Assembly (NCBI GenBank): GCA_905178155.1
Contig: CAJINV010000002.1
Coordinates: forward strand, 4,326,108-4,390,107
Length of the DNA stretch: 64,000 bases
Direction: 5' to 3'
From: Amoebophrya sp. A120
Lineage: Eukaryota > Protista > Dinoflagellata
Shown: positions 1 through 64,000 of the stretch, piece by piece
Layout: every line of letters starts with the position of its first letter
Numbering within the stretch: the first letter of the stretch is position 1
The notes under the pieces: model-generated
The model's database searches: none
Seen by the model: only the letters and a program-made list of their open reading frames with translations
Told to the model about the DNA's origin: nothing
Position numbers and translations under genes: made by a program

Positions 1-2195
1 GCTATTTCGAGGTCGCGTTGCTTCAAAACCCCCGGCAAAGATTTTCTGGGAAAGTCGCAAGAATTGTCGGAAGTTGTTGATTTTGCTCGTAGTTTTTTTT
101 TAGTTTTACCCGATCGGCGCTATCACGTTATTGACCGTTTTTGCTTTTGGATTGATGTTGTTGTAACCGCTGCATTATGCCTTCAATAAGCAAGTAAATG
201 TACTAAAGCATTAAAGCGACCCTGCTCCAACTAAGTGACCACCGCCCTAGCAGAAGTTGACTAGTGGTGGAGTCCCTCTTTTTTTTTCTCAAAAAATTCG
301 GCGCCAGCAATTTCAGTAATGTGACCATCGGCCGCCCGGGGTAGCACACCCCCTCTGCCGGCACATGCTGACAATTTTTCGCTCCAAGTGGCGAAGCGTA
401 GTTACATCGGCGCAAGAAAATAATTTTTGCCGCAGAAGGAAGAGACGAAGGAAAAGCAAAGCCATCTGGTGCCCCACGCGCTAGTAGTACGAGGAAAACT
501 AGTGCAAGAATGCTTTATCTGTTGTAAGAAGTGACAAGAAAGGGTATTAAGGTAGCAGCACAAATCACAATCCGACTATCCTCCTGTGTACCTGAAAGCA
601 AGATGACAATGATGAATTATGTCGAGCAGTCCGCAAGAATCTTTGGTGACAATGAATGTTGAAGATAGATTGCAGCTGCGTGCTACTACATCAACATTAC
701 GTCTTCGATTCGGAAAACGAAAAAACGTATGATCATCATCGTCGCACAAATAAAAAATACAGGCACTGACAGAAACGCGAAATAAAGAGCAACAAACAAA
801 TTCTGTTGACACCAGAATCAACACGAAATACGTACACAAAGAAATAGTTGTCGATACACAAATTTTACCAGTTATTTCCCTTTCCGTCAAGAGAAGAAGC
901 ACGGAGTCGCGTGGTAAGTACAGAAATATATTAAAATGCACGACGGCCAAGATATTCTGAAGTTCGTTGACATTATTTTCAAGCTTTTTTCAGTGCAAAA
1001 ACAAATGATTCTGAGATAGATATACCTGAAGAAGAAAAACCGAGCAGTTTTTGTTTGCACCTCGAAAGCGAACCGTTTAGCTATTCTTGGGGTAAGAAGA
1101 TAGAATGCGAAGATCACATCATGGCGTATATAGTTAATTACCGGAAAAATAGGTTCTACTGTCCTAGTATAATTTGTTGTTGCACCATCAAATAAGGGCG
1201 GAACATTAAAGCTGATGTGAAGGCTGCAGAAAAGAAGATTAACAAGAAATCAAGTTTACTACCTGATGTCTGGATGGTTCATAGATCGACAAAAACTATT
1301 ACTATCAGCAATAGTGAGCTTCAGCTTCAAAATATTACCAGACTGAAGTATTGCTATTGTCAGCCGCCCAAATTATAAGGTATTACTATTATTTGTACAA
1401 CTAGCTTTCTTGGTTATGATTTTCGCCCTGTCCTCATGTTGGTTTATTTGCTTGTGGTTTTGCACGATCGACCCCCGCCCGCAGTCCCGGGGATGGGCAA
1501 CGAAACATGCAAACAAGTATAGGTGAAGGTGAAGCTTTTTTTCGTTCACCACCTACAGCTACAACTGGATGAAGTCGTGGCCAGAATAATAAAAATCTTC
1601 GTTTTAGCTGGTGTCACGCTCAAAGCAGGCTCGTCTCGGTAGGTGACGGCAACAGAAGAACCGATTCATATGCAGCTCTCTTCGCTGTAGATGGTGGTGA
1701 AGATGAGCTTTGAGCTGCTTGTGTGTAGTAGTTCTACCACCTTTTCGACGAGCAGGTCTTTGATGTGTAGTTCTACCTTTTCGACGAGCAGGAGAGGAAA
1801 AAGTAGGTGACACTTATAACCAGAAGAGTTCAATGGAATCCTATGATTATCCTGTGGAAGAGATCAATGGAATTGAACAAGGTTCAGTTGGTTTTTGCTT
1901 CGATGATCATTCTCATTGAAGTTTGGCTTGCAGCACTTCTACAAGAACGTCTGTTAGTACTGGTGGTTTTATTTCCTTTACTTTTCGACAACTTCTTCGT
2001 GCCAATTTCCAGAATAGATTCATACAGTAGGTGCAGTTCTAACCATGTGTGTCAGTGTCGAAGTAGTAGTCATGTTCTTTGAGCAGTACTAGCTTCGTTA
2101 TCGTTTTTCTTTTTACATTTCTTGCTGGTAAGGAATTTGAAATTGAAATTCCAAAATTGAAATTGTAAATCGACACCACCTGCTGCTCCCCGAGG

Positions 2196-5100
2196 ATGTC
2201 TATCTCTTCGACCATGCGCGGGCGAGCAATGGCTGTGACAGGAGCTGCTGCCCTCAAGAAACTCCCGACAAACTCCACGCTGGGTAGTAGTTGTAGTTCT
2301 TCTCTTCTTTACTTCCATCGCTTGCTGATGAGCCTTTTCCTCCTTCTTGGCACCACCAGCATCTTCCACAAAGCAGGAGAAGTAGACGCCGCGCTTTTCC
2401 GCCTCCGCCAGGTGAACCGGGAGGCGGCAGAGCTGTTCAAATCCAATGACGAGCAGTGCACTTTTTACCACAAGAACCATTTATTTGATGGCAGTCGTCT
2501 TCACAACATCAAGCAAAGACAACAGGTACACAGTTCTTGTCAAGTGCACAACGACCAAGATGACGCGATCGACGGTTTTGGCGGGTTGCGGGAGATGGTG
2601 GCGGCATTGCATCTGAGGGATGAGGTATCCAAAAAAAAAAAACTGTGTAAGTGTAAATTTGTGTTGCAGAACATGCAACAGAGTTACACCTGTCATGCCA
2701 GAGAGCCATGAAGTCCTCTTGTTCATGTGTGTTTTCCCTTACAAGCTACGCGTGACAGGTTTTCTCTGTCATGTAGAGCAAATTTGGGGTGCTATTTCTC
2801 AAAGAAAGTTACACTTACACAGTCTTTTTCTTGCATATGAGGCGGCGGAAGAGGTGGAAGCGAAAAGTTCTGGCTCTTGTGGCGCACCGCCAGCATCTTC
2901 ACATCAGAGTTGTTCTTTTTTCCCGTTAGTGGGAGCCGCGCATGATGCTCATCTTGAGTCCTCGTCGCACGTGGAAGAACTACAAGCGGGTGGAGTAGAA
3001 GTTCCTGATGCTGAGCGATCAGCTCAAGAAGTGGTGAAAGACGAGTTGCACTGCCATTCTTCTCCCAGAAGCTGCGCCGGCGGCGCGTTGATATCATCTT
3101 CATCTTCGTCCCCCTGTGCAACTGGTTTTAGAAGTGGTGGCACCACTCGTCATCTGTGGTCCTCCATGTCATTGTCATCCTCCCCCGTTGCCAGAGCCCA
3201 AAGCGGAAGCGGCCACGACTGCTCCTACAAACCCGGGTCCTGTGGTCTTTGCGCGTTGAGGAAATACACAGAAGAATTGCGGACGAGCAGGAAAAATAAG
3301 AAACAGCAACTCGACCAGAACTGGTGCTCCTGGGGTGGTACTTCCGCCACTACTGGGATTGACAAAGAGAAAGATGCTGATGAGACGAGACTGAAGCAAA
3401 GGCGTCACGCTCCACATGTTGCACACTTTGTAGGAGCGGCCTGCGCGGATGACGATGAAGATGTATTCTCGCAGCAACATCACAGGAAGCCTGGTGCAGC
3501 GGCAGCTCCACCAGTATCCGGCGCTCCCCTGGTTCCTTTCTTCTGCTACCTCGTGCAGAACAAGAAATACCTGCAGAACTACTCCCCGCAACGGATTTTT
3601 ATCGACAGAAAAAGACCTAAGTATCCTGATCCATTTTGCTTATTTTGCATGACAAACACAGTCGTTCACGCATGCACTGCATGACAAATTTGATGGGGAT
3701 CATGATGATGATCGTGGCTCTTTTTTTTGTGGATAATTTTGCAGACCTTCCTCCACGGCCTCCGCCCGTTAGAAGAACAGTACGAGTATTACCAAATGCC
3801 GGCAGAGCCGCAATTCCCGGCCGAAGATTTGTCCCGAGGGAGAGGCAGGGCGATAGCTGCAGCAACGGGTGGTGGTGGAACAAGAAGTCGCGCCGCTGGT
3901 ACAACTATGGCGCAGCGCATTTTCACGCCGTGGGCGGCGGGAGGGGTGACCGGGCACGCGCCTTACCATGGTGGGGTGAACAATGGGCAACAGGGGCGCG
4001 GAGGATATCAGAACACGGGTGAAATAGAGCATCACATATGCATTGATATGTGTCTGGGTCTGGAAAGAACTTTTGATGTGGCTTGGACAATCATGCGGAG
4101 GCATCAGTTTCTTGCCGCCAAGCATGACAAGTTTTTGAGGTCGTCCTCGTTGTTTGTTACCCACGACTCTGGATGTAAAATGCGATGTTTGCGCCTGACA
4201 AAAAAGTGGGGTGCTTGGGTAATAACCACGCGCAGGACAGAGGACTTGAGAGTTGTCATGCCAGACAAGCATGACAAACTTGCATTCTTGTTCCAGACCC
4301 AGACACATTTGCACTGGATATCACACGGTGAATAACAACTCTATGCTCCAGCAAATCATCTTCAACCCCGTCCTCTACTGGGTTATATCAAATGCAAATA
4401 TGTCTGGAGACTTGTGATGCTGTTTGGCGCATCTTCATGTGGACGCCTTCATTGACGGCCAAGCATGACAAGTTTTGGAGTTGCTACTGCATGACAAACT
4501 GCGTTTCTGCATGACAGGGGGTTCGTCTCAATGAAATGAAATGAAATGGCAGAGAAGTGCGGCTTTTGGGTGGCGTGCATGACAGACTTGAGAGCCATGC
4601 TAGCCGTGCATGACAGACCTTGCACTCTTCCAGATCCAGACCCAGACATATTTGCATTTGATAGGTTACCAGACACAGCAACTACAGCGCGGGTAGACGG
4701 GGGAGGGAGCAGGGGAGGAACGGACAGGTGGCTCCTACTTGGACGGGTGCAGGATTGAATACGGCGAATGGAGGTGCTGGTAGTACTAGAAGTAGAGGAG
4801 GCACGACAGCGAATGGAGGTCCGCGAACAAACGGGACGTCCACGTCGCACAACAGCCGCATAATTGCGAATAACGTGCGTAGTCACGCCGTGAGGACGAC
4901 GACCGGGTTTTTGTCGCCGAGAGGAAGTAGACAGGTTTCGTCCCCGCAGGGGCGATCCTCGTCCACCCAAGAAGTCGTCAGGCCGATTGACGCACTGGAC
5001 ACTACATTGTACTGGCAGGACGTGTGGCACTGGTTACATTCGCTCCCGAAGTGCAGTTCAACAAGAACATCTTGTGGTGGACGACGAATATTGAATCATG

Positions 5101-8100
5101 CAGGAGCAGCTCCTGCTGCTCCAGCAGCATCTTCGCACGGGCGGTCGCCTAACAGCGACGGCCTGGAAGATTCTTCAGTGGACGACGACATTCGAGGCTT
5201 CCATGTCGCAAGAAGTCGGCCGGATGAGCAACTTGTCGGGGAAGATTTCCACGGAGCAGACGCGGCCGGGCCTGGGTCCTCGGGGCCAGCTGGTCATCGC
5301 GACCTAAGGTCCTCGTCAGGAAGTGGAGGTCCTCGCGAGCAGGACCATATTACGACGACCGGGAGCGGTTCAACTGGTTCATCTTCTTCGTCCTCCGCGA
5401 CGCATCAGCCTGCAGGTGGAAGTAGAACATCAACAGCAGCATCTTCAGGTGGGACAGCATCAACCAATCGAGGATACTACACAGGAACGCCAGAAGTAGA
5501 TGAGGACAACTCCACCTTCGCCGCAACATCCGCAAGCCGTCCAGCAACTCGTCGCACCGCGCACGGTAGCGGCCGCAGACGGACTTCCGGACGTCGACCA
5601 GGGACGTCTTCTAGGACTTCGCGGCCGTCAAACTCCAGGTGGTCATCCGCTGGTGCATCCTCGAGCAGTAGTGCGACTGAAACAAGATTAAGAAGGAACT
5701 ACCCCCGCCAACAAGAAAGCGCAGCAAGCACGTCGGGTCGCGCAGCTCGTCCTGCCAGTACTCCTATGATGTCTTTCCCACGCGGCGCAAACATGCTTGC
5801 AGCGGTGACAAGCAATATCCAGAGAAAAAAAGACCCATGATCTACTTCCCCGTCCAATTTGTCATGGGAAAGAACCATCATGCAATGTAGCAGCTGTGTG
5901 TCATGCAAGATGAAACGGATGGGGCTGAAGATCCTGATAGGTCTGTTTCTGTGGATAAGCAACACGATGGATCGCCAGGCTCCTTCGCAACACGATCAGC
6001 AGGGTCTTCGTCGTCCAGATCCCCATCTGCAAATCGCTCTCGCACCCATACCGCGCAACATGACGCCGATCAACCTTGCAGCAAATGATGTCTCTCCGAC
6101 TGATATTCTCGGTGCAGCATCCAGGAGTAGTGACATTTTGAACGTGTCTTTAGGTCCGCATCCGGTCGTGGTGAGATTGGCGAACCAAACGACAAGTAGA
6201 GGAGGAGTACACACTACGACTACGCCTGGCGGTAATCATCATGATGCTCCTTGTTCTTATGGGGCAGCAGCTGCTGCAGCTTCTGGCTCTGCATCGTCGG
6301 GGACGAGTAGTGGTACCAGCGGGGTTTTGGCGTTTGTAGCACCTGGAGCAGCAAGCTCGTCTTCGGCGCGACCTTCAACATCTTCTTCCGGAATCACACA
6401 AGAACTAGAACAACAGCTCGCGCAAGACCAAGGCCAAGCACCAAATTATACTGAGGAACAAATGGATTTGGATATGGAGTCACCTCTACACGTGGACCCG
6501 AGAACATCTTGTTCGCTGGTGGGCGACGACGAAACCACCAACAGCCCGCCGCAAGAAGAAGATGAACCAGTGGCACAGGGACCGAAACTTCGCGCGACGG
6601 GCTGGCGCCGCGTTGACTACTACAATGACCGCCGGTTCTACAACCACGAAGCCGTTTACGTCGGCCCGCCGGCGCACAAAAACAACGCCTGTTTCGCGAA
6701 TTATGAATCTGTCAGGATTGAAATCGTCAAAGTTGAAATGGTTTGCCATGCATAAAATGCAAGGCATGAAGTGCCTGTCTTGCCGGGATGGCAAGTGAGG
6801 CAGATTGTAAGCCTATTTAGGGTTTGGGATAGAGCTGCTAAAGGAGCATGACAAAAACACTCTTCTGTGCCCAAACAGCATGACAAATTGGATTTCGGTG
6901 CTCCGAAAATTTGTCACGCGCCGCTTGGAAAGTGGTCTTCCAACTGGTATCCATTTTATGCATGACAAATTCTTTCAACTTTGTCGATTTCAAACCTGGC
7001 GCTTCCATACGAACGCGGTGCGGCTGCTGATCAACGAGAATACCTTTGACAACATCGGTATGCATTGCAAAAGTATCGTACTCGTACCAATTGCACCACA
7101 GCATGACTGATCTTGTTTCTTAGCTAACTCGTCAGCATTGCAAATTTCGTTCTTCCTACTTCTTCTTTTGCAATGCATAATAGGAACGGACTGGGAGAAA
7201 GAGAAAGTGGAAGTGTATGCGCAGATGATCATTGTCGAAGAAGAAACTGAGCTGCATCAGGACGATATTGCCATGGGGGAAGATGAAGATGATGAAGACG
7301 CGGCAGATCACTCGAACTCGTCGCCCAATTCTGGTCGTGGCGGTGGCCCGGAGCTCGTATCCATCCTTACACTGGCGGACGCGAAAAAGAAACAGCACGA
7401 CAAACTGCGAAAGATGGGAAGCAGCAGCAGCAGGAGCAAGAAGGTTTTTAGTAGTGGTGCAGCATCGTCTTCGTCGTGGTCCGGGGCGTTTACTGCTGTT
7501 TCTTCCGCATCTGCATCCTCCGTGAAGGTGAAAACCATACCCAAAGCGTATTTTCTGGTTTTCCTGCGAGATTTCGTTCCGAGTGTGGAGGACGTTGAGT
7601 TGCAAGTCGGCACTCCTGCAGCAGGCGGGGCAGCCGCAGCGGCTCCTGCTGCAACGGTGATGGGCGGTTTGGATGCGATTGAGAATGAGAATCACAATCA
7701 GAATCAGGGTCAACAGGAAAGAGGTGGAGCGAGGAACGCGATTGGTCCGGCAGATTTTGAAGACACGGACACGCGGCTGAGCACTGTTGGGCGTCAGGCC
7801 CTGGAAGAGCACTACCTGCACGGAATCAACCAGGAGAGACACTTGTTGCAGTGGCAGGACGGGACTGGGACAAATCCAGCCCAGGTTGCAGGGGCAGGAG
7901 GAACACGACGACCAAGACCACCACAGGTCGCGGTTACGGAAGATGCAGGAGATGGCGCGGCTGCGCAAGAACTGGAGCCAACACAACAACTGGCACCACG
8001 ACGTCCGACGACCCCACTGCAGCGGCAGATCTCCATCGACGGCGATCAGCATCCAGCGGCCCAAGAGGCGCTGCGAGCGGAGCAAGAGAATAATATCAAC

Positions 8101-8693
8101 GCAGAACTACAAGGTGGACAACCAGGACGACCACGCGGAGCTGCTCCACGACCAACGCAGGCAGAACAACGAAGAACCCGGGAGCCGCAGCAACAAATCC
8201 TGGAGCCCTACTACTTCTCGGCGCTGGCGCTGTATGATGCAAACTTGAAATACCCGCTGTAAATTTCCCGTACACGACGTACAAATGCAGTCTCTGCATG
8301 ACAAAACTTGCATTCAGTCCTAGTCTAGCATGACAAGTTGGACTCTGCAAGGTAGCGAAATTTGTCATGCATTTTGTACATGTGCGGGAAATTTACATTG
8401 CATACGAAAAACGGGAGACAGATGAGCACGCGACGCAGCCCGAAGGCGTTGAGCTACCAAACCATGAGCGTGGTATGCATTGCAAAAGTATCCTACTCGT
8501 AGTAATTGCAGTCATGCATTACAAGTGTAATATTTCATAAGGTAAATCCGCATTACAAATTCAATTTGTTATGCTAAGGAAATTTGTAATGCAATTCATG
8601 CTAGTACGATACTTTTGCAATTCATGCGTGGCGAAGAGCGACAATTTCTTGCGGCAGGAATTTTCCTACCAAGAGTTGCAGGATTTGCTCTGA
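2196..8693 (+). CDS. Large low-complexity protein (~1554 aa after removing 9 introner introns); N-terminal hydrophobic segment; function unknown
   Basis: ORFs 2196, 2620, 3727, 4728, 5859 and 7138 join in frame once each TIR element plus one 5-bp DR is removed. Spliced length is 4665 nt (1555 codons), ending TGA 8691-8693. Confidence 0.75.
2626..2837. mobile_element. Introner family C
   Basis: TIR TATCCAAAA..ACTGTGTAAGTGTAA / TTACACTTACACAGT..TTGCATA; DR TGAGG; can also be read as GT-AG 2625-2841. Confidence 0.9.
3600..3735. mobile_element. Introner family E
   Basis: TATCGACAGAAAAA / TTTTTTGTGGATA; DR ATTTT. Confidence 0.85.
4037..4320. mobile_element. Introner family A
   Basis: GTCTGGGTCTGGAA / TTCCAGACCCAGAC TIR; DR TCACA. 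Confidence 0.9.
4386..4663. mobile_element. Introner family A
   Basis: TATCAAATGCAAATATGTCTGG TIR; DR GGTTA. Confidence 0.9.
5816..5957. mobile_element. Introner family E
   Basis: TATCCAGAGAAA / TTTCTGTGGATA; DR AGCAA. Confidence 0.85.
6702..7009. mobile_element. Introner family D
   Basis: GTCAGGATTGAAATCGTCAAAGTTGAAA TIR; DR CGAAT/CGAAC. Confidence 0.85.
7059..7179. mobile_element. Introner family B (internally shortened)
   Basis: TATGCATTGCAAAAG / CTTTTGCAATGCATA; DR ATCGG/ATAGG. Confidence 0.85.
8251..8404. mobile_element. Introner, singleton family K
   Basis: TGTAAATTTCCCG / CGGGAAATTTACA TIR; DR TGAAA/CGAAA. Confidence 0.75.
8474..8626. mobile_element. Introner family B
   Basis: TATGCATTGCAAAAGTATC TIR; DR CGTGG. 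Confidence 0.9.
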
Positions 8694-10157
8694 ACAGTTA
8701 CGTATACTGGCGACCACACTGGGGGACAAGCGTGGTCTTCTTTTTTGATCAACACAGTCGTGAGCGCTGTGCAATTGGACTAATTTTTCCTGTCATAGTA
8801 TTTCTTCGATTTTTAAGTATTGTTGCACTCAAAAAACAAAGATGTATGACTACCTCATCTCAACATGTGGCTCTCTTGATTTCAGCTTCTCCGAAAAAGC
8901 TTTTCTTTTTGAAGATACGAAAGTTAAATAATATACACCGGTACTGCTGGTCGTTGAAAAAAATGGATGACACGACAATTTTGCAGAAATCATCGAAAAC
9001 GCTGGTGCTTCACGCTTAGGCCAACCTCCTGTGAAAAGTAAAAAATGAATATGCACAAGCACGTGCACGGACTCATTTCCTATAATGTGTTTTGAAGTTT
9101 TATCGCATCGATATATTAAATTTTTGCTCCATTATGAGGCAGGCAGGTGCGATTCTTGGTACCCGACTTGACCCTGAATCAGATTGCAAAATTCCAATAC
9201 TCTTCTAATTACAAGCTCTTGAGAATACAACTGTCAGGGTGAGCTTCGGATTTGTATTTGACGGTAAAATTACTCATCCAGCTAAATCATGCATGATTGA
9301 TTTCGTTTGCGAATTCGATTTTGAAGCGGACTAGTTTTATTTTGGGTGATGAAGATCGGCCAACGTCAGGGTCGCCACCAGTATTTGAGAGTTCATCTTG
9401 TAATGTGCAACATCTACTCGTCTTCAGTTGAGCGATTTATTATCGGTGTCGCAGTCCCACCGTCGCTCGGTCAAATTCACTTTTTCCTTCGGTAATTGAT
9501 ATTTGTTTTGCTAGCTACATGATCGACTCTAGGTTTTTTTCTGCACTAGAAAGAAAGATCGAGCGTGGTCGGTCGTGTTGAAGAACGAGAAAAAAAAATC
9601 ATTCGGTCCTCTTTTGTTCATTGTAAGTAAGCTCGTGGTCGTGTTTTGGAAGTTCCAGTAGTGAAGAAGAGGAACAAGGTCGGCCTGGAATTTCTAGTTC
9701 TAGTACATCCACAGAAGATGTAACTGCCTTTGCTTTTAACATCTTTACAGGTCACTTACCACGCATATAATTAACACACTAACCACTACTAGAAGTAACC
9801 GGCAAGACGCGACGGATGTGCGAAGTGAGTCCTCTGAGTATGTGAGTAGATGCTACAGCTTTCTTGACAAGACACAACAACTCCGACCTCCTCGTTACTT
9901 CTTGAATACGAAAGCGATGAAACTAAAGTAAACTACATAAACCACCGCTTCAGCTGCTCTTCGACAATGTCAATGGCAAGTCTCGCAGCTGATGAAGTAG
10001 TAGAATCTATGAACAACAACCTAGAGTCGCGTTTTTTTTCTGGTGGAAATCGGGGAGGTAGGTAGTCTTCGGGGCGGGGGACCAGAGAATACAACTTTAA
10101 TAGCTTTAGGTTTACGTTTAACAAGGGACACAGGACACAAGCATCTTCAAATACAAA

Positions 10158-13100
10158 ATGGAGTCCGGGCGCATCTACGTCGACATCACGACGATTATTT
10201 TTCCGGTCTTCATGGGATGGAGCGCGGCGCTGTCGTTACTTTTTCCCGCCTTCTACAAAAAGTACTTCTGTTGCACTATGCGGAAACGGAAGGGCGATTC
10301 AGCATCTGATTCGCTGTACACAACGTCGTCATCCGGAATTATAAAAGCCTCATCGAAACAACAGAATAAAACTGGTACGAGAACAAAGAAGTCCGATAAT
10401 GAAAGATCCGAGTTGAACAAAGTAGCCGGGCCCTGCTCTACTACTTCGCCACATCAAGCAGACGCAGCAGTAGAGCCGGCGGCAGCGACGTCTGCAGAAC
10501 CCGTTGTAGAGCCGAATGCAGTTGAAGAGACTGGAGCTCCATTTCCACACGGAGCTGCTGTGAATACCACTGCTAGTTCATCTTCATCCTGCTGCTCCAC
10601 ACCTACTTCGTCTCGCGGAGGTTCTTCAGGCAGAAACACGATTTTTACTTCCTCACCGACTTCGGCATCGAAGCTGCTCTTGGAGGAGAAGACAGATATC
10701 ATGCAGCAGAACAAGGTAAACAACACGTCGGATAACGCTAGTAAAACCAAACAAGACGCTTCATTTTCATCAAAGCAAGGAGGATCGGCGAGTCGTTTAG
10801 AACACACAACAACTTCCTGGTTCAACATCATCTCTTCGGTCAACCTGAAGAAGTTCCTCACCGACTACTGCGATTCCATCAAGGTTCCCATCGACTTACC
10901 GCCGCTTATGGGGCTCTCAAACGTTACATTCTCAACTGTATAGGTACATGATTTGTCATGCAAAACCACTATCACTATTCACACGACCAAGCCTTCTTTG
11001 CATGACAACTTCTCGACGCGCTAAAGAGCACTATAATCCGTCCCAAATCTGTAATGCAGAAGGCGCAATCCTCCTCCTTTCACTTTTACCACTCTTGCAT
11101 TACAAATTCATGTAACAGTTGAGAGTGTAACGCTTGAGAACGCCATACCGCTCCCCATCACCGCGCAGCTGCCCGCGATCACTGTTTGGGTTTTGTTCTC
11201 CATCGCAGCAGAAGACGCGCTTTATATTGGGGTGTCGATTCCGATTGCCGTTGCGGGGGTGGTATCCTGTGCAAAAATATCGTACTCGTAGGAATCGCAG
11301 TCATGCAATACAAATCTAGTTATCACGGTCAATCCGCATTACAAATTGCATCTGTAATGCTGAGCCAGTTTGTAATGCAATTTCTACTAGTACGATACTT
11401 TTGCAATGCATAGGTGGTGAATTTAATGATTTACCCGCTGGTCTACGACCGGGACAGGTAAGTACTTATAGAGCTGCTTGTTCTCGAGGACCTTGATGAC
11501 CTTCTACTGCTTTATTGAGGAAACATAATTTAGCATGCTCTACTAGAAGTACTAGCCCCAAGATGAACTCAGTACCTGCGCCGTTTTCTCATCATTTCAT
11601 GCGCAAAAAACAAATGTTTATCTTCAGGTACTACCACCAGTTCCTCGCCCAGCTGGTAGTCGCGGTACTGATCATTTTTGCCTGCATTTTCTTTCTCGGG
11701 GTCGAAGATGCGGGTCTCTGCGCGACCTGGGCCAGCGTGCTCGGCGTCCCGTATTATACCTCCGCTTTGTTCGGGATGGCGACGGCGATTCGGGAAGGCA
11801 AGCCGGAAGCGTTGGGGTCGCTTACCATGAACTTCGCAGCGGTATGAAAGCCTCAGGTTGGAAATCCTCAAAGTATAATTTGTATGTAATGCAAAAAAAC
11901 GACTCCAGTTGAAGCGCAGTTTCAGTTTGTAGTCGGCGCATGACAAATTTCCCGGGCACTTAAAGCATGTCTGTCATGCAGATTAAGGCAAAGGGGTGTC
12001 CTTCTCTCGTGCTAAGCAGCACTCCAATTCTTCACCCCTAGCAGGACAATAGTCGGCCTCCATTGCATCCTCTGCAATGCAGTCTTTTTTGCGTCGCATT
12101 TCATGCATCACAAATTATTTCCACTTTGAGGATTTCCATTCTGAGGCTTTCATAAGCGGTGTGCGCGGCGGCCAGCTGGATGCTGCAGGGGTTGTTGGTG
12201 GCGAACGTGATCTATGAACTGCAAAAGTATCGTACTCGTATAAATGCATTCCAAATTTTCTCAGCACGAGAAAGAAAATTTGTAATGCTGATTTGCCTTG
12301 AGCTTGACGTAATGCAAGACCTGCATTTATACGAGTACGATATTTTTGCACAGCATATGATCGAGTTGTTCATCGGCTGTCTGTGCTACACGATAATCAA
12401 CGCTTGCGCACTAGTTTTGAACTTCTGTCTGCGGTCCGGGCCGGTGATTCAGACCATTTTGTCCAGTGGATCGGAAACGGAAAATATGGAAAATAATAAA
12501 ACTGCTGGAGGACTGCAAGAGCAAGAGAAGCGCAGCAGCGACGCTTCATCTACGTCAAATGAAGACAGGAACAAGGATCTCGACAAGGCCAAAGAGGTAG
12601 AGTTCACAAGCACGACAAGTTCCTCTCGGGATCATTACTTCAACAAAGTCGAATCTTCCTCTTCCTCCTCGCCGACGAAGGAGGGTACTGAAATTATGCT
12701 GTTGCGCAATGCAAGCACGACGAGCAATACAAGCACAGCCTTCTTCGAGGACCGGCCCAGTAACACGAGCACGCTGGCGTCGTCTGGTAGTGGCTATCAA
12801 ATGTAAAAATGTCTGGGTCTGGAAATTTGTGATGCTGGGTGGCGTCTCATGATGAGGCCACAAGTGCTGGCGCAGCATGACAAGTTTCTGAGCTCCTGGG
12901 TGTTGCCTATTCTGCATGACAAACTGCGCTTCTGCATCACAGAAAAACGGAGCTCTTGGGTAACGTGCATGACAGATTTAAAGAGTCATGCCAGACAAGC
13001 ATGACAAACATGCATTCTTCCAGACCCAGACACTTTTACATTTGATAGTGGCGGGTCAACGACGACTTTCCATGGCGCCGGTGGCGGTCCTCTCAGCAAT

Positions 13101-13289
13101 ACAAACTCCGCTTTGATGGTAACAACTCCCACAACCGCTGGCGCTGCAGGACAAGAGGGTATTAGTACCGCATCAACAGCATACGCGGCCCTCGCCAGCC
13201 AGGTATCCAAAAAACAGCACCCGCCCTCGCGCCCAAGCTTGGAGGATGTGTCGAAAGCGTTGGAACAGGTGGCAAGACCGTCGCTGTGA
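10158..13289 (+). CDS. SWEET/MtN3-like (PQ-loop) sugar transporter-like membrane protein, ~611 aa, with a long low-complexity insert after TM1 and a low-complexity C-tail
   Basis: Spliced product has about 7 hydrophobic helices with SWEET-like segments (LPITAQLPAITVWVLFSI; GVPYYTSALFGMATAIREGKPEALGSLTMNFAAVCAAASWMLQGLL). Contains 5 introners plus GT-AG intron 11458-11627; 1836 nt in frame. Confidence 0.65.
10907..11147. mobile_element. Introner family F
   Basis: TATGG..TCTCAAACGTTACATTCTCAACTGT TIR; DR CCGCT. Confidence 0.85.
11263..11412. mobile_element. Introner family B
   Basis: Family B TIR; DR GGTGG. Confidence 0.9.
11843..12154. mobile_element. Introner family D-like
   Basis: TATGAAAGCCTCAG..TGGAAATCCTCAAAGT TIR; DR AGCGG. 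Confidence 0.9.
12213..12357. mobile_element. Introner family B
   Basis: Family B TIR; DR TGATC. Confidence 0.9.
12795..13047. mobile_element. Introner family A
   Basis: Family A TIR; DR GTGGC. Confidence 0.9.
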
Positions 13290-15680
13290 ACAAGGGACAG
13301 CGTTGTAGCGCTACTTTCTTCTACTTTTCGAACATCGAGAATACAAAACTTGTTTTCTAGAAAGCTAGCACATTTCATTGAAAAACGTCATGTTTCTTCA
13401 AAAACTAACAGCATATTTTCCTACAGAACCTAGAGCTACTGAAAAACCCGCGATAAGTTACTACCCCACTACTTTTATCTCGGCATCTCTACCCACGCAA
13501 ACAGGAATTTTATGGGTTGAAAATTTACCCGCAACGTGCACTACCCCGCCTACGATACTGATGCTATGTAGCTGCTTTCCACAAGAATAAGAGGACCCTA
13601 TACAAGTAGAAGCACCGCCTGGCCCGGCACTATGGCGCACAAGTGCCGCGCCGCCGCATTAGCCTGGAAGGTCGACTCAAGTTTGAGTGCAGGGCTTCGT
13701 AGGTCGTGCAGGGTAGTCTACATATCCCTGTACCATTGCTAAGAAGCGTGCACGTGGTGCGCATGACACCTGCCTTCTATTTTTACTCTAATTGCAACAC
13801 CTCCAAATCCTCCCGAGGGCTGGAGGGGTCGTGTTTCGAATTTCTCTCTAAAAGATATTGACAGGTTTCCATCGAATTTTTCCACTAACAGATTTATTCC
13901 AAACTAAATTGCTTAAACCTGCCACCTGGGGTTAATCAATTCAATATCCCAGCATCTGCGATATTGATACCTGTATAGCATGAAGCAGATCATGTTGACT
14001 TTACAATCCATTGGCATTGTCTTTTTGGCACTACAAGTACGAAGCGTTGCATTTTGTTGCATTTTTGTCTATTTCCTGCTGGTTGTGGTTGCCTGCTCTC
14101 GACGTCCTGAAAATTTGCGCGCAGCTGCTGCGCTGACCGCGGCTAGTTAGGCCGCGCGGGCGCTGCTGCCGCAAAACAACAGGATAGTTGAAGGTGCAGC
14201 AGCCTCGCAATCGCAACAGAAAGAACATTATCTCTCATTCTTAGTACATCTTCAAGATGAGCGGTCAAGGAGGAGCCGACTAGCGACCGAAAAGTAGTCT
14301 TTTTGTGACCGCTGGCACGCTTTATTTCTTGAAATTCACGATGAAAGATAGGACTTTCCTTTCACATACAGATTTGGACCAGGGAATAAATAGTATCAAA
14401 AAATCAACGCCTAAACGTAATCAGGAGGAGAATAAAAGCCTCTAAGTACTCCACTACGTCGTATGGGTACGAAAGGCAATAGTTCTAGAATTCCCCTTTT
14501 TGCAGCAGCTGCTACACGCCGATCATACCTACCAACCTGAGTGTGAACCTTATTCAAAAAAAAAATACCTATCCTTTTCCGTTTCGTCCGTATATTTTCT
14601 TCGTTTCGAGCTTTTCCTGTCTACACGTCCACGCACGCGCACCCATACCGAAACCACCAAAAGAACATCTCGGGTAGATGTCAAAAATGCAATGAATCGA
14701 TTTCAATTTTGTAGAGTTTCTTTTTGAAAGATTTGAAGCTACTTGTGGTCAGATGGACCAACATAGAACTTATGCTTATCCAAAGCGCCTGCGCTGCCTG
14801 ATGAAGAGTGCAAGGGCGTTATCCTTATGCTAGACGTGTTGCAAAGGATGCCAGTCATTCTCGTTCTTGGCGCTCTTCCACAGTGCATCTGCATCGGTAG
14901 CACGACTAAAAACCTCGGTAGCACGACTTGAGTCCTCGGTCTTGCTCTGACTGCGGTTCACAAATGAGATGGAGTCTCATCTCATCGTGTGCGGACAAAA
15001 GTCAAAAGAGCGTAGGCGGTTCGTGCTGTAATTTGGTGAAAAACGACGTAGGAGCGGCGTGCAGTTTAATTGTCGCACTCGTCCTGTCCTCTGACAAACA
15101 AATGAGGAAAAAATACTTCTTTTGATGACTCGTCGGACCGTTATGGTTATGCTGGTCGTGCACATTATTCCCCGGTGGTACTCGGTCTAACCGTCCTCGC
15201 AGCAGCATTAGTATATTTTTCGGTTCTCATCGTGCGCCCAAGTGTTGTTCGTCGTTCGTGCGTGCTATCGTAGTTCGCTTCTGACAATAAAGGAACACAA
15301 GCACGCGTAGTAGCAGGAAGTCGTCGTTCCATACGTCCTATATTACTGTTTGTTTTTCATCTTCGTAGTTGTTCTCAATAACGCGTCTTGTCGTCCATAT
15401 AGCTAGTAATACAGGACCATGACCACTGTGTTAATACCCATGTGTATGCTACGAAGGCTATCATTATGTTGTGTTATAGCTTTACCCACCCAACTCCAAG
15501 ACTTGTAAGTAAATTAAGTAAGCAAAAATTTGTAGCCCTCCCACAGTAGCCTACTTCATCAAAAACAAGATGTGGCCCCCCTCCAAAAACTTCCTGATCC
15601 TGAACCTGATGATGTCCATGTTGACTTAATAAGTTAAAGTTTTCAAAATTAAAAACCATCCGCATCCCTCCACAACCATC

Positions 15681-18600
15681 ATGAGTACTTCTCCTACAAC
15701 TTCCCCAGCCGTAAAACCCTCCGACCGCCTGAACGCGAACAACCGCCTCCCCGACGCCCCGACGAAAAAGAAAACCCCAGCGGGTGCTCCTGCGTTTCAA
15801 CCGAAAGCAAAGACGAAAGTTGGTTTCGCGGCCCACAGCTCTGGCGTGGCCACGGTGGCGAAGAATGTAGTTCAACATCCGAAGATAGTACTACAACAAA
15901 ATACTGGTAGCACGGGGGCGGATAGCAAAAGCGGGGGAGCAACAGCAACATCAGCGTCGGCTGGTAAAAATATCAAAAACCCAAAATCCTCAACCACTTC
16001 AGTAGCAGCTGCAAGTTCCCTACCGAAAACCCTGCCACCAGCAGTAGCAGGGAACATCAAGACGACGACAAAAAATCAGGGCAAGGTCGCAAAGCAAACC
16101 GAAACTCCTCCTGCAGGAGCTGCCCCCTCGACAAACGACAAGCATTCTCCTGGCGAAGATCTCGATGCGAGTCATGTCTCCTGGCCCGCTCACGAGGACC
16201 ACGAAGATCTTGACTATCAAATGTAAAAATGTCAGGGTCTGGAAACCTGTGATGCTGTGTGGCGTATCATGAGGAGGCGGCAATTGCTGGCTCAGCATGA
16301 CAAGTTTTTGAGCTTCTAGGTGTTGCCTATTCTGCATGACAAACTACGTTTCTGCATGACAGAAAAGTGGGGCTCTTTAGTAATGTGCATGACAGATTTA
16401 AGAGTCATGCCAGACAAGCATGACAAATCTCGCAATCTTCCAGACCCAGACATTTTTACATTTGATATTGACCACCACGAGACCATAGACTGGCCCATCG
16501 CGGGAGATAGCACGCATGGAAACAACAGTAAGGCAACAGCTGGAGGTGGTGGTTTTTCGCCGAAAACTTCCAGTACTGGTGATCGCACACAGGACCAAGA
16601 ACATCTTCATGCTGGACAAACTATAAAACAGAAACAGCCACGTCAACACTCCCGCCACGACCTTTCTTCGCCGAGTCGCTCCACGCACCACGAGGTCGCG
16701 GGCAACGCGCCTTTGATAGAAGGCGGGGAGTCCTCCGAAGAGCAAGGTCAGGGAGTAGATGAAAAACACGCCATCGTCCCAGTAGTGTACGACGGGCACG
16801 ACGAGGACCATGGGAGCTACAACGCAGACGAGTTGTACAACGTGGAAGGAGAGGAAGAAGAATTCTTTCATGATGGGGTCGCGGCTGACGACGGGTTTTA
16901 TCATGGCCATGGCGAGGATCATGATTATGGATATGATCATGATGATGAAACAAGAGCAGACCATGACCATTATAATGATCAACACGATGATCAACACGAT
17001 CAGCACTACTGGGACACGCTGCGAAACCACATGCACATGTACCACCAGCACATGCAACAGCAGAACCAGGAAACAAGAATAGAAGCGGAGCAGGCGTCGA
17101 CGAACAACAAGAGAAACATCTTTAAAGACATTTTTAACGCGCTCCATTACTTCCACACGAGTCTCGCGCACGGGCATAAGGTGCACTACCGGGATCCGGA
17201 CCACCACGAAGAGATTCAGCAGGAAATTAGAGAGAAAGAAAAAGCTCGGAAGGAGAAATACAGAAAGGCGAGGTTCCCCACCGATTCCCACCACGTCGGG
17301 GTGGTGAAGAACCCCAGTTTATTGGCGAGGGCGGGAGCGGGTGCATCCGCGAAAAACAGCATCGCCGCACGATCTTCCCGGTCCAGTGCGGCGCTGGATA
17401 GGTTGAAAGATGTAGTCGCCCACGTTTCGTACCGCGTGAATTACAGGGGCTCATCAAGTGGAACTTCTACATCCTCGAGAAAATCCTCAAAGGCCGCCGC
17501 TTTGGACCAAGCGAGAGAGCAGGCCGATGCGACCTGGGAGAGCTTTGAGGAAATGCACTTTGGCGGCGGTGTAGGTGCTGCTTCTGCAGCAAGAAGGTCA
17601 TCTTTGGCCACCTCTAGTACACCTGCATCAACCGAGCTAGCGATTATTCCTTTCGGTGGAGCCCACGACGAGGACTCAACATCTTTCACGCCCCCGCGCC
17701 GGCCCGGCGGGTCGACGTGGGGGGCCCCGAAGCCGGAGGGAGAGGGCATCAACACGTCGGCCATTGCCGGCATCATGGCCCGCCGGACGCAGGAGGCGCG
17801 AGCCAAAGCGCGGAGCACGGACGCGGCCGCGCGAAGGACGGCCCGGGCGAGTGAGAGGGCCATCCGGACGGCGAAGACGCAATATGCCAGGGAACAAATG
17901 TTGGAAAGCAAGACTGCGGGATGGGCCGCGGCACTCAAAACCGGGGGTGAAACAGGCGAGGACTCCTCGGAAGTTGTAAGGACCGAATCTGAAGAAAAAG
18001 TGCAGCGCCACCAGCAGGAGCTTCAGGGGAGTAGAGCAACGGGACTCGAACCTGTAGACAACGACGCCGAGGAGGAGGCTGCTCGAAGCACACACGGCGC
18101 CAGAACTACAAGTACCGCGCGAGAACATCATAGTAGCCGCACAGCAGGAGGGTCGTTGTCGGCAACATCTGCCGCCGGGCGTGCGACCGCAGGAGCCACG
18201 TCTTCTTCAAGTAGAATTGAGGCTCTAACCAGAAAGTCGCTGAAGCAGGGGATCGTGGAGAATTTAGAATACCAAGACGAGCAACAAAGAATGGCTTCGA
18301 GAAGTACTGCTGGTGGGGCGCACGTCGCACATGCAGCAAGACAGTCTTCATCTTCCCGAGCAACAGAGACCGCAAGGACCACAAGCGCAGTTCGAGCCAC
18401 TGCAAGAAGAACCGGGTCAGGTGTTGAAGTAGGTGATCATGAAGACACGACAAGAAGATCAAGTTCTATGCCGGGCGGTGATCATATTAGCACTTCTGGT
18501 ACAACTTCTAGACGGTCCACCAGAAAGAAACAGCCGGGCGATCGATTACAGCTGCGGCAAGAAGAGGCACACGACGCGGAGAAAGAGGAAGGACGAAGTG

Positions 18601-21600
18601 AAGACCTATTTGCATCAAACGCTAACAACTTCGGGGGCCTACAGCTTCTTACTCGTGAAAGTGAGAAGAGAAAAACATCCGAGCAGGACGAGCCGCGGAG
18701 CGTCAAGTTATTGCAGACTCAACAGACGTTTGGCCTTGGCCAACTAGAGCTACATGATCACGCGGAGGGGGAAGCTGCAGGGGTAGATGCGCTCATAATC
18801 GAGGAGGGAGGCACAGACGATCATGATGTCGATCCGACGACTCGTGCTTTTTTAGAGCAGCATGCCGCGCACTCGCACGGCTGGAGTAGAAGTGCTGCGG
18901 CCCAGCACTACACTAGCGAGGGAGAAGCGATGCCCCCGATGATGGGCGGTGGACCACCCGGACCTGCAAATAAAGGCTGGGGTGGAACTAGTACTACCCA
19001 TAAAAGCAGTATGGCAGCACAAAAAGGGTATTCCTATTCACTGAAACACGGTACTCGCGAGGGAGAAGCGATGCCCCCCGGACCCGCAAAGGGTGGAGGT
19101 TGGGGAACCACACATAAAGGCATGGCAGCACAAAAAGGGTATGCACCGAAGCACGGCACTAGCGAGGGAGAAGCGATACCCCCGATGGGCGGACCCGGTT
19201 GGGGACCTACTCCCTATAATAAAGGCATGGCAGGACAACCAGGAGGGTATAATGCTGCACCCATGACGGCGGATCCGTTTGGTAAGGTCGCCGCGAAGAA
19301 GGGAGGTGGTGGCCCGGGAAAAGGTGGTGGGAAAAAAGGGAAAGGGAAACAAGATCCCTCTGATATCCTGTGTGAAAACGACGTCCCCACGATGCCAGAG
19401 TCAAGATAGGGATTTTGCTACACAAACCAGCAGCTTTTGGCTGTCGCGCATGACAAGTTCGGGCTCGCAGTGTAATTGCGTTTAGCTATTACAGCTCGCT
19501 GCATCACAACTTAATCGCCCGATGCTGATTCTAGCATTACAAATTTCCAGATAGCATCAGAAAATGGAGGCTCTCATCGGGCTGTGCATGAAAGATGGTT
19601 TAGGCTTACAGATTTGCATGACAACTTTGCGAAACAGCGCAATCTTGCAGATTTTGCATGCTAAACAGCGCTCTCTTCTATGTTTTTGGCGTATGTGATT
19701 TATCCATAGATTAACATGAAAGCCGTGCTGCAGGGTCCAGTATCCTTGTTGCTGGTGTCCTGGTTGTGCTTTCTATATGTGTCGCGAGTAAGGATTGTTG
19801 GCGTTGTTGGCGAAAGTGTGAGGCAAAAAAGTTGGTATAGTTGGCGAGTTGGTATAGTGGCCGGGAGATGATGGTGATGGCACTTCGGTGCCCACCTGAC
19901 CTACCTTCCCTGCGTGACAGCCATCTGCGGCCGTTTGCAAAGGGGGAGGCAAAGTGTGCCGCACTTCTGTTTAGCATGACAATTTTGCGAAGGTGGGGAG
20001 GACGTTTTTACGCAGGATATCTGAGTGGTATGAACCAGACCACCACGACCACTATGGGAACAAAGTGAACATGTCCGAGACGTCCTCCGAGGTGGCCAGG
20101 AAGGAGCTGGACATGCACTTCTACCCCATCGTCTCGGTACTTTACCCGGTGGTTCAGATTTTCATGTTTTACGCCGTCGCAAACAAGACCGAGGATTCTT
20201 TACGGGACTACAATCTCAAGTACGGAATTCGGGCGTTCAAAAACCGGACCTGCTTCCTCACCGAGAAGCCCTTCGAATACAGTGGGTGTCCCTGGTTCGT
20301 CGACATCAGGAGTGAGGCGATCCGCTACGTCTCCTACGCATTTGCCCACACGGATACCGGGCACCTTTTGAACAACATCATTTTCGAACTCCTTTTTGTA
20401 TGCAGGAGTGCAAAAGCATCGTACTAGTATAAATCGCAATACAAATTGGCTCAGCATTACAAATTGAATTTGTAATGCGGATTTACCTTAACAAGTAGAT
20501 TTGTAATGCATGACTGCGATTACTACGAGTACGATACTTTTGCACAGGATATTTTGGCCCGAGTCTGGAAATGGTGCACGGCACCGCGCGCATGCTGCCC
20601 TTGGTGCTTTTGGCCATTCTCGGCGGCAGTCTCACCACGGCCGCGGATATCAACTGTAAAAATGTCTGGGTCTGGAAGAATTCATGTTTGTCATGCTTGT
20701 CTGGCATGATTCTTAAATCTGTCATGCACGTTACCCAAGAGGTGCGTTTTTCTGTGATGCAGAAGCGCAGTTTGTCATGCAGAATAGGCAACACCTAGGA
20801 GCTCAGAAATTTGTCATGCTGAGCCAGCATCTGTAGCCTCATCATGAGACGCCACCCAGCATCACAAGTTTCCAGACCCAGACATTTTTACATTTGATAG
20901 CGGAAGACCCAACGCAACTCGTGGTCGGGAGTTCCGGCTATGCCTACGGACTGGTGGCGATGCAGATCGCGAATCTCGCTATGAACTGGCACGAGTTATC
21001 AAATGCAAAAATGTCCGGGTCTGGAAGGTTGCGAGATTTGTCATGCTTTTCTGGCATGACCAAAAAGTTTGTGATGCGTGTCCAAGAAAAGACTTCTTCG
21101 CCACCTGTCATGCAAAAACGCAGTTTGTCATGCGAAAAACGCAACACGTACACAAAAAAGCGCAGATACTTATTTCTCATGCTTGGCTGTGTATTACAGA
21201 ACATTCATTATTCCCAACGCAGCATTACAAGTTTCCAGACCTTGACACTTTTGCAATCCATATGAGTATGACCACCGCTATTTCCACTTCAACCACGAAC
21301 AGACGCTGAAGATGCGGCAGTCCTACGTGTTTTTGGCCACTATTTTAACTTTCGTCCTCATGATGTCCTTTTCTACTGTGCAGTCGATGGACGGCGGCGG
21401 GGTGTCCCACTCCGCGCACATGGGCGGCGCCATCTGCGGGCTCTTGTTCGCAGCGCTGTTCTGTCGAAACGTGGTCAAGTATCCGAGTGCACAGCCTCCC
21501 CTCCCCCTCATTTGAAGGATATAAACAGCAACGCAAGCGCTGGCATACTCATACATGCAGCTTTTGCATGACAAGTTCGCGACCGACTCTGGTTCTGTTC

Positions 21601-22317
21601 CGGCTTCCGGAACCTGTCATGCAAGAAGTGCCAAAGATAAAAGGGTTGACTTGAATATTTTACATTACAAATGAGGGGGACGAAGGGGAGTTGTGCATTG
21701 TCATATCAATCGGGGCAGCGAGGGAAAAGTACAGGTCGCCTGCGGAATCACAGCGGCGGTCTACGTAATGGTGCTACGCCCTGCAAATTATTGGTCTGGG
21801 TCTGGAACGAAATCAAAAATGCAAGGAGTTCTTGTAGTGGTTGTAGTAATGCTTGGAGCAACACGTACTGATGCTTGTCCCTTGCCCGCCTGAACGCAGG
21901 ACGAACAGGATTTGTCATGCGCATGCGCAATACGCACTGCATAAAAGAAGTAACCGATGATCAAAAATTTGTGTTGTTTTGCCGACGAAAGTCAAAGTCT
22001 TCTGGCCAGCAGCAGAGCCATGTATGAAACTTGTGATAATTTTCCAGTGACCCAGACCAAAAACAATTTGCAATCCATAGGTTCTGATCATCCACATATC
22101 GAACTCGGGAGAAGGCACCGGTACGGAAGCTCCGGTGAGTTTACTTTCCGGGCAAATTCACTCCTGCCGGGCAAACGCGGGCGGGTTGGCCGCGGGACAC
22201 TGCTGTCTCTCGGAGAGCAAACAGGCAGAGCGCTGTGCTGCCGCAGCGGAAACGACGACAACGGGAGAGCCAAGTTCCTCTGACACTACATCGACGACAG
22301 CCCTGCCCTTGCCGTGA
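15681..22317 (+). CDS. Rhomboid-family intramembrane serine protease with ~1140-aa low-complexity N-terminal extension (~1496 aa)
   Basis: After removing 7 introners the sequence reads AHTDTGHLLNN...GPSLEMVHG...VVGSSG (GxSG catalytic Ser)...VSHSAHMGG (catalytic His); 4491 nt in frame. Confidence 0.85.
16215..16467. mobile_element. Introner family A
   Basis: Family A TIR; DR TTGAC; close copy of 12795-13047. Confidence 0.9.
18910..19235 (+). repeat. Three imperfect coding tandem repeats (TSEGEAMPP...KGMAAQKGY) in the rhomboid N-terminal extension
   Basis: CGAGGGAGAAGCGAT near 18917, 19057 and 19163; ATGGCAG(C/G)ACAA recurs three times. Confidence 0.8.
19364..20019. mobile_element. Introner family J with ~340-bp internal insertion
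   Basis: TATCCTGTGTGAAAACG..CCCCAC / GTGGGG..CGTTTTTACGCAGGATA; DR TCTGA. Confidence 0.85.
20399..20551. mobile_element. Introner family B
   Basis: Family B TIR, opposite orientation to 11263; DR TTTTG. Confidence 0.9.
20648..20899. mobile_element. Introner family A
   Basis: Reverse complement of 12795-13047; DR GCGGA. Confidence 0.9.
20997..21262. mobile_element. Introner family A
   Basis: Family A TIR; DR CGAGT/TGAGT. Confidence 0.85.
21480..21705. mobile_element. Introner family G
   Basis: GTGCACAGCCTCCCC / GGGGAGTTGTGCA TIR; DR TCAAG/TCAAT. Confidence 0.85.
21775..22079. mobile_element. Introner family A (diverged)
   Basis: TGCAAATT..TTGGTCTGGGTC / GACCCAGACCAA..TTTGCA; DR GGTGC/GGTTC. 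Confidence 0.8.
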
Positions 22318-23975
22318 TGATGTTCTTTGAGTTAAGACATATTGTTCTATGTTGTGCAACTTCTGGAAAAGTAGATATACAGCTGCGCTGCTGATGTTCT
22401 TGTTCATCCCATTGTTCATGATAGCAGAAGCCGCGACGTGTCCACGACGAAGATTCCTATTCCTACAGAAGTAAAAGCGCAATTTTGTTTCTCAATCTAG
22501 CAAAACCAAAAAGATTAAAAAAAAAATCTACTACTTGGCCTGCAGTATGTATAATAATCACGACCAACCACGGTCGTCAAGACGACCCGCGGAACCTCCA
22601 CGCAAGAACATCAAGAACAAATTATAAATAGGTCGGCAATTATTCCCGTACAACTGGTACAACTGCTTGGTCCACCAGCAGCACCACGACCAGCAGAGGT
22701 CATCAAATTCAAACTGATGAACCGCTGCAACAATAGTACACGTCAGTAGGACTACTGCAGCCGCTACCGTGCAACTTCTGACTGGCTGCTGTGGTTCTAC
22801 TCGTCGTGGTTGTCCTCCTTGTTCCCTTAATGCTTGCAGACGAGAAGACTACATAGCCCCTAACAATGCTATCTCTCTACGTCACAGTCACCGCCTCTCC
22901 CCCTCCTCTCGTTTGCTTTTCTCGTTTCGTTCGATCTTGTGATGCGATAGTACAACCTTGATGAAGACCTCGGACCGGCGATCATTCACTTGTCTTCGTT
23001 TTTACCATCATATTCATATGCAGACCCGGAGGCTCGTTCAAAATTACTTATTCGAAATTCGTGTAACAGTAAGCAGAATTATTTGTGATTCTCTCCCCGT
23101 CGTGGTCGTTCTGCCGAACAAGCTGCCCTTTGCGGTTTTCGGTTTCGTCAAGGAACTGGAAGTTTTTGCGTGGTCAACTCGATTCTTTTCGTGTCGTGCG
23201 TAAGTTCTCTTACGAATAACAATAATTTGTGCGAAAAATAAAGGCACACAGCCCATCTCAAAGTCAAAGTTCTTGTTTATTCGTAAAATAAACAGGACCT
23301 GGCCCTTCAGCTGCAAGAATAGCCTCCATTTGCTTTGAAAATTCTCTATCTGTCTCCTACCACTTCAACACGAACACAACGAGACGCCACACGGTGGCTG
23401 CTCTAAAAAGACATCATTATCGACATTAACCACGACGAGCCAACATAATTTCTGTTGCTGTTCTCTCTTCAGCTCTTCATTGAAAATTACCACTTCACGC
23501 ATAACAACATTACAGATTTGAAAAACGGGATTTGTAATGCAAAAATAACGTGATGGCATTTACGTGCGGTAAGGCCACTAGCATTACAGATTTGATGCCA
23601 TTTAGAGTTTGTAATGCACAGGACCCATTATTGTGTAGTAGACCTTCCGCTTAAAGATATCACGGTAGGCAAGAATATGGATATATATATTTTTCGACCC
23701 GTCAGTTAACAGCTCTCGAAAGTCCAACTACACAATACGCATTACAGATTTGAAGAGGAGAGGAAAAACGCAGGACAAGTTTGAATTTTAGAAAGACCAA
23801 GAAACAAAAAGCAAGAAGATTGAAAAAAGGAAAATGTGAACGTGGAAGAAAAAGAAGAAGTTGGGGCCTTAGTGTTCTCTTGTTCACCGGCTCAGGCGAA
23901 GGCACCCACTTCGGTGGTGAGTGAGTCCATGAAATAAAATACCCTCGAACAAGTCTCTTCAGCGAATCGACCAAA

Positions 23976-25162
23976 ATGACTATGTCTCGCCGCGGACAAC
24001 AGCAACAGCACGCGCAGGTCGTGCACCAGATGAAGAACAAGACCACCACGTGGTCCACGACCGCCGCGCTCCACTGCGTTGTGGTCTTCACCAGCCTGAC
24101 GGGATTTTTACCCGCTTCTGTTGACGCGGTTTTCAACCCTCTGTCGAGTGACTACCTGGATCGGATCTTGAACAAGTGCCGGGAGACAGGCGGCGTCCGG
24201 TTTCCAAACACAGTGAACGCCACCGATTTTACCCAAATTTGCAGGAAGAAGAACATGCGGTTTGCGATCGGCGTATCCTGTGCAAAAGTATCGTAGTCGT
24301 ACTAATTGCAAATATGCATGACAAATCTCCTGCCTAAAGTAAAACAGCATTTTACAAATTCCACTTTTGTTCTTGCCAAAATTTGTGATGCAATTTATAC
24401 TAGTACGATACTTTTGCAATGCATACGGCGAGAACGAAGGCGATCTGGAAACGACCAGCAACGGCCCGCTGGCGTTTTCGGGTACCGTGACCACGGCCTC
24501 ATCCCTGACCAAGGCCTTCCGCAAATTGGACTTTGGCGACGATCACGACGGGGCGACCTCGGCCAGGTGCTGGATCCGTTGCGGCACCGGGAGCGCGACG
24601 TATCAGGCCTTCGCGGCTGAATTGCCGTTTGCGGGCGGAACGGAGGGGGCTGCGCAAGACGGAGACGTGGTCACGGTCACGCGGAAGGGCTATGGGATAA
24701 ACGGCGAGGGTATCAAATATAAAAGTGTCTGGGTCTGGAAGAATGCAACTTGTGATGCTGCATTTGGATTCCAGAAAAATCTGTATTGCATGAGTACCAA
24801 AAGGAATGTAATTTTTGCTACGTGGAGAGGGCATTTGTCATGCGGAATAGGCATCAGGAGGCTCTCAAAAAATCTGTGATGCTAGGGCATGCATCACAGA
24901 CATCAGGGCTCATGCAAAACGTACATGACAGTTGATAGAGGGTGGCCAGGTGGAGATTACCTCGTGGGAGTGCGGTGACATGTTTAACCTTGAAGGACAA
25001 ACTTCTGCGAGCGCCAGCAGCACCAGCAGCAGCAGCAGCTCGTCGTCGTTTCTGCAACCCGTTGCGCGCTCCGCGGTGGGTGTCGATGGCAAGGCGGGCG
25101 TGGCTCCCTTCCTGTCCGCCAAGAAGCAAGCCCTCAAGAGTGGTGGCAAGTGGATAGTTTGA
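23976..25162 (+). CDS. Putative secreted protein (~265 aa), Cys-containing, function unknown
   Basis: Signal-peptide-like ALHCVVVFTSLTGFLPASVDA; ORFs 23976, 24367 and 24932 join in frame across 2 introners (798 nt). Confidence 0.7.
24274..24425. mobile_element. Introner family B
   Basis: Family B TIR; DR CGGCG. Confidence 0.9.
24711..24937. mobile_element. Introner family A with truncated right TIR
   Basis: Full left TIR; right end reduced to CAGTTGATA; DR GAGGG. Confidence 0.85.
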
Positions 25163-26568
25163 TTTTGCTTTTTCGGGCGCGAGGCTGACGCTGTCTCAGC
25201 TCTGGTGCTCTACTTCTGTAGAATGATGTTCACAACACCCTATAATTCCACCACATGATAAGTGCTTACTTAGATAGAAGCTCAGACATGCCCTTTCCCG
25301 TTTTTCTTCTCCGATCAATTCCCCGAATCTGGTCCTCTCGAACTCGTTCGACACTCATGCAATGAATAGCTTTGCCTTTGACTTAACTTAAATAGTACTA
25401 GTTTTAAAACCCGTCTATCGCTCCAGCAACCAAGCTTAATATCCTTATTCGTATCATTTTTCACAGTTCACATTCACAAAATTGCCTTTTTATCATTCGA
25501 CAAAGTTATTTAACATACATTTTTCTGAGTCACGTCGCTTTATTTGCCAGAGTGCAGCAGCAGGGGCATGTTTTGTTGTTTCAAGTGCAAAAGCGAAACC
25601 ATAAAGCATCCATAAACCACAAATCGAACCGAATTATCCTGCGTGTGCTTTTAGGCACGTACAACCGAAGTCGGTTTGCATCGCTTTACACTTACGTATG
25701 CTGCTGCTGTTACCGGAAAATAAGCACGCTGTCTTCGGTTTCGTCTCACGGTCCTGCAGCTGCTATTTGTCGTCCTCGTGGCTTCAAGAAAAACAAACTT
25801 GAGTAGTTGTGGCACAAGTAGCCCTGTCGGTTATAATTTGAAAGATAGAGATACATCGTCAGAAGCTACGTTGCATCATGAAAGTCTGTGGATAAAAACA
25901 AGCGTTGCACTTAATGTGTCTTCCTTATTGTGGTCGTCCGAAACAAGAAATAATAATAATACGCATTTCTTCGGTCTTCGTATTGCAGTCTCGTACATGA
26001 AGAACAACTCGCATCGTGTATGTGTTGCGGCCGTACAATTTTTAAGTCTCAGTGCATGGCTTTATTACTTGAAAGCGATGCGTACGTCTACGTACTCGTA
26101 ATTGCAGCTTATGTGTAGTTCCTGTCTGTTATTTGCGTAGTTTCAGTTTGAATGAAAGGCTCCGACACTACTAATAAACCAGGACTCTCAATGAACAAGC
26201 AGCAGCCCAGCACTTTCCTCATTTTTGCCCTTTAGCAAGATTTATTGTTTATAATTCAATACTAGGATATTAGTGTAGTTCTTGTGTGAGAATATCCTTC
26301 TTACGACATCACCTACTTGCATCATCGAATTCGAGCCTGCAAAACGTCGGCTTTTCGAGTTTCATTAGAAGTTTCAATTTTTCACACACTCCTCTACGAC
26401 CATACAAATCCCTGAACATCAAGTACAAAGTTTGAATTTTTAAAGTAAATTTTCCATTTCATTAAGTTTTCATTTCATTTTTCAATCCTCTATCGAGCGT
26501 GAGCAGGGTGAGGGTCTCTTTCAGGTTCAGTTGTTTGGGAAGATAGACCACCCCCACCACCACCAGCC

Positions 26569-29500
26569 ATGAAGCCGAGCGCGCAGCTGCAGCACTGCGG
26601 CGAGCAGGTGGTGGAAGATAACAACACGGGTGTGGCGACCGCGAGGCGCAGCTCCAGCAAGAAAAAGAAACTCAAACTTTTACGAGATCATACCGGACAA
26701 CAGCAACAGCATCAACATCCGATTGATATCGAGATGCAGGATCAAAGGCCGAGCTCCACGCCATCGGGACAAGAAAAAGTTCGAATTGCGCCACCGAAAA
26801 ATGACCCGAGGTGGTCCTCAAGTATGAAAACACCCTCGGGGGCGAAGAAGGAGCAGAGGATTGATATTACAATGAAAAATGCCCCCTCCCCATATCAAAA
26901 CGGAAATCTGTGATGCAGATTTGGGGTCACAAATCAGCTTTGTGATGCTAGAAGGCAAAAGATGCGGACTGTAGTGCTGTCTAGCGTGGGAAATTTTGCA
27001 GCTCCAGGATGACACGAGGCAACTGGAATGGGGAAACAGCATGACAGATTACCTGCAATTTAGGCCGCAGCTTCGTCTCTTGGCCTTCTAGCAATACAAG
27101 TCGATTTGTGTACTCAAATACAGCATCACAAATTCGCGCATCTCCCGTTTCCGATATGGGGTGGGGGCTTTTTTCACTTTGATAATTGAGGACCTGTCCA
27201 CACAAGACAGCTGGTATCCGGCGCCACAACCGCAAGCGAGACCTATCAAATGCAAAAGTGTCCGGGTCTGGAAACTTGTGATGCTGGTTGAGAAAGACGA
27301 GAAAACCTCAATTGACTGCCAAGCATGACAAGTTTTGGAGCTACTACAGTTTTGTCTATTCTGCATGACAAAGCGAGCTTCTGCATGAGAGAAAAGTGGG
27401 GAATTTGGGTCAGGCGCATGACAGACTTAAGAGTCATGTTAGCCAAGCATAACAAACCTTGCATCTTTCCAGACCCAGACATGTTTCCAATGCATAAGAC
27501 CACCCGTACAACATCAGCACCCTCCAGGCTCAATTCCCCGAGACCACAAGACACAGATGAGCTACAGGCCACATACGACAACTACCCAGATAAGGGTCTC
27601 ATCGTCGCAAGAGAGACATGGTTGTGCACCGCCGCCGCCACCACCTCCACCGCAGCAGCATTCGCAATATAATTTTTACACCAGCCGTGAGCACTACAGA
27701 TATGCTGAAGTGGATCAGGAAGCAAACCACGCGATGAAGAAGCACAGAAGCAAGAGTGGAACTGGAAATAACAAAGCGAGAAATATTAAGCCGGGTCAAA
27801 ACAAATTTTTCCAATCCTCATCTTCCAGTTCTACTGCGTCCTCCGGTGCGTTCTCCCGAACCCTGGACGCGTTAGATTTAGATTGGCGGTCGAGCAGCGG
27901 TAATTCGAACGAAAACGAAAACAACGACGGCTCACAGATGATATCAACTGCAAATATGTCTGGGTCTGGGAGACTGCGAGATTTGTCATGGTAGTCTGGC
28001 ATGACTCTGAACTCTGTATTGCGTGGCCGCGAAGAGCTCCTCTTGTCTGTCATGCAAAAGCGCAGTTTTTCACGCGGAGTACGCAACTCAGAACCACGGA
28101 GAAACTTGTCATGCTGGGCAGCGCATTACAGTGTGCTCACTATTCCCTTTCCTGCATCACAAGTTTCCAGACCCAGACATATTTGTACTTGATAGATGAA
28201 CATGATGAACAACGAGGTCCCGGTCCCATACAATCACTATTCCGCCGGCGTGCACTACGCGAACCCAGAGCAGACCCATCAACGGCCACCCAGCCCCGGG
28301 AACAACAACACTCATCAACGTCCACCCAGCCCGAACTCGAGAGAGCACTCTAAAGACTCAGACTCCGGACACTTGCACAGACGCGGAGGGGGCAACAAAG
28401 CAGGTGGAGACAGTAACAAAATTTCGCCCGGGGGCGGTGGCGGGGACGACTCCCGGTCTGAAGGCTCGCACAAAACCGGCACGGACTCCGAGAACAAGAG
28501 ATCGAAATCCCATTCCGATGGCAAGCGGCACCACGGGGGGATCAGGGTGGTGGAAGAGGAGAAGGGGTTCAAAAAACTCACGAAAAAGGGGAAAGAAGAC
28601 GACTGGAAGTACCAAATGGTGTCCAGTCGGAGGTTCGACATCGTCATCGGGTTTGTCATCGTGGTAAACGCGATCTGTATGGGAGTAGAGTACCAGCTCA
28701 GCGACAAACACCTTGAGGACAGCTATTTCATGTTTCAGGTACGAAATTTATTTGCTTAGAATTGTTCTAACTAGTACACATTCAGTTTTCCGATAAGTAC
28801 CAATGCTATTCGACGTGACGCTGACGTCACGCATGACAGTTACTAGCTTTTGTTTTCCTTTTCCTGCAAGTGCAGCAAACGCATGAGATGACAAAAACCT
28901 TTCGGTACCAACAACGAACTCCACAGGTTCTGGACCTTACCTTTCTGATCGTCTTCACCCTCGAGCTTTCCCTGCGCTTGATCGTCTTCGGCATTAAAGA
29001 CATTGTGACGACCCCAATTTACGCGTTGGATTGTTTCATCGTCGCCGCGGGTATGATCACGGAGTTGGCGTTACCGCTTCTCGCGGGGAATTTCATGTCT
29101 GGGAACAAACCTACCGATGAAGACGAAACCATCCGTTTGATCCGCTCGTGCCGGGCGTTGCGCGCTCTCCGTGTTCTCCGCGTGGTCACTCTCGTCGAGC
29201 AACTGTTCGGCGTCGTGGAGCTGTTTTTCTACTCATTACCTCCGCTGTTCTGGACGGTGGTGTTTATCATGATCATCATCTTCCTCTTCACGATTTTCAC
29301 AATTGTGCTGGTTGGCCGAAGTAACATGGGCAACGACCCGCTGATTGTCGAGGCGCAGGAGAATTTTGAAAACACGTCCGTCGCGTTTGTCTATTTGTTC
29401 CAAATCATGACGCTCGACGGGTGGGTGGATTTGGTGCAACCGCTCGGCGAAGGGAACATCTGGACCTACTTCTGGTTCCTACTGTTCATCTCGGTTACAA

Positions 29501-30186
29501 GTTTTTCTTTGATGAATCTGATCACCGTCGCGGTGTTGGAAACCGCGCGCGGGGCGCAGGCGGCGAGAAAGGAGGCGGAGGACATTTCCTCCAAAATGTC
29601 CGCAATCCACGACCTGTACGCCTTTCCGGGGGACGTGGGCGAGACGACCAAGGATTTTTTCGTTTCCAATTGGAAAAATTGCAAAACCTTCGTCTCGGTG
29701 TTTCACCAATTGAATTTAACCGAAGCGGACGCGGGAGGATTTTTCGAGGCTTTGGACCTGGATGGGTCCGGGTCGCTGGATCACTTTGAGTTGTCGACAA
29801 CGTATATGGAACTCGTGACCAACGTGTTGAACACCCCGAGTTTGGTGGCGTTGATCCGTTCGGCCAGTGAATCGGACGAGCGAAGCCGATTGTTAAGATC
29901 CACCATGGAAAGATCCCAAGCGCAGCGCATCGCGGAGGAACAGAAACAGTCGATGGAGCACTTACAGGAGACGATCGAGAGATTCCAAAGGGAGATGTTT
30001 GAACTCCTGCCGGGCATGATACGAAAGGAGTTGACGGGGGTGTCGTTAGACAGCGGAACGCAGGTGATGACGATGAAAAATTCCAATTCCAACGGCGGTG
30101 GACCGATGACGCGAGAAATTTTGAAGGGCGTCGCGCCCGGAGAAGCGGCGAGAAAAACAAACACAGCGCCGGACTTTGTGGTGTAG
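26569..30186 (+). CDS. Single-domain (1x6TM) voltage-gated cation channel with C-terminal EF-hand and coiled coil (~862 aa)
   Basis: S1 RFDIVIGFVIVVNAICMGVE, S2 LIVFTLELSLRL, S4 RLIRSCRALRALRVLRVV, pore FQIMTLDGW, S6 LMNLITVAVLE, EF-hand DLDGSGSLDHFE. Contains 3 introners plus GT-AG intron 28739-28926; 2589 nt in frame. Confidence 0.85.
26865..27184. mobile_element. Introner family H
   Basis: TGAAAAATGCCCCCTCCCCATATC / GATATGGGGTGGGGGCTTTTTTCA; DR ATTGA. Confidence 0.9.
27244..27496. mobile_element. Introner family A
   Basis: Family A TIR; DR AGACC. Confidence 0.9.
27942..28194. mobile_element. Introner family A
   Basis: Family A TIR; DR GATGA. Confidence 0.9.
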
Positions 30187-32897
30187 AGGTAGCGTTGTGC
30201 TGTTTGATTTGCTCTTCTACAAAATAGTATCAGAAAAATAAGTAAGTAATTGCATTTCAATCTTTTTGTAACCAAAATTTGAGTTTTAGTTTTAAGTAAG
30301 TAGCATAAGGCTTTTCATCACCTGGTACCATATTACTTTCTCACAATTCCAAAATGTAGACATACGCGAGACAGAGGAGTGTCACAGCATGCAAAATCCA
30401 TGAGCGCGATTTTACCATTTGTACATTACTAGAAAGCAACAAGAAGAAGTAGAAGGAGAAGCTTCAATTTTGAAAGTTACAAATTCGAGCTGGCGTATCC
30501 CGTCCAGTATCTTCAGCGCAAGTTTCAATCACAGGACAGTACCACCCACAAGGATAAAAAACAAGAAGCAGAAGCTGCATAGAATCCCGATTCTTGTTGA
30601 GTTGGAAATATCATTTTTTCATCTTTCCGTTCGGTTACATAATCAAGAAGCTTAGTGCAAGCAGTTGCCCAGCAGAGCTGGCAGCAAATGCAATTCCAAC
30701 AATCTGAACGCCGTCGCGTCTGTTCGCCCCTCGTCTTCGTTCTCTGTCTTCTTATTTTGTGCCCTTGATTTGTATTTGTAATGAGGGGCAGCTGATTTGC
30801 GCAACGGAATGGCGGCCGTTTGGCGCAACAAAATGGGGGCCGCTCGGGCGGGGCGCGCACTTCTTCCGAAAGCCCTCGGGGCGTTTTCTCTGAAAGCGAA
30901 GGCCCCGCGCCGGTTTGCTGCAGGTTTCTGCGCAATAGAGAGCGGCCGCCGAAGTCCTTCCCGACTCTCCCGAAGGGAGAGAATCGGCGACGCCATTGGC
31001 CGGATCAGGGCGGAGCGCGGTACGCGACGGGGCGCAGAAGAGCGGGGCGCGGGGGGTCGCAGTGAATAATGTGCCGCGGCGGGCTTGGGTTATGTATCAA
31101 GCTGCTGCAGCGTCGCGCGGATCTGGTTGGCGCTGCCCACCCAGCCAGCTCAGCAGCAGGCGGGGGCCCTCGCTTTGCCTTTGGTGCTTTGCGCGGACGT
31201 GGCGCAACGGGGGGGGGCCGGGGGGAAATCGGGAGGGCCCATGCATCCGCACCCGCCCGGGCCTGTCTTTGGGAGGGCCAGCCGCCCGGCGGGCCCGGGG
31301 CCTGTCGTTGCTCCCGGGCGTCACAGCCGCGGCAAAGCTTGGCGACGCCCGAAACGCCGGCGGCAGGCTCTTGCCGCAGCTGCCCCGATGCGGCTCGTTC
31401 GGTAAGGTCTACGAGGCCCGCGGCCCGGCCGGCTGTGTGCCGTTTGCCGCGTACGCCGTAAACGGTCGGCAAAGAAACAGCCGGCGAACCGCCTCGCGCC
31501 CCCCCCCTCCTGGTTGTTGTGTCGCTGATTTACCTCGTGGCCCCCCTGGCTCGCTGGCAAGTTTGCCGGCCCGCCTTACCCGGCCTGGGCACGCAGGCGG
31601 GGGGAGCCAGCTGGGCGGACCGCCCGCCGGCCGGTCTGTCGTTTCTTTCGCTCATTCTATCGAGCGGGCCGCCCCGGAGCAGCCGAACGAAGGGTCGGGC
31701 GAGACAGAAGCCTGCCCGCGCCCACATGGCCGCCCCCGGCTCGGTGCCGCGCGTGCCATTGGCAGGGCCCGGCCACTAGGTCTGTGCATTGCTCGGCCCG
31801 CTTGGAAGGGAGGGCAGGTCGGGGTGTGTAGTGGTTTTGTCTCCGTCGCGCGCCCCTGCGGAAGCGAATGGCGCGGCGCGCGCGTCTCGCGTGTGATGTT
31901 CGCGCGCTGCCGTATTCTTTCATCCCCGCTCGGCTAGCAGCCCGGCTTCAAGGCAGACCGGCGACGGCCCTGCGCAGTGGTAGTGAAATTGAGGCACACG
32001 ACCCGCCCGCTAGTCCTCTGCCATTTTTGGGCGCGGGGGAGTGCATCCACGTAGACGAAAATCATTGAAATGGTTTTCGCTTTCTCGTCTGCAGTTTCGC
32101 CTGTCGTAGAGGCAGCCTGTCGTCGTGTTTTGGAGTTCATTTGTTCATGCTCTCATTGCGGCCCAACTCGCATGTTTGGTTGAAGAGAGGGAGAGGGTGG
32201 CTCGAGAACATCGTGACGAGAGCCTTTGACGAGCGCATATCGTTGATTTTATGTTTGAGCGACTTCATGTATTTCATAAGTACAACTCCTGTGTATAGCA
32301 ATTTGTATGTTGTTCTGTCGTTCGATCAGCAGCAAAAAGTGCTGCTACTTTTTCATCAAGCTAGGACATCGCTCTTAACCACTCATGCTCTGCATCTGCT
32401 GCACCTACAGAAATTGTAGCTCGGTTTTGCGGGGAAGATAGCATCTAGATTTCGTTGATGTAGTGAATGAAAATGTACACTATGCTTGACATGAGGTAGT
32501 TCCAGTTTCTGATTTTTCCGTATACAGCAATAAAAACCTGTAAGATCATTGTTTCCTTGTCCAGAACAAGACAGGATAAAGCTTTTCTGAAAACAAGATA
32601 CGCATTTCTGTACTATTCTCCCGGCGAGTTGAAGAGTCGACACTTTTGTTTCGTCAGTGGAGCACGCTAAAAGAAGAAGGCCGCACGTTCGAGAAACAAC
32701 AACGAAAACCGTCCCGAAAACAAGCCTGGGATTGCGTTTTTAGGTCGTGACCACATTCTACTACCAGCGAGCACAGCATCACTATCACCAGTTACACCAC
32801 CAGCACCTCGAGAGGGAGGTAGGAAACACGCGGCACTTCTCGTCCACTAGTATATACTCGTCCCTCCAGAACTTCTTCTACATCCTCATCATCCATC

Positions 32898-34592
32898 ATG
32901 CCGCCGAAAAAGTCGTCTCCCCGGCGCGGAAAGGCCAAGTCCGACGCGAGTTCAGACCAAGGCACCGTTTCCTACGAAGATGACGGTGCGATCCCGGAAA
33001 CGCAATGCAGATCTACCCAAGTGGTTTTTGAAATCCTTCCTACCTTATCGCCCTTCGAACCAACGGCCAGGGAGAGTTTGCTGCGGATGCAAGAGAAGTG
33101 CGACCAGGAGACGCTAAATCTTTACGATATGAGTACAGGAAAAATTTATTGCTGTTTTGTCTTTGTCATGCATAGAAACGTGTGGGACGAAAGCGAAACG
33201 ATAATGAATGTGGTCGAGGAAAAGGATACTCGACATGTTGAAGGTCGTGATGTCCTTTCACTTCTAAAAGCGAAGATCAAGATTGGCGTTGAAATAGATG
33301 AAGTGATAGACTGACATCCTTTTTCTGTCAGGTGCCGGCAAGTCCGCCTCTGTCGGTGAGCTGGAGAAGGACCAGCAGGACGCCATAATGGAAGACTTGA
33401 AATCCTACACCTCGGAGAAGAAGCGGGTACCCCTTTGGATGCGCGACATAAATCGCAGCGTGTTCGAAACCCTCATCGACTACGAGAAGACGAAGGACAC
33501 GTACTATAGGTTTTTGCATTTTAATGTAGAAGTAGGTGACATTGCTGCTTCCTCTGTCATGCCTGCAAACGCGGCACCAAGAAGGCCTATTTTTGTCATG
33601 CGTAGTCACCTTCTGTTACTCATCTTCAACAATGTGTCGCGAAATGACAAACACGCACCACAGGTACAAAAAGGAAGTGATCTACGGCCTGAACGGGCAG
33701 CCCAAATGCACCGAGCGCGATGACGTGCTGATAATACGACCCACGAGTTTGCCCGAGGAGGCGGGATATCAAGAGCAAATATGTCTGGGTCTGGAAGAGT
33801 GTAACTTGTCACGCTACATCTGGATCGCGAAAAAATTTGTGTTGCAAGATTACCAAAAGTAGTTGTCCGCTCCTTTGAAACAAGTTTACAGGCAGTTTCT
33901 CACTCAGGAAGGGCATGATGGAGATCTTCTCACAGAATCTGTCATGCTAGGCCATGCATGCCAGACCGCGTGGGTCATGGAAAACCTGCATGACAAAGCT
34001 AGCGATCTTCCAGATCCAGACATTTTTGCATTTGATACGGGACACTCGAAGATCCAGACACCCGGGGACTACCAGCTGTACAACGGCATGAGCAAGAACG
34101 CGCTGATATCAGACAGGCTAGAGCGGTTTGGAAAGACGTTTGATACGATCAGGTACTTATGTGGAGGTGGATAGAGATTTGAACGGAAGAACGATGAAAA
34201 ATTTGTAATGCGTACAGCACAACGACAACATTAAACTGTCATGCTTCTAAACTACAACCGTGCAACATGATAACATCATCTCTATCCAACTACACTCCAG
34301 GTACGACATCAAGCGCGAAGTCCGGTTTCGCACGATGGAGGAGAAGCGCGAGGATTACCGGAGGCACGAGCTGCGGCCCAGTCTCGTGGACGGGCAGAGC
34401 CACGCGAAGGAATTTGCGCACGAGGTGCTGGACCAGATGAAGCCGGGTTCGAAGCCCGGCACGGCCACGGCGGAACAGAAAAAAGTCCAGCTGGAGGCGG
34501 ACGCGGTGACCACCGTGCCGTTTACGCAAGCGTATTTAGATGGACTGGTCACTTTGAAAGACAAAATCCAGGTCGGGGCGGCGGATAGGTGA
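32898..34592 (+). CDS. Hypothetical protein (~307 aa)
   Basis: Exons join via GA-AG intron 33139-33331, GT-AG introns 33510-33663 and 34153-34300, and one family-A introner; 924 nt in frame. Confidence 0.65.
33139..33331 (+). other. GA-AG spliceosomal intron
   Basis: ACAG|GAAAAATT...TTTTCTGTCAG|GT joins ORF 32898 to the 33388 frame; GA donors are known in dinoflagellates. Confidence 0.6.
33767..34037. mobile_element. Introner family A
   Basis: Family A TIR; DR CGGGA. Confidence 0.9.
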
Positions 34593-36414
34593 TGATAGAA
34601 GTAGATGGGGTAACTCTACTTGTGGTCGTGGAGGTGTGCATGATGGGAGTGAATGCTTCTGATTGACCTTAATAGCGAGGACTCGTCTTCTGGTCACGAG
34701 AAGGAGTAATGTGCCCTACACATCATATATCGACGCTCGGGCAGAAGCATCTTGCGCAGAAAGTGTCGGACTGCTGCAGCAAAAGATACACAGGCTGCAC
34801 GTAAGGTAGAAGATGTTGTGACCCACGTAGTATGATGATGTTCACTAGCATTGTTCTTTTGTCTACTCTTGGTCTTGTCTGTCTGGCAAGAAAGAGGGAG
34901 AGAGACAGAGAGAGAGAGAGAGAAAGGGCAAGTTCTTTCAAGAGAGGCGAGCAAGCAATTTATCGAAGACGCCGCAAGTAGGAATCATATGGGAAGGCGT
35001 GGCCTTGCCTGCCTGGCCGGTCAGTGGGGCCGGGGCGGTGCCCGGATTGCAGTTCGTTGCGCCTCCGCTGTTGGTTTTACCAGCTGCCCCAAAGATGAGG
35101 CGCGCGCGCCGTCGGCCCTCGAGGCCCGTGCGCTAGCTTGCCCGGATTCAGTGCGTTGGGGCGGGGGCCGTAGCGCTGCGCGTGTGCGCGACGATCCCGA
35201 TCGATGCACCCGGCCCCGGGGCGTCACTCAAGGCGCCCGGACTCGGTCCGCGTTTATCCGGGGCGCCGGCGCAGGCCCTGCGGCCCCTTTGCCTGTCGCC
35301 CTCCCGTAGCTTTGGCGGCCGCTGGCACCGTGGCGGTGGCGACCATAGTCGCAGGCTCTTGTCCGCGCGCCAATGTGTCAAACAGAGCAGCCCACTCTAA
35401 AAAATCAAAGGCGCGGGCCGGCGTTGCCCCTTCTATCTTTGTCGGTCTCCCCCGGGTCGGGGCGGGCGGGCCGGAGCCCCGCGCGCGCCCGCCCCTCTGG
35501 TGGTGCGTGGCCCGCCGCCCCCCCCGGCGCCGGGCCGGCCCTTGTGCGTCTTCGTTCCTTCGCGGCCGGGCATGGTATTCCTGCTTGCGCACCCCTCGGG
35601 GTGTTTCTGGTGGCTTTGTGGATTGTTGATTGATATTTATGAGGCCGGCCGGCCCCTTGCCAGCTAAGCAATCTCTCTGACTGCCGCCGGCCCGGGATCT
35701 AGCCCCCGCCCATTATTTTTCGCGTGTTGTCGCGATGTGGCGTCATGGCGCGGGCCCATTCGTCGTTGTGGCGCGTAGTTGCGAGATAGACTATGGCACG
35801 GGCCGGCGGCCATGTTTTGGGTGCCGTGACTGGCTCACTCTTCTTTTTACCTTTCGGCCCGTGATACATCGATCGAAGGCGAAGCGTGGCCGTCGACAGA
35901 CCCTGTTAGCTCAGGGGGGCCGTTTCCAGTCTTGTTTTCCAGAAGGACCTCGCTAGAATATGAAAATGGGCCAAGAATTAGAACAAGTAATATCTATCTT
36001 CAGGAAGCTGCTCGCTCGCCCCCTCTGTTTTCGCATGCGAGCGTTACATACAAACACAAGAGAGCATGCGCATCGAAATCGATTGTCGGGAGTTTGGCGG
36101 ATTTTTGACATAGACGAAAAATGGCGACAACAGAAAGAGGGCTCAGAGAGCGGGAGCGCACCGACGTCTGTTTGGTTTCAGGTTTTCGTCTTCCCCTGGT
36201 GGCGCTTGCAGAAAGCAGCACTTTTAATGCTCTGCACTTGGTCGTTTTTGTCGTAATCTAATAGCTAGCGCACCAACATCGTGATCGCCACCTTCAGCAG
36301 CGTCGTACTTTGGCAGACAACAAAAAACCGACTCTGATTGTAGGACCTAGGGACGCTCCTGCAGAAAAATCGAAAAATCACAAACTGTCCACAATCACCT
36401 TCACTTACACCACC

Positions 36415-39400
36415 ATGTCCTCCTCCACCTCCGCCGACCAGAAGCCCCCTGCCCCTCCTCCGCCCAAACCGCCAACGCCCCCGACCGCGGCGTCCGCGGG
36501 CGGTAACGACGGTGGCACGGACGAGGAGACCATTTTCCAGCGCAACATCGACAACCACGCCAACGTCACGACCGAGGAGGAAGATGTTAGCGGCGGCGGA
36601 GGTCCACCAGGCCATCATACAGACACCTCTGATTTGGAGGACCAACAAGCCTTCTACGACAGCATCCGCCCGCAAACCACCGCCCACAGCAAGCGATCGG
36701 GGGGTACTGGGAGAAGTAGGAGCCGCGGCAGCATGTTCCCGCCCGCGTCCGCCAGCCGGCCGCAGTCCATCGGCCCGGGCGTGCAGGTCGTCCCGGACAG
36801 CATGCTCTCCACTGCGAACGCCAACATCAACGCTCTGCGGGGCGCCGCACGGCAGTGGACGCTGTTGGCGCTGCACTGGAGGAGGCAGTCTCGGCCGGAG
36901 GTGGCGTTAAGGTACTTGTCAATGGGATTGGCGGAGGCGGAGGCGTTCTTTGAAAAGATGAATTACAAGCTGAAAAGGGAAGAAGACAAGGAAAATAAAA
37001 CCGACGGAAAAGGAGAACAAGCAGATCATGAGCAGGAACTTGATGTTGATCAGGAAAGAACAGAAAGAACAGTAGATGGAGACATCACCATCGCTGGCGA
37101 GAAGAAAATCGAGGAATACACTGGGGAAGAACAGGATCAGGAAGTTCTTGGTGTAGGGACAAGAAGAAACGCGGCTAGTAGTACCTTATCAACACGACGC
37201 GGGGGTGGACCACCGCTTGCCCCGCCGCGGTCATTTTACCCAGAACAAGGAACCACAGACGAAATAGGAACAGCTGCTTCGTTCAACTCCTACTCGCTCT
37301 CTCCGCCCAGATCCTCCCAACTACATAACTCCTCCGGACCCCCGCAGAGTAGAAGTAGAGGCAGGAGCCAAGGCTCGTCTCGTCAGGGTGGTGGCCAAGA
37401 ACAAGCCCAGGGTGGCACTGGCACCAGTCGTGGGGAACAAAAGTGGGTGATTAACCAGAAGCAGATTTCCAAACACCCCTTCCACAACCCGAGACGACCG
37501 GCGTTCTTCAACCCGGAGCCGTTTCGCGCGTCGAAAACCGTCCCGCATCCGTTGGACATCTACTACGAGAACCAAGCGACTATGCAAGAAAGAAACTGTG
37601 TAAGTGTAAATCTGTAATGCAGAACACGCAACGGAGTTACGCCTGTCATGCCAGACAGCTATGAAGTTCTCTTTTCATGTGTGTTCTCCCTCACAAGCCA
37701 CGCATGACAGGTTTTCTCTGTCACGTAGAGCAAACTTGTGATGCTGTCAGCCAAAGATACTTACACTGACACAGTTTTTTTCTTGGATAGCGACGCCAGC
37801 GGGATTACTGCAACATCAGCAGGGATCAAGTTCCAGGACGGGGAGTCGCAGAAGCAGGCTATCCACAGAAAAAAGCCTATCCATTACCATTTCGCATTGC
37901 ATTTTTTTTGCATGACAAAAAACACAGGGAATGCATCCATATGTTGCACGTTTTGCATGACAGAAACAGATTTGATCTTAATGTGGATGGGATTTTTTCC
38001 GGGGATGCAGGCCGGTGAATTTCTACTCCGACGACGCAGCGATTGAACGAGCGAAGGAAGAGAACGCCGCAGCGGGTTCCAGGCCGGGATCGAAAGCCGG
38101 GGGATCGAGATCTACGTCGCGAAGTGGCAGTAGACAGAACGTGAATCCGCCACAGGCACAGCACACGACTTCCCTCTCCGGCTCGTCTTTGATGGAGGTA
38201 GATCACAGGTCCATGTCGATTGAGAAAGACGAGAATTATCCTTCGATCTCCTTGCAGGAACCGTCCAGCACCATTCCCCCCTCCGGCGGCCTACCATCGG
38301 TGGACGAAAATTTTTCCCAGACCATCCGACCGCATTATTTCCAACAAGAGGACAGCTTTCTCCCCCCACCCGGCGCCTCCGCACCCTCCGGACAGTTCTT
38401 CTATCAACAACAACATACGAATACGATCCCGCCCGGGTCGAGTGGAATAAATGGTGCGTTTTACAATTCATCTTCTCCGGACAAACTGCGCTCCAAAACC
38501 GCACCCGCAGACACATCTCCGGTGAAGAAGCCGATGAGTGGTGGGGTCTTCAAACCGAGAAGACCAACCTTTATGCACTGCAAAGAGATGGAGATCGTAC
38601 TAGTATAAATCGCATGACAAATAATGTCCTCAGCATGAGAAATGGAACTTGTATTGTGGGTCTGACTTGACAAAAAAAATTGTGATGCATCATAGCGATT
38701 ACTACGATTACGAAGGTACTTTTGCAATGCATAACCTCCCCCGGGCAGCATTTCGCCGCGGCGAAGCAGATTGAGGGCACGTTGCGAATGAACGCCGCGG
38801 CGATTTTATCGCAAGAAAAAACTGTTTCACTGTAAACTTGTGATGCATAAAATGGAACACAGAAGCATTTGTCTTGCTACACATGCAAGAAAGTAGATTT
38901 TTAGCTGTGTTTTCCCTTAGGAAGCTTGCATGGCAAATTTTCTCTGTCATGCGGAACAAACTTGTGATGCAAAAGTTGCAAAATCCTTACAGTGAAACAC
39001 TTTTTTCCTGTGATAGATTTTGTCGGATTTGAGCGCGTATTCAGGGCAAAACTGTATTCGTACTCGTGCTAAGAAAGAAAGTCTGTTGCAACCCACTGCG
39101 CATGAGAAATACCTAAGCCTACGATGACAAATTCAACTTCTCGGCTTGCCGATAGAATTTGTGATGCAATTTCTGCTCCGCACGATACTTGTGCGATGCA
39201 TAGTCCGTTTGAGGAGTCGAAAGAAGAACTGATGGAAGCGTTGGACTGCGCGGACAACATTTTAGACTATCCAGTGCAAAAATGTCCGGGTCTGCAAGAT
39301 TCCGAGGCTTGTCGTGCTTGTCTGGCATGACCAAAAAGTTTGTGATGCGTGTCCAAGAAGAGACCCTTTTGCCTATCATGCAAAAACGCAGTTTGTCATG

Positions 39401-42400
39401 CGAAGAACGCAACACAAAGTAGTAGCGCAGATATTTCTCATGCTTGGCTGTGCATCTGCGTTACAGAGCATTCACTACTCCCAACGCAGCATTACAAGTT
39501 TCCAGACCCAGACATATTTGCAATGCATATAGACTACTGCCAGACGAAAATCCCAACGGAAAGACTGGACGCTTTGTACAATGCCGGGGTGAGTTTGAAA
39601 TGCCTCTTGCTAGAAGCACTAGCGGAGACCGCGCCGATGGTCGCCGGGTTACACCCCATCAACATGCTATGGGTGTGTCAGGATTGAAATCGACAAAGCT
39701 GAAATAGTGATAACTTGTAATGCAAAAAATGCATGAAAGTTGTAACCCAGTTTCCATGTGGCGCATGAGAAATTTGGGTAGAGCCGAAATCCAGTTTGTC
39801 ATGCTGTTTGGGTAAGGAAGACGCCTTTTGTCGTGCTACTTTAGCAGCTCTATTTCTACCCCGCAACAGGCTTACACTTACAGTCTGCCTTCCTTGCCTA
39901 CTCTGCAAGACAGGCACCCTGTGGGTTGCATTTTATGCATGACAAACTATTTGTTCAACTTTGACGATTTCGATCCTGACGCCTCCATACATGCGGTCCC
40001 CGAGTCGGTCGAAGGCCGCGGGGGCGGATATGAATTGCAAAAGCATCGCACTAGTGTAAAACTGCAATACAAATTAGCGCAGCATGACAAAGGGAATTTG
40101 TCATGCTGTTTTGCCTTGGAGTGGATTACTATCTATTATATTCATGCGAAAAAAGAGGTCTACAGAGGGTCGAAGGGAGGTGGCCGAGAGGTCAAAAAGA
40201 GGTCGACAGAGGTCCAAAAGAGGTCGACAGAGGTGGAGGGGTGGCGCGGGAGGTCGTTCGGGAGGGTGGCCGAGAGGTGGCGCGGGTATAGCCAGCCGAA
40301 CCGTTCACCCTAAAGCCGCGCCTATGGGGCCCGGAGGTGGCCGAGAGGGTCCCGAGAGGGTAAGCGAGAGGGGGACAGGGGTGCCGAGAGGTTGCGCGAA
40401 TAAGGAGGAACCTCCCGCACACCCTCTGGGCCACCTCTCGTCCACCTCTGTAGACCTCTACCGGCGAGTATAGCCGGACTATTAGCAACACCTCTCGGAA
40501 GAGGTGAAAAAGAGGGTCTGCGAGAGGGGTAAAAAAACCCGAATCCGCTCGGCGCAGAGCTGTTTTTTTGCGGCCTTTTCATGCATAGGCCGGCCCGAAC
40601 CCTCTCGCGCTACCGTCTCGCGCACCCTCTCGCGCACCCTCTCGCGCCACCCTCTCGCGCCGCCCTCTCGCGCTACGGCCACCCTCTCGCGCCGGGCGGC
40701 TTCTGTTCGCCCCCGGTGTTCTTTGCAGCTGCCCCGTGCGCAGGGCGCCCACAGGCGCGGGAAGCGCGCAAGTGGCCCTGCGGGTTGGCGCGGCGCAAAC
40801 AGGCGGCAGGACTCCAGTATGTTTCGTCGTGCATTATATTAGGCCCGTGGCATTATGGTCCGATCGGCAAACAGTCTTGCCCCGGCCCAACAGCCTTGCG
40901 CTCCGGCGGCAGCCGGAGCATGGCTGGTACTTGTAATGCATGACTGCGATTACAACTACGAGTGCGATGCTTTTGCATTTGATAGCGGGGAACCAGTCGC
41001 AGTTGGACTTGCAGCAGCTGTACCGAGACCAGGCTTTAGCGGTGGCGAAAGCTTTGCTGCCGGAAGATCACCCGTTGGTCGCATATTGCGAGGAGCTGGC
41101 TTTGCGGAACGCGTACGAGCAGCGCAGCCCGGTGAAGAAGAGTTTATCAGGTATGCTTACTTAGCATTTTGAGGCTGAGTTGTAGATCGCTCAAATGCTA
41201 GTATCTTCATCTTTTGTGTTTTTGTGATGATGATCATTTCTATTTCACAAATATTCAAGCCGTTTGCAGTGTGCACGCACAAATGTACTAGGCGTTGCTT
41301 CTGTACGGGCAGCACGCAAAACTGCAAGTTTGGAGTTATAAACTAGCACTTGATGCAACTACGTGTAGTTAGGTGAAACTCAAACGTACATGATCAGGCG
41401 CTGCGACCACTTACACTTCTCTTTACTCCTCCACCAATTCCGGCGGCCCCCGGGCGATCAGCCCCGACGCGCCGAAAAAGGTGAAGCGGGAGGAACTAGA
41501 ATGCAGCACGATGACCGACCCAATCTTTGACGACTTGCGGTCGGCGGGGGCACAGTCGCTCGAAAACGTCCCCACCGTCACATACGGGTATGATTTAGTC
41601 GAGATGGACCAATTGCAGGGGAACACAAATTATGCATTGCAAAAGTATCGTACTCATAGTAAAAATCGCATTCATGCATATACTTACAAATTTCCTTCTC
41701 AAGCTAAATCCGCATTAGAAATTTCATTTCTCATGCTGAGGAAATTTGTAATGCAATTTATACTAAGTGCGATGCTTTTGCATTGCATACGAATTTAAAC
41801 CAATCCAAAGACAAAGATTCCGGATCATCTGCCGACGAGCACACGAATAAGGCCATGGCCGGGTTCTACTCGGGGCAGCCAACAACCCCGGGCGTGCAGT
41901 ATTCCGTCCCCATCCCGGCTTTTGCGGATTTGATGGAAGCGAGCTCCGTTGAGTTTTTAACGGAAGAAGAGGGGGGCGCGGGAGGTGGCGAAGGTGCACC
42001 TGCGGGCGGGAGTAAAGCGCCGAGTATCTATGCACTGCAAAAGTATCGTACTCGTACTAGTTGCAGTTGTGCATTACAAATTTCTTTTCCAAGCTAAATC
42101 AGCATGACAAATTCCATTTGTAATGCTGAGCTACTTTGTCTTGGAATACTACGAGTACGATACTCTAACTCTTGCAGTGCATAGTATCCGGTCCGCGACA
42201 ACGAGACTGAGCTCCGAAATCGAGAATGAGAGGATGCGGAAAACGAAAGCGATGAAAATGGAGGAAAAGGGGCCGTTTTACACGGAAAATCCGTTCAAAG
42301 ATTTCACGGACTACAATTTAAGCAAAAAGCCGCACTACGAATCGCCGAACTACTACAAAGAAGAAGGGGACAAGTACGATTTTTTTGCAGCTGCTTTCAT

Positions 42401-44336
42401 GATCTTCCCAAGCGTGGTGTCCTCCAGCTACTAGAACTGATTCCAACCTTACACGACAGACAGCATTTCTGATTTTTCTACATTGTTTTTTGCATATTTA
42501 TCAGCATTCAATCATACCAGGCTCGACTACCTCTCCCGCAATCACCGCTCCCTCGTCAACAATTACGACCAAGACGAGCTCTTTTACTACCGATTGCAGT
42601 GTACCGCTTGGGGACACAAGGTGCGACGGAGGAGGCTGGTAGAACTGCAGAAGCTGCGGGTGAGCAGTCAGGGAAGGGAGAGAATAGTGAAGGAAATGGA
42701 CAAACACGAGGGAATTAAACCGAAGCAGATCGAGCAGGATGGTATTAATAAATGTGATTCTGCACGTAGTTGTACCGTTTTGTTTGTCTCCTGATCGTTG
42801 TCCTGTTGTGTAGCAAGATAATTTAGCATTGTTTCTCATGCCACCTGCAATAGCATGACAAATTTCTCTTTCCAACAAAACCTACTTTCAGTCCGCATGA
42901 CCACGACGGAAATCCGGAATTCCATGCGGAGCATGGCCCAAGTTCTTCCGTCGGTCAAGACGCATATTCAGCGGGGCGACAGGATCAAGGAATCAGAGAA
43001 GGTATCAAGTGCAAATATGTTTGGGTCTGGATGAGTGCAGGAGTTTGCCATGCTTGTCTGGCATGACTCATAGATAAGTCTGTGATGCGTGAACAGAAAG
43101 AGGGCCTCTTGCCTGTTATGCAAAAATACAATTTTCCATGCGGAAAACAAAACACACTAGCAACTCAAATGTTTGTCTTGCTTGGCTGCGTATAATTGGA
43201 GTGCGCCCGCTACTCACATTTTAGCATCGCAAGTTTATTCCCGACCCAGATCGATATTTGCAATGCATAGAAGGAAAGGCTGATTCATTTGATGATGACG
43301 ACGAGGATCAGGAAAAACGCTTCCGACGCGGACTACATCCTCCGGATGAAACATATGCAAGAAAAAAACCGTGTAAGTGTAAATCTGTGATGCAGAAAAT
43401 GCAAAACAGTTACACTTGTCATGCTCGACACGCATGGTCGGCTCGCTTCCTATGTGTTTTCCCTTTGAATCTGCGCATCACAAGTTTTTCTTGTCATGGC
43501 AGACAAACTTGTGATGCTGTTTTCCCAAAAGATTTACACTAACACAGTTTTTTTCTTGGATAAAACACATGAAGGAACCACTGAAGAAAATTTGGATGGA
43601 ATTTGTCAACGTATTTTTTTTTTCTAGACGAGGCTACCCACTTTCTTGAAAGAACTTGCTTGTCATGTATACATGCGCTTGCAAGGCCTGATTTGTGATG
43701 CTTGTTTTCATGCTGAACCAGTGTTAGTGTTGTGATTTACAAAAAAACCTATCTATCAGACCCGCAAGCGTGAGACCGGGATTCACATCAAATTCCACCG
43801 AGTGCAGGAAGACATCAACATATCGCAAGAAAAAACTGTTTCACTGTTAACTTGTAATGCAAAAAATGCATCTCAGAAGTGCTTGTCTTGCTAAACATGC
43901 AAGAAAGCGCACTCTTGGCCGTGTTTTCCCTTGGCAACCTCGCATGGCAAATTTTTCCTGTCATGTAGAGCAAGCTTGTGATGCAAAACTCGCCAAATCG
44001 TTACAGTGAACAAACACTTTTTTCGTGCGATACAACAAGGTTCGCAAAGCCCACGCTGGCATGGGGAAACATAAACCCGGGACTCAGTCGGATTCGGCAC
44101 TTGGGAGCTTGACGAAGAAGGAAAAGGAAATGGAGCAGGCGAAATTACCCGGCCAAGATTTACCGCCACCCTCCTCGTTTTTGGACTACCGATACCGAGA
44201 TTACCGGCCGAAGGGAAGCTGGGCGGTTGATTTCCAAAAAACTGCGTATGCCGAGGAGGAAAAGAGACGGGCGAAGGAGGGGCTGCCACCGCTGGAGAAA
44301 GGGGCGGTGCTGCGCATGCGGAATGATAGCAAGTAA
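36415..44336 (+). CDS. Large protein with TPR-like helical repeats (~1242 aa)
   Basis: 13 introners plus 4 GT-AG introns (41151-41397, 42374-42520, 42742-42891, 43611-43759) give 3729 nt in frame. TPR-like segments: PEVALRYLSMGL and LYRDQALAVAKALLPEDHPLVA. Confidence 0.65.
37581..37789. mobile_element. Introner family C
   Basis: Family C TIR; DR GCGAC. Confidence 0.9.
37860..38007. mobile_element. Introner family E
   Basis: TATCCACAGAAAAAA / TTTTTTCCGGGGATG; DR CAGGC. Confidence 0.85.
38572..38733. mobile_element. Introner family B (diverged)
   Basis: TATGCACTGCAAA / TTTGCAATGCATA; DR ACCTT/ACCTC. Confidence 0.85.
38807..39015. mobile_element. Introner family C
   Basis: TATCGCAAGAAAAAACTGTTTCACTGTAA TIR; DR GATTT. 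Confidence 0.9.
39038..39202. mobile_element. Introner family B (old, diverged)
   Basis: Degenerate B TIRs; DR GCGCG/GTCCG; frame restored. Confidence 0.7.
39268..39529. mobile_element. Introner family A
   Basis: Family A TIR; DR TAGAC. Confidence 0.9.
39668..39989. mobile_element. Introner family D
   Basis: Family D TIR; DR CATGC. Confidence 0.9.
40029..40984. mobile_element. Introner family B carrying ~800-bp nested GC-rich insertion
   Basis: B left arm ~40029-40126 and right arm ~40928-40984; DR GCGGA/GCGGG. Confidence 0.85.
41631..41789. mobile_element. Introner family B
   Basis: Family B TIR; DR CAAAT/CGAAT. Confidence 0.85.
42029..42183. mobile_element. Introner family B
   Basis: Family B TIR; DR GTATC. 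Confidence 0.9.
43003..43269. mobile_element. Introner family A
   Basis: Family A TIR; DR GAAGG (GT-AG reading possible). Confidence 0.85.
43354..43562. mobile_element. Introner family C
   Basis: Family C TIR; DR AAACA. Confidence 0.9.
43821..44032. mobile_element. Introner family C
   Basis: Family C TIR, close to 38807; DR CAACA. Confidence 0.9.
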
Positions 44337-45678
44337 TTTGTAGTTGTTACAACTTTCGCAGGACTACCTGTACCTGACCGCGAAGAACAAGCTCTGGGTG
44401 GTCATGATGGAGTGAGTAGCGGTTTGCAAGAACAACCAGGGGCGAGCAACCAGGGTTCCTGATCTTCCAATCTGTTTCGATTGCCGGTGTGCCAGCTGAG
44501 CTATGCCGAAATGAGCAGAAGAAAATATGTATAGATTCGTTATTTAATTGACATCCTCACAACAAGTTTTCACAACAAGAAATCCAAGATGTAGTTTCTA
44601 GATCTAGACAAAATTCCTTGTAAATTAGGCACAGATATTAATTTTTCCTTGTGTTTAATTCTGTCTGAAATTGAAAATGACCGACTCTTGTATAATCTTG
44701 AACAGGCAAGAACAAAAATAAGCAGAACAGCAGCAGTTCCTTGCTGAGGATCTTTTCTTCTATTGCTAAACCTTGTACCAATTTGACAATAACATGAAAA
44801 GTGAACGATTCAAATATAACTGGCCTTGCGGAGATGGAATCTAAGAATCTTCACATTGCGACAACTCCTACTAGAGATAGCGCTTGGCAGCCAAATTTCA
44901 ATTTTGGTATAATAGAAAACTGAAAATGCACGACCTCCTACCCCCGACGTCTATGAAAATGAAAATCTCTCACTCTCAGACTGCACCCACCAGTGGCTGC
45001 GACAGCACACGCCTAGGTGGTGCCTTGTTTTATGAAACAGGCATGAACGTGAATAGGTGAGATGGTGGAAAACAAGAAGAACAGTTCGAATAGATCCGTC
45101 TGCCATGGCAAGTATGTGCTCAAGGTCGGTTCTAGCACAGATCTGCCAGTTCTTCTGATGGCTTTGATCATTTTCATTTTCATTACATACAACAACGAGA
45201 TCCCTGCTGTACAGTCTAAGCTACAAGTTCGCAAGGATCATCAGGTGTCGTGCAGGTGGATCCATGTGTACCAGATGATCTAGTAGATCTTGATCTGGCA
45301 TTTTCCATTTCCTTCGCTGAATCTCAACATGCTTTCCTGCTCTCATTATGTTTGTTTACAGCGGATTGTTGATTTGCTTTCGACAGTAAAATTGTTTCAC
45401 CGCAAGCACGACTAGCTGTTGTGATTGAATAACTTTGCACTCCCAAAAGGTACTAAGAAGTTCTAGGTAACTTGTGTCACGGCCGCTATGGACCGTTTTT
45501 CACATCGATTCTTGACCGTGGAGCACATTATTAAGGAGATGAAACTACCATCGATGTAACTACTACAACACCTTTAGTAAAATCTACTGCTCTAAAAATA
45601 TTAATTCTGGAAGCTCCTGCAGCCCAGCAGAAGTAGTATCACCCCGAAATAAGAACCTCCCAATCCCATATCAAAGAA

Positions 45679-48600
45679 ATGAAGTTTCTTAACGATGGCG
45701 ATGTGTCCTTTTTGGACCTCGAGAAGCTGATGTTTGAGGGCGGGGTGAAAAAGCCAGGCCATCTTATAACCCGCTCAGGTGTTACAATCTCAAACGTTAC
45801 AATAGAATATGGAAATCTGTGACGCAAGAGTGCATGATCTAGCCAGCCCTCATAGGATTGCGCATGACAAGTTCCGGAGCCCCGAACCCCACTACAATCT
45901 GGCAAAATTTGTATTGCAGAAAATGGAACGCGCTGCGATTCTGTCATGCTCGGCATGCAACACAAATTCCAGATTCTATGGTAACCGATTTGAGATTGCA
46001 ACACCTGAGCGGGTTATACATCTACAGAAGCGCCGCAAAGTCGAGATGAAATATCCTGTGCAAAAGTATCGTACTCGTATAAATGCATTACAAATTTCCT
46101 CAGCATGAGAAAGAAAATTTGTAATGCGAATTTACGATAAGAAAAAGATTTGTAATGCAAGACTTGCATTTATTATACGAGTGCGATACTTTTGCACAGG
46201 ATATGAAAATAAGTGGCACAACTCCGAAAAACTACAGCAACACGACGTCATCTTCAAAAGCTGCTACTGGGGCTGCAAGCAGCTCTTGTAACAAATTTCA
46301 GAACAACAATCTCGGGCTAAGCGAATTGCCCATCGGAAGTAGCAGCTGCAACAAGAGCAATGCGGAAAATAAGAGAAAATCGTCCTGTGCTCTTGATGGA
46401 CCTCCACAGGATGTGAATAAAACTGACGGCGCGCTCGAAGGCCAAGATGACGAGACTGCTCAAGGCAACCACCGGAAGAGCACCTCCGACCACCAGAAAG
46501 ACAACACTGTAACTTCCACGGCGGCGGGGACCCCCGCCTCCGATTTCTTCCTCCACCGCGAGCAAAATCGGAAGGTGTACGATCTGACCGACCCCAGCGC
46601 TTTGGTGCAGAAGGGGGAAAAGGTCGGGTGGCTTGCCGTGCGTGCGGACAAACGGGAGGAGTTGGAGACGGTGAGTAGAAAATTGTCCGCGACGAGCTCG
46701 TTTGATAACAAGGACAATGTTGAACAGCAACAAAGTCTTCACGTTTTTAACAAGAGCCAGTCTTTCGATCAGGAAGGAAACGTGAACCCCCACGGAGTAG
46801 TAACTACTGCTCCTCCTGCGCGAGCGTCTCTTGGTTCAACAGGATCCGAACAGCAGAACAATAATCGCCATGACGCGGCTAGTAGTACACCAGCAGCAGG
46901 AGCTTCTAGCACATCGGATAAAAATCACGATCTCGGCTGCCAAAACGTGGACGATTTGTCTCCGACCAGCCGATATGAATTCATTGCAAAAATGTCCATG
47001 TCGTACTAGTCCATTAATCGCAAGCATGCAAGACAAATCTCGTTCCTAAGGTAAATCAGCACGACAAGTTTTTTCATTCGTAAAAATGGTGAGCAAATTT
47101 GTATTGCAAAAATCACTACTAGCACGATGATACTTTTGCAATTCATAGCTGTGCGGTGTACGAACAGCGGAAAAAGACCGAGGAGAACATGGAGCTCACG
47201 GCCGTCGTCTCCAACGTGCACCGCCACGCGACGCGGGACGTATCCTGGGTAAAAACATCCCCACCCCATAGTTGTCATGCTGATTTGCGATTACAGGAAA
47301 ATCTGTAATGCGCATCTCTAAGGCGGGCATTTGTTCCAATCGCGTTCTGGAATTTGTAATGCTGCAAACAGGATAAGCAGATGGATTTGTGATGCGGTTG
47401 TCCCTGCTAACATGCACGACTACACTGCGGACTGCAACTTTTCATGCGTGGCTCCTAAAACTTCTGGATCTGTATTGCTAAGTTCCCAACTTGACTATGG
47501 GAAGATGGGGACGTTTTTACATATGATAGGACGAGGTCCGGAATTATTTCACGGAGAAATGCGGCAAGGTTGCCGACATCCGGTTCGTGCCCGGACGGGG
47601 CATGTTTTCCATCGCGTGTATCCAGTTTGAAGACCGCCAGGGAATTGAAAAAGCGATCCACGGCTTGGCGGATCCGATGATTAAGGGCTATCGTGTGACC
47701 ATCAAATCCTCGGTCCAAATCCGGCAGGACTTGCAGAAGGGGAAAACGCGGGCAGAGGTGCTGGAGAAGATCAATTTCCAAAATCCGGTGAAATCCATGT
47801 TGGAAGGCCCGAACGACCCGAATATCGCCGCGCGGAACCGGGGCTTCGGGATTTACAACGATACCATTTCCTTCGAGGAAAAACGAAAATGGGAGCAACA
47901 GCGGTCCTGGCAAGAGGCCTACTGTTACAAACAAGAGTATATGAAGTGCAAATACGTCTGGGTCTAGAAAAGTGGAACTTGTAATGCGTGTCTTGCATTC
48001 CTGGACAATCTGTGTTGCATGAGCAGCAAAAGAGGAGCTTCCTTTGTCATGCAAAAACGCGATTTGTAATGCGTATTAGGCATCAACAGGCGTCTTAAAA
48101 ACTTGTCATGCTTGACTGCCATTGCAAGCGCTTCAATCATGCGCAACTCAGCATCACAAGTTTCCAGACCCAGACATATTTGCATTTGATAGAGTACAGC
48201 TCGAATCCGGGCCTGAAGCCGATCGGTGTCAATCCCCCGCCGCCGCCGGTTTATTCAGTGCAAATATGTCTGGGTCTGGAAGGATGCAATTTGTGATGCT
48301 GGATTTGGATTCTAGAATAAATCTGTATTGCATGAACAGCGAAAGAGGTGGTCCAAGCTTTGCCATGGCGAGAGGACATTTCTGATGCGCTATAGGCATC
48401 AGGAAGCTCTCCTAAAATCTGTGATGCTAGGGCATCTATCAGAGACAACAGGACTCATGTAAAATGTGCATGACAATAAACCTTGCATTCTTCCAGACCC
48501 AGACATCGTTGCATTTGATACGGCTCTTGGAACGTCGACGATGAAAAACCACAGTGACAAAAAATCCGAGACGGATGGTATCGTAAGGAAAAATGCCCCC

Positions 48601-51600
48601 ACCCCCGAACTTGGGAGCATTTGTATTGCAAACCTTTCCAAACGAAACATTCGCCCTCTTGCATCTATCAGCATGACAAATTTCCCATTCTGAATAGCGC
48701 AAATTTGTGATGCAAAGGAGCCCAACAGCAGGCGGATCCCTGATGCAAAAGATACCTTGCGCCCCTAGATTCTGCGTCAGAAATGCTTGCGCTCCTTTCA
48801 TGCAAGACAAAAGCCTCTCATTTGGAAACTTTGCATGAGAAACTTTTGCAAATTCGGGGCTGGGGGCACTTTTCATTGTAATAGATGGTGAGGGGAATGA
48901 AACTGTCGCCACTTTAGCGGAGAAGGAAAGACTGAAAAATTTGACCAACCTATCCTGAGCAAAAACCTACCCACACCAGAGTTGTATATGCAAATCAGCA
49001 TGCTGAAAATGTTTCTCATGCGGAGACCCATGAGAAGCATTTTCTAGTGGTGTTGTGAGCTTTGTGATGCCAGAATCCGCATGATATGCTAGATCTGTGA
49101 TGCTGCTGAACTACCTAAACCGGATTACACTACGAGGACACACTTGTCATGCGAAGCAACCAAAGCTGGTTGATTTGTCTAGCAGATTTGCCATCTTGAC
49201 TCTGGTGTGGGTACGTTTTTACTGAGGATACAACCGGATCCGCATCACCAACCTCCCGGCGAATTTCGACAATAAAAACAAGCACAAATGTATCCAAGAA
49301 AAAAACTGTGTAAGTGTAACTTTGTAGGAAGAGCAGCATCACAAATTCGTTTTGCAATACAGGGAAAAGAACCTGTCATGCGCAGCTAGTACGCGAAAAC
49401 ACGTACGAAAGTAGCCTATGACGCAGATCCAGCATGACAAGCGCAACAGTTTTGCATTTCCTGCATCACAGACTTGTTACACTCACATAGTTTTTGTCTT
49501 GCATAAAATGTCTCTTAGAGTGGTTCCAACGGTTTGGGGAAATGGAATCCGTCGTGGATAAAACCGTGAAAGAGCACAAATTTCAAGATTTACTCGAGAT
49601 CACCTTCAAAACGGTTCAGGCCGCAACCGACGCGACCGAGTGCATGAACGGCTTCGAGTATTTTGGGGAAATGTTGAAGGTGATGCAAGCGCACAAGGTC
49701 CCCTTAGTCCCCCCGCCAGGGGTGGTCATTGGGGAAGACGGGGGCGAGACAAACACGAACCGCGGGAGTTGCCAGTTTGGAACTTCTACTACTACTTCCA
49801 CGACGGGAGCAGGGGGGAGTAGTGGTACTGGTGCGAGTGTTGAAGTCGTTGGACCTCCACAAGTAGCATCTACTTTGTCAGCTGCACATCTACACACAAC
49901 CGGCGGACCGATGAGCAATCCTCTGCTCGCAGGCGGCATTGGCGGGAATCCAATACTAAATGCAAGTTCGAAGCACACCGCACCGCCGCCGGCTGGTGGA
50001 GCACCAGGATCGACATCACAAGGTGGGACCGCGGGCGGTGCGCCTCGTGTATACAACAACCCGGTAACCGGTTCGGTTGCACAACCGTACGTCAACAATC
50101 CGCACAACCTTATCAAAAAATGCAAATATGTCTGGGTCTGAAACGATGCAAGGTCTGCCACGCACATTTTGCATGACTGCTGACGTCTGTGATGCATGCA
50201 CTAGCAGCACAGATTTTGTGGGGGCTTTCTGATGCGGATACAGCATGAGAAAAACTGGACGACCTGTTTTGGTTTTGCTGTTCATGCAATACAGATTTTT
50301 GCAGTATCCAGATACAGCAACAGCAACACAAGTTACATCCTTCCAGACCCAGCAGACACATATTTGCAATGCATAAACCTCCCAACAGTCCAATATGTCA
50401 ACGGGCGTCCGGTCTACAATAACAACGGTCGGCCCGTTCACGCAAGCTCCGGCGCGGTCACGGGGTTACACCAATTTCGTCCGCCGGTTCCCCTGTATAA
50501 CTCGGCCGCTGGGAGGGCGAATGCGCATGGAGGTAGCAGCAATAGCACTTCGACTTCTCATCTCGGACAACAACAGCAAGAACTTGGAGGGACTTCTAAA
50601 ACAACCGGCAATCATCATGCGCCGCAGACCTACGGGCAACTGAACCCCAATGCTAGTAATGCTCCGCCACGCGGTGGGGTTGGGGTTCCTGGTCGGAATC
50701 CGGGTGTTGGTTTCGGGATGTTGAACAATTCTGATCAACAACAACATCAGCACCACGCGGCCAACAACAACTTCAGACTGCCGGGCCAGGGACCGTGGAC
50801 GGGCGAGGGTATGCACAGTAGTTTCCGATGAATCTGTCGAGCGATAATCAAATATCCGTGGTTGTGTCTTGGTGTACAACATCTGTGCTTGTTTTCTACT
50901 TGCACTGATTTTTACACTATGCCGAGTTTCGAACGAATATCTTTGTTTAGTGCATGAAGTTGAAGTAGATGTGCGACTGGTGTGCTACTCCGGTGGTGCT
51001 CCCACTTCGAAATTGGTTCACTTTTCCTACAAGTGGCCTTTGTTCCTAGTTGCATTTGCTGTCATCTTCTAGTTCTTGACAAGGATTCTTGTTCTTTCTA
51101 GGCAACAGGTACTTCTGTGCAACATGGAGGTTGTTTTTTTTCTATCTCATGGTCGTGTGCAGCTAAACCTGGAGCACTTCTACACTCGACGGATTTGTTG
51201 GAGACTTGCATGAAAGCGGGGGGAATCTACTGTGGCTGGCATCTATGAAATGCAAAAGTATCGTACTCGTATAAATACATTACAAATTATTTCCTCAGCA
51301 TGAGAAATAAAATTTTGTAATGCGGATTTACCTTAAAAAAAAGATTTGTAATGCATGACTGCAATAATACGAGTGCGATACTTTTGCACAGGATAGCATC
51401 AGCATGGTGCTGGCGGAGGTTCTTCTCGCTTCAACCCGAAAGGTGTTTTCGGATATTACGGAGGTGCTGGTGGTCCGCTCAGGAGCTGTAGTAAGGGCGG
51501 CGCGTCAGCGTCGGATCCGGATGCTTGTCATCAACATCATCATCCGTATGATCGCAGCCCCTATCACAATAACTTCGGGCGACTAGGAATGAATGCGAAT

Positions 51601-52093
51601 GATCTACTTCCTGCCGGAAAAGGACCATTAGGAGGACAACAACAAACCGAGATCAACATGACGTCTAAGCGCAAGAACAACTTCCATTTGAACTGTAGCG
51701 GTTTATGCATTGCAAAAGTATCGTACTCGTATAAATGCATATACAAATTATTTCCGCAGCATGAGAAATGAAATTTGTAATGCGGAATTACCTTGAGAAC
51801 AGGATTTGTAATGCATGACTGCAGTACGAGTACGATACTTTTGCACAGGATACGGCTTCCGACCCGCGGATGATTGGGACCTCTTGCGGCATATCCTGTG
51901 CAAAAGTATCGCACTCGTAGTAATTATTGCAATTATGCATGATAAATCTTTTTCTCAAGGTAAATCAGCATGAGAAATTTCATTTGTAATGCTGAGCAAA
52001 TTTGTCATGCAATTTATTATATATACTAGTACGATACTTTTGCACTCCATACGGCAGCGGAAAGGTGGAGTCTTGCGCTACGAAGATCGTTGA
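45679..52093 (+). CDS. RNA-binding protein with two RRM domains and Gly/Pro/Asn-rich tail
   Basis: RRM1 TAVVSNVHRHATRDEVRNYFTEKCGKVADIRFV...IACIQFED; RRM2 RIRITNLPANFD...WFQRFGEMESV...MNGFEYFGEMLKV. Frame verified to 50831. Extension to TGA 52091-52093 is inferred from 3 further frame-preserving introners and a probable GT intron at 50809 whose acceptor is uncertain. Confidence 0.7.
45765..46018. mobile_element. Introner family F-related, long near-perfect TIR
   Basis: TATAACCCGCTCAGGTGTTACAATCTCAAA / TTTGAGATTGCAACACCTGAGCGGGTTATA; DR CATCT. Confidence 0.9.
46052..46203. mobile_element. Introner family B
   Basis: Family B TIR; DR TGAAA. Confidence 0.9.
46974..47147. mobile_element. Introner family B (diverged)
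   Basis: Degenerate B TIR; DR GCCGA/GCTGT; frame restored into RRM1. Confidence 0.7.
47241..47528. mobile_element. Introner family J
   Basis: GTAAAAACATCCCCA / TGGGGACGTTTTTAC TIR; DR GGACG. Confidence 0.9.
47940..48191. mobile_element. Introner family A
   Basis: Family A TIR; DR GAGTA. Confidence 0.9.
48252..48520. mobile_element. Introner family A
   Basis: Family A TIR; DR CGGTT/CGGCT. Confidence 0.85.
48579..48883. mobile_element. Introner family H
   Basis: Family H TIR; DR GATGG. Confidence 0.9.
48951..49230. mobile_element. Introner family J
   Basis: AAAAACCTACCCACACCAGAGT / ACTCTGGTGTGGGTACGTTTTT; DR CAACC. Confidence 0.9.
49291..49505. mobile_element. Introner family C
   Basis: Family C TIR; DR AAATG. 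Confidence 0.9.
50111..50375. mobile_element. Introner family A
   Basis: Family A TIR; DR AACCT. Confidence 0.9.
51244..51395. mobile_element. Introner family B
   Basis: Family B TIR; DR GCATC. Confidence 0.9.
51704..51852. mobile_element. Introner family B
   Basis: Family B TIR; DR CGGTT/CGGCT. Confidence 0.85.
51892..52051. mobile_element. Introner family B
   Basis: Family B TIR; DR CGGCA. Confidence 0.9.
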
Positions 52094-53143
52094 TCATAAT
52101 TCTCTCCACTAGGTGCAGCTAGAGGTAGTCGTAGCAGCTGCCGAGATGTTGACCACAGTAGAATTTGAATTTACGAAGATGAAAATCCGTAGTCGTGGTC
52201 CTGGAGCAGGAAAATTATCAGGAACGGAAGATAGAAGAAGAAGAAGAACAAAAAATACCGGCCGCCGTAGATAAGTTTCACGTACAACGATCAAGGCATC
52301 TCTTCTGGACGTACACGTACCTAGTAGAGGTTTACTGATACTGTTTCACCAGTACCCTGAAGCTGAATCTGGAAAAATTCTTGTTGCGCCACAGGATAGT
52401 TCGTCTTCGCTTGGCCTAGGAATAAAGGCAGGAACACTTCTACAATTACAACGTACAGAAAATGATGAAAGGTTGAGAAAATTTTTTTAGTGATGATACT
52501 GAAGTGCAATTTTCTGGCTTCTCCCCTGGCGCTGGAAAATGTTCGATATCGATATTTTCATTTCAAAGTTGTGCAAACGCACCAAAAACCCTCCTATCAC
52601 ATCAACCCATGCATCGTCACCAGAAAAAAGGTCGCACCAAACTCCGAACAAAAACAAGCTACAGCTCGCCATTATTTTTTTTCGTGGGCGTTTTCCTGTT
52701 GAGGCTGTGGTCCTCAGCCACCGACCCACAGACACAGTGTTGCATCTCGTTCTGAATCTGATATCAACCTGGCGTTTTCCATCTGATCGAATACGAATTT
52801 GATCCTAATGTAATTAGGGCGCGACTGATAAATGTGTCTTCTTTTTGCGATCGTTCTTCGTTTTCCATCTTCGCTTTGTTCGTCGAATATCGTCATGCAG
52901 CTCTGTTCTTCTGTTCTTCGTATTGAAAAGTCAGTGTTGGTGTCCACCTTGTCTCTCTCAGCGATCGACTTTTAGTACTAGAGCGACAATCTTGATACAA
53001 TCTTCATCTTGATTGACTTGAGGACAAGGACAAGCGGCGCTTTGTTCTTTTGTTCGTAGAAGCTCAAGTTTGAGTTTTACTTTCACATTACATCCACATT
53101 TTCTCTCGGCACGGGCACACAGACCGATCCGCTACTCAGCAAG

Positions 53144-56100
53144 ATGGGAGCCGCAACTGCGCTTCTCGACAAGGTCGCTGACGTTTTCTTCAAATTTTTT
53201 TTCCAAACCATTCCGGCGTTTTTCCGCAAGATTTCCTCTTACGAAGGAACGACCCGGCCCTTCACCGTGGAGTTTCTCTTATGAAAGTGCACAACTCCCC
53301 CTCCCCTCGTTTGTCATGCAAAATTCCCAATCCAACATATATTGCCTCTTGGCACTGTTTACATGACAAGTTCTTGTAGCCCAAATAGCACTACACTCGA
53401 GTGCAAATTTGTCATGCAAAACCGGCATAATTCTTTTTCTTGCTGATGCTTGTTGTACTATTGCCGTTCATCTTCATGCTATACAAATGCGATGGAGGGG
53501 GAGTTCTTGCGCACTCTCATATCTCTCTGAAACCAACCACAAGCTGAACGATATCAAGTTCAAAAACGATTTACCAATCAAGGCCCCGGAGTACGACAAG
53601 TCCGAGCTGGGGATCTGGAAAAACAAGCGCGGCCAGAAAATCTTCACGAGAACGATCCACCCGAAGGGGGTACTAAGAGGTTCTAGTACAACAAACACTT
53701 CTACTGCAAGAAGTGACGGCACCACCCTGACTTCTGCATCAGCACCGAAAGTTGTAGACCCCGAGCCGAACTGCTCTCAACATTTGATCTTTTTTCACCA
53801 CGTATGGAATGCAAAAGTATTGTGCTGTCGTATAAATGCATCACAAATTTCCTCAGCATGAGAAATAAAATTTGTAATGCTGATTCAGCTTAAGAACAAG
53901 ACTTGTAATGCATGATTGCAATACGAGTATCAGATGCAGCTTTTGCACAGGGTACCACGGCATCCTCGGACATTGCTCGCAGGCCTTGAAAAACCAGCAG
54001 GGAAATTGCTTGGGGTTATTGTCCCTTGCGCACTATCCTCTGCAAAAGTATCGTACTCGTAGTAATCGCAGTCATGCATTACAAATCTCGATCCCAAGGC
54101 AAAACAGCATGACAAACTCCATTTCTCATGCTGAGTGAATTTGTCATGCGATTTCTACTAGTACGATACTTTTGCAATGCATACGTACGACTTTGCGGAG
54201 AGCGGGTATTCCTGCTTTCTCTACGATGCGGTGGCACATTATGGTGGTGTCAGCATTGAAATCGACAAAGTTCTTGAAATAGCTTGCAATGCATAAAATC
54301 GATACCAGTCGGAAGCCCAATTTTCAAACGGCGCATGACAAATTTCGGCGCCGTTGAAATCAAGTCTGTCATGCTGTTTAGGGACAGAGCGCGTCTTTTG
54401 TCATGCTACTAGAGCAGCTCTATTGCAGACCCCAAACAGGCTCACAATCGGTCTCGCTTGCAATCCCTGCAAGACAGTCACTTCGTGCCTTGCATTTTAT
54501 GCATCACAGATTATTTCAACGTTGTCGATTTCAATCCTGACACACCCACACACATGGGTATTCTGCCGGCTATTTCGCGGACAACACGGACGATCGGGAA
54601 AAACACTACCTGCCGAAGTTCGAAGTATCGCAAGAAAAAAGTGTTACAGTACACTACACATTGTGTTGCAGGAGCCGCAAGACAGACGACCTTTGTCATG
54701 CAGGAAATGCTTGCGAGCCTCGCTTGTTCCTACGTAATATTTTCCTTTATGATCTTTGCATTACAAGCTTTGGCTTTCTCTGCCACGCAGAGAAAATTTG
54801 TGATGCAGCAACTCCAAGAACAAATGTGTAACTGTAACACTTTTTTCTCTACTGCATACGAACACTGTATCGACGACTACGAGGAGTATGTGAAATACTG
54901 TATGAAAAAATACGCAAAGAAAACAACGACGAAAACGAAATTTTTCCTGTACGGAGAGTCCTGGGGCGGCGCGTGCGCACTTCAGCTGGGGATAAGGTAT
55001 GGAAGTGCAAATAAATTTGGTACATACGTAGTTGTTTTAGGTTTATATATTGCTGGGATGGTACAGCTGAGCTTCGCTGTCATCCCGGTCATTTACTCCT
55101 TCTACAGACAGTAATTCTTTCTTTTTGTGATGCACCAGAAATCCAATCTGAAAGTGAAATAGAAATAAATCAAATACCTCTATCAGACTTCAAGAAAAGT
55201 CCCACCCGCTGCATGCCCAGTTCGGCGGCGCCATTCTGAATGCGCCGATGATTCACTTCTCCATGCCGATCCTCCCCATCAAACTGTTTCTCCGCCACGT
55301 CGCCGCGCCCCTGTTCCCGTATGCAGTGCAAAAGTATCTTCGTACTCGTACAAATGCATCACAAATTTCCTCAGCATGAGAAATGGAATTTGTCATGCTG
55401 ATTTGCCTTGGCAACAAGATTTGTAATGCAAGACTTGCATTTATACGAAACGCGTACGATACTTTTGCACAGGATATCCCGACGTGGCGACCAATCTTTA
55501 TGCCCCACAACACCTCTATCAAATGTAAAATGTCTGGGTCTGGAAGATTGCCAGGCTTGTCATGCACATTTTGCATGACTCCTGATGTCTGAGTCTGTGA
55601 TGCATGCCCTAGCATCACAGATTTTGTGAGGGCTTCCCAATGCCTATACCGCATGACAAATGCTCTTTCCGTGTAGCAAAGCTTGGACTTTCTTTGCTGC
55701 TCATGCAATACAGACTTTTTTTGGAATCCACAATCAGCATGACAAGTTGAATTCTTCCAGACCCAGACATTTTTACATATCCACGTAGTTCTCTTCTCTT
55801 TTCTTTCTTCAAAATGTTAAAGTCGTTCTCTTCCCTGTGCAGACAAAACACCAGACATTTTTACATTTGATAACCTCGGTCGACAAGCTGTCCAAAGACC
55901 CCGCGATCCAGCTGCAGGTGACGGAAAAAAACGCCTATGGTGGGGAAAACAATCCGCTGCGGTTAGGGACCGCGTTGCAAATGGTGAGGCAAGTGGAAGT
56001 ATCCTGTGCAGAAGTATCGCACTCGTAGTAATCTTCGCAATTATGCATTACAAATCTATCTTGTTAAGGTAAATCCGCATTACAAATTTAATTTGTAGTG

Positions 56101-56915
56101 CTGAGCCAATTTGTATTGCGATTTATACTAGTACGATACTTTTGCAATGCATAGGAAGACGTGCAGAGAAGTTTGAAGAAGGTGAAATTTCCCTTCTTGC
56201 TCGTCTCTGCAGAATATGCAGTGCCAATATGTAGTCCTCTGGGAACAAGGTTGCAACTTGTGATGCTGTCTCTGTATACTAAAAAGATCTGTATTGCATG
56301 ACCAGCAAGAAGGGGAGTCCAGTTTATACCGCGCGTTGGAGAGAGCATTTCTCATGCGGGATAGGCAACATCAGGAAGCCTTCTAAAAATTTGTCATTCT
56401 AGGCCATGCAACTCAGACATCGAGGGTCATGCAGAATATGCATGACAAACCTGGCAATTATCTTCCAGACCCAGACATGTTTGCATTTGATACAGATAAC
56501 GACGCGGTTTGCCTTCCCTCCGGTGCGCAGGCGCTGATGGATTCATCGAAACATATGAGAGTGCACAACCCCCTCTCCTTCTCATTTGTCATGCAAATTC
56601 CCAAATCCACCAGTCCGTCGCTGCCTTGTGGCACTGTTGGCATGACAGACTCCGGAAGCCCAAACAGTAATACATGAGATGCGTAAATTTATTGTCATGC
56701 ACAGGGTCCAATTGTGCTGGTGTTTCTATTGCCGTTCATGCTATACAAATCCGGGGGAGGGGGAGTTGTGCACTCTCAGAAGACAGGTTTCGGAGAAAAA
56801 CAAAAAACTTGTGTGGATAAAGTCCGATGAGCACATGATAACTGTGAACTCAAAATCCTACTGGAAATTACTGCCGCAGTGCTGCTTTTTTCTAGATACG
56901 CAGACCGGTAGTTGA
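53144..56915 (+). CDS. Alpha/beta hydrolase, monoacylglycerol lipase/lysophospholipase-like (~423 aa)
   Basis: Spliced: KNKRGQKIFTR, IFFHHG, GYSCFLYDAVAHGYSAG, FLYGESWGG (nucleophile Ser), ILNAP, PFLLVSA(E/D)ND (Asp), DEHMI (His). Contains 10 introners plus GT-AG intron 54997-55186; 1272 nt in frame. Confidence 0.85.
53280..53521. mobile_element. Introner family G
   Basis: TATGAAAGTGCACAACTCCCCCTCC TIR; DR TCTCT. Confidence 0.9.
53803..53954. mobile_element. Introner family B
   Basis: Family B TIR; DR CCACG. Confidence 0.85.
54034..54183. mobile_element. Introner family B
   Basis: Family B TIR; DR CGCAC/CGTAC. Confidence 0.85.
54240..54550. mobile_element. Introner family D
   Basis: Family D TIR; DR CACAT. 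Confidence 0.9.
54626..54858. mobile_element. Introner family C-like
   Basis: AAAAAAGTGTTACAGT / ACTGTAACACTTTTTT TIR; DR CGAAG/CGAAC. Confidence 0.85.
55320..55476. mobile_element. Introner family B
   Basis: Family B TIR; DR TCCCG. Confidence 0.9.
55517..55872. mobile_element. Introner family A with duplicated right end
   Basis: Right TIR core appears twice (~55755-55778 and ~55851-55872); DR ACCTC. Confidence 0.85.
56000..56153. mobile_element. Introner family B
   Basis: Family B TIR; DR GGAAG. Confidence 0.9.
56215..56492. mobile_element. Introner family A (left TIR eroded)
   Basis: Intact right A TIR; DR CAGAA/CAGAT. Confidence 0.8.
56554..56780. mobile_element. Introner family G
   Basis: TGAGAGTGCACAAC / GTTGTGCACTCTCA TIR; DR AAACA/AGACA. 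Confidence 0.85.
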
Positions 56916-59445
56916 TAATGTAATGGTGGAAATTAGTTGTACAACGCGAACGCGTTGTCAAGAGCTCCAGCTGCTGCACTCGTAAAGTTGTGGACCGCCT
57001 CTACTATAGCAGTATGTGCGGAGGTCAAGTTTCCCCTTAGCTTTTGAAAACATTCGCCGGACGAGCAGCTGCAGCTCTTACAGCCCCGAGCACGCTCTCG
57101 CTCCACCACCGTCCGTAGGCGAGCCGAGCCGACAGCTCTGAGCTCAGCTGCTCGGATCGCGTGCGAAGAGGACAACATGTTCTTGTGATGAAAAAAAAAT
57201 AATGAAATATTGAACACTTCTGCCGGGTATCCATCATTTCTGTCTAGTCCGTATATCGTTGTGTGCTGTAGTCCTGGAGCCGGTCCGATCTCTTTGCTGT
57301 GCATGTCCCGATGACGTAAAGAGCATTTCGATCGGTTTGTTCTACCGTACCCGCATTTGGTGAAAAAGTCGGTCTTTCGTCATCTGTACACAGTATCTTC
57401 AAAATAAGTTGTCAAGAAGGATGAAAACGATGTTTGATCGGTGGTCTTTAGTATTCGCGTTAGTGCCATAAGCTGAATTTCCTCGGTTGCTTTTTCGTGT
57501 AATCGGAATACCATGCGTGTGAAATTCACTTTATTTTGATTTATATACTTCGTGCTAGTCGTCTGCCTCTCATCCTCGGTGTTGGTGGTCGCTCTCGTTT
57601 GATCGAATGTGTTTTTCCTCTTCGGTTAGAACAACCGCGTTTTTGACGTCGGTTTTTGTTTCAGGGAAAACTATATATCGTCCGGTGGTGTGTGATGTTA
57701 CTCAGGGTAGTACCGTGCTGTAGGAGGACGACGTCTTCCTCTTCGTAAACGTCCCTCATGACTTTTTCCTTTTCGTACAACAACAAAGAGGACTGCGTGA
57801 CGTTCCTCGATACTGGGCATTGCTCCTAAAAGAAACTACTGACGCGCCCGACGAGACCACGATGATCGTTTTTATTTGCCTAAACGAAATATTGAACGAC
57901 TCCCCCTTCTTCGACAGGTTATTTTTCTTGAGACTTGTTGGTCGTCCCCACGTCTGCAACAAGTCCTAGAAGGACACAAAAGTAGAGCATTTACTTCACG
58001 ACCTCGACGCTTTGAACAACAAATTGCAAACTTTTCGGAAATATTTTTATACTTTTATACAAAACTTTTGAACTACTACCGGTCAACATCTTCTTATTTT
58101 ACGAACAAACAAAAAATTCCTATAAATACTACGTCAGTTATGTGGAACAAGTAGAACCTACTGCTCAACAGTAGTGTTGTTACTTCCTCAGAAGTACAAC
58201 TAGCAGGCGAGTGTAGTTTCTACAATAATATACTATGTCACTTCTTCCAGATCTTCCACGCGAAGCCGAAGCCACTATTGCCACTTCTGCAAGCTGTGGA
58301 GGTTGAAGCATTTGCACGACTGCGTCCTGGACCGGGGAAGGTATAGAGTTAGAAGCTTGATGCTGTATGATGTAGTAGGAACGGCTTTTGGTTTTGTGTG
58401 ATGGTGTGAAGACATGTTGTCACATGGAAATAAACGCACAACCGGGGTAGACCGGGTCTAGAAATTTCTCTAGGCATTTTTTTCGCTTAGCAGGTAGCTT
58501 CTTAAGAGAAGCTTCTGAGAGGGGCTTTTAAGTGCCGCCCATCTGAATTCAGATGCGCGCCGGGGCACGCGCCCGCCTGAATTCAGCTGAAGACAGCGAA
58601 AAGACTCCACTGCAGGTGGGCCGAGGGCTGGGCAAGGCCCAAGGGTGCGTCCGCCTACTTTTAGGTAGACGCGCGCCGGGCCAGCCATCCGCAATGCTCC
58701 CAGCGCAGACGCCGGGCCAATCTTCCTCAATTGAGCCGCACGGCGGTCCCAGCGTCTAAATGCAAGGGGGCGCCGGGACAAGTCCGATAGGATTTATGTT
58801 CACGTCGGGCCAGGTCCGCTTGCATTCACGCGGGCGCCGACTTGAATGTAGCCACCTTCCACAGGAGGGGACTTAGAAAGGCAAGACCTCTCCTGAGAGA
58901 GAAAGCCTCGATCTCTTTCGCAGAAATGCAACTTTATTGCGCCTTGGCCTCTACTTTCACTTTCTCGGGAGCAGTGGCTCCTAGCCTCTACGCCCTAGCC
59001 TTGGCTCCCACAGGAGGGGGTGTAAAAGGTCCAAACTGCTCCCGAGAAAGAAATCCGCAAGATGCGTTGCAGAAAGTAAGGGGCCTTGTGCTTGGGCGGC
59101 TTCGTTTTTCCTCTGGAGCGGCCTCCATTGCGTAGTTTATTTGGATGAAGATGCTTCTGAGTTTACTAGACGCCCCATCGCCGGCGTCCTGGACGCCGGC
59201 GTGGTAGTCTCGTAGTAATTACTAAATTTGATTTGTTCCAGATCTTCCACGCGAAGCCACCACCCCGACCACCTCCAAGGAACATGGCTTTCACTCGGCG
59301 CACTCCTAACGCAGCTCGTCACCGGCCCGCAGGTCGTCGTCCCAGCATGATCACCACAAGCACAAACTCTACACGTCGTAGAGGCGCTGGCGCCGCCTCG
59401 CCGAGGACGTCTAGCTGTCCGAGGTACAAGAGGAGAAGCAGAACT

Positions 59446-60657
59446 ATGCGCCGCCGCTTATCGTGCGTAAAAATGTCCTCACGACCCAAGAGTCAAGTAG
59501 ACAGGGACTTTGCAACACGACAAGAAAGCCAAAAGTTTTGGGAGCCACGCATGACAAGTTTGGCGCTGCAGTGTAGAAGTTGTGCCTAGATATTCCAGAC
59601 GCATGACAAATGCGCCCCGTAGTTGTCCTGATTAGTGCATGACAGAATACCAAGCGCCAACATTTTGTACAGAATGCCGTTTATTGAGAACCGCGCGTGT
59701 GAAGTAAACACGCAATTTGGCACGACGTCACCAGCTTATCGGGGTCGTGGGGACGTCTTTGCATAGGATATCGATTACCTCCTATATCAACTGTAAAAAT
59801 GTCTGGGTCTGGAAGGGTGTAGACTTGTAATGCAGGTTTTCCATGACCCATGGCCATGAGGTCCGGAATGCGGGACTTCGCATGACAGACTCTGTGAGGT
59901 CTCTGCCATGCCTATCCTGCATGAGAAACTTCCTCCCAACTTGGTCGAAAGTGGACAGCTTTTGGGAATTATGCAACACAGATCTTTGCATGATTGAGAT
60001 TTAGCATGACAAGTTGGAATCTTCCAGACCCAGGCATTTTTGCATTTGATATCCTACGGGGAAGAACAAGTTCCTGCTTGCTGCAACCAGCGTCTATCCT
60101 GTGCAAAAGTATCGCACTCGTAGTAATTGCAGTCATACACTACAAATCCTTTCGCTAAGGTAAATCAGCATTACAAATTTTATTTCTCATGCTGAGGAAA
60201 TTTGTAATGCATTTATACGAGTGCGATACTTTTGCAATGCACAGCGTCCTGCGCATCGCGATATCAACATACACGACCAGCACTCTAGTGGTATCGCCGG
60301 CCCCTCTATCCACAGAAAAAAAACCCATCCCCATCCATTTTTCGCATGACAGGCACAGAAATTTATACGTGTTTTGCATGACAAATTGGATGTGGATGGG
60401 TGTTTTTTCCTGGATGCCCTCCTCTCGTCAGTGCCGTGAACGTGGAAAAAATCAACGCGCAGCAGCAATCACAGCAGCAGAGGAGCACAACTGGAAGCGC
60501 CAACGGAAGCCGCAAGACAAACGCAGCGCCAGCTGCCCAGCCGAACATGGGAGACAAGATGAACGAGGATAATTGCAGTGGCTCCTGTGGCAGTATGAAA
60601 AAGAAAACTTCAACTTCAAGCTTCTTACAACTACACTACGAAGATGCCGAAATTTAA
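59446..60657 (+). CDS. Small putative secreted protein (~117 aa)
   Basis: MRRRLPPTGKNKFLLAATSVLRIAISTYTTSTLVVSPAPPLVSAVNVEK...SSFLQLHYEDAEI, assembled across 4 introners (354 nt). The start could be the upstream in-frame ATG at 59284. Confidence 0.55.
59459..59770. mobile_element. Introner family J
   Basis: Family J TIR, left arm similar to 19364; DR CCGCT/TCGAT. Confidence 0.8.
59785..60051. mobile_element. Introner family A
   Basis: Family A TIR; DR TCCTA. Confidence 0.9.
60095..60243. mobile_element. Introner family B
   Basis: Family B TIR; DR GCGTC. Confidence 0.9.
60307..60416. mobile_element. Introner family E (shortest, 110 bp)
   Basis: AAAAAACCCATCC / GGATGGGTGTTTTTT TIR; DR CCCTC. 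Confidence 0.85.
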
Positions 60658-60690
60658 TTGCAGCTGCTCTTCTTTTGTTGTCCTCTTCGC

Positions 60691-62677
60691 ATGACGTCGA
60701 CGAGGAGCACGAGAGTCGTGTTCCTGTTGGTATGCGTAGGTGAACAGCAGATCATGGAAATGAAGGAAGTCGAAGTTTCTTCCCCTTGCATAGAATGCGG
60801 CAAGAACACCAGTGGAGATGAGAAGCAGAAACTACCAGTGCAAAAACCAGCAGCGGCCGTCATCGGTCGGTTTTACAACCCACACGAAGGACCTGAGGAA
60901 GTCGAAGGCACTGCTGCTGCTGCAGCCGGACCACACCTGGCCCCCAGTGGTGCTGACCCCGCGGCCGCGCTATGCCTTGCAAATGTTTCTAGGTCTAGTT
61001 GAAGGGAGGTCCCAACTTGCCCCGCACGTTCTCGTGGATGACGGAAAATAAACTTCTTATGTTGCATGCGCCCCAAAACCAAAAGTAAAAGAAAATACGC
61101 AAGTTTCTTGCTACGCCAATACGGAACCTGTCATGTTGCCAGACAGGCATCGCGACCGTGAGGCGTGTGCTACACCTGTAAATACAGCGCATTTGTGTGC
61201 ATAATTCCAGACCACCATCTGCATGACAACTGAAAAGAAGATCTTCATGTGTGACAAACAGGGCGGGAACCCTTCCAGAGCCAAACGTATTTGCAGTCGA
61301 TAGTACGCGCCGCTGCATCAAGCTTCTTCACCCGTAGTTGCACAGCGGTCCGCTGCAACAGAGGATCCTCTTCAGGCTGCTGCTGCTGCAAGCGGGGACC
61401 CCGCGGCCGGAGCGGCAGGAAGGCGGCCAGGCCCGGGCGACCAGGACCACCACGAGGAACAACTACAACTAGCAGGAGGGGCTCCGGTGCGTACCTCCCC
61501 ACCGCCGGCCGCGGCTTCATCTGCCGGCGCCGGACCAAGTGATGGCACTGGGCTGCCACTAGTTGTAAAAAAAGAGCTAAGCAGCACACATCAACTGCCT
61601 CAACGTCAACTTCGCGAGGAACCAGGAAAGAAAGGTCTTCCGCACGATAGTGATATAGATAAAGCAGGCCATGGTGTTAAAGGTGCGCAAAAAAAAGAAG
61701 ACAAGCCAGCGGCTAAAGTACTTCATCTACATGGCGAGAACATGGATAGTGGACCCACTTCGGACAAGGATCATGAGGATCAACAAAATCCGCCATCAGC
61801 AGCTTCCAAAAACGGGGACAAGACATCATCTACAACTGCTCCTGCTAGTAATCATGCCACGCCGCCTTCTGCTCTTGGAGGCGCCCCCACTCCCGTGGAT
61901 TCTTCGAGCGCAACACATCCGGCGCAGCCCGCTGCTGGCGCAGCCCTCTCTGCATGTCTTGACATGCTGGCCAAGCCCAAGACAGATCGTGGCGGCGGCA
62001 AGTTGCGCAGCAAGAAAACGATACCCTCGAAAAGAAACAAAGGGGAGGACGCGGAGTACGAAGGCGAGGTGAACGTCGAGGACGGCCGGCCACACGGGGA
62101 GGGCAAGCTGACGTGGCCGAACGGGGATTTTTTTTGGAGGATGGAGTACGAAGGGCAGTTCCAAGGAGGTTCCATGGATGGCTGCGGCAAGATGGTGTAT
62201 GGGAATGTGCCGATGTGCCTCCCTTCCGTCAGAGCCGAGCCACCCCGATTAGGGACGTATGAAGGGCAGTGGAAGAACGACAAGAGAGAAGGCGAGGGCG
62301 TGCACACGTATCCGGACGGGGCGACTTACAGGGGGCAGTGGTACTTAGACCTCCAACACGGAGAGGGCGAGTACACGTGGCCGGGCGGGTCGGAAAGTTA
62401 CAAGGGGGAGTATAAGGACGGCAAGCCTCATGGCCGTGGCTTGTACACGTGGCCGACCGGGGATACGTATGAGGGGCAGTGGGAGCACAACCAGCGTCAC
62501 GGCGAGGGCGTGCACACGTGGCCGGACCGGACGAGCTGGCACGGGGAGTTTAAGGAAGATCGGGTAGACGCCAGCATCAAAGGCAAGTGCATCCCGCAGG
62601 GCGACAGCGGCCTGGCTGTGGATGGCAAAAGCTTCGCGGAATGCGCCCCGAAGCCGACAAACACAAACTTATGCTAA
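60691..62677 (+). CDS. MORN-repeat protein (~548 aa)
   Basis: Repeats of YEGQW...REGEGVHTYPDGATYRGQW...QHGEGEYTWPGG in ORF 61487-62677, joined to the upstream exon across one introner; start uncertain (60691 or 60754). Confidence 0.85.
60971..61305. mobile_element. Introner, diverged family A-like
   Basis: Degenerate TGCAAAT..GAAGGG / CCCTTC..ATTTGCA; DR CGCGC; frame restored. Confidence 0.7.
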
Positions 62678-63820
62678 GACGGTTGTGGGAGTGATGGCGA
62701 CGTCGATGATGGCCATCAGCTACCAATGGATCGCTGCAGGAGCCGTCGGACAGTGTCACTTTATGTGCTGCGCATCAGTTCGACAAAGCGAAAACAGCGC
62801 ACGAAGATGAATAGTGCCGCGGGTTTCTATTTGTTTCCCGCGTATGTCTTTGTCGATGTTGATGCGAATTTCGCTGCCTATCAGCATACCCTCGAGCTCG
62901 AGCTGCAGCGGCCAGTGAATTTTGAGGCCTAGTGTCAGAACTTCTGGAGATAGCAGCGTCACACGTCGACTTGCTGCGCGCCAACTTGCTTCATCTCTAT
63001 TCCCAACTACATCCAACTTTGAACTGATTTTTGCGGCGAGCTGCGGTCCAGCTTCTATTTTTCACGTGTATTTGTTCCCAAGACATACTAATGCTTTGTG
63101 TCCGGTTTTTTTTTTCTAATTCGTTTCCATTTTCATCCCATATACTTTTGACGACAATTTCAAGAATGTGAGCAAGTGCTTCCATAAATTTCCATCTAAC
63201 ATTAAAGACTCGTGCAATAAAATTGATTTTGATCATTTTTTTTTTAGCAGTAGCGCTAGACTTGCTGTATCTGTATTAACCCTTTTCCTTTCATCTGACT
63301 CTGAGCCCCAACTCCATTTTAAGAACCCTATTTGAAGATGAAGACGCCAGCATTTTTCGGAGCGCTCAACCACTAGACGCGGTCGCCAAGAGCGACCCAG
63401 CTCACTTTTAAAAACCTCCGTGTGCTCGTGTCTGAATGAAGACGATAAACCATAAATCAAATGCAACCTATCGCCGTCAGGCAAGTTTTTGACTGGCGTT
63501 AGCATGCTGCATGAAGAAAACAATAGAAAGAAATCTGTTCACAGTGGTTGATATGTCGATGCAGCAGGCGGTCGCTCTGCTCGATGTGTGATCTAGTGCC
63601 ATTATGTTATGATCGTTTAATAAATGAGCCCTCTCGTCGTCGACCGTCGTCATCACCTTACTAGCTCGGGGGAAGGAATCTCTAGGGAAAATAGTGCGGT
63701 CGCAGGGGCGGGGGGGGAAGAGAAGAACTAGGCGAGGACGGGAAGGAGGGGCGACGGCGCGCGGGGTAGAGCGCGGGGTCGCTCATCGCAGAGTCTAAAG
63801 CTTGAGCGTGGTGCTCCCTT

Positions 63821-64000
63821 TACTGGGGCGGACGGACCTCACTCGCAAAACGCTGGGGCGGACGGACCTCACTCGCAAAACACTGGGGCGGATGGACCTC
63901 ACTCGCAAAACACTGGGGCGGATGGACCACGCGCGCAAAACACTGGGGCGGATGGACCACGCGCGCAAAACACTGGGGCGGATGGACCACGCGCGCAAAG
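63821..64000. repeat. 30-bp tandem minisatellite (6 copies, runs off the window)
   Basis: Unit CACTGGGGCGGATGGACC(TCACT/ACGCG)CGCAAAA, head to tail with no spacers. Confidence 0.95.

Follow-up and report, generated by a model that had tools for sequence, protein, structure and literature searches.

Sixty-eight short inverted-repeat elements interrupt 11 genes in a 64,000-nt stretch of the Amoebophrya sp. A120 genome (the window), and at the sites covered by transcript-derived sequences they are lost together with exactly one copy of their flanking 5-nt direct repeat. The cut very probably falls in a single register, in which the intron consists of the last base of the left repeat, the element and the first four bases of the right repeat. 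The elements are introner elements of Amoebophrya A120, as described by Farhat et al. 2021 (PMC7789003).

Element anatomy and removal from eleven genes

An independent detection across the whole window found 68 elements between positions 2626 and 61305. All of them start with TA, 66/68 have TAT at the 5' end, the terminal triplets are TAT and ATA in 58/68, and A is dominant at inverted-repeat positions 11-14. The 5-nt direct repeat is perfect in 50/68 and has one or two mismatches in 18/68, for instance at elements 6702, 7059, 8251, 20997, 21480 and 21775; re-detection thus reproduced the counts of the preliminary description. When the ends are slid within the repeat, GT-AG borders are possible for 6/68 elements, the number described before, and GC-AG borders for 1/68. 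The multi-copy repetition of the elements was likewise recovered; the figure of about ten families, however, depends on the clustering threshold, which here gave seven multi-copy clusters (21, 18, 6, 4, 3, 3 and 2 elements) and 11 singletons. Elements occur within genes in both orientations (the two largest clusters have 12/9 and 8/10), and the signals therefore sit in the symmetric ends.

An additional sample of 327 elements from 148 metagenome loci was collected by a detection blind to the flanks. A perfect 5-nt repeat was present in 236 of these and a 4/5 match in 60, and perfect repeats of 4, 6 and 7 nt were seen only 2, 1 and 0 times; the 5-nt repeat is therefore not due to chance. Insertion in either orientation duplicates 5 nt, and the duplication has no dinucleotide preference. 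With terminal inverted repeats, a target duplication of fixed length, short non-coding sequences, multiple copies and both orientations, the elements have the properties of miniature inverted-repeat transposable elements (MITEs). Five elements of 656-1148 nt contain open frames of at most 159 codons, and A120 is reported to be without transposase in the cited part of Farhat et al. (PMC7789003). Viral contigs searched with the element end and Rfam families searched in the window gave 0 matches each.

Deletion of every element plus k nt, together with 12 GT-AG introns, opens 11/11 gene frames at k=5; among the other values from 0 to 8, k=2 opens 8/11 and k=8 opens 9/11 frames, and the remaining six open 0/11. 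Element plus 5 nt is absent from probable-RNA contigs (set X4, type assigned by a tool) and from annotated proteins. Junctions were taken from contig pieces, since the DNA run (set X1) swamped the joints. Removal is backed by X4 contigs and two annotated proteins at 35/68 sites, with the reading frame as the one line of evidence at the other 33/68. The raw RNA runs X9 and X10 gave just 121 and 3 partial reads, all on element sequence and none exonic, and are therefore uninformative. The earlier claim that the element and exactly one repeat copy are removed, which restores the frame of all 11 genes and rebuilds catalytic motifs, is borne out by X4 contigs, junction peptides and the k=5 result; the rhomboid-type GSSG and AHMGG and the lipase GESWG are present in the spliced translations.

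All genes lie on the forward strand. Seven are supported by their frame only. Gene 1 (2205..8690; once spliced, open over 1551 codons from 2205) contains elements 2626-2837, 3600-3735, 4037-4320, 4386-4663, 5816-5957, 6702-7009, 7059-7179, 8251-8404 and 8474-8626, and gene 2 (10158..13289; 611 aa) contains elements 10907-11147, 11263-11412, 11843-12154, 12213-12357 and 12795-13047 and the GT-AG intron 11458-11627. Gene 4 (23976..25162; 265 aa) harbours elements 24274-24425 and 24711-24937, the latter of which retains little of its 3' inverted repeat. Elements 26865-27184, 27244-27496 and 27942-28194 and GT-AG intron 28739-28926 interrupt gene 5 (26569..30186; 862 aa); gene 6 (32898..34590; 305 open codons) has one element, 33767-34037, and GT-AG introns 33133-33331, 33510-33663 and 34153-34300. 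Gene 10 (59287..60657; 170 aa as modelled) carries elements 59459-59770, 59785-60051, 60095-60243 and 60307-60416 and a candidate upstream GT-AG intron, 58341-59241; a search with its protein returned no matching record. In gene 11 (60691..62677; 548 aa), the inverted repeat of the only element, 60971-61305, stops 3 nt short of the right direct repeat; a cut measured from the hairpin end and one matched to the repeat would here give products that differ by one codon. Gene 3 (15681..22317; 1496 aa; elements 16215-16467, 19364-20019, 20399-20551, 20648-20899, 20997-21262, 21480-21705 and 21775-22079) is supported by its frame and by the C-terminal rhomboid-type motifs.

Gene 7 (36415..44336; 1242 aa) is covered by an X4 contig and an AT5.2 orthologue. 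It contains elements 37581-37789, 37860-38007, 38572-38733, 38807-39015, 39038-39202, 39268-39529, 39668-39989, 40029-40984, 41631-41789, 42029-42183, 43003-43269, 43354-43562 and 43821-44032 and GT-AG introns 41151-41397, 42374-42520, 42742-42891 and 43611-43759. In X4 contig record 9, the pieces 38007-38565 and 44033-44945 are separated by 1641 nt, which is the length predicted for the loss of 11 elements plus 5 nt each and of four GT-AG introns. The AT5.2 orthologue (P0007) aligns gap-free over elements 37581, 38807, 39038, 39268 and 42029; a search of representative proteins returned the orthologue cluster and no A120 protein.

Genes 8 and 9 correspond to annotated A120 proteins, which the exon queries match at 100%, in agreement with the earlier assignment of the elements to Amoebophrya introners. 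Gene 8 (45679..52093) encodes the RRM protein CAD7933341.1 (1008 aa; precomputed Pfam PF00076), has an annotated GT-AG intron, 50809-51216, and contains elements 45765-46018, 46052-46203, 46974-47147, 47241-47528, 47940-48191, 48252-48520, 48579-48883, 48951-49230, 49291-49505, 50111-50375, 51244-51395, 51704-51852 and 51892-52051. Its junction peptides are present 13/13 in the annotated protein (P0002), and X4 contig record 12 skips element plus 5 nt at 50111 and 51244 and, by length, at 51704 and 51892 together. Gene 9 (53144..56915; GT-AG intron 54997-55186) encodes the alpha/beta-hydrolase CAD7933343.1 (423 aa; precomputed Pfam PF00561/PF12146), and all 10/10 junction peptides of elements 53280-53521, 53803-53954, 54034-54183, 54240-54550, 54626-54858, 55320-55476, 55517-55872, 56000-56153, 56215-56492 and 56554-56780 are present in that protein (P0001).

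It is hardly conceivable that the elements are lost at the DNA level, by somatic excision or from empty alleles, with transcripts made from element-free templates. The elements do have the anatomy of cut-and-paste transposons, and the genomic joints were read in part. However, the check for element-free DNA suggested earlier found the elements retained at the spans seen: unique X1 contigs (depth 22-27) carry them intact over 37763-38623 and 46179-47270. X4 contigs lack the elements and, by length, also four GT-AG introns, and the sequence constraint on the elements follows the direction of transcription (see below).

Position of the cut

The position of the cut was deduced from mismatched direct repeats, because these show which copy is kept. 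Of the 18 mismatched repeats, nine were tested, and 9/9 can be reconciled with a cut between bases 4 and 5 of the left copy. The bounds are one-sided, with no element bounded from both sides; the two largest clusters each have one bound from either side. They derive from 5-6 junctions of annotated proteins, which reflect gene-model placement and not raw reads, two contig piece ends and one orthologue residue. Element 48252-48520 (predicted intron 48251..48524) has a mismatch at position 4 and keeps the left copy, and P0002 fits only a cut after base 4 or 5; element 56215-56492 of the same cluster (predicted intron 56214..56496) has a mismatch at position 5 and keeps the right copy, and P0001 does not fit any cut beyond base 4. 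The same pair of bounds was obtained in a second cluster: element 51704-51852 (predicted intron 51703..51856) keeps the left copy at position 4, with an X4 piece ending at 51702, and element 38572-38733 (predicted intron 38571..38737) keeps the right copy at position 5, with an X4 piece ending at 38565, where an extension artefact is possible. Element 54626-54858 (predicted intron 54625..54862) also keeps the right copy at position 5, with P0001 again incompatible with a cut beyond base 4. The left copy is kept at position 3 by elements 54034 (P0001) and 46974 (P0002), at position 2 by element 56554 (P0001) and at positions 2-3 by element 39038, the last being read indirectly from the AT5.2 orthologue residue.

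The two predicted cuts lie at unequal distances from the inverted repeats, the first 1 nt upstream of the 5' one and the second 4 nt downstream of the 3' one; the intron would therefore read nUAU… and end in …AUA-NNNN. At this register, GT-AG borders occur in 3/68 window elements and in 9/282 elements that could be oriented by transcription. Farhat et al. list T at +2 in 9/9 of the predominant A120 sites in the cited part of Table S4 (PMC7789003), a regularity that the fixed register would explain, although the choice of the aligner may contribute.

The removal length could also be precise without a single register, if the cut slides within the duplication or uses a nearby GT or AG. The one-sidedness of each bound, the GT at the predicted register of 54626 and the AG within the allowed range of 56215 and 56554 would fit such a sliding cut; element 21775-22079 has a GT-AG pair available at another register. 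A sliding cut is nevertheless improbable, as the left copy is retained in elements 48252 and 54034 past a GT or GC where a motif-seeking cut would be expected, the 9/9 bounds converge on one position, and the 282 oriented duplications show no enrichment of GT or AG at any register and no G bias. With a fixed register, splice sites that look chaotic would all follow a single rule (n|UAY … AUA+4), which gene finders could use to annotate these genomes and which shows where lariat or circle junctions should lie.

Polarity of the ends and the mechanism of removal

The two ends of the elements are not equivalent. Relative to the direction of transcription, the TA at the 5' end hardly varies, with 1 change versus 17 at the mirrored 3' end. 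In the set of 282 that could be oriented, deviations in the two outermost bases number 0 on the 5' side and 13 on the 3' side (p 2.4e-4), and in the metagenome loci alone 0 and 7 (p 0.016); inverted-repeat positions 4-22 are symmetric (130/3389 versus 130/3423 deviations). Third-base variants at the 5' end are TAC (4) and TAA (1). Given the predicted register, positions +2/+3 are UA in 282/282 elements; one further element, L004:2573-2839, which lies in an 807-aa frame, carries a G at +3 in place of the A. The element 5' TA lines up with +2/+3 of the GTAY donors of this genome: 10/12 GT-AG introns of the window start with GTAT or GTAC and 1/12 with GTAA. At the acceptor, all dinucleotides are used without bias, with AG in 20/282 elements. 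U2-type introns have a conserved U at +2 and a purine at +3. Both are found here at the predicted register, but not the GT/GC donor and AG acceptor of that class.

The preliminary description had proposed a removal keyed to the paired ends or hairpin and not to splice-site dinucleotides. The irrelevance of terminal GT and AG was upheld in 282 elements; the predicted asymmetric cut and a 5' UA constraint that is absent from the 3' end, however, make a mechanism keyed purely to the ends or hairpin an incomplete account. The minimum-energy fold pairs the ends in 53/66 folded elements, with a median z of -7.4 (8 shuffles each). Selection for RNA pairing is without support, because G-U pairs are about as frequent as A-C pairs in the inverted repeats of 51 elements (35 versus 33) and folding of the sense strand is not favoured (36/66 elements).

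The elements share an internal 9-mer, GCATBACAA, of which 146 copies in either orientation are found in 62/68 elements. Outside the elements, the window contains six copies in 6/12 GT-AG introns, three in intergenic or UTR sequence and none in exons. In 47/66 elements, 30-49 nt separate the outermost copy, which can have either orientation, from the 3' end. In the metagenome loci, de novo calling gave 80 GT-AG introns (17 with the strict motif), a noisy set in which some calls are missed elements; here the 9-mer has 33 hits in 16.9 kb of called introns and 4 in 19.2 kb of flank, which gives weak support for an association with introns. It is tempting to speculate that GCATBACAA is a binding site marking introns of both kinds. 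A role as a fixed branch point found no support, as copies within GT-AG introns can have either orientation and their spacing from the 3' end varies. GT-AG introns could not be recognized as decayed elements either; only motif matches of 15-21 nt were found, in 2/12.

On balance, removal by a relaxed spliceosome that recognizes nUAY and uses an acceptor 4 nt beyond the hairpin seems somewhat more probable than not. The elements are copies of miniature inverted-repeat transposons inserted into coding sequence between 5-base target duplications; according to this model, a relaxed, U1-less spliceosome would use the element's own 5' end as donor, nUAY corresponding to the GUAY donor of the genome with +1 freed. 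The inverted repeats would pair and draw the intron ends together, and the 3' site would be set by distance, four bases past the terminal hairpin, and not by AG. AG-free acceptor use is difficult to reconcile with what is known of the chemistry of the second splicing step. Nearly all spliceosomal proteins and U2, U4, U5 and U6, but no U1, are reported for A120 in the cited part of Farhat et al. (PMC7789003). Points against a spliceosome are the unbiased acceptor dinucleotides, the lack of a branch-point candidate at a fixed distance and the G at +3 of L004:2573-2839.

An endonuclease and an RNA ligase acting independently of the spliceosome could instead cut the terminal hairpin with a fixed stagger (1 nt at the 5' side, 4 nt at the 3' side) and release a circle, a mechanism that has been proposed for the nonconventional introns of euglenids. 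This is possible, if rather unlikely: it would account for the irrelevance of the +1 base and acceptor dinucleotide in 282 elements, the independence of orientation, the strong pairing of the ends and the missing branch-point candidate, and euglenid introns with terminal inverted repeats are excised as circles without lariat form, according to the cited part of PMC11282704. Furthermore, one X4 contig retains the annotated GT-AG intron 50809-51216 and lacks the neighbouring elements, which is compatible with separate pathways. However, a hairpin-cutting enzyme would not explain why the conserved bases at the 5' end match +2/+3 of the GTAY donors, why GCATBACAA is common to elements and GT-AG introns, why the start of GT-AG intron 54997 resembles that of an element at this register or why element 24711, with its truncated 3' repeat, still lies in an open frame. 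An unlikely and more tentative proposal is a novel splicing machine that needs neither a +1 G nor AG, in which the strand-symmetric GCATBACAA mark replaces the missing U1 and identifies introns of either kind, only UA is read at +2/+3 and the acceptor is taken 4 nt past the hairpin; every TAT…ATA transposon inserted into a gene, wherever and in whichever orientation, would then be an instant perfect intron.

If a spliceosome removes the elements, they would represent a natural case of AG-independent second-step chemistry.

Relation to introners and nonconventional introns

The phenomenon is already known and published from the same strain; the register, the polarity and the 9-mer were not found in the literature searched. 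A search for papers on a mechanism, lariat or motif, with little coverage of subscription journals, returned none, and the single literature match to GCATGAC is a primer and not a motif report. The removal of tens of thousands of non-canonical introns of Amoebophrya is left mechanistically open in the cited parts of PMC7789003 and PMC11282704.

The window elements have the features by which A120 introners are recognized: they lie in the A120 genome, have inverted repeats that start with TAT and contain a later stretch of A, carry short direct repeats at the exon/intron boundary, form families and are lost from transcripts. As far as the cited part of Farhat et al. goes, strain, TAT-starting inverted repeats, A run, junction repeats, non-canonical ends, predicted hairpin and a mechanism left open are shared. 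That part gives direct repeats of 3-5 nt, inverted repeats of 8-20 nt and an unknown or variable border, whereas a 5-nt duplication, one register, a directional 5' TA and a shared 9-mer were found here; the figures of the paper may show part of this.

Class-12 introners of Polarella glacialis also have a 5-nt duplication, with the acceptor inside the right copy and a donor made of the last duplicated base and the first element base, and those with an NNAGG duplication have the same cut geometry as the A120 elements. In the cited part of that report (10.1101/2020.10.14.339549), NNAGG or NAGGH is required, which gives a real donor and AG, whereas A120 elements need no particular sequence. The nonconventional introns of euglenids resemble the elements in terminal pairing at a fixed offset, transposon origin and duplication-like repeats, and their excision as circles was shown; as described in the cited part of PMC11282704, they pair CAG/CTG at +4..+6 with -8..-6 and have pyrimidine|purine junctions. 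In A120 elements, by contrast, pairing starts at +2/-5 with TAT/ATA and junction bases are unbiased, which sets them apart from the euglenid type. The MITE-derived introns of Fritillaria borealis share terminal inverted repeats and target site duplications with the elements and are removed by an adapted U2 spliceosome; according to the same part of that source, they prefer AG-AC and AG-AT ends and an exonic TAC, whereas the terminal dinucleotides of A120 elements are free except for the U at +2.

Introner elements and their removal from transcripts

Independent detection recovered 68 elements between positions 2626 and 61305 of the window, all of which start with TA and 58 of which have TAT/ATA ends. 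The 5-nt direct repeat is perfect in 50 elements and mismatched at one or two positions in 18, reproducing the counts of the preliminary description. Clustering yields seven multi-copy groups and 11 singletons, and the large groups mix both orientations (12/9 and 8/10). When each element is deleted together with 5 nt and 12 GT-AG introns are also cut, the frame is open in all 11 genes, as had been claimed for removal of the element plus one repeat copy; with the same introns cut, 8/11 frames open at element+2, 9/11 at element+8 and none at six other deletion lengths tested. Sliding within the repeat yields GT-AG ends for six elements, the number estimated earlier, and GC-AG for one. The deletion of element 24711-24937, whose 3' inverted repeat is mostly lost (about six terminal pairs remain), still leaves an open frame. 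Non-coding blocks rich in GC (up to 71%) lie at 30700-32100, 34900-35950 and 58400-59200 and have no second copies in the window or the 148 metagenome loci listed, and a tandem repeat with a 30-nt unit (63822-64000) continues past the window end.

The phenomenon is real, and the class is already known, since introners of the same strain were reported by Farhat et al. 2021 (PMC7789003). The accessible text of that study describes inverted repeats beginning with TAT, direct repeats of 3-5 nt and the absence of U1 snRNA in A120, and states that the introner border 'remains unknown'; the accessible portions of PMC12130899, PMC11453091 and PMC11282704 add no mechanism.

Four sequence runs were aligned to positions 37300-57000. 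Contigs of the DNA run X1 (depth 22-27) span elements intact, and excision at the DNA level is very improbable. The raw RNA runs X9 and X10 contain no exon reads from this region, and X4 is classed as RNA by the tool's guess only. One X4 contig, with pieces at 49506-50105, 50376-51238, 51396-51702 and 52052-52613, omits element+5 at 50111 and 51244 and has room for 30 nt of exon separating elements 51704 and 51892, matching the prediction. In a second X4 contig, 1641 nt separate 38565 and 44033, exactly what the prediction gives once 11 elements+5 and the 693 nt of four GT-AG introns are cut; one piece begins at the right repeat of element 37860. Exon queries match the annotated A120 proteins CAD7933343.1 and CAD7933341.1 at 100% identity, and the predicted junction peptides are present in annotated proteins for gene 8 (45679..52093, RRM protein CAD7933341.1; 13/13) and gene 9 (53144..56915, alpha/beta-hydrolase CAD7933343.1; 10/10). 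The loss of element+5, which the preliminary description had proposed to look for, is supported by X4 contigs or annotated proteins at 35/68 sites (12 in gene 7 at 36415..44336, 13 in gene 8, 10 in gene 9); for the remaining 33, it is deduced from frame or orthology. The gene 7 orthologue from AT5.2 aligns without gaps over five junctions, 37581 among them.

The annotated GT-AG intron 50809-51216 is kept in X4 contig record 12, with the flanking elements gone, and introduces a stop at about 50830. A GC-rich insert of ~800 nt with GAGAGG-like repeats is found at 40130-~40925 of the window and in the metagenome loci L004:1-751 and L038:1497-2368, in elements of differing families; the copies are 87-90% identical and share a common start, and no inverted repeat or duplication was found at the far end. 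The 956-nt element hosting the first copy is removed whole, judged by X4 piece spacing.

Position of the cut

The cut is bounded by which copy's base survives where two repeat copies differ, and 9/18 mismatched repeats are testable. The left copy supplies position 4 at 48252 (annotated protein) and 51704 (X4 contig), position 3 at 54034 and 46974 (annotated proteins), position 2 at 56554 (annotated protein) and, indirectly from an AT5.2 orthologue residue, positions 2-3 at 39038. Position 5 stems from the right copy at 54626 and 56215 (annotated protein) and at 38572, where the X4 piece end is a possible artefact. All nine repeats agree on one cut, after base 4, and both largest clusters are bounded from two sides (48252/56215 and 51704/38572). 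From gene models and contig ends rather than raw reads, we infer that the intron comprises one repeat base, the element and four repeat bases; a sliding cut is improbable. Elements 46974 and 39038 are removed despite repeats matching at just 3/5 positions, which makes the duplication appear to be an insertion scar and not a signal. Figures S19-S25 in the Farhat et al. supplement may already contain part of this register.

GT-AG intron 54997-55186 has an element-like 5' end at this register, lacks a matching 3' repeat and is possibly a converted element. Element 55517-55872 carries a duplicated end inside and a pyrimidine-rich insert that closes with CAG, resembling an acceptor; in the annotated protein, the outer ends are the ones used.

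Asymmetry of the ends and a shared internal motif

Metagenome contigs of a single assembly, scanned with one element end, gave at least 148 loci (at least 395 kb); in these, detection relying on repeat positions 4-24 alone yielded at least 327 elements. The loci listed share the window's element families at 66-95% identity, and none of them overlaps window genes. Among 327 elements in these loci, the 5-nt repeat is perfect in 236 and matches at 4/5 positions in 60; 309 match at 3/5 or better, of which 214 are orientable by reading frame, and strands agree in 43/44 multi-element loci listed. Together with the 68 window elements, the oriented set comprises 282, in which the duplication has no sequence preference (GT 74, AG 20, both 9 at the inferred register). 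Deviations in the two outermost element bases number 0 at the transcribed 5' end and 13 at the 3' end (p 2.4e-4; listed loci alone 0 vs 7, p 0.016), and positions 4-22 deviate equally at both ends. The unoriented elements set aside include one counter-example (L004:2573-2839, G at +3, inside an 807-aa frame), three further 3' deviations by neighbours' strand, one more that is probable and two mis-registered cases; with the deviating cases counted in, the tally is 1 vs 17 (p 1.4e-4). The U at +2 is unchanged in every element, and 10/12 window GT-AG introns start with GTAT or GTAC, the same +2..+4 as the elements.

The 9-mer GCATBACAA occurs 155 times in the window (2.3 expected): 146 copies lie within elements (62/68 carrying it), six in 6/12 GT-AG introns (0.07 expected), none in 25.8 kb of exons (0.53 expected) and three elsewhere. 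Its orientations are balanced (293 vs 316, listed loci plus window), and copies repeatedly lie 17-20, 31-33 or 47 nt apart. In the noisy set of predicted GT-AG introns of the listed loci, 17/80 carry it, and its distance to the acceptor is not constant. The 9-mer may be a transposase site left by old insertions or a host intron mark. Five copies cluster at 23499-23740 upstream of gene 4, where no element was detected; the cluster may mark an intron of the 5' UTR or a remnant.

Searches covering few subscription papers found no published work on register, lariats or internal motif; no precedent in print was found for a single register, for a constraint on the 5' UA or for a motif common to both kinds of intron, and these points make the excision question directly testable.

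Mechanism of excision

In predicted folds of the 66 elements of up to 400 nt, the ends pair in 53, with exact TAT-ATA pairing in 40, and the median z is -7.4 (eight shuffles per element only). Neither fold stability (36/66) nor wobble pairs (35 vs 33) show a strand bias, and they therefore give no sign of selection on RNA pairing. A micro-exon of about 9-10 nt (59770-59785) lies between two elements, and other exons of 17-35 nt exist; hairpins of neighbours must therefore not cross-pair.

A TIR transposon would land in a gene and create the 5-nt duplication; its first bases would supply donor positions +2..+4, with +1 unconstrained, and the paired ends would present the 3' end, placing the acceptor four bases past the helix. 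We lean towards removal by a relaxed spliceosome. The total AG indifference of the elements and the absence of any branch-point candidate speak for a hairpin-measuring endonuclease with a ligase, as in euglenids; we consider this route possible but doubtful, and a sliding cut or DNA excision less likely than either. In favour of the relaxed spliceosome are the directionality of the constraint, the agreement with native donors, the motif common to both intron kinds and the geometry of class-12 introners with NNAGG in Polarella, which, as far as the accessible part of their description goes, is identical to that of the A120 elements at the inferred register.

Follow-up and report, generated by a model that had tools for sequence, protein, structure and literature searches.

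The question raised by this locus is what a short motif repeated inside its introner elements is for. The stretch of DNA analyzed here, 64,000 nt in length and called the window below, had been read from its sequence alone, and that reading proposed that one internal motif, GCAT[G/C/T]ACA[A/G], is shared by all of the otherwise unrelated introner families. It was suggested to be a common binding site for a trans-acting factor, i.e., a transposase, a chromatin protein or an intron-defining splicing factor.

The window is eukaryotic DNA and, by protein identity, comes from the same organism as the published A120 introners. An ion-channel exon (positions 28927–30183) is a 100% match to P0004, a protein labelled Amoebophrya sp. 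A120, and our own gene model has 100% identity to the annotated P0004 over all 549 aa, across three elements. In the portion of Farhat et al. (2021, PMC7789003) covered here, A120 introner elements are ~240 nt in length and have ends that consist of TAT, about seven variable bases and an A-run, with direct repeats at the junctions and non-canonical splice boundaries. They are sorted into 1,954 families. The same portion reports that no transposase was found in A120, rejects a general mobilisation by transposase, and states that U1 snRNA was undetected in A25 and A120.

The elements themselves are thus already known, and the internal motif is apparently undescribed in that we found no description of it. 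The parts of the Farhat et al. text and supplement text covered, figures excepted, do not describe an internal motif, a spacing rule or a uniform 5-bp duplication (PMC7789003). The motif word is absent from 12 of the 14 searched supplement files of Gozashti et al. 2025, long cells being partly covered (PMC12130899), and there is nothing on an internal motif in the covered parts of PMC11282704, PMC12166617 and the Roy preprint (10.1101/2020.10.14.339549). Searches on Amoebophrya introners and on the motif word itself gave no motif description among the matches listed, with figures, bioRxiv supplements and subscription papers outside the scope.

Elements of the window and their removal

The window has 68 short elements with terminal inverted repeats (TIRs) between positions 2626 and 61302. 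They are 110–956 bp in length, 16,256 bp in total, have TAT…ATA ends and 5-bp target duplications, and are inserted within + strand genes. A caller that relied only on inverted ends with a direct repeat of 5 bp, followed by an end profile, found 54 of them with the motif unused. The other 14 of the 68 were added by hand from unpaired ends close to leftover motif matches. The duplication is exact in 49 of the 68 elements, an exact duplication having been a calling requirement for the first 40, and four of five bases match in 15. Readings with a 4-bp or a 6-bp duplication fail for these elements. TAT is the start of 127 of the 136 element ends, TA…TA termini are present at 130 of 136, and an A-run (AAA) is at positions 10–16 in 111 of 136. 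With their TIRs, target duplication, short length and lack of coding capacity the elements fit the MITE-like type.

When each element is excised together with one duplication, + strand reading frames of 2.4–4.7 kb are restored. A 4,289-nt contig of run X1 (presumed RNA) covers positions 45381–52649 on the + strand; it lacks the 13 elements located there, and each of the 13 joints listed skips the element length plus 5. Raw RNA runs X9–X11 have matches on element pieces and none on exons, and are uninformative. The ends with TAT, variable bases and an A-run, the non-canonical removal within short direct repeats (here from X1, presumed RNA) and the occurrence of repeated families (13 here, see below) are all features of the A120 introners in the covered portion of Farhat et al. 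A scan of the window against Rfam at the gathering score gave no matches.

Occurrence of the motif

There are 206 exact matches to the motif in the window, 95 on the + and 111 on the − strand, versus 4.3 expected from shuffles. The 68 elements contain 192 of the 206 (11.8 per kb), where shuffled interiors have 1.7, and 161 are present in the 54 elements called blind to the motif. An exact site is found in 65 of the 68 elements and two or more weight-matrix sites in all 68. Predicted exons (26,676 bp) have no exact match, intergenic DNA (18,354 bp) has five and the predicted GT-AG introns of the window (2,714 bp) have nine. The sequence-only reading had judged the motif by eye to be multiple in elements and scarce in exons and intergenic DNA, and had set enrichment over background as a test; the counts bear out both. 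The motif as it was given is real, yet the true site is wider, with the consensus GCA(T>A)(G/C/T)A(C>G)A(A/G)(A/G)T. It may resemble the apicomplexan ApiAP2 word TGCATGCA. The sites occupy the whole element and not exclusively its ends, which speaks against the reading favored below.

The element at positions 12795–13047 (253 bp, duplication GTGGC) has six exact sites, one − and five +. About seven copies had been reported there, and a partial site at 12985 accounts for the seventh. Same-strand pairs are found at 12934/12967 (33 bp) and 12967/12999 (32 bp). An element of the same family at 20648–20899 lies in a + strand gene in reverse orientation, with five − sites and one + site. The minimal element of 110 bp (60307–60416) is made of two long inverted ends and has one same-strand pair (60344/60376, 32 bp), which confirms the two copies first seen in it.

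Families of elements

A motif-free end pattern gave at least 163 loci, all in one assembly (contig prefix JACKZZ01). The blind caller identified at least 323 elements in the further loci listed and made one false call in 442 kb of shuffled DNA. Among the matches listed, 308 of 321 further elements up to 700 bp, called blind to the motif, contain the exact motif, and its density is 11.0 per kb in elements versus 0.09 in long ORFs. Families were rebuilt afresh, with the first letters A–K left unmapped: 383 elements of 400 bp or less form 13 families of 4–111 copies (350 copies), with 33 left over.

Of the family consensuses, three pairs can be aligned over their full length (64–70%) and others align in part. 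With the sites and the 16 terminal bases masked, clear similarity is seen only in three pairs (f0-f1, f5-f10 and f4-f10). The earlier description of the families as unrelated and non-alignable is therefore right for most bodies outside the sites, but not for the three pairs that align or for the shared TAT and A-run ends. Because ends and duplication length are shared, one transposition system is likely to be behind many families. We rejected a proposal in which the terminal repeat would consist of TAT followed by a degenerate copy of the motif: it fits 37 of 136 ends counted per copy but two of 26 ends counted per family, where an offset of 4 is no better than 5 or 6.

Conservation of the site during copying

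Core positions 1, 2, 3, 6 and 8 of the site deviate from the family consensus in 0–11% of cases, versus 10–30% for other interior columns, and this holds in 13 of 13 families. Along site positions 1–10 the deviation is 5, 2, 5, 10, 27, 10, 14, 3, 13 and 18%, and in the flanks it is 19–31%. Position 5 varies like the flanks (27%), with 495 swaps among G, C and T and 37 to A. Divergence of the motif at the rate of neighboring bases had been named as the outcome that would speak against it; the core diverges far less in every family.

Trees of nine families have 359 core changes on tip branches and 77 on internal branches, versus 2870 and 1464 changes in other columns. For the four largest families the core tip/internal odds ratio is 2.53, compared with 1.09 ± 0.11 (maximum 1.36) in 40 simulations in which column rates were uniform across branches and the trees were inferred anew. 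Judging from these trees, core damage does arise in single copies, but damaged copies evidently seldom leave daughters. Older copies, i.e., the 95 of 443 with a mismatched duplication, show changes of +1.0% (−0.1 to 2.2) in the core and +1.4% (−0.4 to 3.2) elsewhere, the intervals overlapping. This is a weak indication that core change may follow neutral decay after insertion. Near-neutral loss of the core after insertion, together with a core that is kept in daughters, would be the signature of selection on copying. Core change on tip branches is 41% of the neutral expectation, which leaves room for host selection.

Spacing of the sites and a putative DNA-binding protein

Same-strand pairs of sites 31–33 bp apart number 21 and are found in 12 of the 13 family consensuses, with unlike spacers. 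Random placement gives 2.2 such pairs (maximum nine in 5,000 placements), and the best 3-bp window of any spacing in random placements gives 12 versus the 21 observed; as families are partly related, these spacing counts are not independent. The pairs are present in 48 of the 68 window elements. Outward-pointing sites cluster at 40–41, 48–52, 62–63, 70–73 and 79–85 bp from the end, with a period of 10.5–11 bp (R 0.53–0.55, n=34; nominal p about 1e-4, the sites being non-independent). Three helical turns is the spacing expected for a protein on one face of double-stranded DNA. A check on spacing and orientation relative to the ends, also suggested at the outset, thus reveals pairing at 31–33 bp, a helical period from the ends and use of both strands.

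On the evidence of the sequences the motif is real and functional. We think it probable that this conserved site of ~10 bp is bound, as double-stranded DNA, by a putative protein on which copying of the elements depends. The binder would probably be the elements' integrase-like transposase or a host helper, and the chances of an element-encoded and of a host-encoded protein appear about equal. As a dimer or a two-domain protein it would sit on one helix face, 40–41, 48–52 or 62–63 bp from the ends, and help to pair the element ends for cutting and insertion. The families would be non-autonomous, MITE-like members of a single DNA-transposon system marked by TA…TA ends and duplications of 5 bp, and their bodies may drift and recombine freely so long as ends and sites persist. 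Splicing would be guided mainly by the terminal hairpin and would remove the element and one duplication.

The initial idea of a site shared for a trans-acting factor is supported to this extent by the enrichment, the position-wise conservation, the helical phasing and the copying filter, with a binder that is putative. Its further claim that the motif may be the true recognition code is too strong, since the families also share conserved TAT…ATA ends, an A-run and the 5-bp duplication, and the site is absent from about two thirds of the predicted GT-AG introns.

Comparison with known systems

A Pfam scan of 105 ORFs (100 of the 350 locus ORFs and five window ORFs) gave no transposase or integrase family, an absence that counts against a transposase reading. 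Viral contigs have no matches to two end patterns; a paired pattern gave 85 loci in them, none of which fits a family profile, and these were taken as chance.

In the covered part of Gozashti et al. 2025 (PMC12130899), A120 family 38 is a 'Ginger' family with a 5-bp TSD, TA/TA termini, a length of about 808 bp and Copia-integrase-like ORFs, and most families among 38 of the 58 A120 table rows are 'TIR DNA, Unknown'. Family 38, compared here by its description, shares end dinucleotides and duplication length with nearly all window elements, but it is ~808 bp with ORFs and they have no coding capacity. As far as that description goes, it is the best candidate source of the enzyme.

The IS3EU/GingerRoot elements, as characterized in the covered parts of PMC10045372 and PMC6839031, resemble the window elements in TA…TA termini, TIRs and little target preference. 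Their duplication is usually 6 bp, in contrast to 5 bp here, and for this reason the window elements are not filed with them; no internal repeated site is described in those parts. The Ginger2/TDD type (TG…CA termini, 4–5 bp duplication) fits in duplication length, but its termini do not fit TA…TA, and it was rejected.

Short repeated internal sites in both orientations, common to non-autonomous elements whose filler is unrelated, are also found in Ac/Ds, with AAACGG (PMC3260210), and in Lemi1/Emigrant (PMC1636448). According to the covered portions of these papers, the common parts of Ds1 and Ac are the ends and hexamers alone, and the Emigrant MITE has subterminal motifs to which Lemi1 proteins bind. 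The window elements likewise have conserved copies in both orientations that are kept during copying, as is characteristic of subterminal repeats. Unlike Ac/Ds and Emigrant as described there, they have a constant internal site but ends that diverge between families past the first ~15 bp, a three-turn pair spacing, removal by splicing as introns, and the site also in ordinary introns.

Sites in GT-AG introns

The occurrence of the motif reaches beyond introners. Nine of the 14 exact matches outside elements fall in seven of 11 predicted GT-AG introns; in this set of eleven, four ends are displaced by a few bases and two gene models retain internal stops. The intron at positions 28739–28926 (+ strand) has no inverted ends and one exact site (28831). 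Its junction agrees with P0004 and is supported by a gap-free alignment to the relative P0001; the other GT-AG introns are predicted from reading frames alone. On the + strand these include 33133–33331 (one exact antisense site at 33163, ends approximate), 33510–33663 (two exact antisense sites, 33554 and 33593), 42742–42891 (one exact site, 42853), 43611–43759 (one exact site, 43693) and 54997–55186 (one exact site, 55125). The predicted intron at 34153–34300 (+ strand) retains traces of an inverted repeat along with a same-strand pair at 33 bp (34203/34236), and is likely a converted introner. Four of the five intergenic exact matches form a cluster at 23507–23770, which has weak similarity to three element profiles (E 0.01–0.03) and is perhaps a decayed element.

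Ten window introns (three ends shifted by one base, and a match-free intron of 903 bp omitted) have nine exact sites versus 0.2 expected, and one site with a single mismatch at positions 2, 3, 6 or 8 versus 1.4 expected. In AT-rich non-element DNA there are 36 one-mismatch sites versus 41 expected and 27 perfect sites versus 4. Neutral relics without ends should hold more one-mismatch than perfect sites; as there is no such excess, the host seems to keep the site. Mobility alone is thus insufficient to maintain sites that are intact in introns without inverted ends.

The same is seen in the further loci listed. In at least 183 roughly predicted GT-AG introns without element similarity no 7-mer ranks above the motif, which is also one of the two leading 8-mers, with 26 exact sites versus 1.9 expected, in 19 introns, 13 sense and 13 antisense. 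Among stricter introns in these loci, 15 of 47 have a site versus 1.6 expected. Pairs at 32–33 bp make up five of 14 close pairs outside elements in the loci listed, a set that includes three overlapping loci. The intact sites in about a third of predicted ordinary introns without inverted ends point to a host protein.

These observations, and the lack of detected U1 in A25 and A120 in the covered portion of PMC7789003, are what would be expected if a host DNA- or chromatin-binding protein marked introns on the DNA for co-transcriptional splicing and the elements had captured its site, making their insertions spliceable. We regard this as unlikely on balance. Canonical splicing does not require the site, which is missing from about two thirds of the predicted GT-AG introns and, where present, is not fixed in position relative to the splice sites. 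Furthermore, the seemingly near-neutral core loss in single copies with the core kept in daughters speaks against it, and at least one site-bearing GT-AG intron (34153–34300) looks like a converted element. A fuller version, which we put forward only tentatively, would have a host protein read a paired, helically phased site in intron DNA and mark splicing in place of U1; the transposons would have captured this site, would move by the same protein, and would have become free-to-insert introns that mature into GT-AG introns with the mark. Under the reading we favor, in which the site is bound for copying, the filter on copies and the sites in introns would both be accounted for by a host binder that the elements make use of or by a transposase that has been domesticated.

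Strand and structure of the sites

The motif might act at the RNA level, either as a binding site of a splicing factor or by forming the arms of internal stems; this is suggested by the strong folding of the elements (z −2.5 to −9) and by the ~150-bp family, in whose predicted fold inverted copies are paired with one another. An example of this family is at positions 46052–46203, with two + and two − sites and a pair at 31 bp. Most properties of the sites do not agree with such a function, and we consider it very improbable. There is no strand preference: relative to the gene strand, which was called for 168 of 390 elements with uncalled window elements taken as +, 254 sites are sense and 294 antisense. 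Orientation bias is nominal in two families (19:7 and 4:14; p about 0.03, uncorrected, 13 tests). Elements with six sites (47241–47528) and five sites (48951–49230), all antisense, are each skipped with one duplication in the X1 contig (presumed RNA), and all-sense elements restore the frame. Neighboring inverted site pairs are identical in just three of 34, the 110-bp family has no inverted partner site, as in 60307–60416, where the fold arises from its ends, and the period of 31–33 bp suits a DNA helix. With the motif on both strands, in 23 elements with sense-only and 27 with antisense-only sites, the data disfavor a single-stranded-RNA splicing factor among the candidates first named and favor a transposase or a host chromatin protein.

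A motif without function, left over from common ancestry, internal duplication or gene conversion, is hardly credible: several families do align (64–70%) and common descent is real, but the core is conserved in 13 of 13 families around a free middle position, unlike spacers have a fixed length, tip and internal branches contrast, and motif positions diverge less than their neighbors, which refutes this reading on the terms first set for it.

Significance

A120 contains tens of thousands of non-canonical transposon-introns, and neither U1 snRNA nor a recognized transposase has been detected in it, which raises the question of how its introners move and are spliced. A single conserved site and its spacing rule unite many 'families' in what is probably one system. 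The site provides a precise bait, with precise mutants, for finding its putative binding protein. Its survival in ordinary introns may serve as a marker that traces the path from introner to canonical intron, or may be a hint of intron marking at the DNA level.

Introners with inserts and altered ends

One introner of the window hosts, at positions 40120–40932, an insert of approximately 815 bp that is GC-rich and internally repetitive and has no inverted ends. Sequence comparison shows 90% identity between this insert and positions 772–1579 of L023, one of 163 loci fetched by the introner end pattern without the motif. The host introner in L023 belongs to a different family from the window host. 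Both copies of the insert adjoin a site resembling the motif, GCAT[G/C/T]ACA[A/G], and have a short hairpin at the insert end. The introner at positions 632–1465 of another fetched locus, L032, carries an insert of approximately 600 bp; the (ATC)n run at the end of the insert may represent a non-LTR retrotransposon tail.

Two window introners have altered ends. The element at 24711–24937 has lost most of the inverted repeat at the right end; the terminal TATCAA is retained and the target duplication is exact. Despite the eroded right end, removal of the element still restores the reading frame. The element at 55517–55872 has an apparent second right end, internal and near position 55780, which appears to be a rearranged or doubled terminus.

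Surrounding sequence and genes

Many predicted GT-AG introns in the window and fetched loci are 110–220 nt in length, with the stretch preceding the final CAG being A-rich, not pyrimidine-rich. GC-rich blocks (up to 71%) that look non-coding are present at window positions 30800–32000, 34950–35900 and 58500–59200, the last within a predicted GT-AG intron. None of the blocks matched any fetched locus, and the two of their ORFs that were scanned against Pfam gave no hit. A tandem repeat with a unit of about 30 bp (63820–64000) continues past the window end.

In fetched locus L020, a gene for a C-5 cytosine DNA methylase is spread across two ORFs (2628–6083). All predicted genes of the window are on the + strand, in line with reports of co-oriented gene blocks in Amoebophrya.

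Follow-up and report, generated by a model that had tools for sequence, protein, structure and literature searches.

How can an intron be recognized in a transcript when the inserted element that forms it lies in either orientation relative to its host gene? The question arises in a window of 64,000 nt (the whole stretch of DNA analysed) from Amoebophrya sp. A120, where a first-pass annotation had found copies of the same repeat families facing both ways inside + strand genes. It proposed a strand-symmetric excision signal made of the stem of the terminal inverted repeats (TIRs), the TAT..ATA ends and a bidirectional internal motif, read by structure-guided RNA excision or by DNA-level removal. 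Work published in 2021 left open how ~60% of Amoebophrya introns are removed without GT-AG ends or a detectable U1, and the splice position was unknown then (PMC7789003).

The window repeats are the published A120 introner elements. The annotated proteins P0001, P0002 and P0003 (Amoebophrya sp. A120) are 100% identical to the coding DNA of the window. The introners described for this organism by Farhat et al. (2021; PMC7789003), which are the same elements, have inverted repeats that begin with TAT followed by seven looser bases and an A run, direct repeats of 3–5 nt, non-canonical ends and RNA support. In strain A25 the ends start with TTA instead. The window copies likewise carry inverted ends of TAT, ~7 loose bases and an A run; they are repeated, form non-canonical introns and are removed from RNA. 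Exact duplications beside the TAT..ATA ends peak at 5 nt (43 matches, vs 0 at 6–8 nt, and 0–1 in three dinucleotide shuffles), within the described range. With TIRs, a target site duplication (TSD) of fixed length and no coding frame, the elements have the anatomy of MITEs. A search of 148 loci for an autonomous transposase-encoding element found three long TIR-bounded stretches, with a longest frame of 151 aa.

The features on which the analysis turns are given below. The contig sets X1 and X4 have no RNA label on record; they were treated as RNA because a GT-AG intron is spliced in them and spacers are empty.

11263..11412, +: family B, reference orientation; duplication GGTGG; joint 11257>11413 in X1 and X4
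11458..11627, +: ordinary GT-AG intron, spliced in a contig shared with 11263, 12213 and 12795; sets the transcript strand
12213..12357, -: family B, inverted; spliced out in a contig that also drops 11263
12795..13047, +: family A in reference orientation, flanked by GTGGC duplications; inferred register gives intron 12794-13051; absent from X1 record 1 and X4 record 5, coordinate sums exact
15682..22314, +: host gene, rhomboid domain at its C terminus; carries seven elements in both orientations
16215..16467, +: family A in reference orientation, inside the rhomboid gene, flanked by TTGAC duplications; X1 record 2 pieces 15376-16209 and 16468-19358 adjoin, skipping 258 nt
19364..20019, +: family J with an internal insertion (656 nt); taken out whole in RNA
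20399..20551, -: family B, inverted; duplication TTTTG; removed by exact coordinate sum
20648..20899, -: family A, inverted, in the + strand rhomboid gene; duplication GCGGA; inferred intron 20647-20903; missing from X1 record 2 by exact coordinate sum
20997..21262, -: family A, inverted, in the rhomboid gene; removed, exact coordinate sum
21775..22079, no strand assigned: element whose two duplications disagree at position 4; the left letter is the one in RNA, X1 record 2 piece restarting at 22084
24711..24937, -: family A, inverted, damaged 3′ repeat; appears retained in RNA
38572..38733, -: inverted family B; right duplication supplies position 5 (P0003)
40029-40984: element; position 5 from the right copy (P0003)
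47241..47528, -: family J, inverted; absent from annotated protein P0002 (annotation basis)
48252..48520, -: inverted family A; left duplication supplies position 4 (Val, not Ala, in P0002)
48951..49230, -: family J, inverted; absent from annotated protein P0002 (annotation basis)
51704..51852, -: inverted family B; at position 4, where its duplications disagree, RNA has the left letter; in one contig with its neighbour 51892-52051 (family B, reference orientation), with joints 51702>51857 and 51886>52052 and a 30-nt middle exon
54626..54858, +: family C; right duplication supplies position 5 (His, not Asp, in P0001)
56215..56492, -: inverted family A; right duplication supplies position 5 (Asp, not Glu, in P0001)
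59459..59770, +: family J, reference orientation; taking it out opens the frame

The inversions reported by the first-pass annotation were confirmed by alignment. The reverse complement of 20648-20899 is identical to 12795-13047 at 239 of 253 positions (94.5%) and to 16215-16467 at 223 of 253 (88%), vs 61% in the forward direction, and that of 20399-20551 agrees with 11263-11411 at 132 of 153 positions (86%). Family J copies were compared after stripping the terminal 30 nt, so that the inverted ends cannot settle orientation. Reversed and forward scores against 19364 were 140 and 37 for copy 47241 and 167 and 45 for copy 48951; against 59459 they were 126 and 27 for the former and 66 and 46, a weak preference, for the latter. 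The + strand of the host genes is backed by Pfam matches (rhomboid, hydrolase, RRM, ion-channel and MORN) and by the GT-AG intron spliced within the same RNA contig. Removal of each element with one duplication yields long + strand frames of 1563 aa (nine elements), 1512 aa (seven) and 896 aa (ten). The statement that the frame is restored in each case thus holds on paper throughout, while copy 24711-24937 appears to be kept in RNA.

Orientation was also counted on other contigs, in the 148 loci, which were found with one family-A end pattern and so sample the genome rather than cover it. These gave 267 distinct elements, of which 22 with weak strand votes and one at a locus edge were dropped; 35 of the resulting 244 had no family assignment. 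The strand of these copies was computed by a method validated at 67/67 on the window that trained it. The 209 family-assigned copies were divided 110:99 between the two orientations relative to the gene (p=0.49).

In the RNA contigs, 19 of the 20 covered copies were removed as element plus one duplication, eight seen directly and 11 by exact coordinate sums. Copies of families A and B in both orientations were removed within shared contigs, as the first-pass annotation expected, and what the two orientations have in common is the inverted end (TAT..ATA plus stem). The transcript-based proteins P0001–P0003 lack 36 of 36 copies, three of which overlap with the RNA-covered copies; RNA coverage is thin over 46300-57000, where the inverted J copies rest on annotation. 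The interiors removed span 110–956 nt and include nested insertions. The raw-read runs X9, X10 and X11 had no reads over these genes.

Copies whose two duplications differ fix the position of the cut, which could be read from the letter that survives in RNA or protein. In all 11 informative copies, read along the transcript, the intron starts 1 nt upstream of TAT and ends 4 nt downstream of ATA, whichever way the element faces (p ~0.0015 under a uniform register). The surviving letter came from the left duplication at position 2 (one copy), position 3 (three) and position 4 (three), and from the right duplication at position 5 (four). For family A and for family B, the inverted copies bound the register on either side, and the mirror register is excluded by three B copies in reference orientation. 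Annotated proteins account for nine of the 11 calls, and the transcripts behind them may be X1's own data; the other two are from RNA, one being a piece boundary and the other a joint with a 30-nt side.

At this register the terminal dinucleotides are free. Donors were AT in 19, GT in 18, CT in 16 and TT in 14 of the 67 window copies and do not conform to G[TC]..AG ends; all four bases are found at +1 and at -2/-1, and at +5 C is found more often than G. All five positions of the duplication have flat base use, and AG acceptors number 24 of 244 (~18 expected from exon composition). We rejected a canonical splice register within the duplication, as GT-AG was readable in any register in six of 67 copies, near chance (2.8 expected).

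Three other letters are kept: U(+2) and A(+3) at the 5′ end and A(-7) at the 3′ end, while their partner bases drift. Among 311 oriented copies, departures from positions 1, 2 and 3 of TAT number 1, 0 and 6 at the 5′ end and 9, 5 and 1 at the 3′ end (interaction p=0.0006); an automatic scan with strict strand calls gave 0, 0 and 6 vs 8, 5 and 0. At positions 2 and 3 the elements include A.C mismatches but no instance of the corresponding G.U wobble, a pattern that argues for reading of sequence rather than pairing. In copy 53803 position -7 is a G, yet the copy is missing from P0001. Among GT-AG introns, all eight checked begin with GTA, and five of the eight with GTAT.

The proposed symmetric signal thus stands in part: both orientations are excised and share TAT..ATA and the stem, while a truly symmetric reaction is not supported, given the 1/4-nt offset and polar ends. 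The internal motif GCAT[GTC]ACA is indeed bidirectional (553 sense vs 604 antisense); it has no sign of a transcript-polar role, for which reason we rejected it as a branch point, and it is more likely a subterminal transposase site. Because the cut is fixed in transcript direction and the end constraint is polar, the DNA signal is symmetric yet read one way, in a manner that resembles a donor and possibly a branch adenosine.

These transposon-derived introns, inserted in either orientation, leave the RNA at one register set by the direction of the transcript, and the machine responsible is probably a U2-type spliceosome that no longer checks the terminal GT and AG. Since the ends are inverted repeats, either orientation would present the same N-U-A-U at the 5′ end, where the GT-AG introns here begin G-U-A, mostly G-U-A-U. 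Near the 3′ end the same A-U-A would recur, its first A being a candidate branch nucleotide from which the acceptor would be counted 7 nt downstream. A branch adenosine so close to the acceptor (7 nt), and within a stem, is unusual. The long stem may join the two ends and so stand in for U1. Because the duplication makes the cut seamless, insertion would be tolerated almost anywhere in coding DNA. The U2, U4, U5 and U6 snRNAs and U2AF are reported for A120, in which Farhat et al. did not detect U1 (PMC7789003); the supplement text of that paper does not give the U2 and U6 sequences. More tentatively, we suggest a U1-less splicing system with the new code N-U-A-U ... A-U-A-N4, in which one arm of the inverted repeat gives the donor and the other the branch adenosine, the acceptor is placed purely by distance and the terminal dinucleotides go unread at both cuts.

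A separate machine of the kind acting on Euglena introns (a nuclease and ligase, or a second splicing complex), which would recognize the foot of the hairpin, cut at set distances of 1 and 4 nt from it and release a circle, is a less likely candidate. The nonconventional introns of Euglena also have an inverted repeat set back by fixed spacers, longer on the 3′ side, and lack GT-AG (PMC12501133; PMC11282704), the arrangement being N3-CDG..CHG-N5-6 (PMC12501133). Such a machine would accord with indifference to the bases at +1 and -1, with the undetected U1 (PMC7789003), with removal of interiors over the whole range of 110–956 nt, nested insertions included, and with strong end pairing in both orientations (median ~22–23 predicted pairs). 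It also fits the sole retained copy, 24711, in which the 3′ repeat is reduced to ~6 pairs and the predicted end duplex is the weakest of 67 (-8.2 kcal/mol vs a median of about -30). X1 record 3 (24876-25566, depth 409) and X4 record 7 (24893-25629) both begin within this element and continue into the following exon; the copy still has N-U-A-U and A(-7), and these letters are therefore not sufficient. An exon of its gene matched only unrelated repeat proteins among 50% representatives. Against such a machine, copies 39038, 53803, 46974 and 38572 have weak duplexes (-12 to -18 kcal/mol) and yet are removed in annotation; stem mismatches show no excess of G.U over A.C (160 vs 170), giving no support for RNA-level selection on the stem; and the kept letters are those of the host's own GT-AG donor start (GTA). 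Euglena introns have CDG/CHG motifs, spacers of 3 and 5–6 nt, exons starting with a purine and excised circles (PMC12501133), whereas A120 has TAT/ATA, spacers of 1 and 4 nt and no purine bias in the first base of the next exon (170/311, equal to exon background).

The original proposal that structure alone guides a strand-symmetric excision, the end sequence serving only pairing and the transposase, is very improbable. The even orientation ratio, the symmetric internal motif and the loss of the stem in one retained copy agree with it; the TAT/ATA constraint is polar and independent of pairing, and the fourth base of the repeat, which is C or G on either arm, is complementary between the arms only about as often as chance predicts (36/67 and 140/244). 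Removal from DNA, with transcripts made from cleaned templates as for the internal eliminated sequences of ciliates, is scarcely credible despite the TA-like ends and transposon anatomy, since the DNA-like run X5 (a single run seen as contigs, which drop rare variants) has even depth of ~42–48 over genes and spacers, contigs that enter or cross elements (e.g. 21668-23677) and zero depth at the four listed spliced joints, where empty sites would show, and a register tied to the direction of transcription would be hard to obtain by DNA cutting.

Removal by a U2-type spliceosome can be set beside other transposon-derived introns. Introners that act as introns in either orientation are already known from Polarella glacialis and Aureococcus anophagefferens, where they are also DNA transposons with TIRs and TSDs (Roy et al., bioRxiv 10.1101/2020.10.14.339549; Huff et al. 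2016, as cited in PMC10228655). There, canonical dinucleotides, G[TCA] and AG, are recruited from constrained duplications (GHN6, AGGH, NNAGG) and orientation is biased (10.1101/2020.10.14.339549; PMC10228655); in A120 the duplication is unconstrained, orientation shows no bias and the terminal dinucleotides are free. In Fritillaria borealis an adapted U2 spliceosome removes MITE-derived non-canonical introns with TIRs and TSDs (Henriet et al. 2019, as reviewed in PMC11282704; PMC13326754), with preference for AG-AC and AG-AT ends (PMC11282704), while A120 has no preferred dinucleotide at either cut. The sister stwintrons of Hypoxylon are, as in A120, repeated introns with long terminal inverted repeats; unlike A120, they have canonical U2 signals and no target duplication (PMC8469720).

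What is new here is that copies with differing duplications fix the cut at 1+4 in both orientations. The text of Farhat et al. does not state the 50:50 insertion either way, the 1+4 register, the polar end constraint or the retained damaged copy, part of which figures 3 and S19–S25 may show (PMC7789003). The register is a rule for annotating A120 genes, and together with the three constrained nucleotides it opens direct tests, namely where the branch lies and which bases to mutate. The A120 introners show transposon escape from host-supplied splice dinucleotides, a limit on other introners. If the new code is true, any TAT-ended element with a 5-nt duplication would make a perfect intron wherever in coding DNA it landed and whichever way it faced, which would explain tens of thousands of intron gains.

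The curated catalogue holds 67 introners (110-956 nt), named here by their start positions in the window; 61020-61303, which resembles a degraded family A element and shows no clear duplication, was omitted. A scan of the window found 43 exact 5-nt direct repeats flanking inverted ends (0-1 in shuffles) and no such repeats of 6-8 nt. The repeats fit the A120 elements of Farhat et al. 2021, so the elements themselves were already known. The text of that paper (PMC7789003) describes introner ends made of TAT, seven looser bases and an A run, bordered by 3-5 nt direct repeats; it puts non-canonical introns at >60% in A120, reports U1 as undetected and gives the intron border of these elements as unknown.

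Orientation was called on element interiors only, with no conflicts. The inversions seen in the first-pass annotation were confirmed: 20648-20899 agrees with the reverse complement of 12795-13047 in 239/253 columns and of 16215-16467 in 223/253, 20399-20551 with that of 11263-11411 in 132/153, and in family J 19364 (also 59459, from pair scores) is opposed to 47241 and 48951. The window has 8 forward and 10 inverted copies of family A, 13 and 12 of the B group, and 6 and 1 of family C. The per-family count that had been proposed, run on 209 family-assigned copies from 148 loci outside the window, gave 110 versus 99 (A 68:68, B 14:14). Frame restoration on the + strand also holds, as taking out each element plus one repeat opens long frames with Pfam-supported products; 47 of the 67 elements would shift the frame if kept.

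Both orientations are removed at the RNA level. In X1, a run taken as RNA, contig 1 lacks 10907, 11843, a forward and an inverted B copy (11263 and 12213), a forward A copy (12795) and a GT-AG intron; contig 2 lacks one forward A copy (16215), two inverted A copies (20648, 20997), an inverted B copy (20399), and 19364, 21480, 21775 and 24274; contig 3 lacks 26865 together with a forward and an inverted A copy (27244 and 27942). X4, a second sample, reproduces contig 1. A second read comparison adds 50111 and, removed within a single contig, an inverted and a forward B copy (51704 and 51892), at joints whose short sides (20 and 30 nt) fall under the tool's 31-nt bar. Eight removals are direct, as joints or adjacent pieces in RNA contigs, and 11 were deduced from record coordinates that match element+5 exactly (3356, 3406, 6747 and 853 nt; start 26181). 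Three window exons each matched one annotated A120 protein at 100% identity, and 36/36 elements are absent from these three proteins with the same removed length; their annotation is transcript-based and may share data with X1. Over the 67 elements, removal evidence exists for 52, retention for one and neither for 14.

A single X1 contig (15376-24750), not necessarily one molecule, spans a rhomboid gene, a 1.6 kb spacer and the next gene, and may reflect read-through, overlapping UTRs or polycistronic transcription. X1 contig 2 keeps the non-coding TAT..ATA hairpin at 23629-23737, which has a near-perfect 5-nt repeat and neither A run nor internal motif, and may be something other than a true element. 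A transcript from another locus, present in X1, X4 and the raw-read run X9 (92 and 70 reads), retains a family A end and flank (matched at 16434-16468); it is a retained family A copy elsewhere.

The 5-nt repeat hides the cut where its two copies are identical; copies that differ reveal it. The left letter is kept at position 4 in RNA (21775, 51704), and in proteins at position 2 (56554), 3 (54034, 46974, 39038) and 4 (48252); the right letter is kept at position 5 in proteins (54626, 56215, 38572, 40029). Sense and antisense junctions thus share one register, intron = N-TAT...ATA-NNNN, in 11/11 informative copies from RNA contigs and annotated proteins, seven more mismatched copies lying outside this set. 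Inverted copies of both A and B fix the register from either side, and its mirror image is excluded by forward B copies; the cut is thus set by the direction of the transcript and not by that of the element. At this register neither terminal dinucleotide is constrained: the donors are AT, GT, CT and TT in near-equal numbers, and the acceptor is AG in 24/244 copies.

Were the symmetry of DNA or pairing alone responsible, both ends should show TAT and ATA substitutions equally often. In 311 oriented copies, the 5' end has 1, 0 and 6 departures and the 3' end 9, 5 and 1; the counts from automatic, strict sets are 0, 0, 6 and 8, 5, 0 (p=0.0002 and 0.03). TAT..ACA is present and TGT..ATA absent, and TAC..ATA occurs five times versus TAT..GTA once, the opposite of the wobble-pairing prediction, which argues that U(+2), A(+3) and A(-7), counted from the 5' and 3' cuts, are read as sequence. 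Of the symmetric excision signal proposed in the first-pass annotation, the removal of both orientations and their shared inverted ends (TAT..ATA plus stem) hold up; the register and the constraint are polar. All eight GT-AG introns checked start with GTA (GTAT in 5/8). Against a simple canonical reading stand +5, mostly C, one removed copy with G(-7), and no G.U excess in the remaining stem (160 vs 170).

The apparently retained copy, 24711-24937, is missing most of its 3' repeat, and its duplex (-8.2 kcal/mol) is the weakest of the 67. One contig each in X1 and X4 begins inside it and continues unbroken to the next exon; the tails of contigs lying upstream (24750, 24749) are consistent with entry into it. 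Since TAT, ATA and a perfect duplication are intact, a longer 3' arm appears to be needed, as stem or as sequence, a need drawn from this one copy and from contigs that would lose rare spliced forms. As a counterpoint, the annotation leaves out copies whose duplexes have only -12 to -18 kcal/mol.

The best supported explanation, which we consider probable, is a U2-type spliceosome that has become less strict about intron ends. To the observed register and polarity it adds a presumed branch, stem role and machine: one arm of the inverted repeat would supply a donor-like NUAU and the other a putative branch A, the stem would bring the intron ends together, and distance would set the acceptor. 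The main rival, a system like that of Euglena in which a hairpin is cut at fixed spacers, is possible but clearly less likely. Strand-symmetric excision guided by structure only is improbable: the apparent retention of 24711 with most of its 3' arm lost, a single case, fits the structural guidance suggested earlier, but TAT/ATA changes are unequal between the 5' and 3' ends. Excision from DNA, also suggested earlier, is highly implausible, since X5, a DNA-like run of even depth, has zero depth at the four listed spliced joints and its contigs enter and cross elements.

Nested, aged and neighbouring sequences were also seen. At 40029-40984, family B ends surround ~800 nt of GC-rich DNA made up of short repeats, probably another mobile element that sits within the introner; the interior recurs at an outside locus (L061; 87.6% over 540 nt), and all 956 nt are removed in the host protein. 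Outer ends are used in 19364-20019, which belongs to family J and carries an internal insert of roughly 370 nt, and in 55517-55872, an A copy with an apparent second inner 3' end near 55778. The GT-AG intron 50809-51216 (start G-TATGCA, end GCATG-AAAG) resembles, in its sequence, an aged introner with this 1+4 register whose ends have since become canonical. The introner internal motif occurs at 4.3 per kb in the eight GT-AG introns versus 0.3 in exons, and the 3' ends of these introns are A/C-rich with no pyrimidine tracts. GC-rich spacer blocks are:
30800-32000, GC-rich spacer block
34960-35900, GC-rich spacer block
58500-59150, GC-rich spacer block
63790-64000, GC-rich spacer block holding a 30-nt tandem repeat

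Statements on orientation, register or branch point were not found in the Amoebophrya literature covered by literature searches and term look-ups in the text of PMC7789003 with its supplement, PMC12130899, PMC9860276 and PMC11282704; figures S19-S25 of Farhat et al. may bear on register. As described in parts of bioRxiv 10.1101/2020.10.14.339549 and PMC10228655, introners of Polarella and Aureococcus make introns in either orientation, with canonical splice sites drawn from constrained duplications and with an orientation bias, whereas A120 copies have free terminal dinucleotides and near-even orientation. The elements were known; what is new is a mapped one-way code for two-way introners.

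Follow-up and report, generated by a model that had tools for sequence, protein, structure and literature searches.

The introners and non-canonical introns of Amoebophrya sp. A120 have been described before (Farhat et al. 2021, PMC7789003), and how A120 splices tens of thousands of non-GT-AG introns, apparently without the U1 snRNA, which went undetected in both A25 and A120, is posed as an open question in the available text of that paper. The strain that infects Karlodinium does have U1 (PMC12005148). The stretch analysed here (64,000 nt of contig CAJINV010000002.1, positions 4,326,108 to 4,390,107; hereafter the window) raises the question why a short motif of the introners, TGT[ACG]ATGC when scored strictly and YTGT[ACG]ATGC in its fuller form, recurs in ordinary introns. 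A preliminary description had proposed either that these introns are decayed introners turned canonical or that the motif is a general intron-marking signal; all ten motif copies that it quoted are present where it placed them.

The window holds 68 TAT…ATA introners and 11 GT-AG introns. The introners were curated from 61 automatic calls of terminal inverted repeats (TIRs), with 7 false calls dropped, 2 replaced and 17 elements added by eye; the automatic call at 23629-23737 was kept as intergenic. Introners open with a TIR of TAT, variable bases and an A run, a minority having one degenerate end, and have direct repeats of 3-5 bp at their junctions. When the element and 5 bp are cut out, 10 frames become open again, and the length arithmetic of precise removal is exact for 5 introners on contigs of the sets X3 and X6. 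A typical example, with TAT…ATA termini and a 5-bp direct repeat, lies at 33767-34037 in the same gene as intron 34153-34300 described below. These properties resemble those of the published A120 introners, for which the available text of PMC7789003 gives a TIR of TAT followed by some 7 variable bases and a run of A, direct repeats of 3-5 bp, a mean size of about 240 nt and removal without GT-AG. The elements are repeated in the genome, as the summed contig depth in set X1 reached 10^3-10^5 over most introner bins compared to about 45 elsewhere, and their families recur in 8 metagenome loci. Grouping the introners by BLAST was abandoned as unreliable (12 groups unmasked, one of 52 members, and 55 groups masked), and 8 terminal-signature classes, treated as independent, were used in its place. 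No transposase was found among the gene models of the window; the available text of PMC7789003 likewise reports none found in A120, and integrase-like TIR elements are reported in A120 in that of PMC12130899.

Motif density in the window was 11.7 per kb in introners, 4.4 in GT-AG introns, 0.28 in intergenic DNA and 0.04 in exons; within the window, the motif is confined to introns of both classes. The strict form occurs in 66 of 68 introners and in all 8 classes, and motif columns deviate by 5.1% from the family consensus, compared to 23.4% for internal and 10.0% for TIR columns. In the canonical introns, which total 2,051 bp, there are 9 strict copies, and 7 of the 11 introns are positive; of 57 intergenic windows matched for AT content, 2 are positive (Fisher p=1e-5; 6 of 10 introns positive and p=5e-5 if intron 34153 is left out). 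Equal frequencies, which would have spoken against the preliminary description, were thus not found within the window. The sample is small, 11 canonical introns of which 3 have no RNA support, and the motif was chosen after the window had been inspected, which speaks for chance or AT-rich composition as its source in canonical introns; however, the motif was defined from introners and not from canonical introns, and dinucleotide shuffles of the latter held 0.38 copies on average and 4 at most, never reaching the observed 9 in 2,000 shuffles. Within the window, this explanation is already refuted, and its probability is negligible. In a second data set, the 8 metagenome loci with the same introner families, the introners (9,466 bp) contained 109 copies and the remaining 29,373 bp contained 5, the density inside elements being biased upward since these loci were picked by motif pattern. 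The introners of these loci were curated as well (1 dropped, 1 extended, 6 added), and their canonical-intron candidates, which had no RNA or clear frame apart from one discussed below, were left out of the counts. Enrichment in introns over exons and intergenic DNA, as expected of an intronic splicing enhancer or intron-definition element, was found in both data sets. Only positive introns had been listed before. Calling the motif a general intron-marking signal was too strong: the strict form is missing from 4 of the 11 canonical introns, 3 of which also lack a one-mismatch copy, and these 4 as well as 2 of 68 introners are nevertheless removed or in frame. The 4 canonical introns lacking it suggest that the motif is an aid rather than a requirement.

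All canonical introns described here lie on the plus strand. The seven that carry the motif use GT-AG ends in the manner of U2-type introns, as indicated by splice joints for three, by length arithmetic for three and by the frame only for 54997-55186. GA-AG introns, which had been claimed as well, do not occur among them: contigs of X3 and X6 join 33132 to 33332 and 33500 to 33664, and the introns 33133-33331 (199 nt) and 33501-33663 (163 nt) start with GT donors at 33133 and 33501, not at 33139 and 33510 (the latter 9 nt late). The former has a motif at 33164-33171 (plus strand), a weak terminal inverted repeat (12/22) and a folding z of -4.4, and the latter has two strict plus-strand motifs (33555-33562 and 33594-33601). 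Intron 28739-28926, in an ion-transport gene with a Pfam Ion_trans match on the following exon, has its splice joint in X3 and X6 and contains one strict minus-strand motif (28831-28838), a variant at 28881 and no TIR. Two plus-strand copies 33 bp apart (34204-34211 and 34237-34244) lie in intron 34153-34300. Neither 42742-42891, with a minus-strand motif at 42853-42860 and a one-mismatch plus-strand copy at 42834, nor 43611-43759, with a plus-strand motif at 43694-43701 and a one-mismatch copy 33 bp upstream, has a TIR, and 54997-55186, in an alpha/beta-hydrolase-like gene, carries a plus-strand motif at 55126-55133. Motif copies are at least 27 bp away from intron ends. The introns 11458-11627, 42374-42520 and 50809-51108 are motif-less, and 41151-41397 has a one-mismatch copy only. 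Direct splice joints support 28739, 33133 and 33501, exact length arithmetic or contig piece ends support 34153, 41151 (acceptor only), 42374, 42742 and 43611, and 11458, 50809 and 54997 were placed by reading frame only. The RNA nature of the X3 and X6 sets is a guess; their splice joints are absent from X1.

One of the seven introns, 34153-34300, is plainly an old introner, and the route from introner to canonical intron thus exists. It has an inverted repeat of 17/22, whose arms 34161-34178 and 34278-34295 match at 16/18 positions (p=0.004), and a perfect 5-bp direct repeat (34152-34156 and 34300-34304), and is the only one of the seven in which TIR and 5-bp direct repeat are in register, as in A120 introners. 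According to the available text of PMC7789003, 15% of A120 canonical introns have this layout of inverted and direct repeats. The preliminary description had taken all seven to be TIR-less, which is wrong for this intron; in the other six, no clear termini were found (TIR 9-12/22; local-alignment p 0.19-0.45). Its proposal of decayed introners turned canonical is therefore borne out for one intron in seven; two more, 33133 with its weak inverted repeat and 54997 with a weakly TIR-like 5' end (16/18, E=0.1), hint at an introner origin by their sequence, and the motif-less intron 42374 also has a 5' end like a piece of TIR (15/16, E=0.07). Against the window introners, the best BLAST scores of the seven motif-bearing introns were 23-30 bits, like those of shuffles in which the motif was kept, and introns 28739, 33133 and 33501 had no further X1 contig matches at 80% likeness. 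TIR elements present as a single copy are common, 34153 itself being one (see also the available text of PMC7789003), so that missing relatives are not decisive. The metagenome locus L170 contains a relic of the 150-bp family that has no TIR (E=2e-11); the segment 2817-3060 of the same locus, considered as a canonical intron, turned out to be an introner in degenerate form, with a direct repeat of 5 bp.

The orientation of the motif bears on where it might be read. Strict copies occur on both strands in 42 introners, on the plus strand only in 16 and on the minus strand only in 8, and the total of 103 plus to 91 minus copies shows no strand bias. All seven motif-bearing canonical introns and 24 of 68 introners have strict copies on a single strand. 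The first copy usually lies 31-47 bp in from the terminus; its orientation differs between classes, four of the named ones having the outermost copy in plus and two in minus. A spacing of 31-33 bp was seen in 3.8 of 8 classes per draw compared to 0.38 by chance (p~4e-4). The use of either orientation alone and this helical spacing across classes point to a double-stranded DNA binder, and we infer that the reader of the motif acts at the DNA level. A reader wholly indifferent to orientation is at odds with the slight excess of sense-strand copies in canonical introns (7 plus to 2 minus strict copies, p=0.18; 12 to 3 with one mismatch, p=0.035). Action in the RNA, with opposite copies pairing as stems or the minus form serving as branch point, could draw on the hairpins formed by opposite copies 16 nt apart in the 150-bp class, on the folding of the introners (z -3.9 to -11, 15 sampled) and on one minus copy 31 nt from the acceptor of intron 42742. 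It is very improbable in view of the introns with strict copies on one strand only, of canonical copies that are mostly in the plus form and have no branch-like reading, and of two orientations that, read directly, share no single-stranded word across the three variants; moreover, a match to spliceosomal snRNAs is absent from the window, where Rfam gave 6 weak hits, none of them spliceosomal.

In order to separate decay from selection, the TIR score alone is not sufficient, and decay was simulated, assuming that it is uniform and that the ancestors resembled present families. At 15% divergence, which matches the observed motif retention, 83-87% of simulated relics were still detectable by BLAST against the window introners; of the seven motif-bearing canonical introns, none clearly outscored motif-kept shuffles. 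The canonical introns contain perfect and one-mismatch copies at 9:6, and six or fewer one-mismatch copies were reached in 0 of 255 matched simulations, a test that is weaker if ancestral introners had few motifs. A family-independent joint test, in which the TIR is lost and the motif intact in at least 6 of 10 introns, gave p<=0.002 for each divergence simulated; its cut-off for the TIR, a score of 18, was taken from the observed maximum. Perfect motifs in introns without termini or homology were thus not reproduced by neutral decay, which favours selective retention, and the simulations lead us to infer that selection has kept the motif.

We therefore favour an introner origin for at least some of the canonical introns together with selective retention of the motif, and the best reading, to which we give an even chance, is a transposon-borne motif kept by selection as an intron mark. 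Introners would carry the motif, likely a double-stranded DNA binding site, into genes; selection would keep it after their termini decay, and the host would likely use it to mark these introns or to help splicing, with a role in co-transcriptional intron definition suggested by the intron specificity and by the U1 snRNA not found in A120. A post hoc comparison also speaks for this reading: a G at donor position +5 is present in 4 of 4 motif-less and 2 of 7 motif-bearing canonical introns (p=0.045, one-sided). A simpler account, less probable but serious, sees in the motif only a subterminal transposase-binding site unused by the host, and in the introns fairly young relics of rare or extinct families that lost their termini faster than their interior, by deletion or by selection against a hairpin hiding new GT-AG sites. 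MITE subterminal sites typically show repeats in both orientations at a fixed spacing (available text of PMC1636448), the conservation of the motif within families is equally expected of transposase sites, 15% decay alone predicts 4.2 copies per kb and 62% positive introns, matching the observed density and share, and about half of the A120 canonical introns are strain-specific in position (arithmetic from the available text of PMC7789003), which is compatible with 7 of 11; intron 34153, the hints of termini in 33133, 54997 and 42374 and the relic in L170 also agree with it. It is opposed by the failure of uniform neutral decay in three tests, by six interiors without family homology in the window, three of them without an 80%-alike X1 contig, and by the varying orientation of the motif to the terminus across classes. 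The reverse polarity, an older host signal in mostly ancestral canonical introns that introners captured or evolved in both orientations, would explain why six motif-bearing introns resemble ordinary single-copy introns without termini, why every introner class has the motif despite differing termini, and why the sense bias of canonical introns, as from a pre-existing strand-aware signal, is missing from introners. We consider it improbable, since the motif is missing from 4 of 11 canonical introns, 34153 demonstrates the opposite route, and no motif-bearing sequence of another lineage was found in 2 of 64 parts of the metagenome collection. The link that the preliminary description drew between the two intron classes is real, and may run in either direction.

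In the scan of these metagenome parts, 8 of 116 loci had window introner families; the other 108 had no BLAST match to window introners, the 15 inspected being tandem repeats or scattered hits, and no lineage turned up that combines the motif with different termini. In viral contigs, the motif-pair pattern gave 120 loci and the TIR pattern 11, all single matches and taken as chance; a second TIR pattern gave no match, and prokaryote genomes gave 4 single matches. The introners are already published, and the motif was not found in print: our literature search retrieved no paper on it and none linking Amoebophrya with TGTCATGC, although the figure logos of PMC7789003 (Fig. 3, S25), subscription papers and bioRxiv supplements may show it. 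In its available text, PMC7789003 describes only terminal repeats, with neither an internal motif or CATG-containing word nor a motif common to TIR-less canonical introns.

As far as the available texts go, the closest known systems each share part of the picture. MITE subterminal motifs bound by transposase, such as those of Emigrant/Lemi1 (PMC1636448), are likewise short repeated internal motifs of non-autonomous TIR elements that are conserved above the rest of the interior; unlike them, the copies in the window occur throughout the interior, face differently by class and are intact in introns without termini, which cannot be mobilised. A continuum from introner to ordinary intron is also seen in introner-like elements of fungi, which decay into regular spliceosomal introns (PMC3609843), and in introner-derived introns of Symbiodinium with splice-site conversion (10.1101/2020.10.14.339549), but those become indistinguishable or shift their boundaries, with no mention of a retained internal motif in the available texts.

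The TGCATGCA element of apicomplexans is bound by ApiAP2 factors and is found in promoters and in non-coding DNA generally. It resembles our motif as an alveolate non-coding motif with a CATG core and differs from it in being a palindrome, the window motif being asymmetric with a variable position and at chance level in intergenic DNA; the likeness may serve as a lead only.

Should selection keep the motif after transposon decay, this would be a transposon signal recruited by the host for splicing; should the motif simply decay, it would be a marker for dating ordinary introns derived from introners. The motif, restricted to introns and common to all introner classes and many canonical introns, is a concrete handle, suited to genome-wide counts, to dating by means of A25 orthologs and to fishing for its reader protein. 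More speculatively, and in our view rather doubtful, most introns of this lineage might be defined at the DNA and not at the RNA level, with a candidate protein that binds double-stranded DNA sequence-specifically, perhaps a domesticated transposase domain, reading arrays of YTGT[ACG]ATGC in either orientation, recruiting the spliceosome co-transcriptionally and replacing the undetected U1 snRNP. Any motif-bearing insert would then be spliceable without GT-AG, and ordinary introns with weak donors would depend on the motif.

Sixty-eight elements, bounded by TAT…ATA terminal inverted repeats (TIRs) and a 5-bp direct repeat, interrupt the ten genes of the window, which all lie on the plus strand. 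The termini of these introners fit those described for A120 in the accessible sections of PMC7789003. Once every element plus 5 bp and 11 GT-AG introns (canonical introns, named by their start coordinate) were excised, ten reading frames were open over lengths of 171-1,554 codons. All 68 curated introners are located in coding regions, and none was found in the ~21 kb of intergenic DNA except for a candidate at 23629. The letters missing from contigs matched the excised segments exactly from 32420 to 34768 (786 = 199+163+276+148), from 42741 to 44032 (1,002 = 150+149+272+214+217) and from 42023 to 42520 (307 = 160+147). Introns 28739-28926, 33133-33331 and 33501-33663 are crossed by joints in contigs of sequencing runs X3 and X6 (putative RNA), which are absent from run X1. 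All three joints are GT..AG and there is therefore no GA-AG intron; the preliminary description had proposed such a class and had misplaced two boundaries, which the joints set to 33133 and 33501. Introns 11458, 50809 and 54997 are placed by the reading frame alone. The donors of the canonical introns read GTA followed by a pyrimidine in 10 of 11 cases and their 3' ends are mostly A/C-rich rather than pyrimidine-rich, which points to a possibly altered splice-site code.

TGTCATGC and its variants exceeded their expected frequency more than any other word in the window (109 copies versus 3.5 expected), and all motif copies previously cited were found. The strict motif, TGT[ACG]ATGC, occurs 194 times in 16,596 bp of introners, 9 times in 2,051 bp of canonical introns, 6 times in 21,413 bp of intergenic/UTR DNA and once in 23,940 bp of exons, there overlapping an element junction. 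Shuffled canonical introns contained 0.38 copies on average with a maximum of 4 over 2,000 shuffles, and the motif was far commoner in canonical introns than in AT-matched intergenic DNA (7/11 introns versus 2/57 windows, p=1e-5). The motif is not universal, as 4 of the 11 canonical introns lack it, three of them even as a one-mismatch copy. Eight metagenome loci carrying the same families at 79-96% identity gave the same contrast (11.5 versus 0.17 motifs per kb), although their choice by a motif pattern limits the weight of this result. Four of the six intergenic copies, all of the A variant, cluster at 23500-23760. They surround a TAT…ATA hairpin (23629-23737, 17/24) a short way upstream of a gene that begins at 23976, and may belong to one or more introns of its 5' UTR; if so, the intergenic rate would be lower still.

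In three families (47 copies), motif columns deviated from the consensus by 5.1%, TIR columns by 10.0% and other internal columns by 23.4%; singleton changes amounted to 3.1% versus 4.6% (p=0.01). The motif was found in all 8 terminal-signature classes. The ends of introners are free of copies over at least 27 bp and those of canonical introns over at least 31 bp (p=0.013 for canonical introns). Several classes share same-strand pairs spaced by 31-33 bp, or three helical turns (3.8 versus 0.38 per draw), and intron 34153 has one such pair. Among introners with one orientation, 16 carry plus and 8 minus copies only, and the outermost copy is oriented one way in some classes and the reverse way in others. 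We infer that the motif is read by a putative double-stranded DNA binder. Canonical introns lean weakly towards sense-strand copies (7:2, p=0.18; 12:3, p=0.035), which counts against full orientation independence. G at donor +5 was present in 4/4 motif-less versus 2/7 motif-bearing introns (p=0.045 one-sided, 0.06 two-sided, post hoc), as if the motif made up for weak donors.

The suggestion that motif-bearing introns are decayed introners holds for 34153-34300, whose inverted repeat of 16/18 (p=0.004) lines up exactly with a perfect direct repeat of 5 bp (17/22, as good as the median of 18/22 for intact introners). The other six score 9-12/22 (p 0.19-0.45), and their best BLAST match to window introners is the motif itself. 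Hints of introner ancestry exist for 33133, 54997 and the motif-less 42374. For 28739, 33133 and 33501, no other sequence of run X1 matched at 80% likeness. Two short pieces of the ion-transport exon, at 29251-29424, are matched by a further contig in X1 and X3. This contig is a paralog that could help to date intron 28739 through its own intron positions. One metagenome locus (L170, ~900-1145) contains a relic of the 150-bp-family interior (85% over 53 bp, E=2e-11) without recognisable TIR pair.

The likeliest mechanism, to which we give about an even chance, is that an introner-borne motif is retained after decay as a host mark of introns during transcription. Introners would bring the motif, perhaps at first a transposase site, into genes; some would gain GT-AG ends. 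The motif would then survive the decay of termini and interior because a host factor employs it for marking the intron as it is transcribed. Less probable, yet a serious contender, is that the introns are pure transposase relics that lost their ends early, a reading favoured by the motif density of canonical introns, which taken alone fits 15% divergence. Three tests argue against uniform decay. Simulated relics of present families were BLAST-detectable in 83-87% of cases at 15% and 62-80% at 25% divergence, versus 0/7 motif-bearing introns. Where decay leaves 7-11 perfect copies, it is predicted to leave 14-22 with one mismatch, compared to 6 observed (2 expected by chance); 0/255 matched simulations were as low, presupposing ancestors as motif-rich as today's elements. 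In a family-independent test, the probability of losing the TIR signal while keeping a perfect copy was at most 0.16 per element, so that its occurrence in at least 6/10 has p≤0.002, a bound that also held when ancestors were motif-poor and indels were allowed. Neutral decay alone appears insufficient under uniform rates, which these tests assume along with a post hoc cut-off; faster, selected terminus loss would escape them.

That introners took up an older host signal appears rather unlikely. According to section 12 of PMC7789003, 19.4% of A120 introns lie at conserved positions and 24.8% of the remainder are canonical; by arithmetic on these figures, about half of the canonical introns would predate the split from the related strain A25, and 7/11 therefore cannot settle polarity. 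Action at the RNA level is very improbable, and chance can practically be dismissed given the shuffles and AT-matched windows.

PMC7789003 already describes the A120 introners and reports IR/DR layouts for 15% of the canonical introns of A120. Also published are decay of introners into ordinary introns in fungi (PMC3609843), boundary conversion of introner-derived introns in Symbiodinium (10.1101/2020.10.14.339549) and subterminal motifs in MITEs (PMC1636448). The accessible parts of PMC12130899, PMC9860276, PMC11282704 and PMC12005148 do not mention an internal motif, and no report of this one was found in open-access text. With 11 introns and simulations as its present basis, the motif is a real, testable lead to the possible workings of non-canonical splicing without U1.

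The intergenic blocks at 30740-31990 and 35000-35900, each flanked by co-oriented genes, are very GC-rich and single-copy and have no X3/X6 contig cover. A sequence of ~25 bp surrounding an AG acceptor is present twice, ~1 kb apart, at 58243 and 59236, and the 900-bp segment between them (58341-59240) is bounded by GT-AG and free of the motif. Introner 55517-55872 has a duplicated right end, with a spacer of ~90 bp that finishes with a pyrimidine run and AG. A GC-rich insert (~40148-40930), itself repeated in run X1, brings the 150-bp-family introner at 40029-40984 to a length of 956 bp, and excision of the whole element restores the frame.
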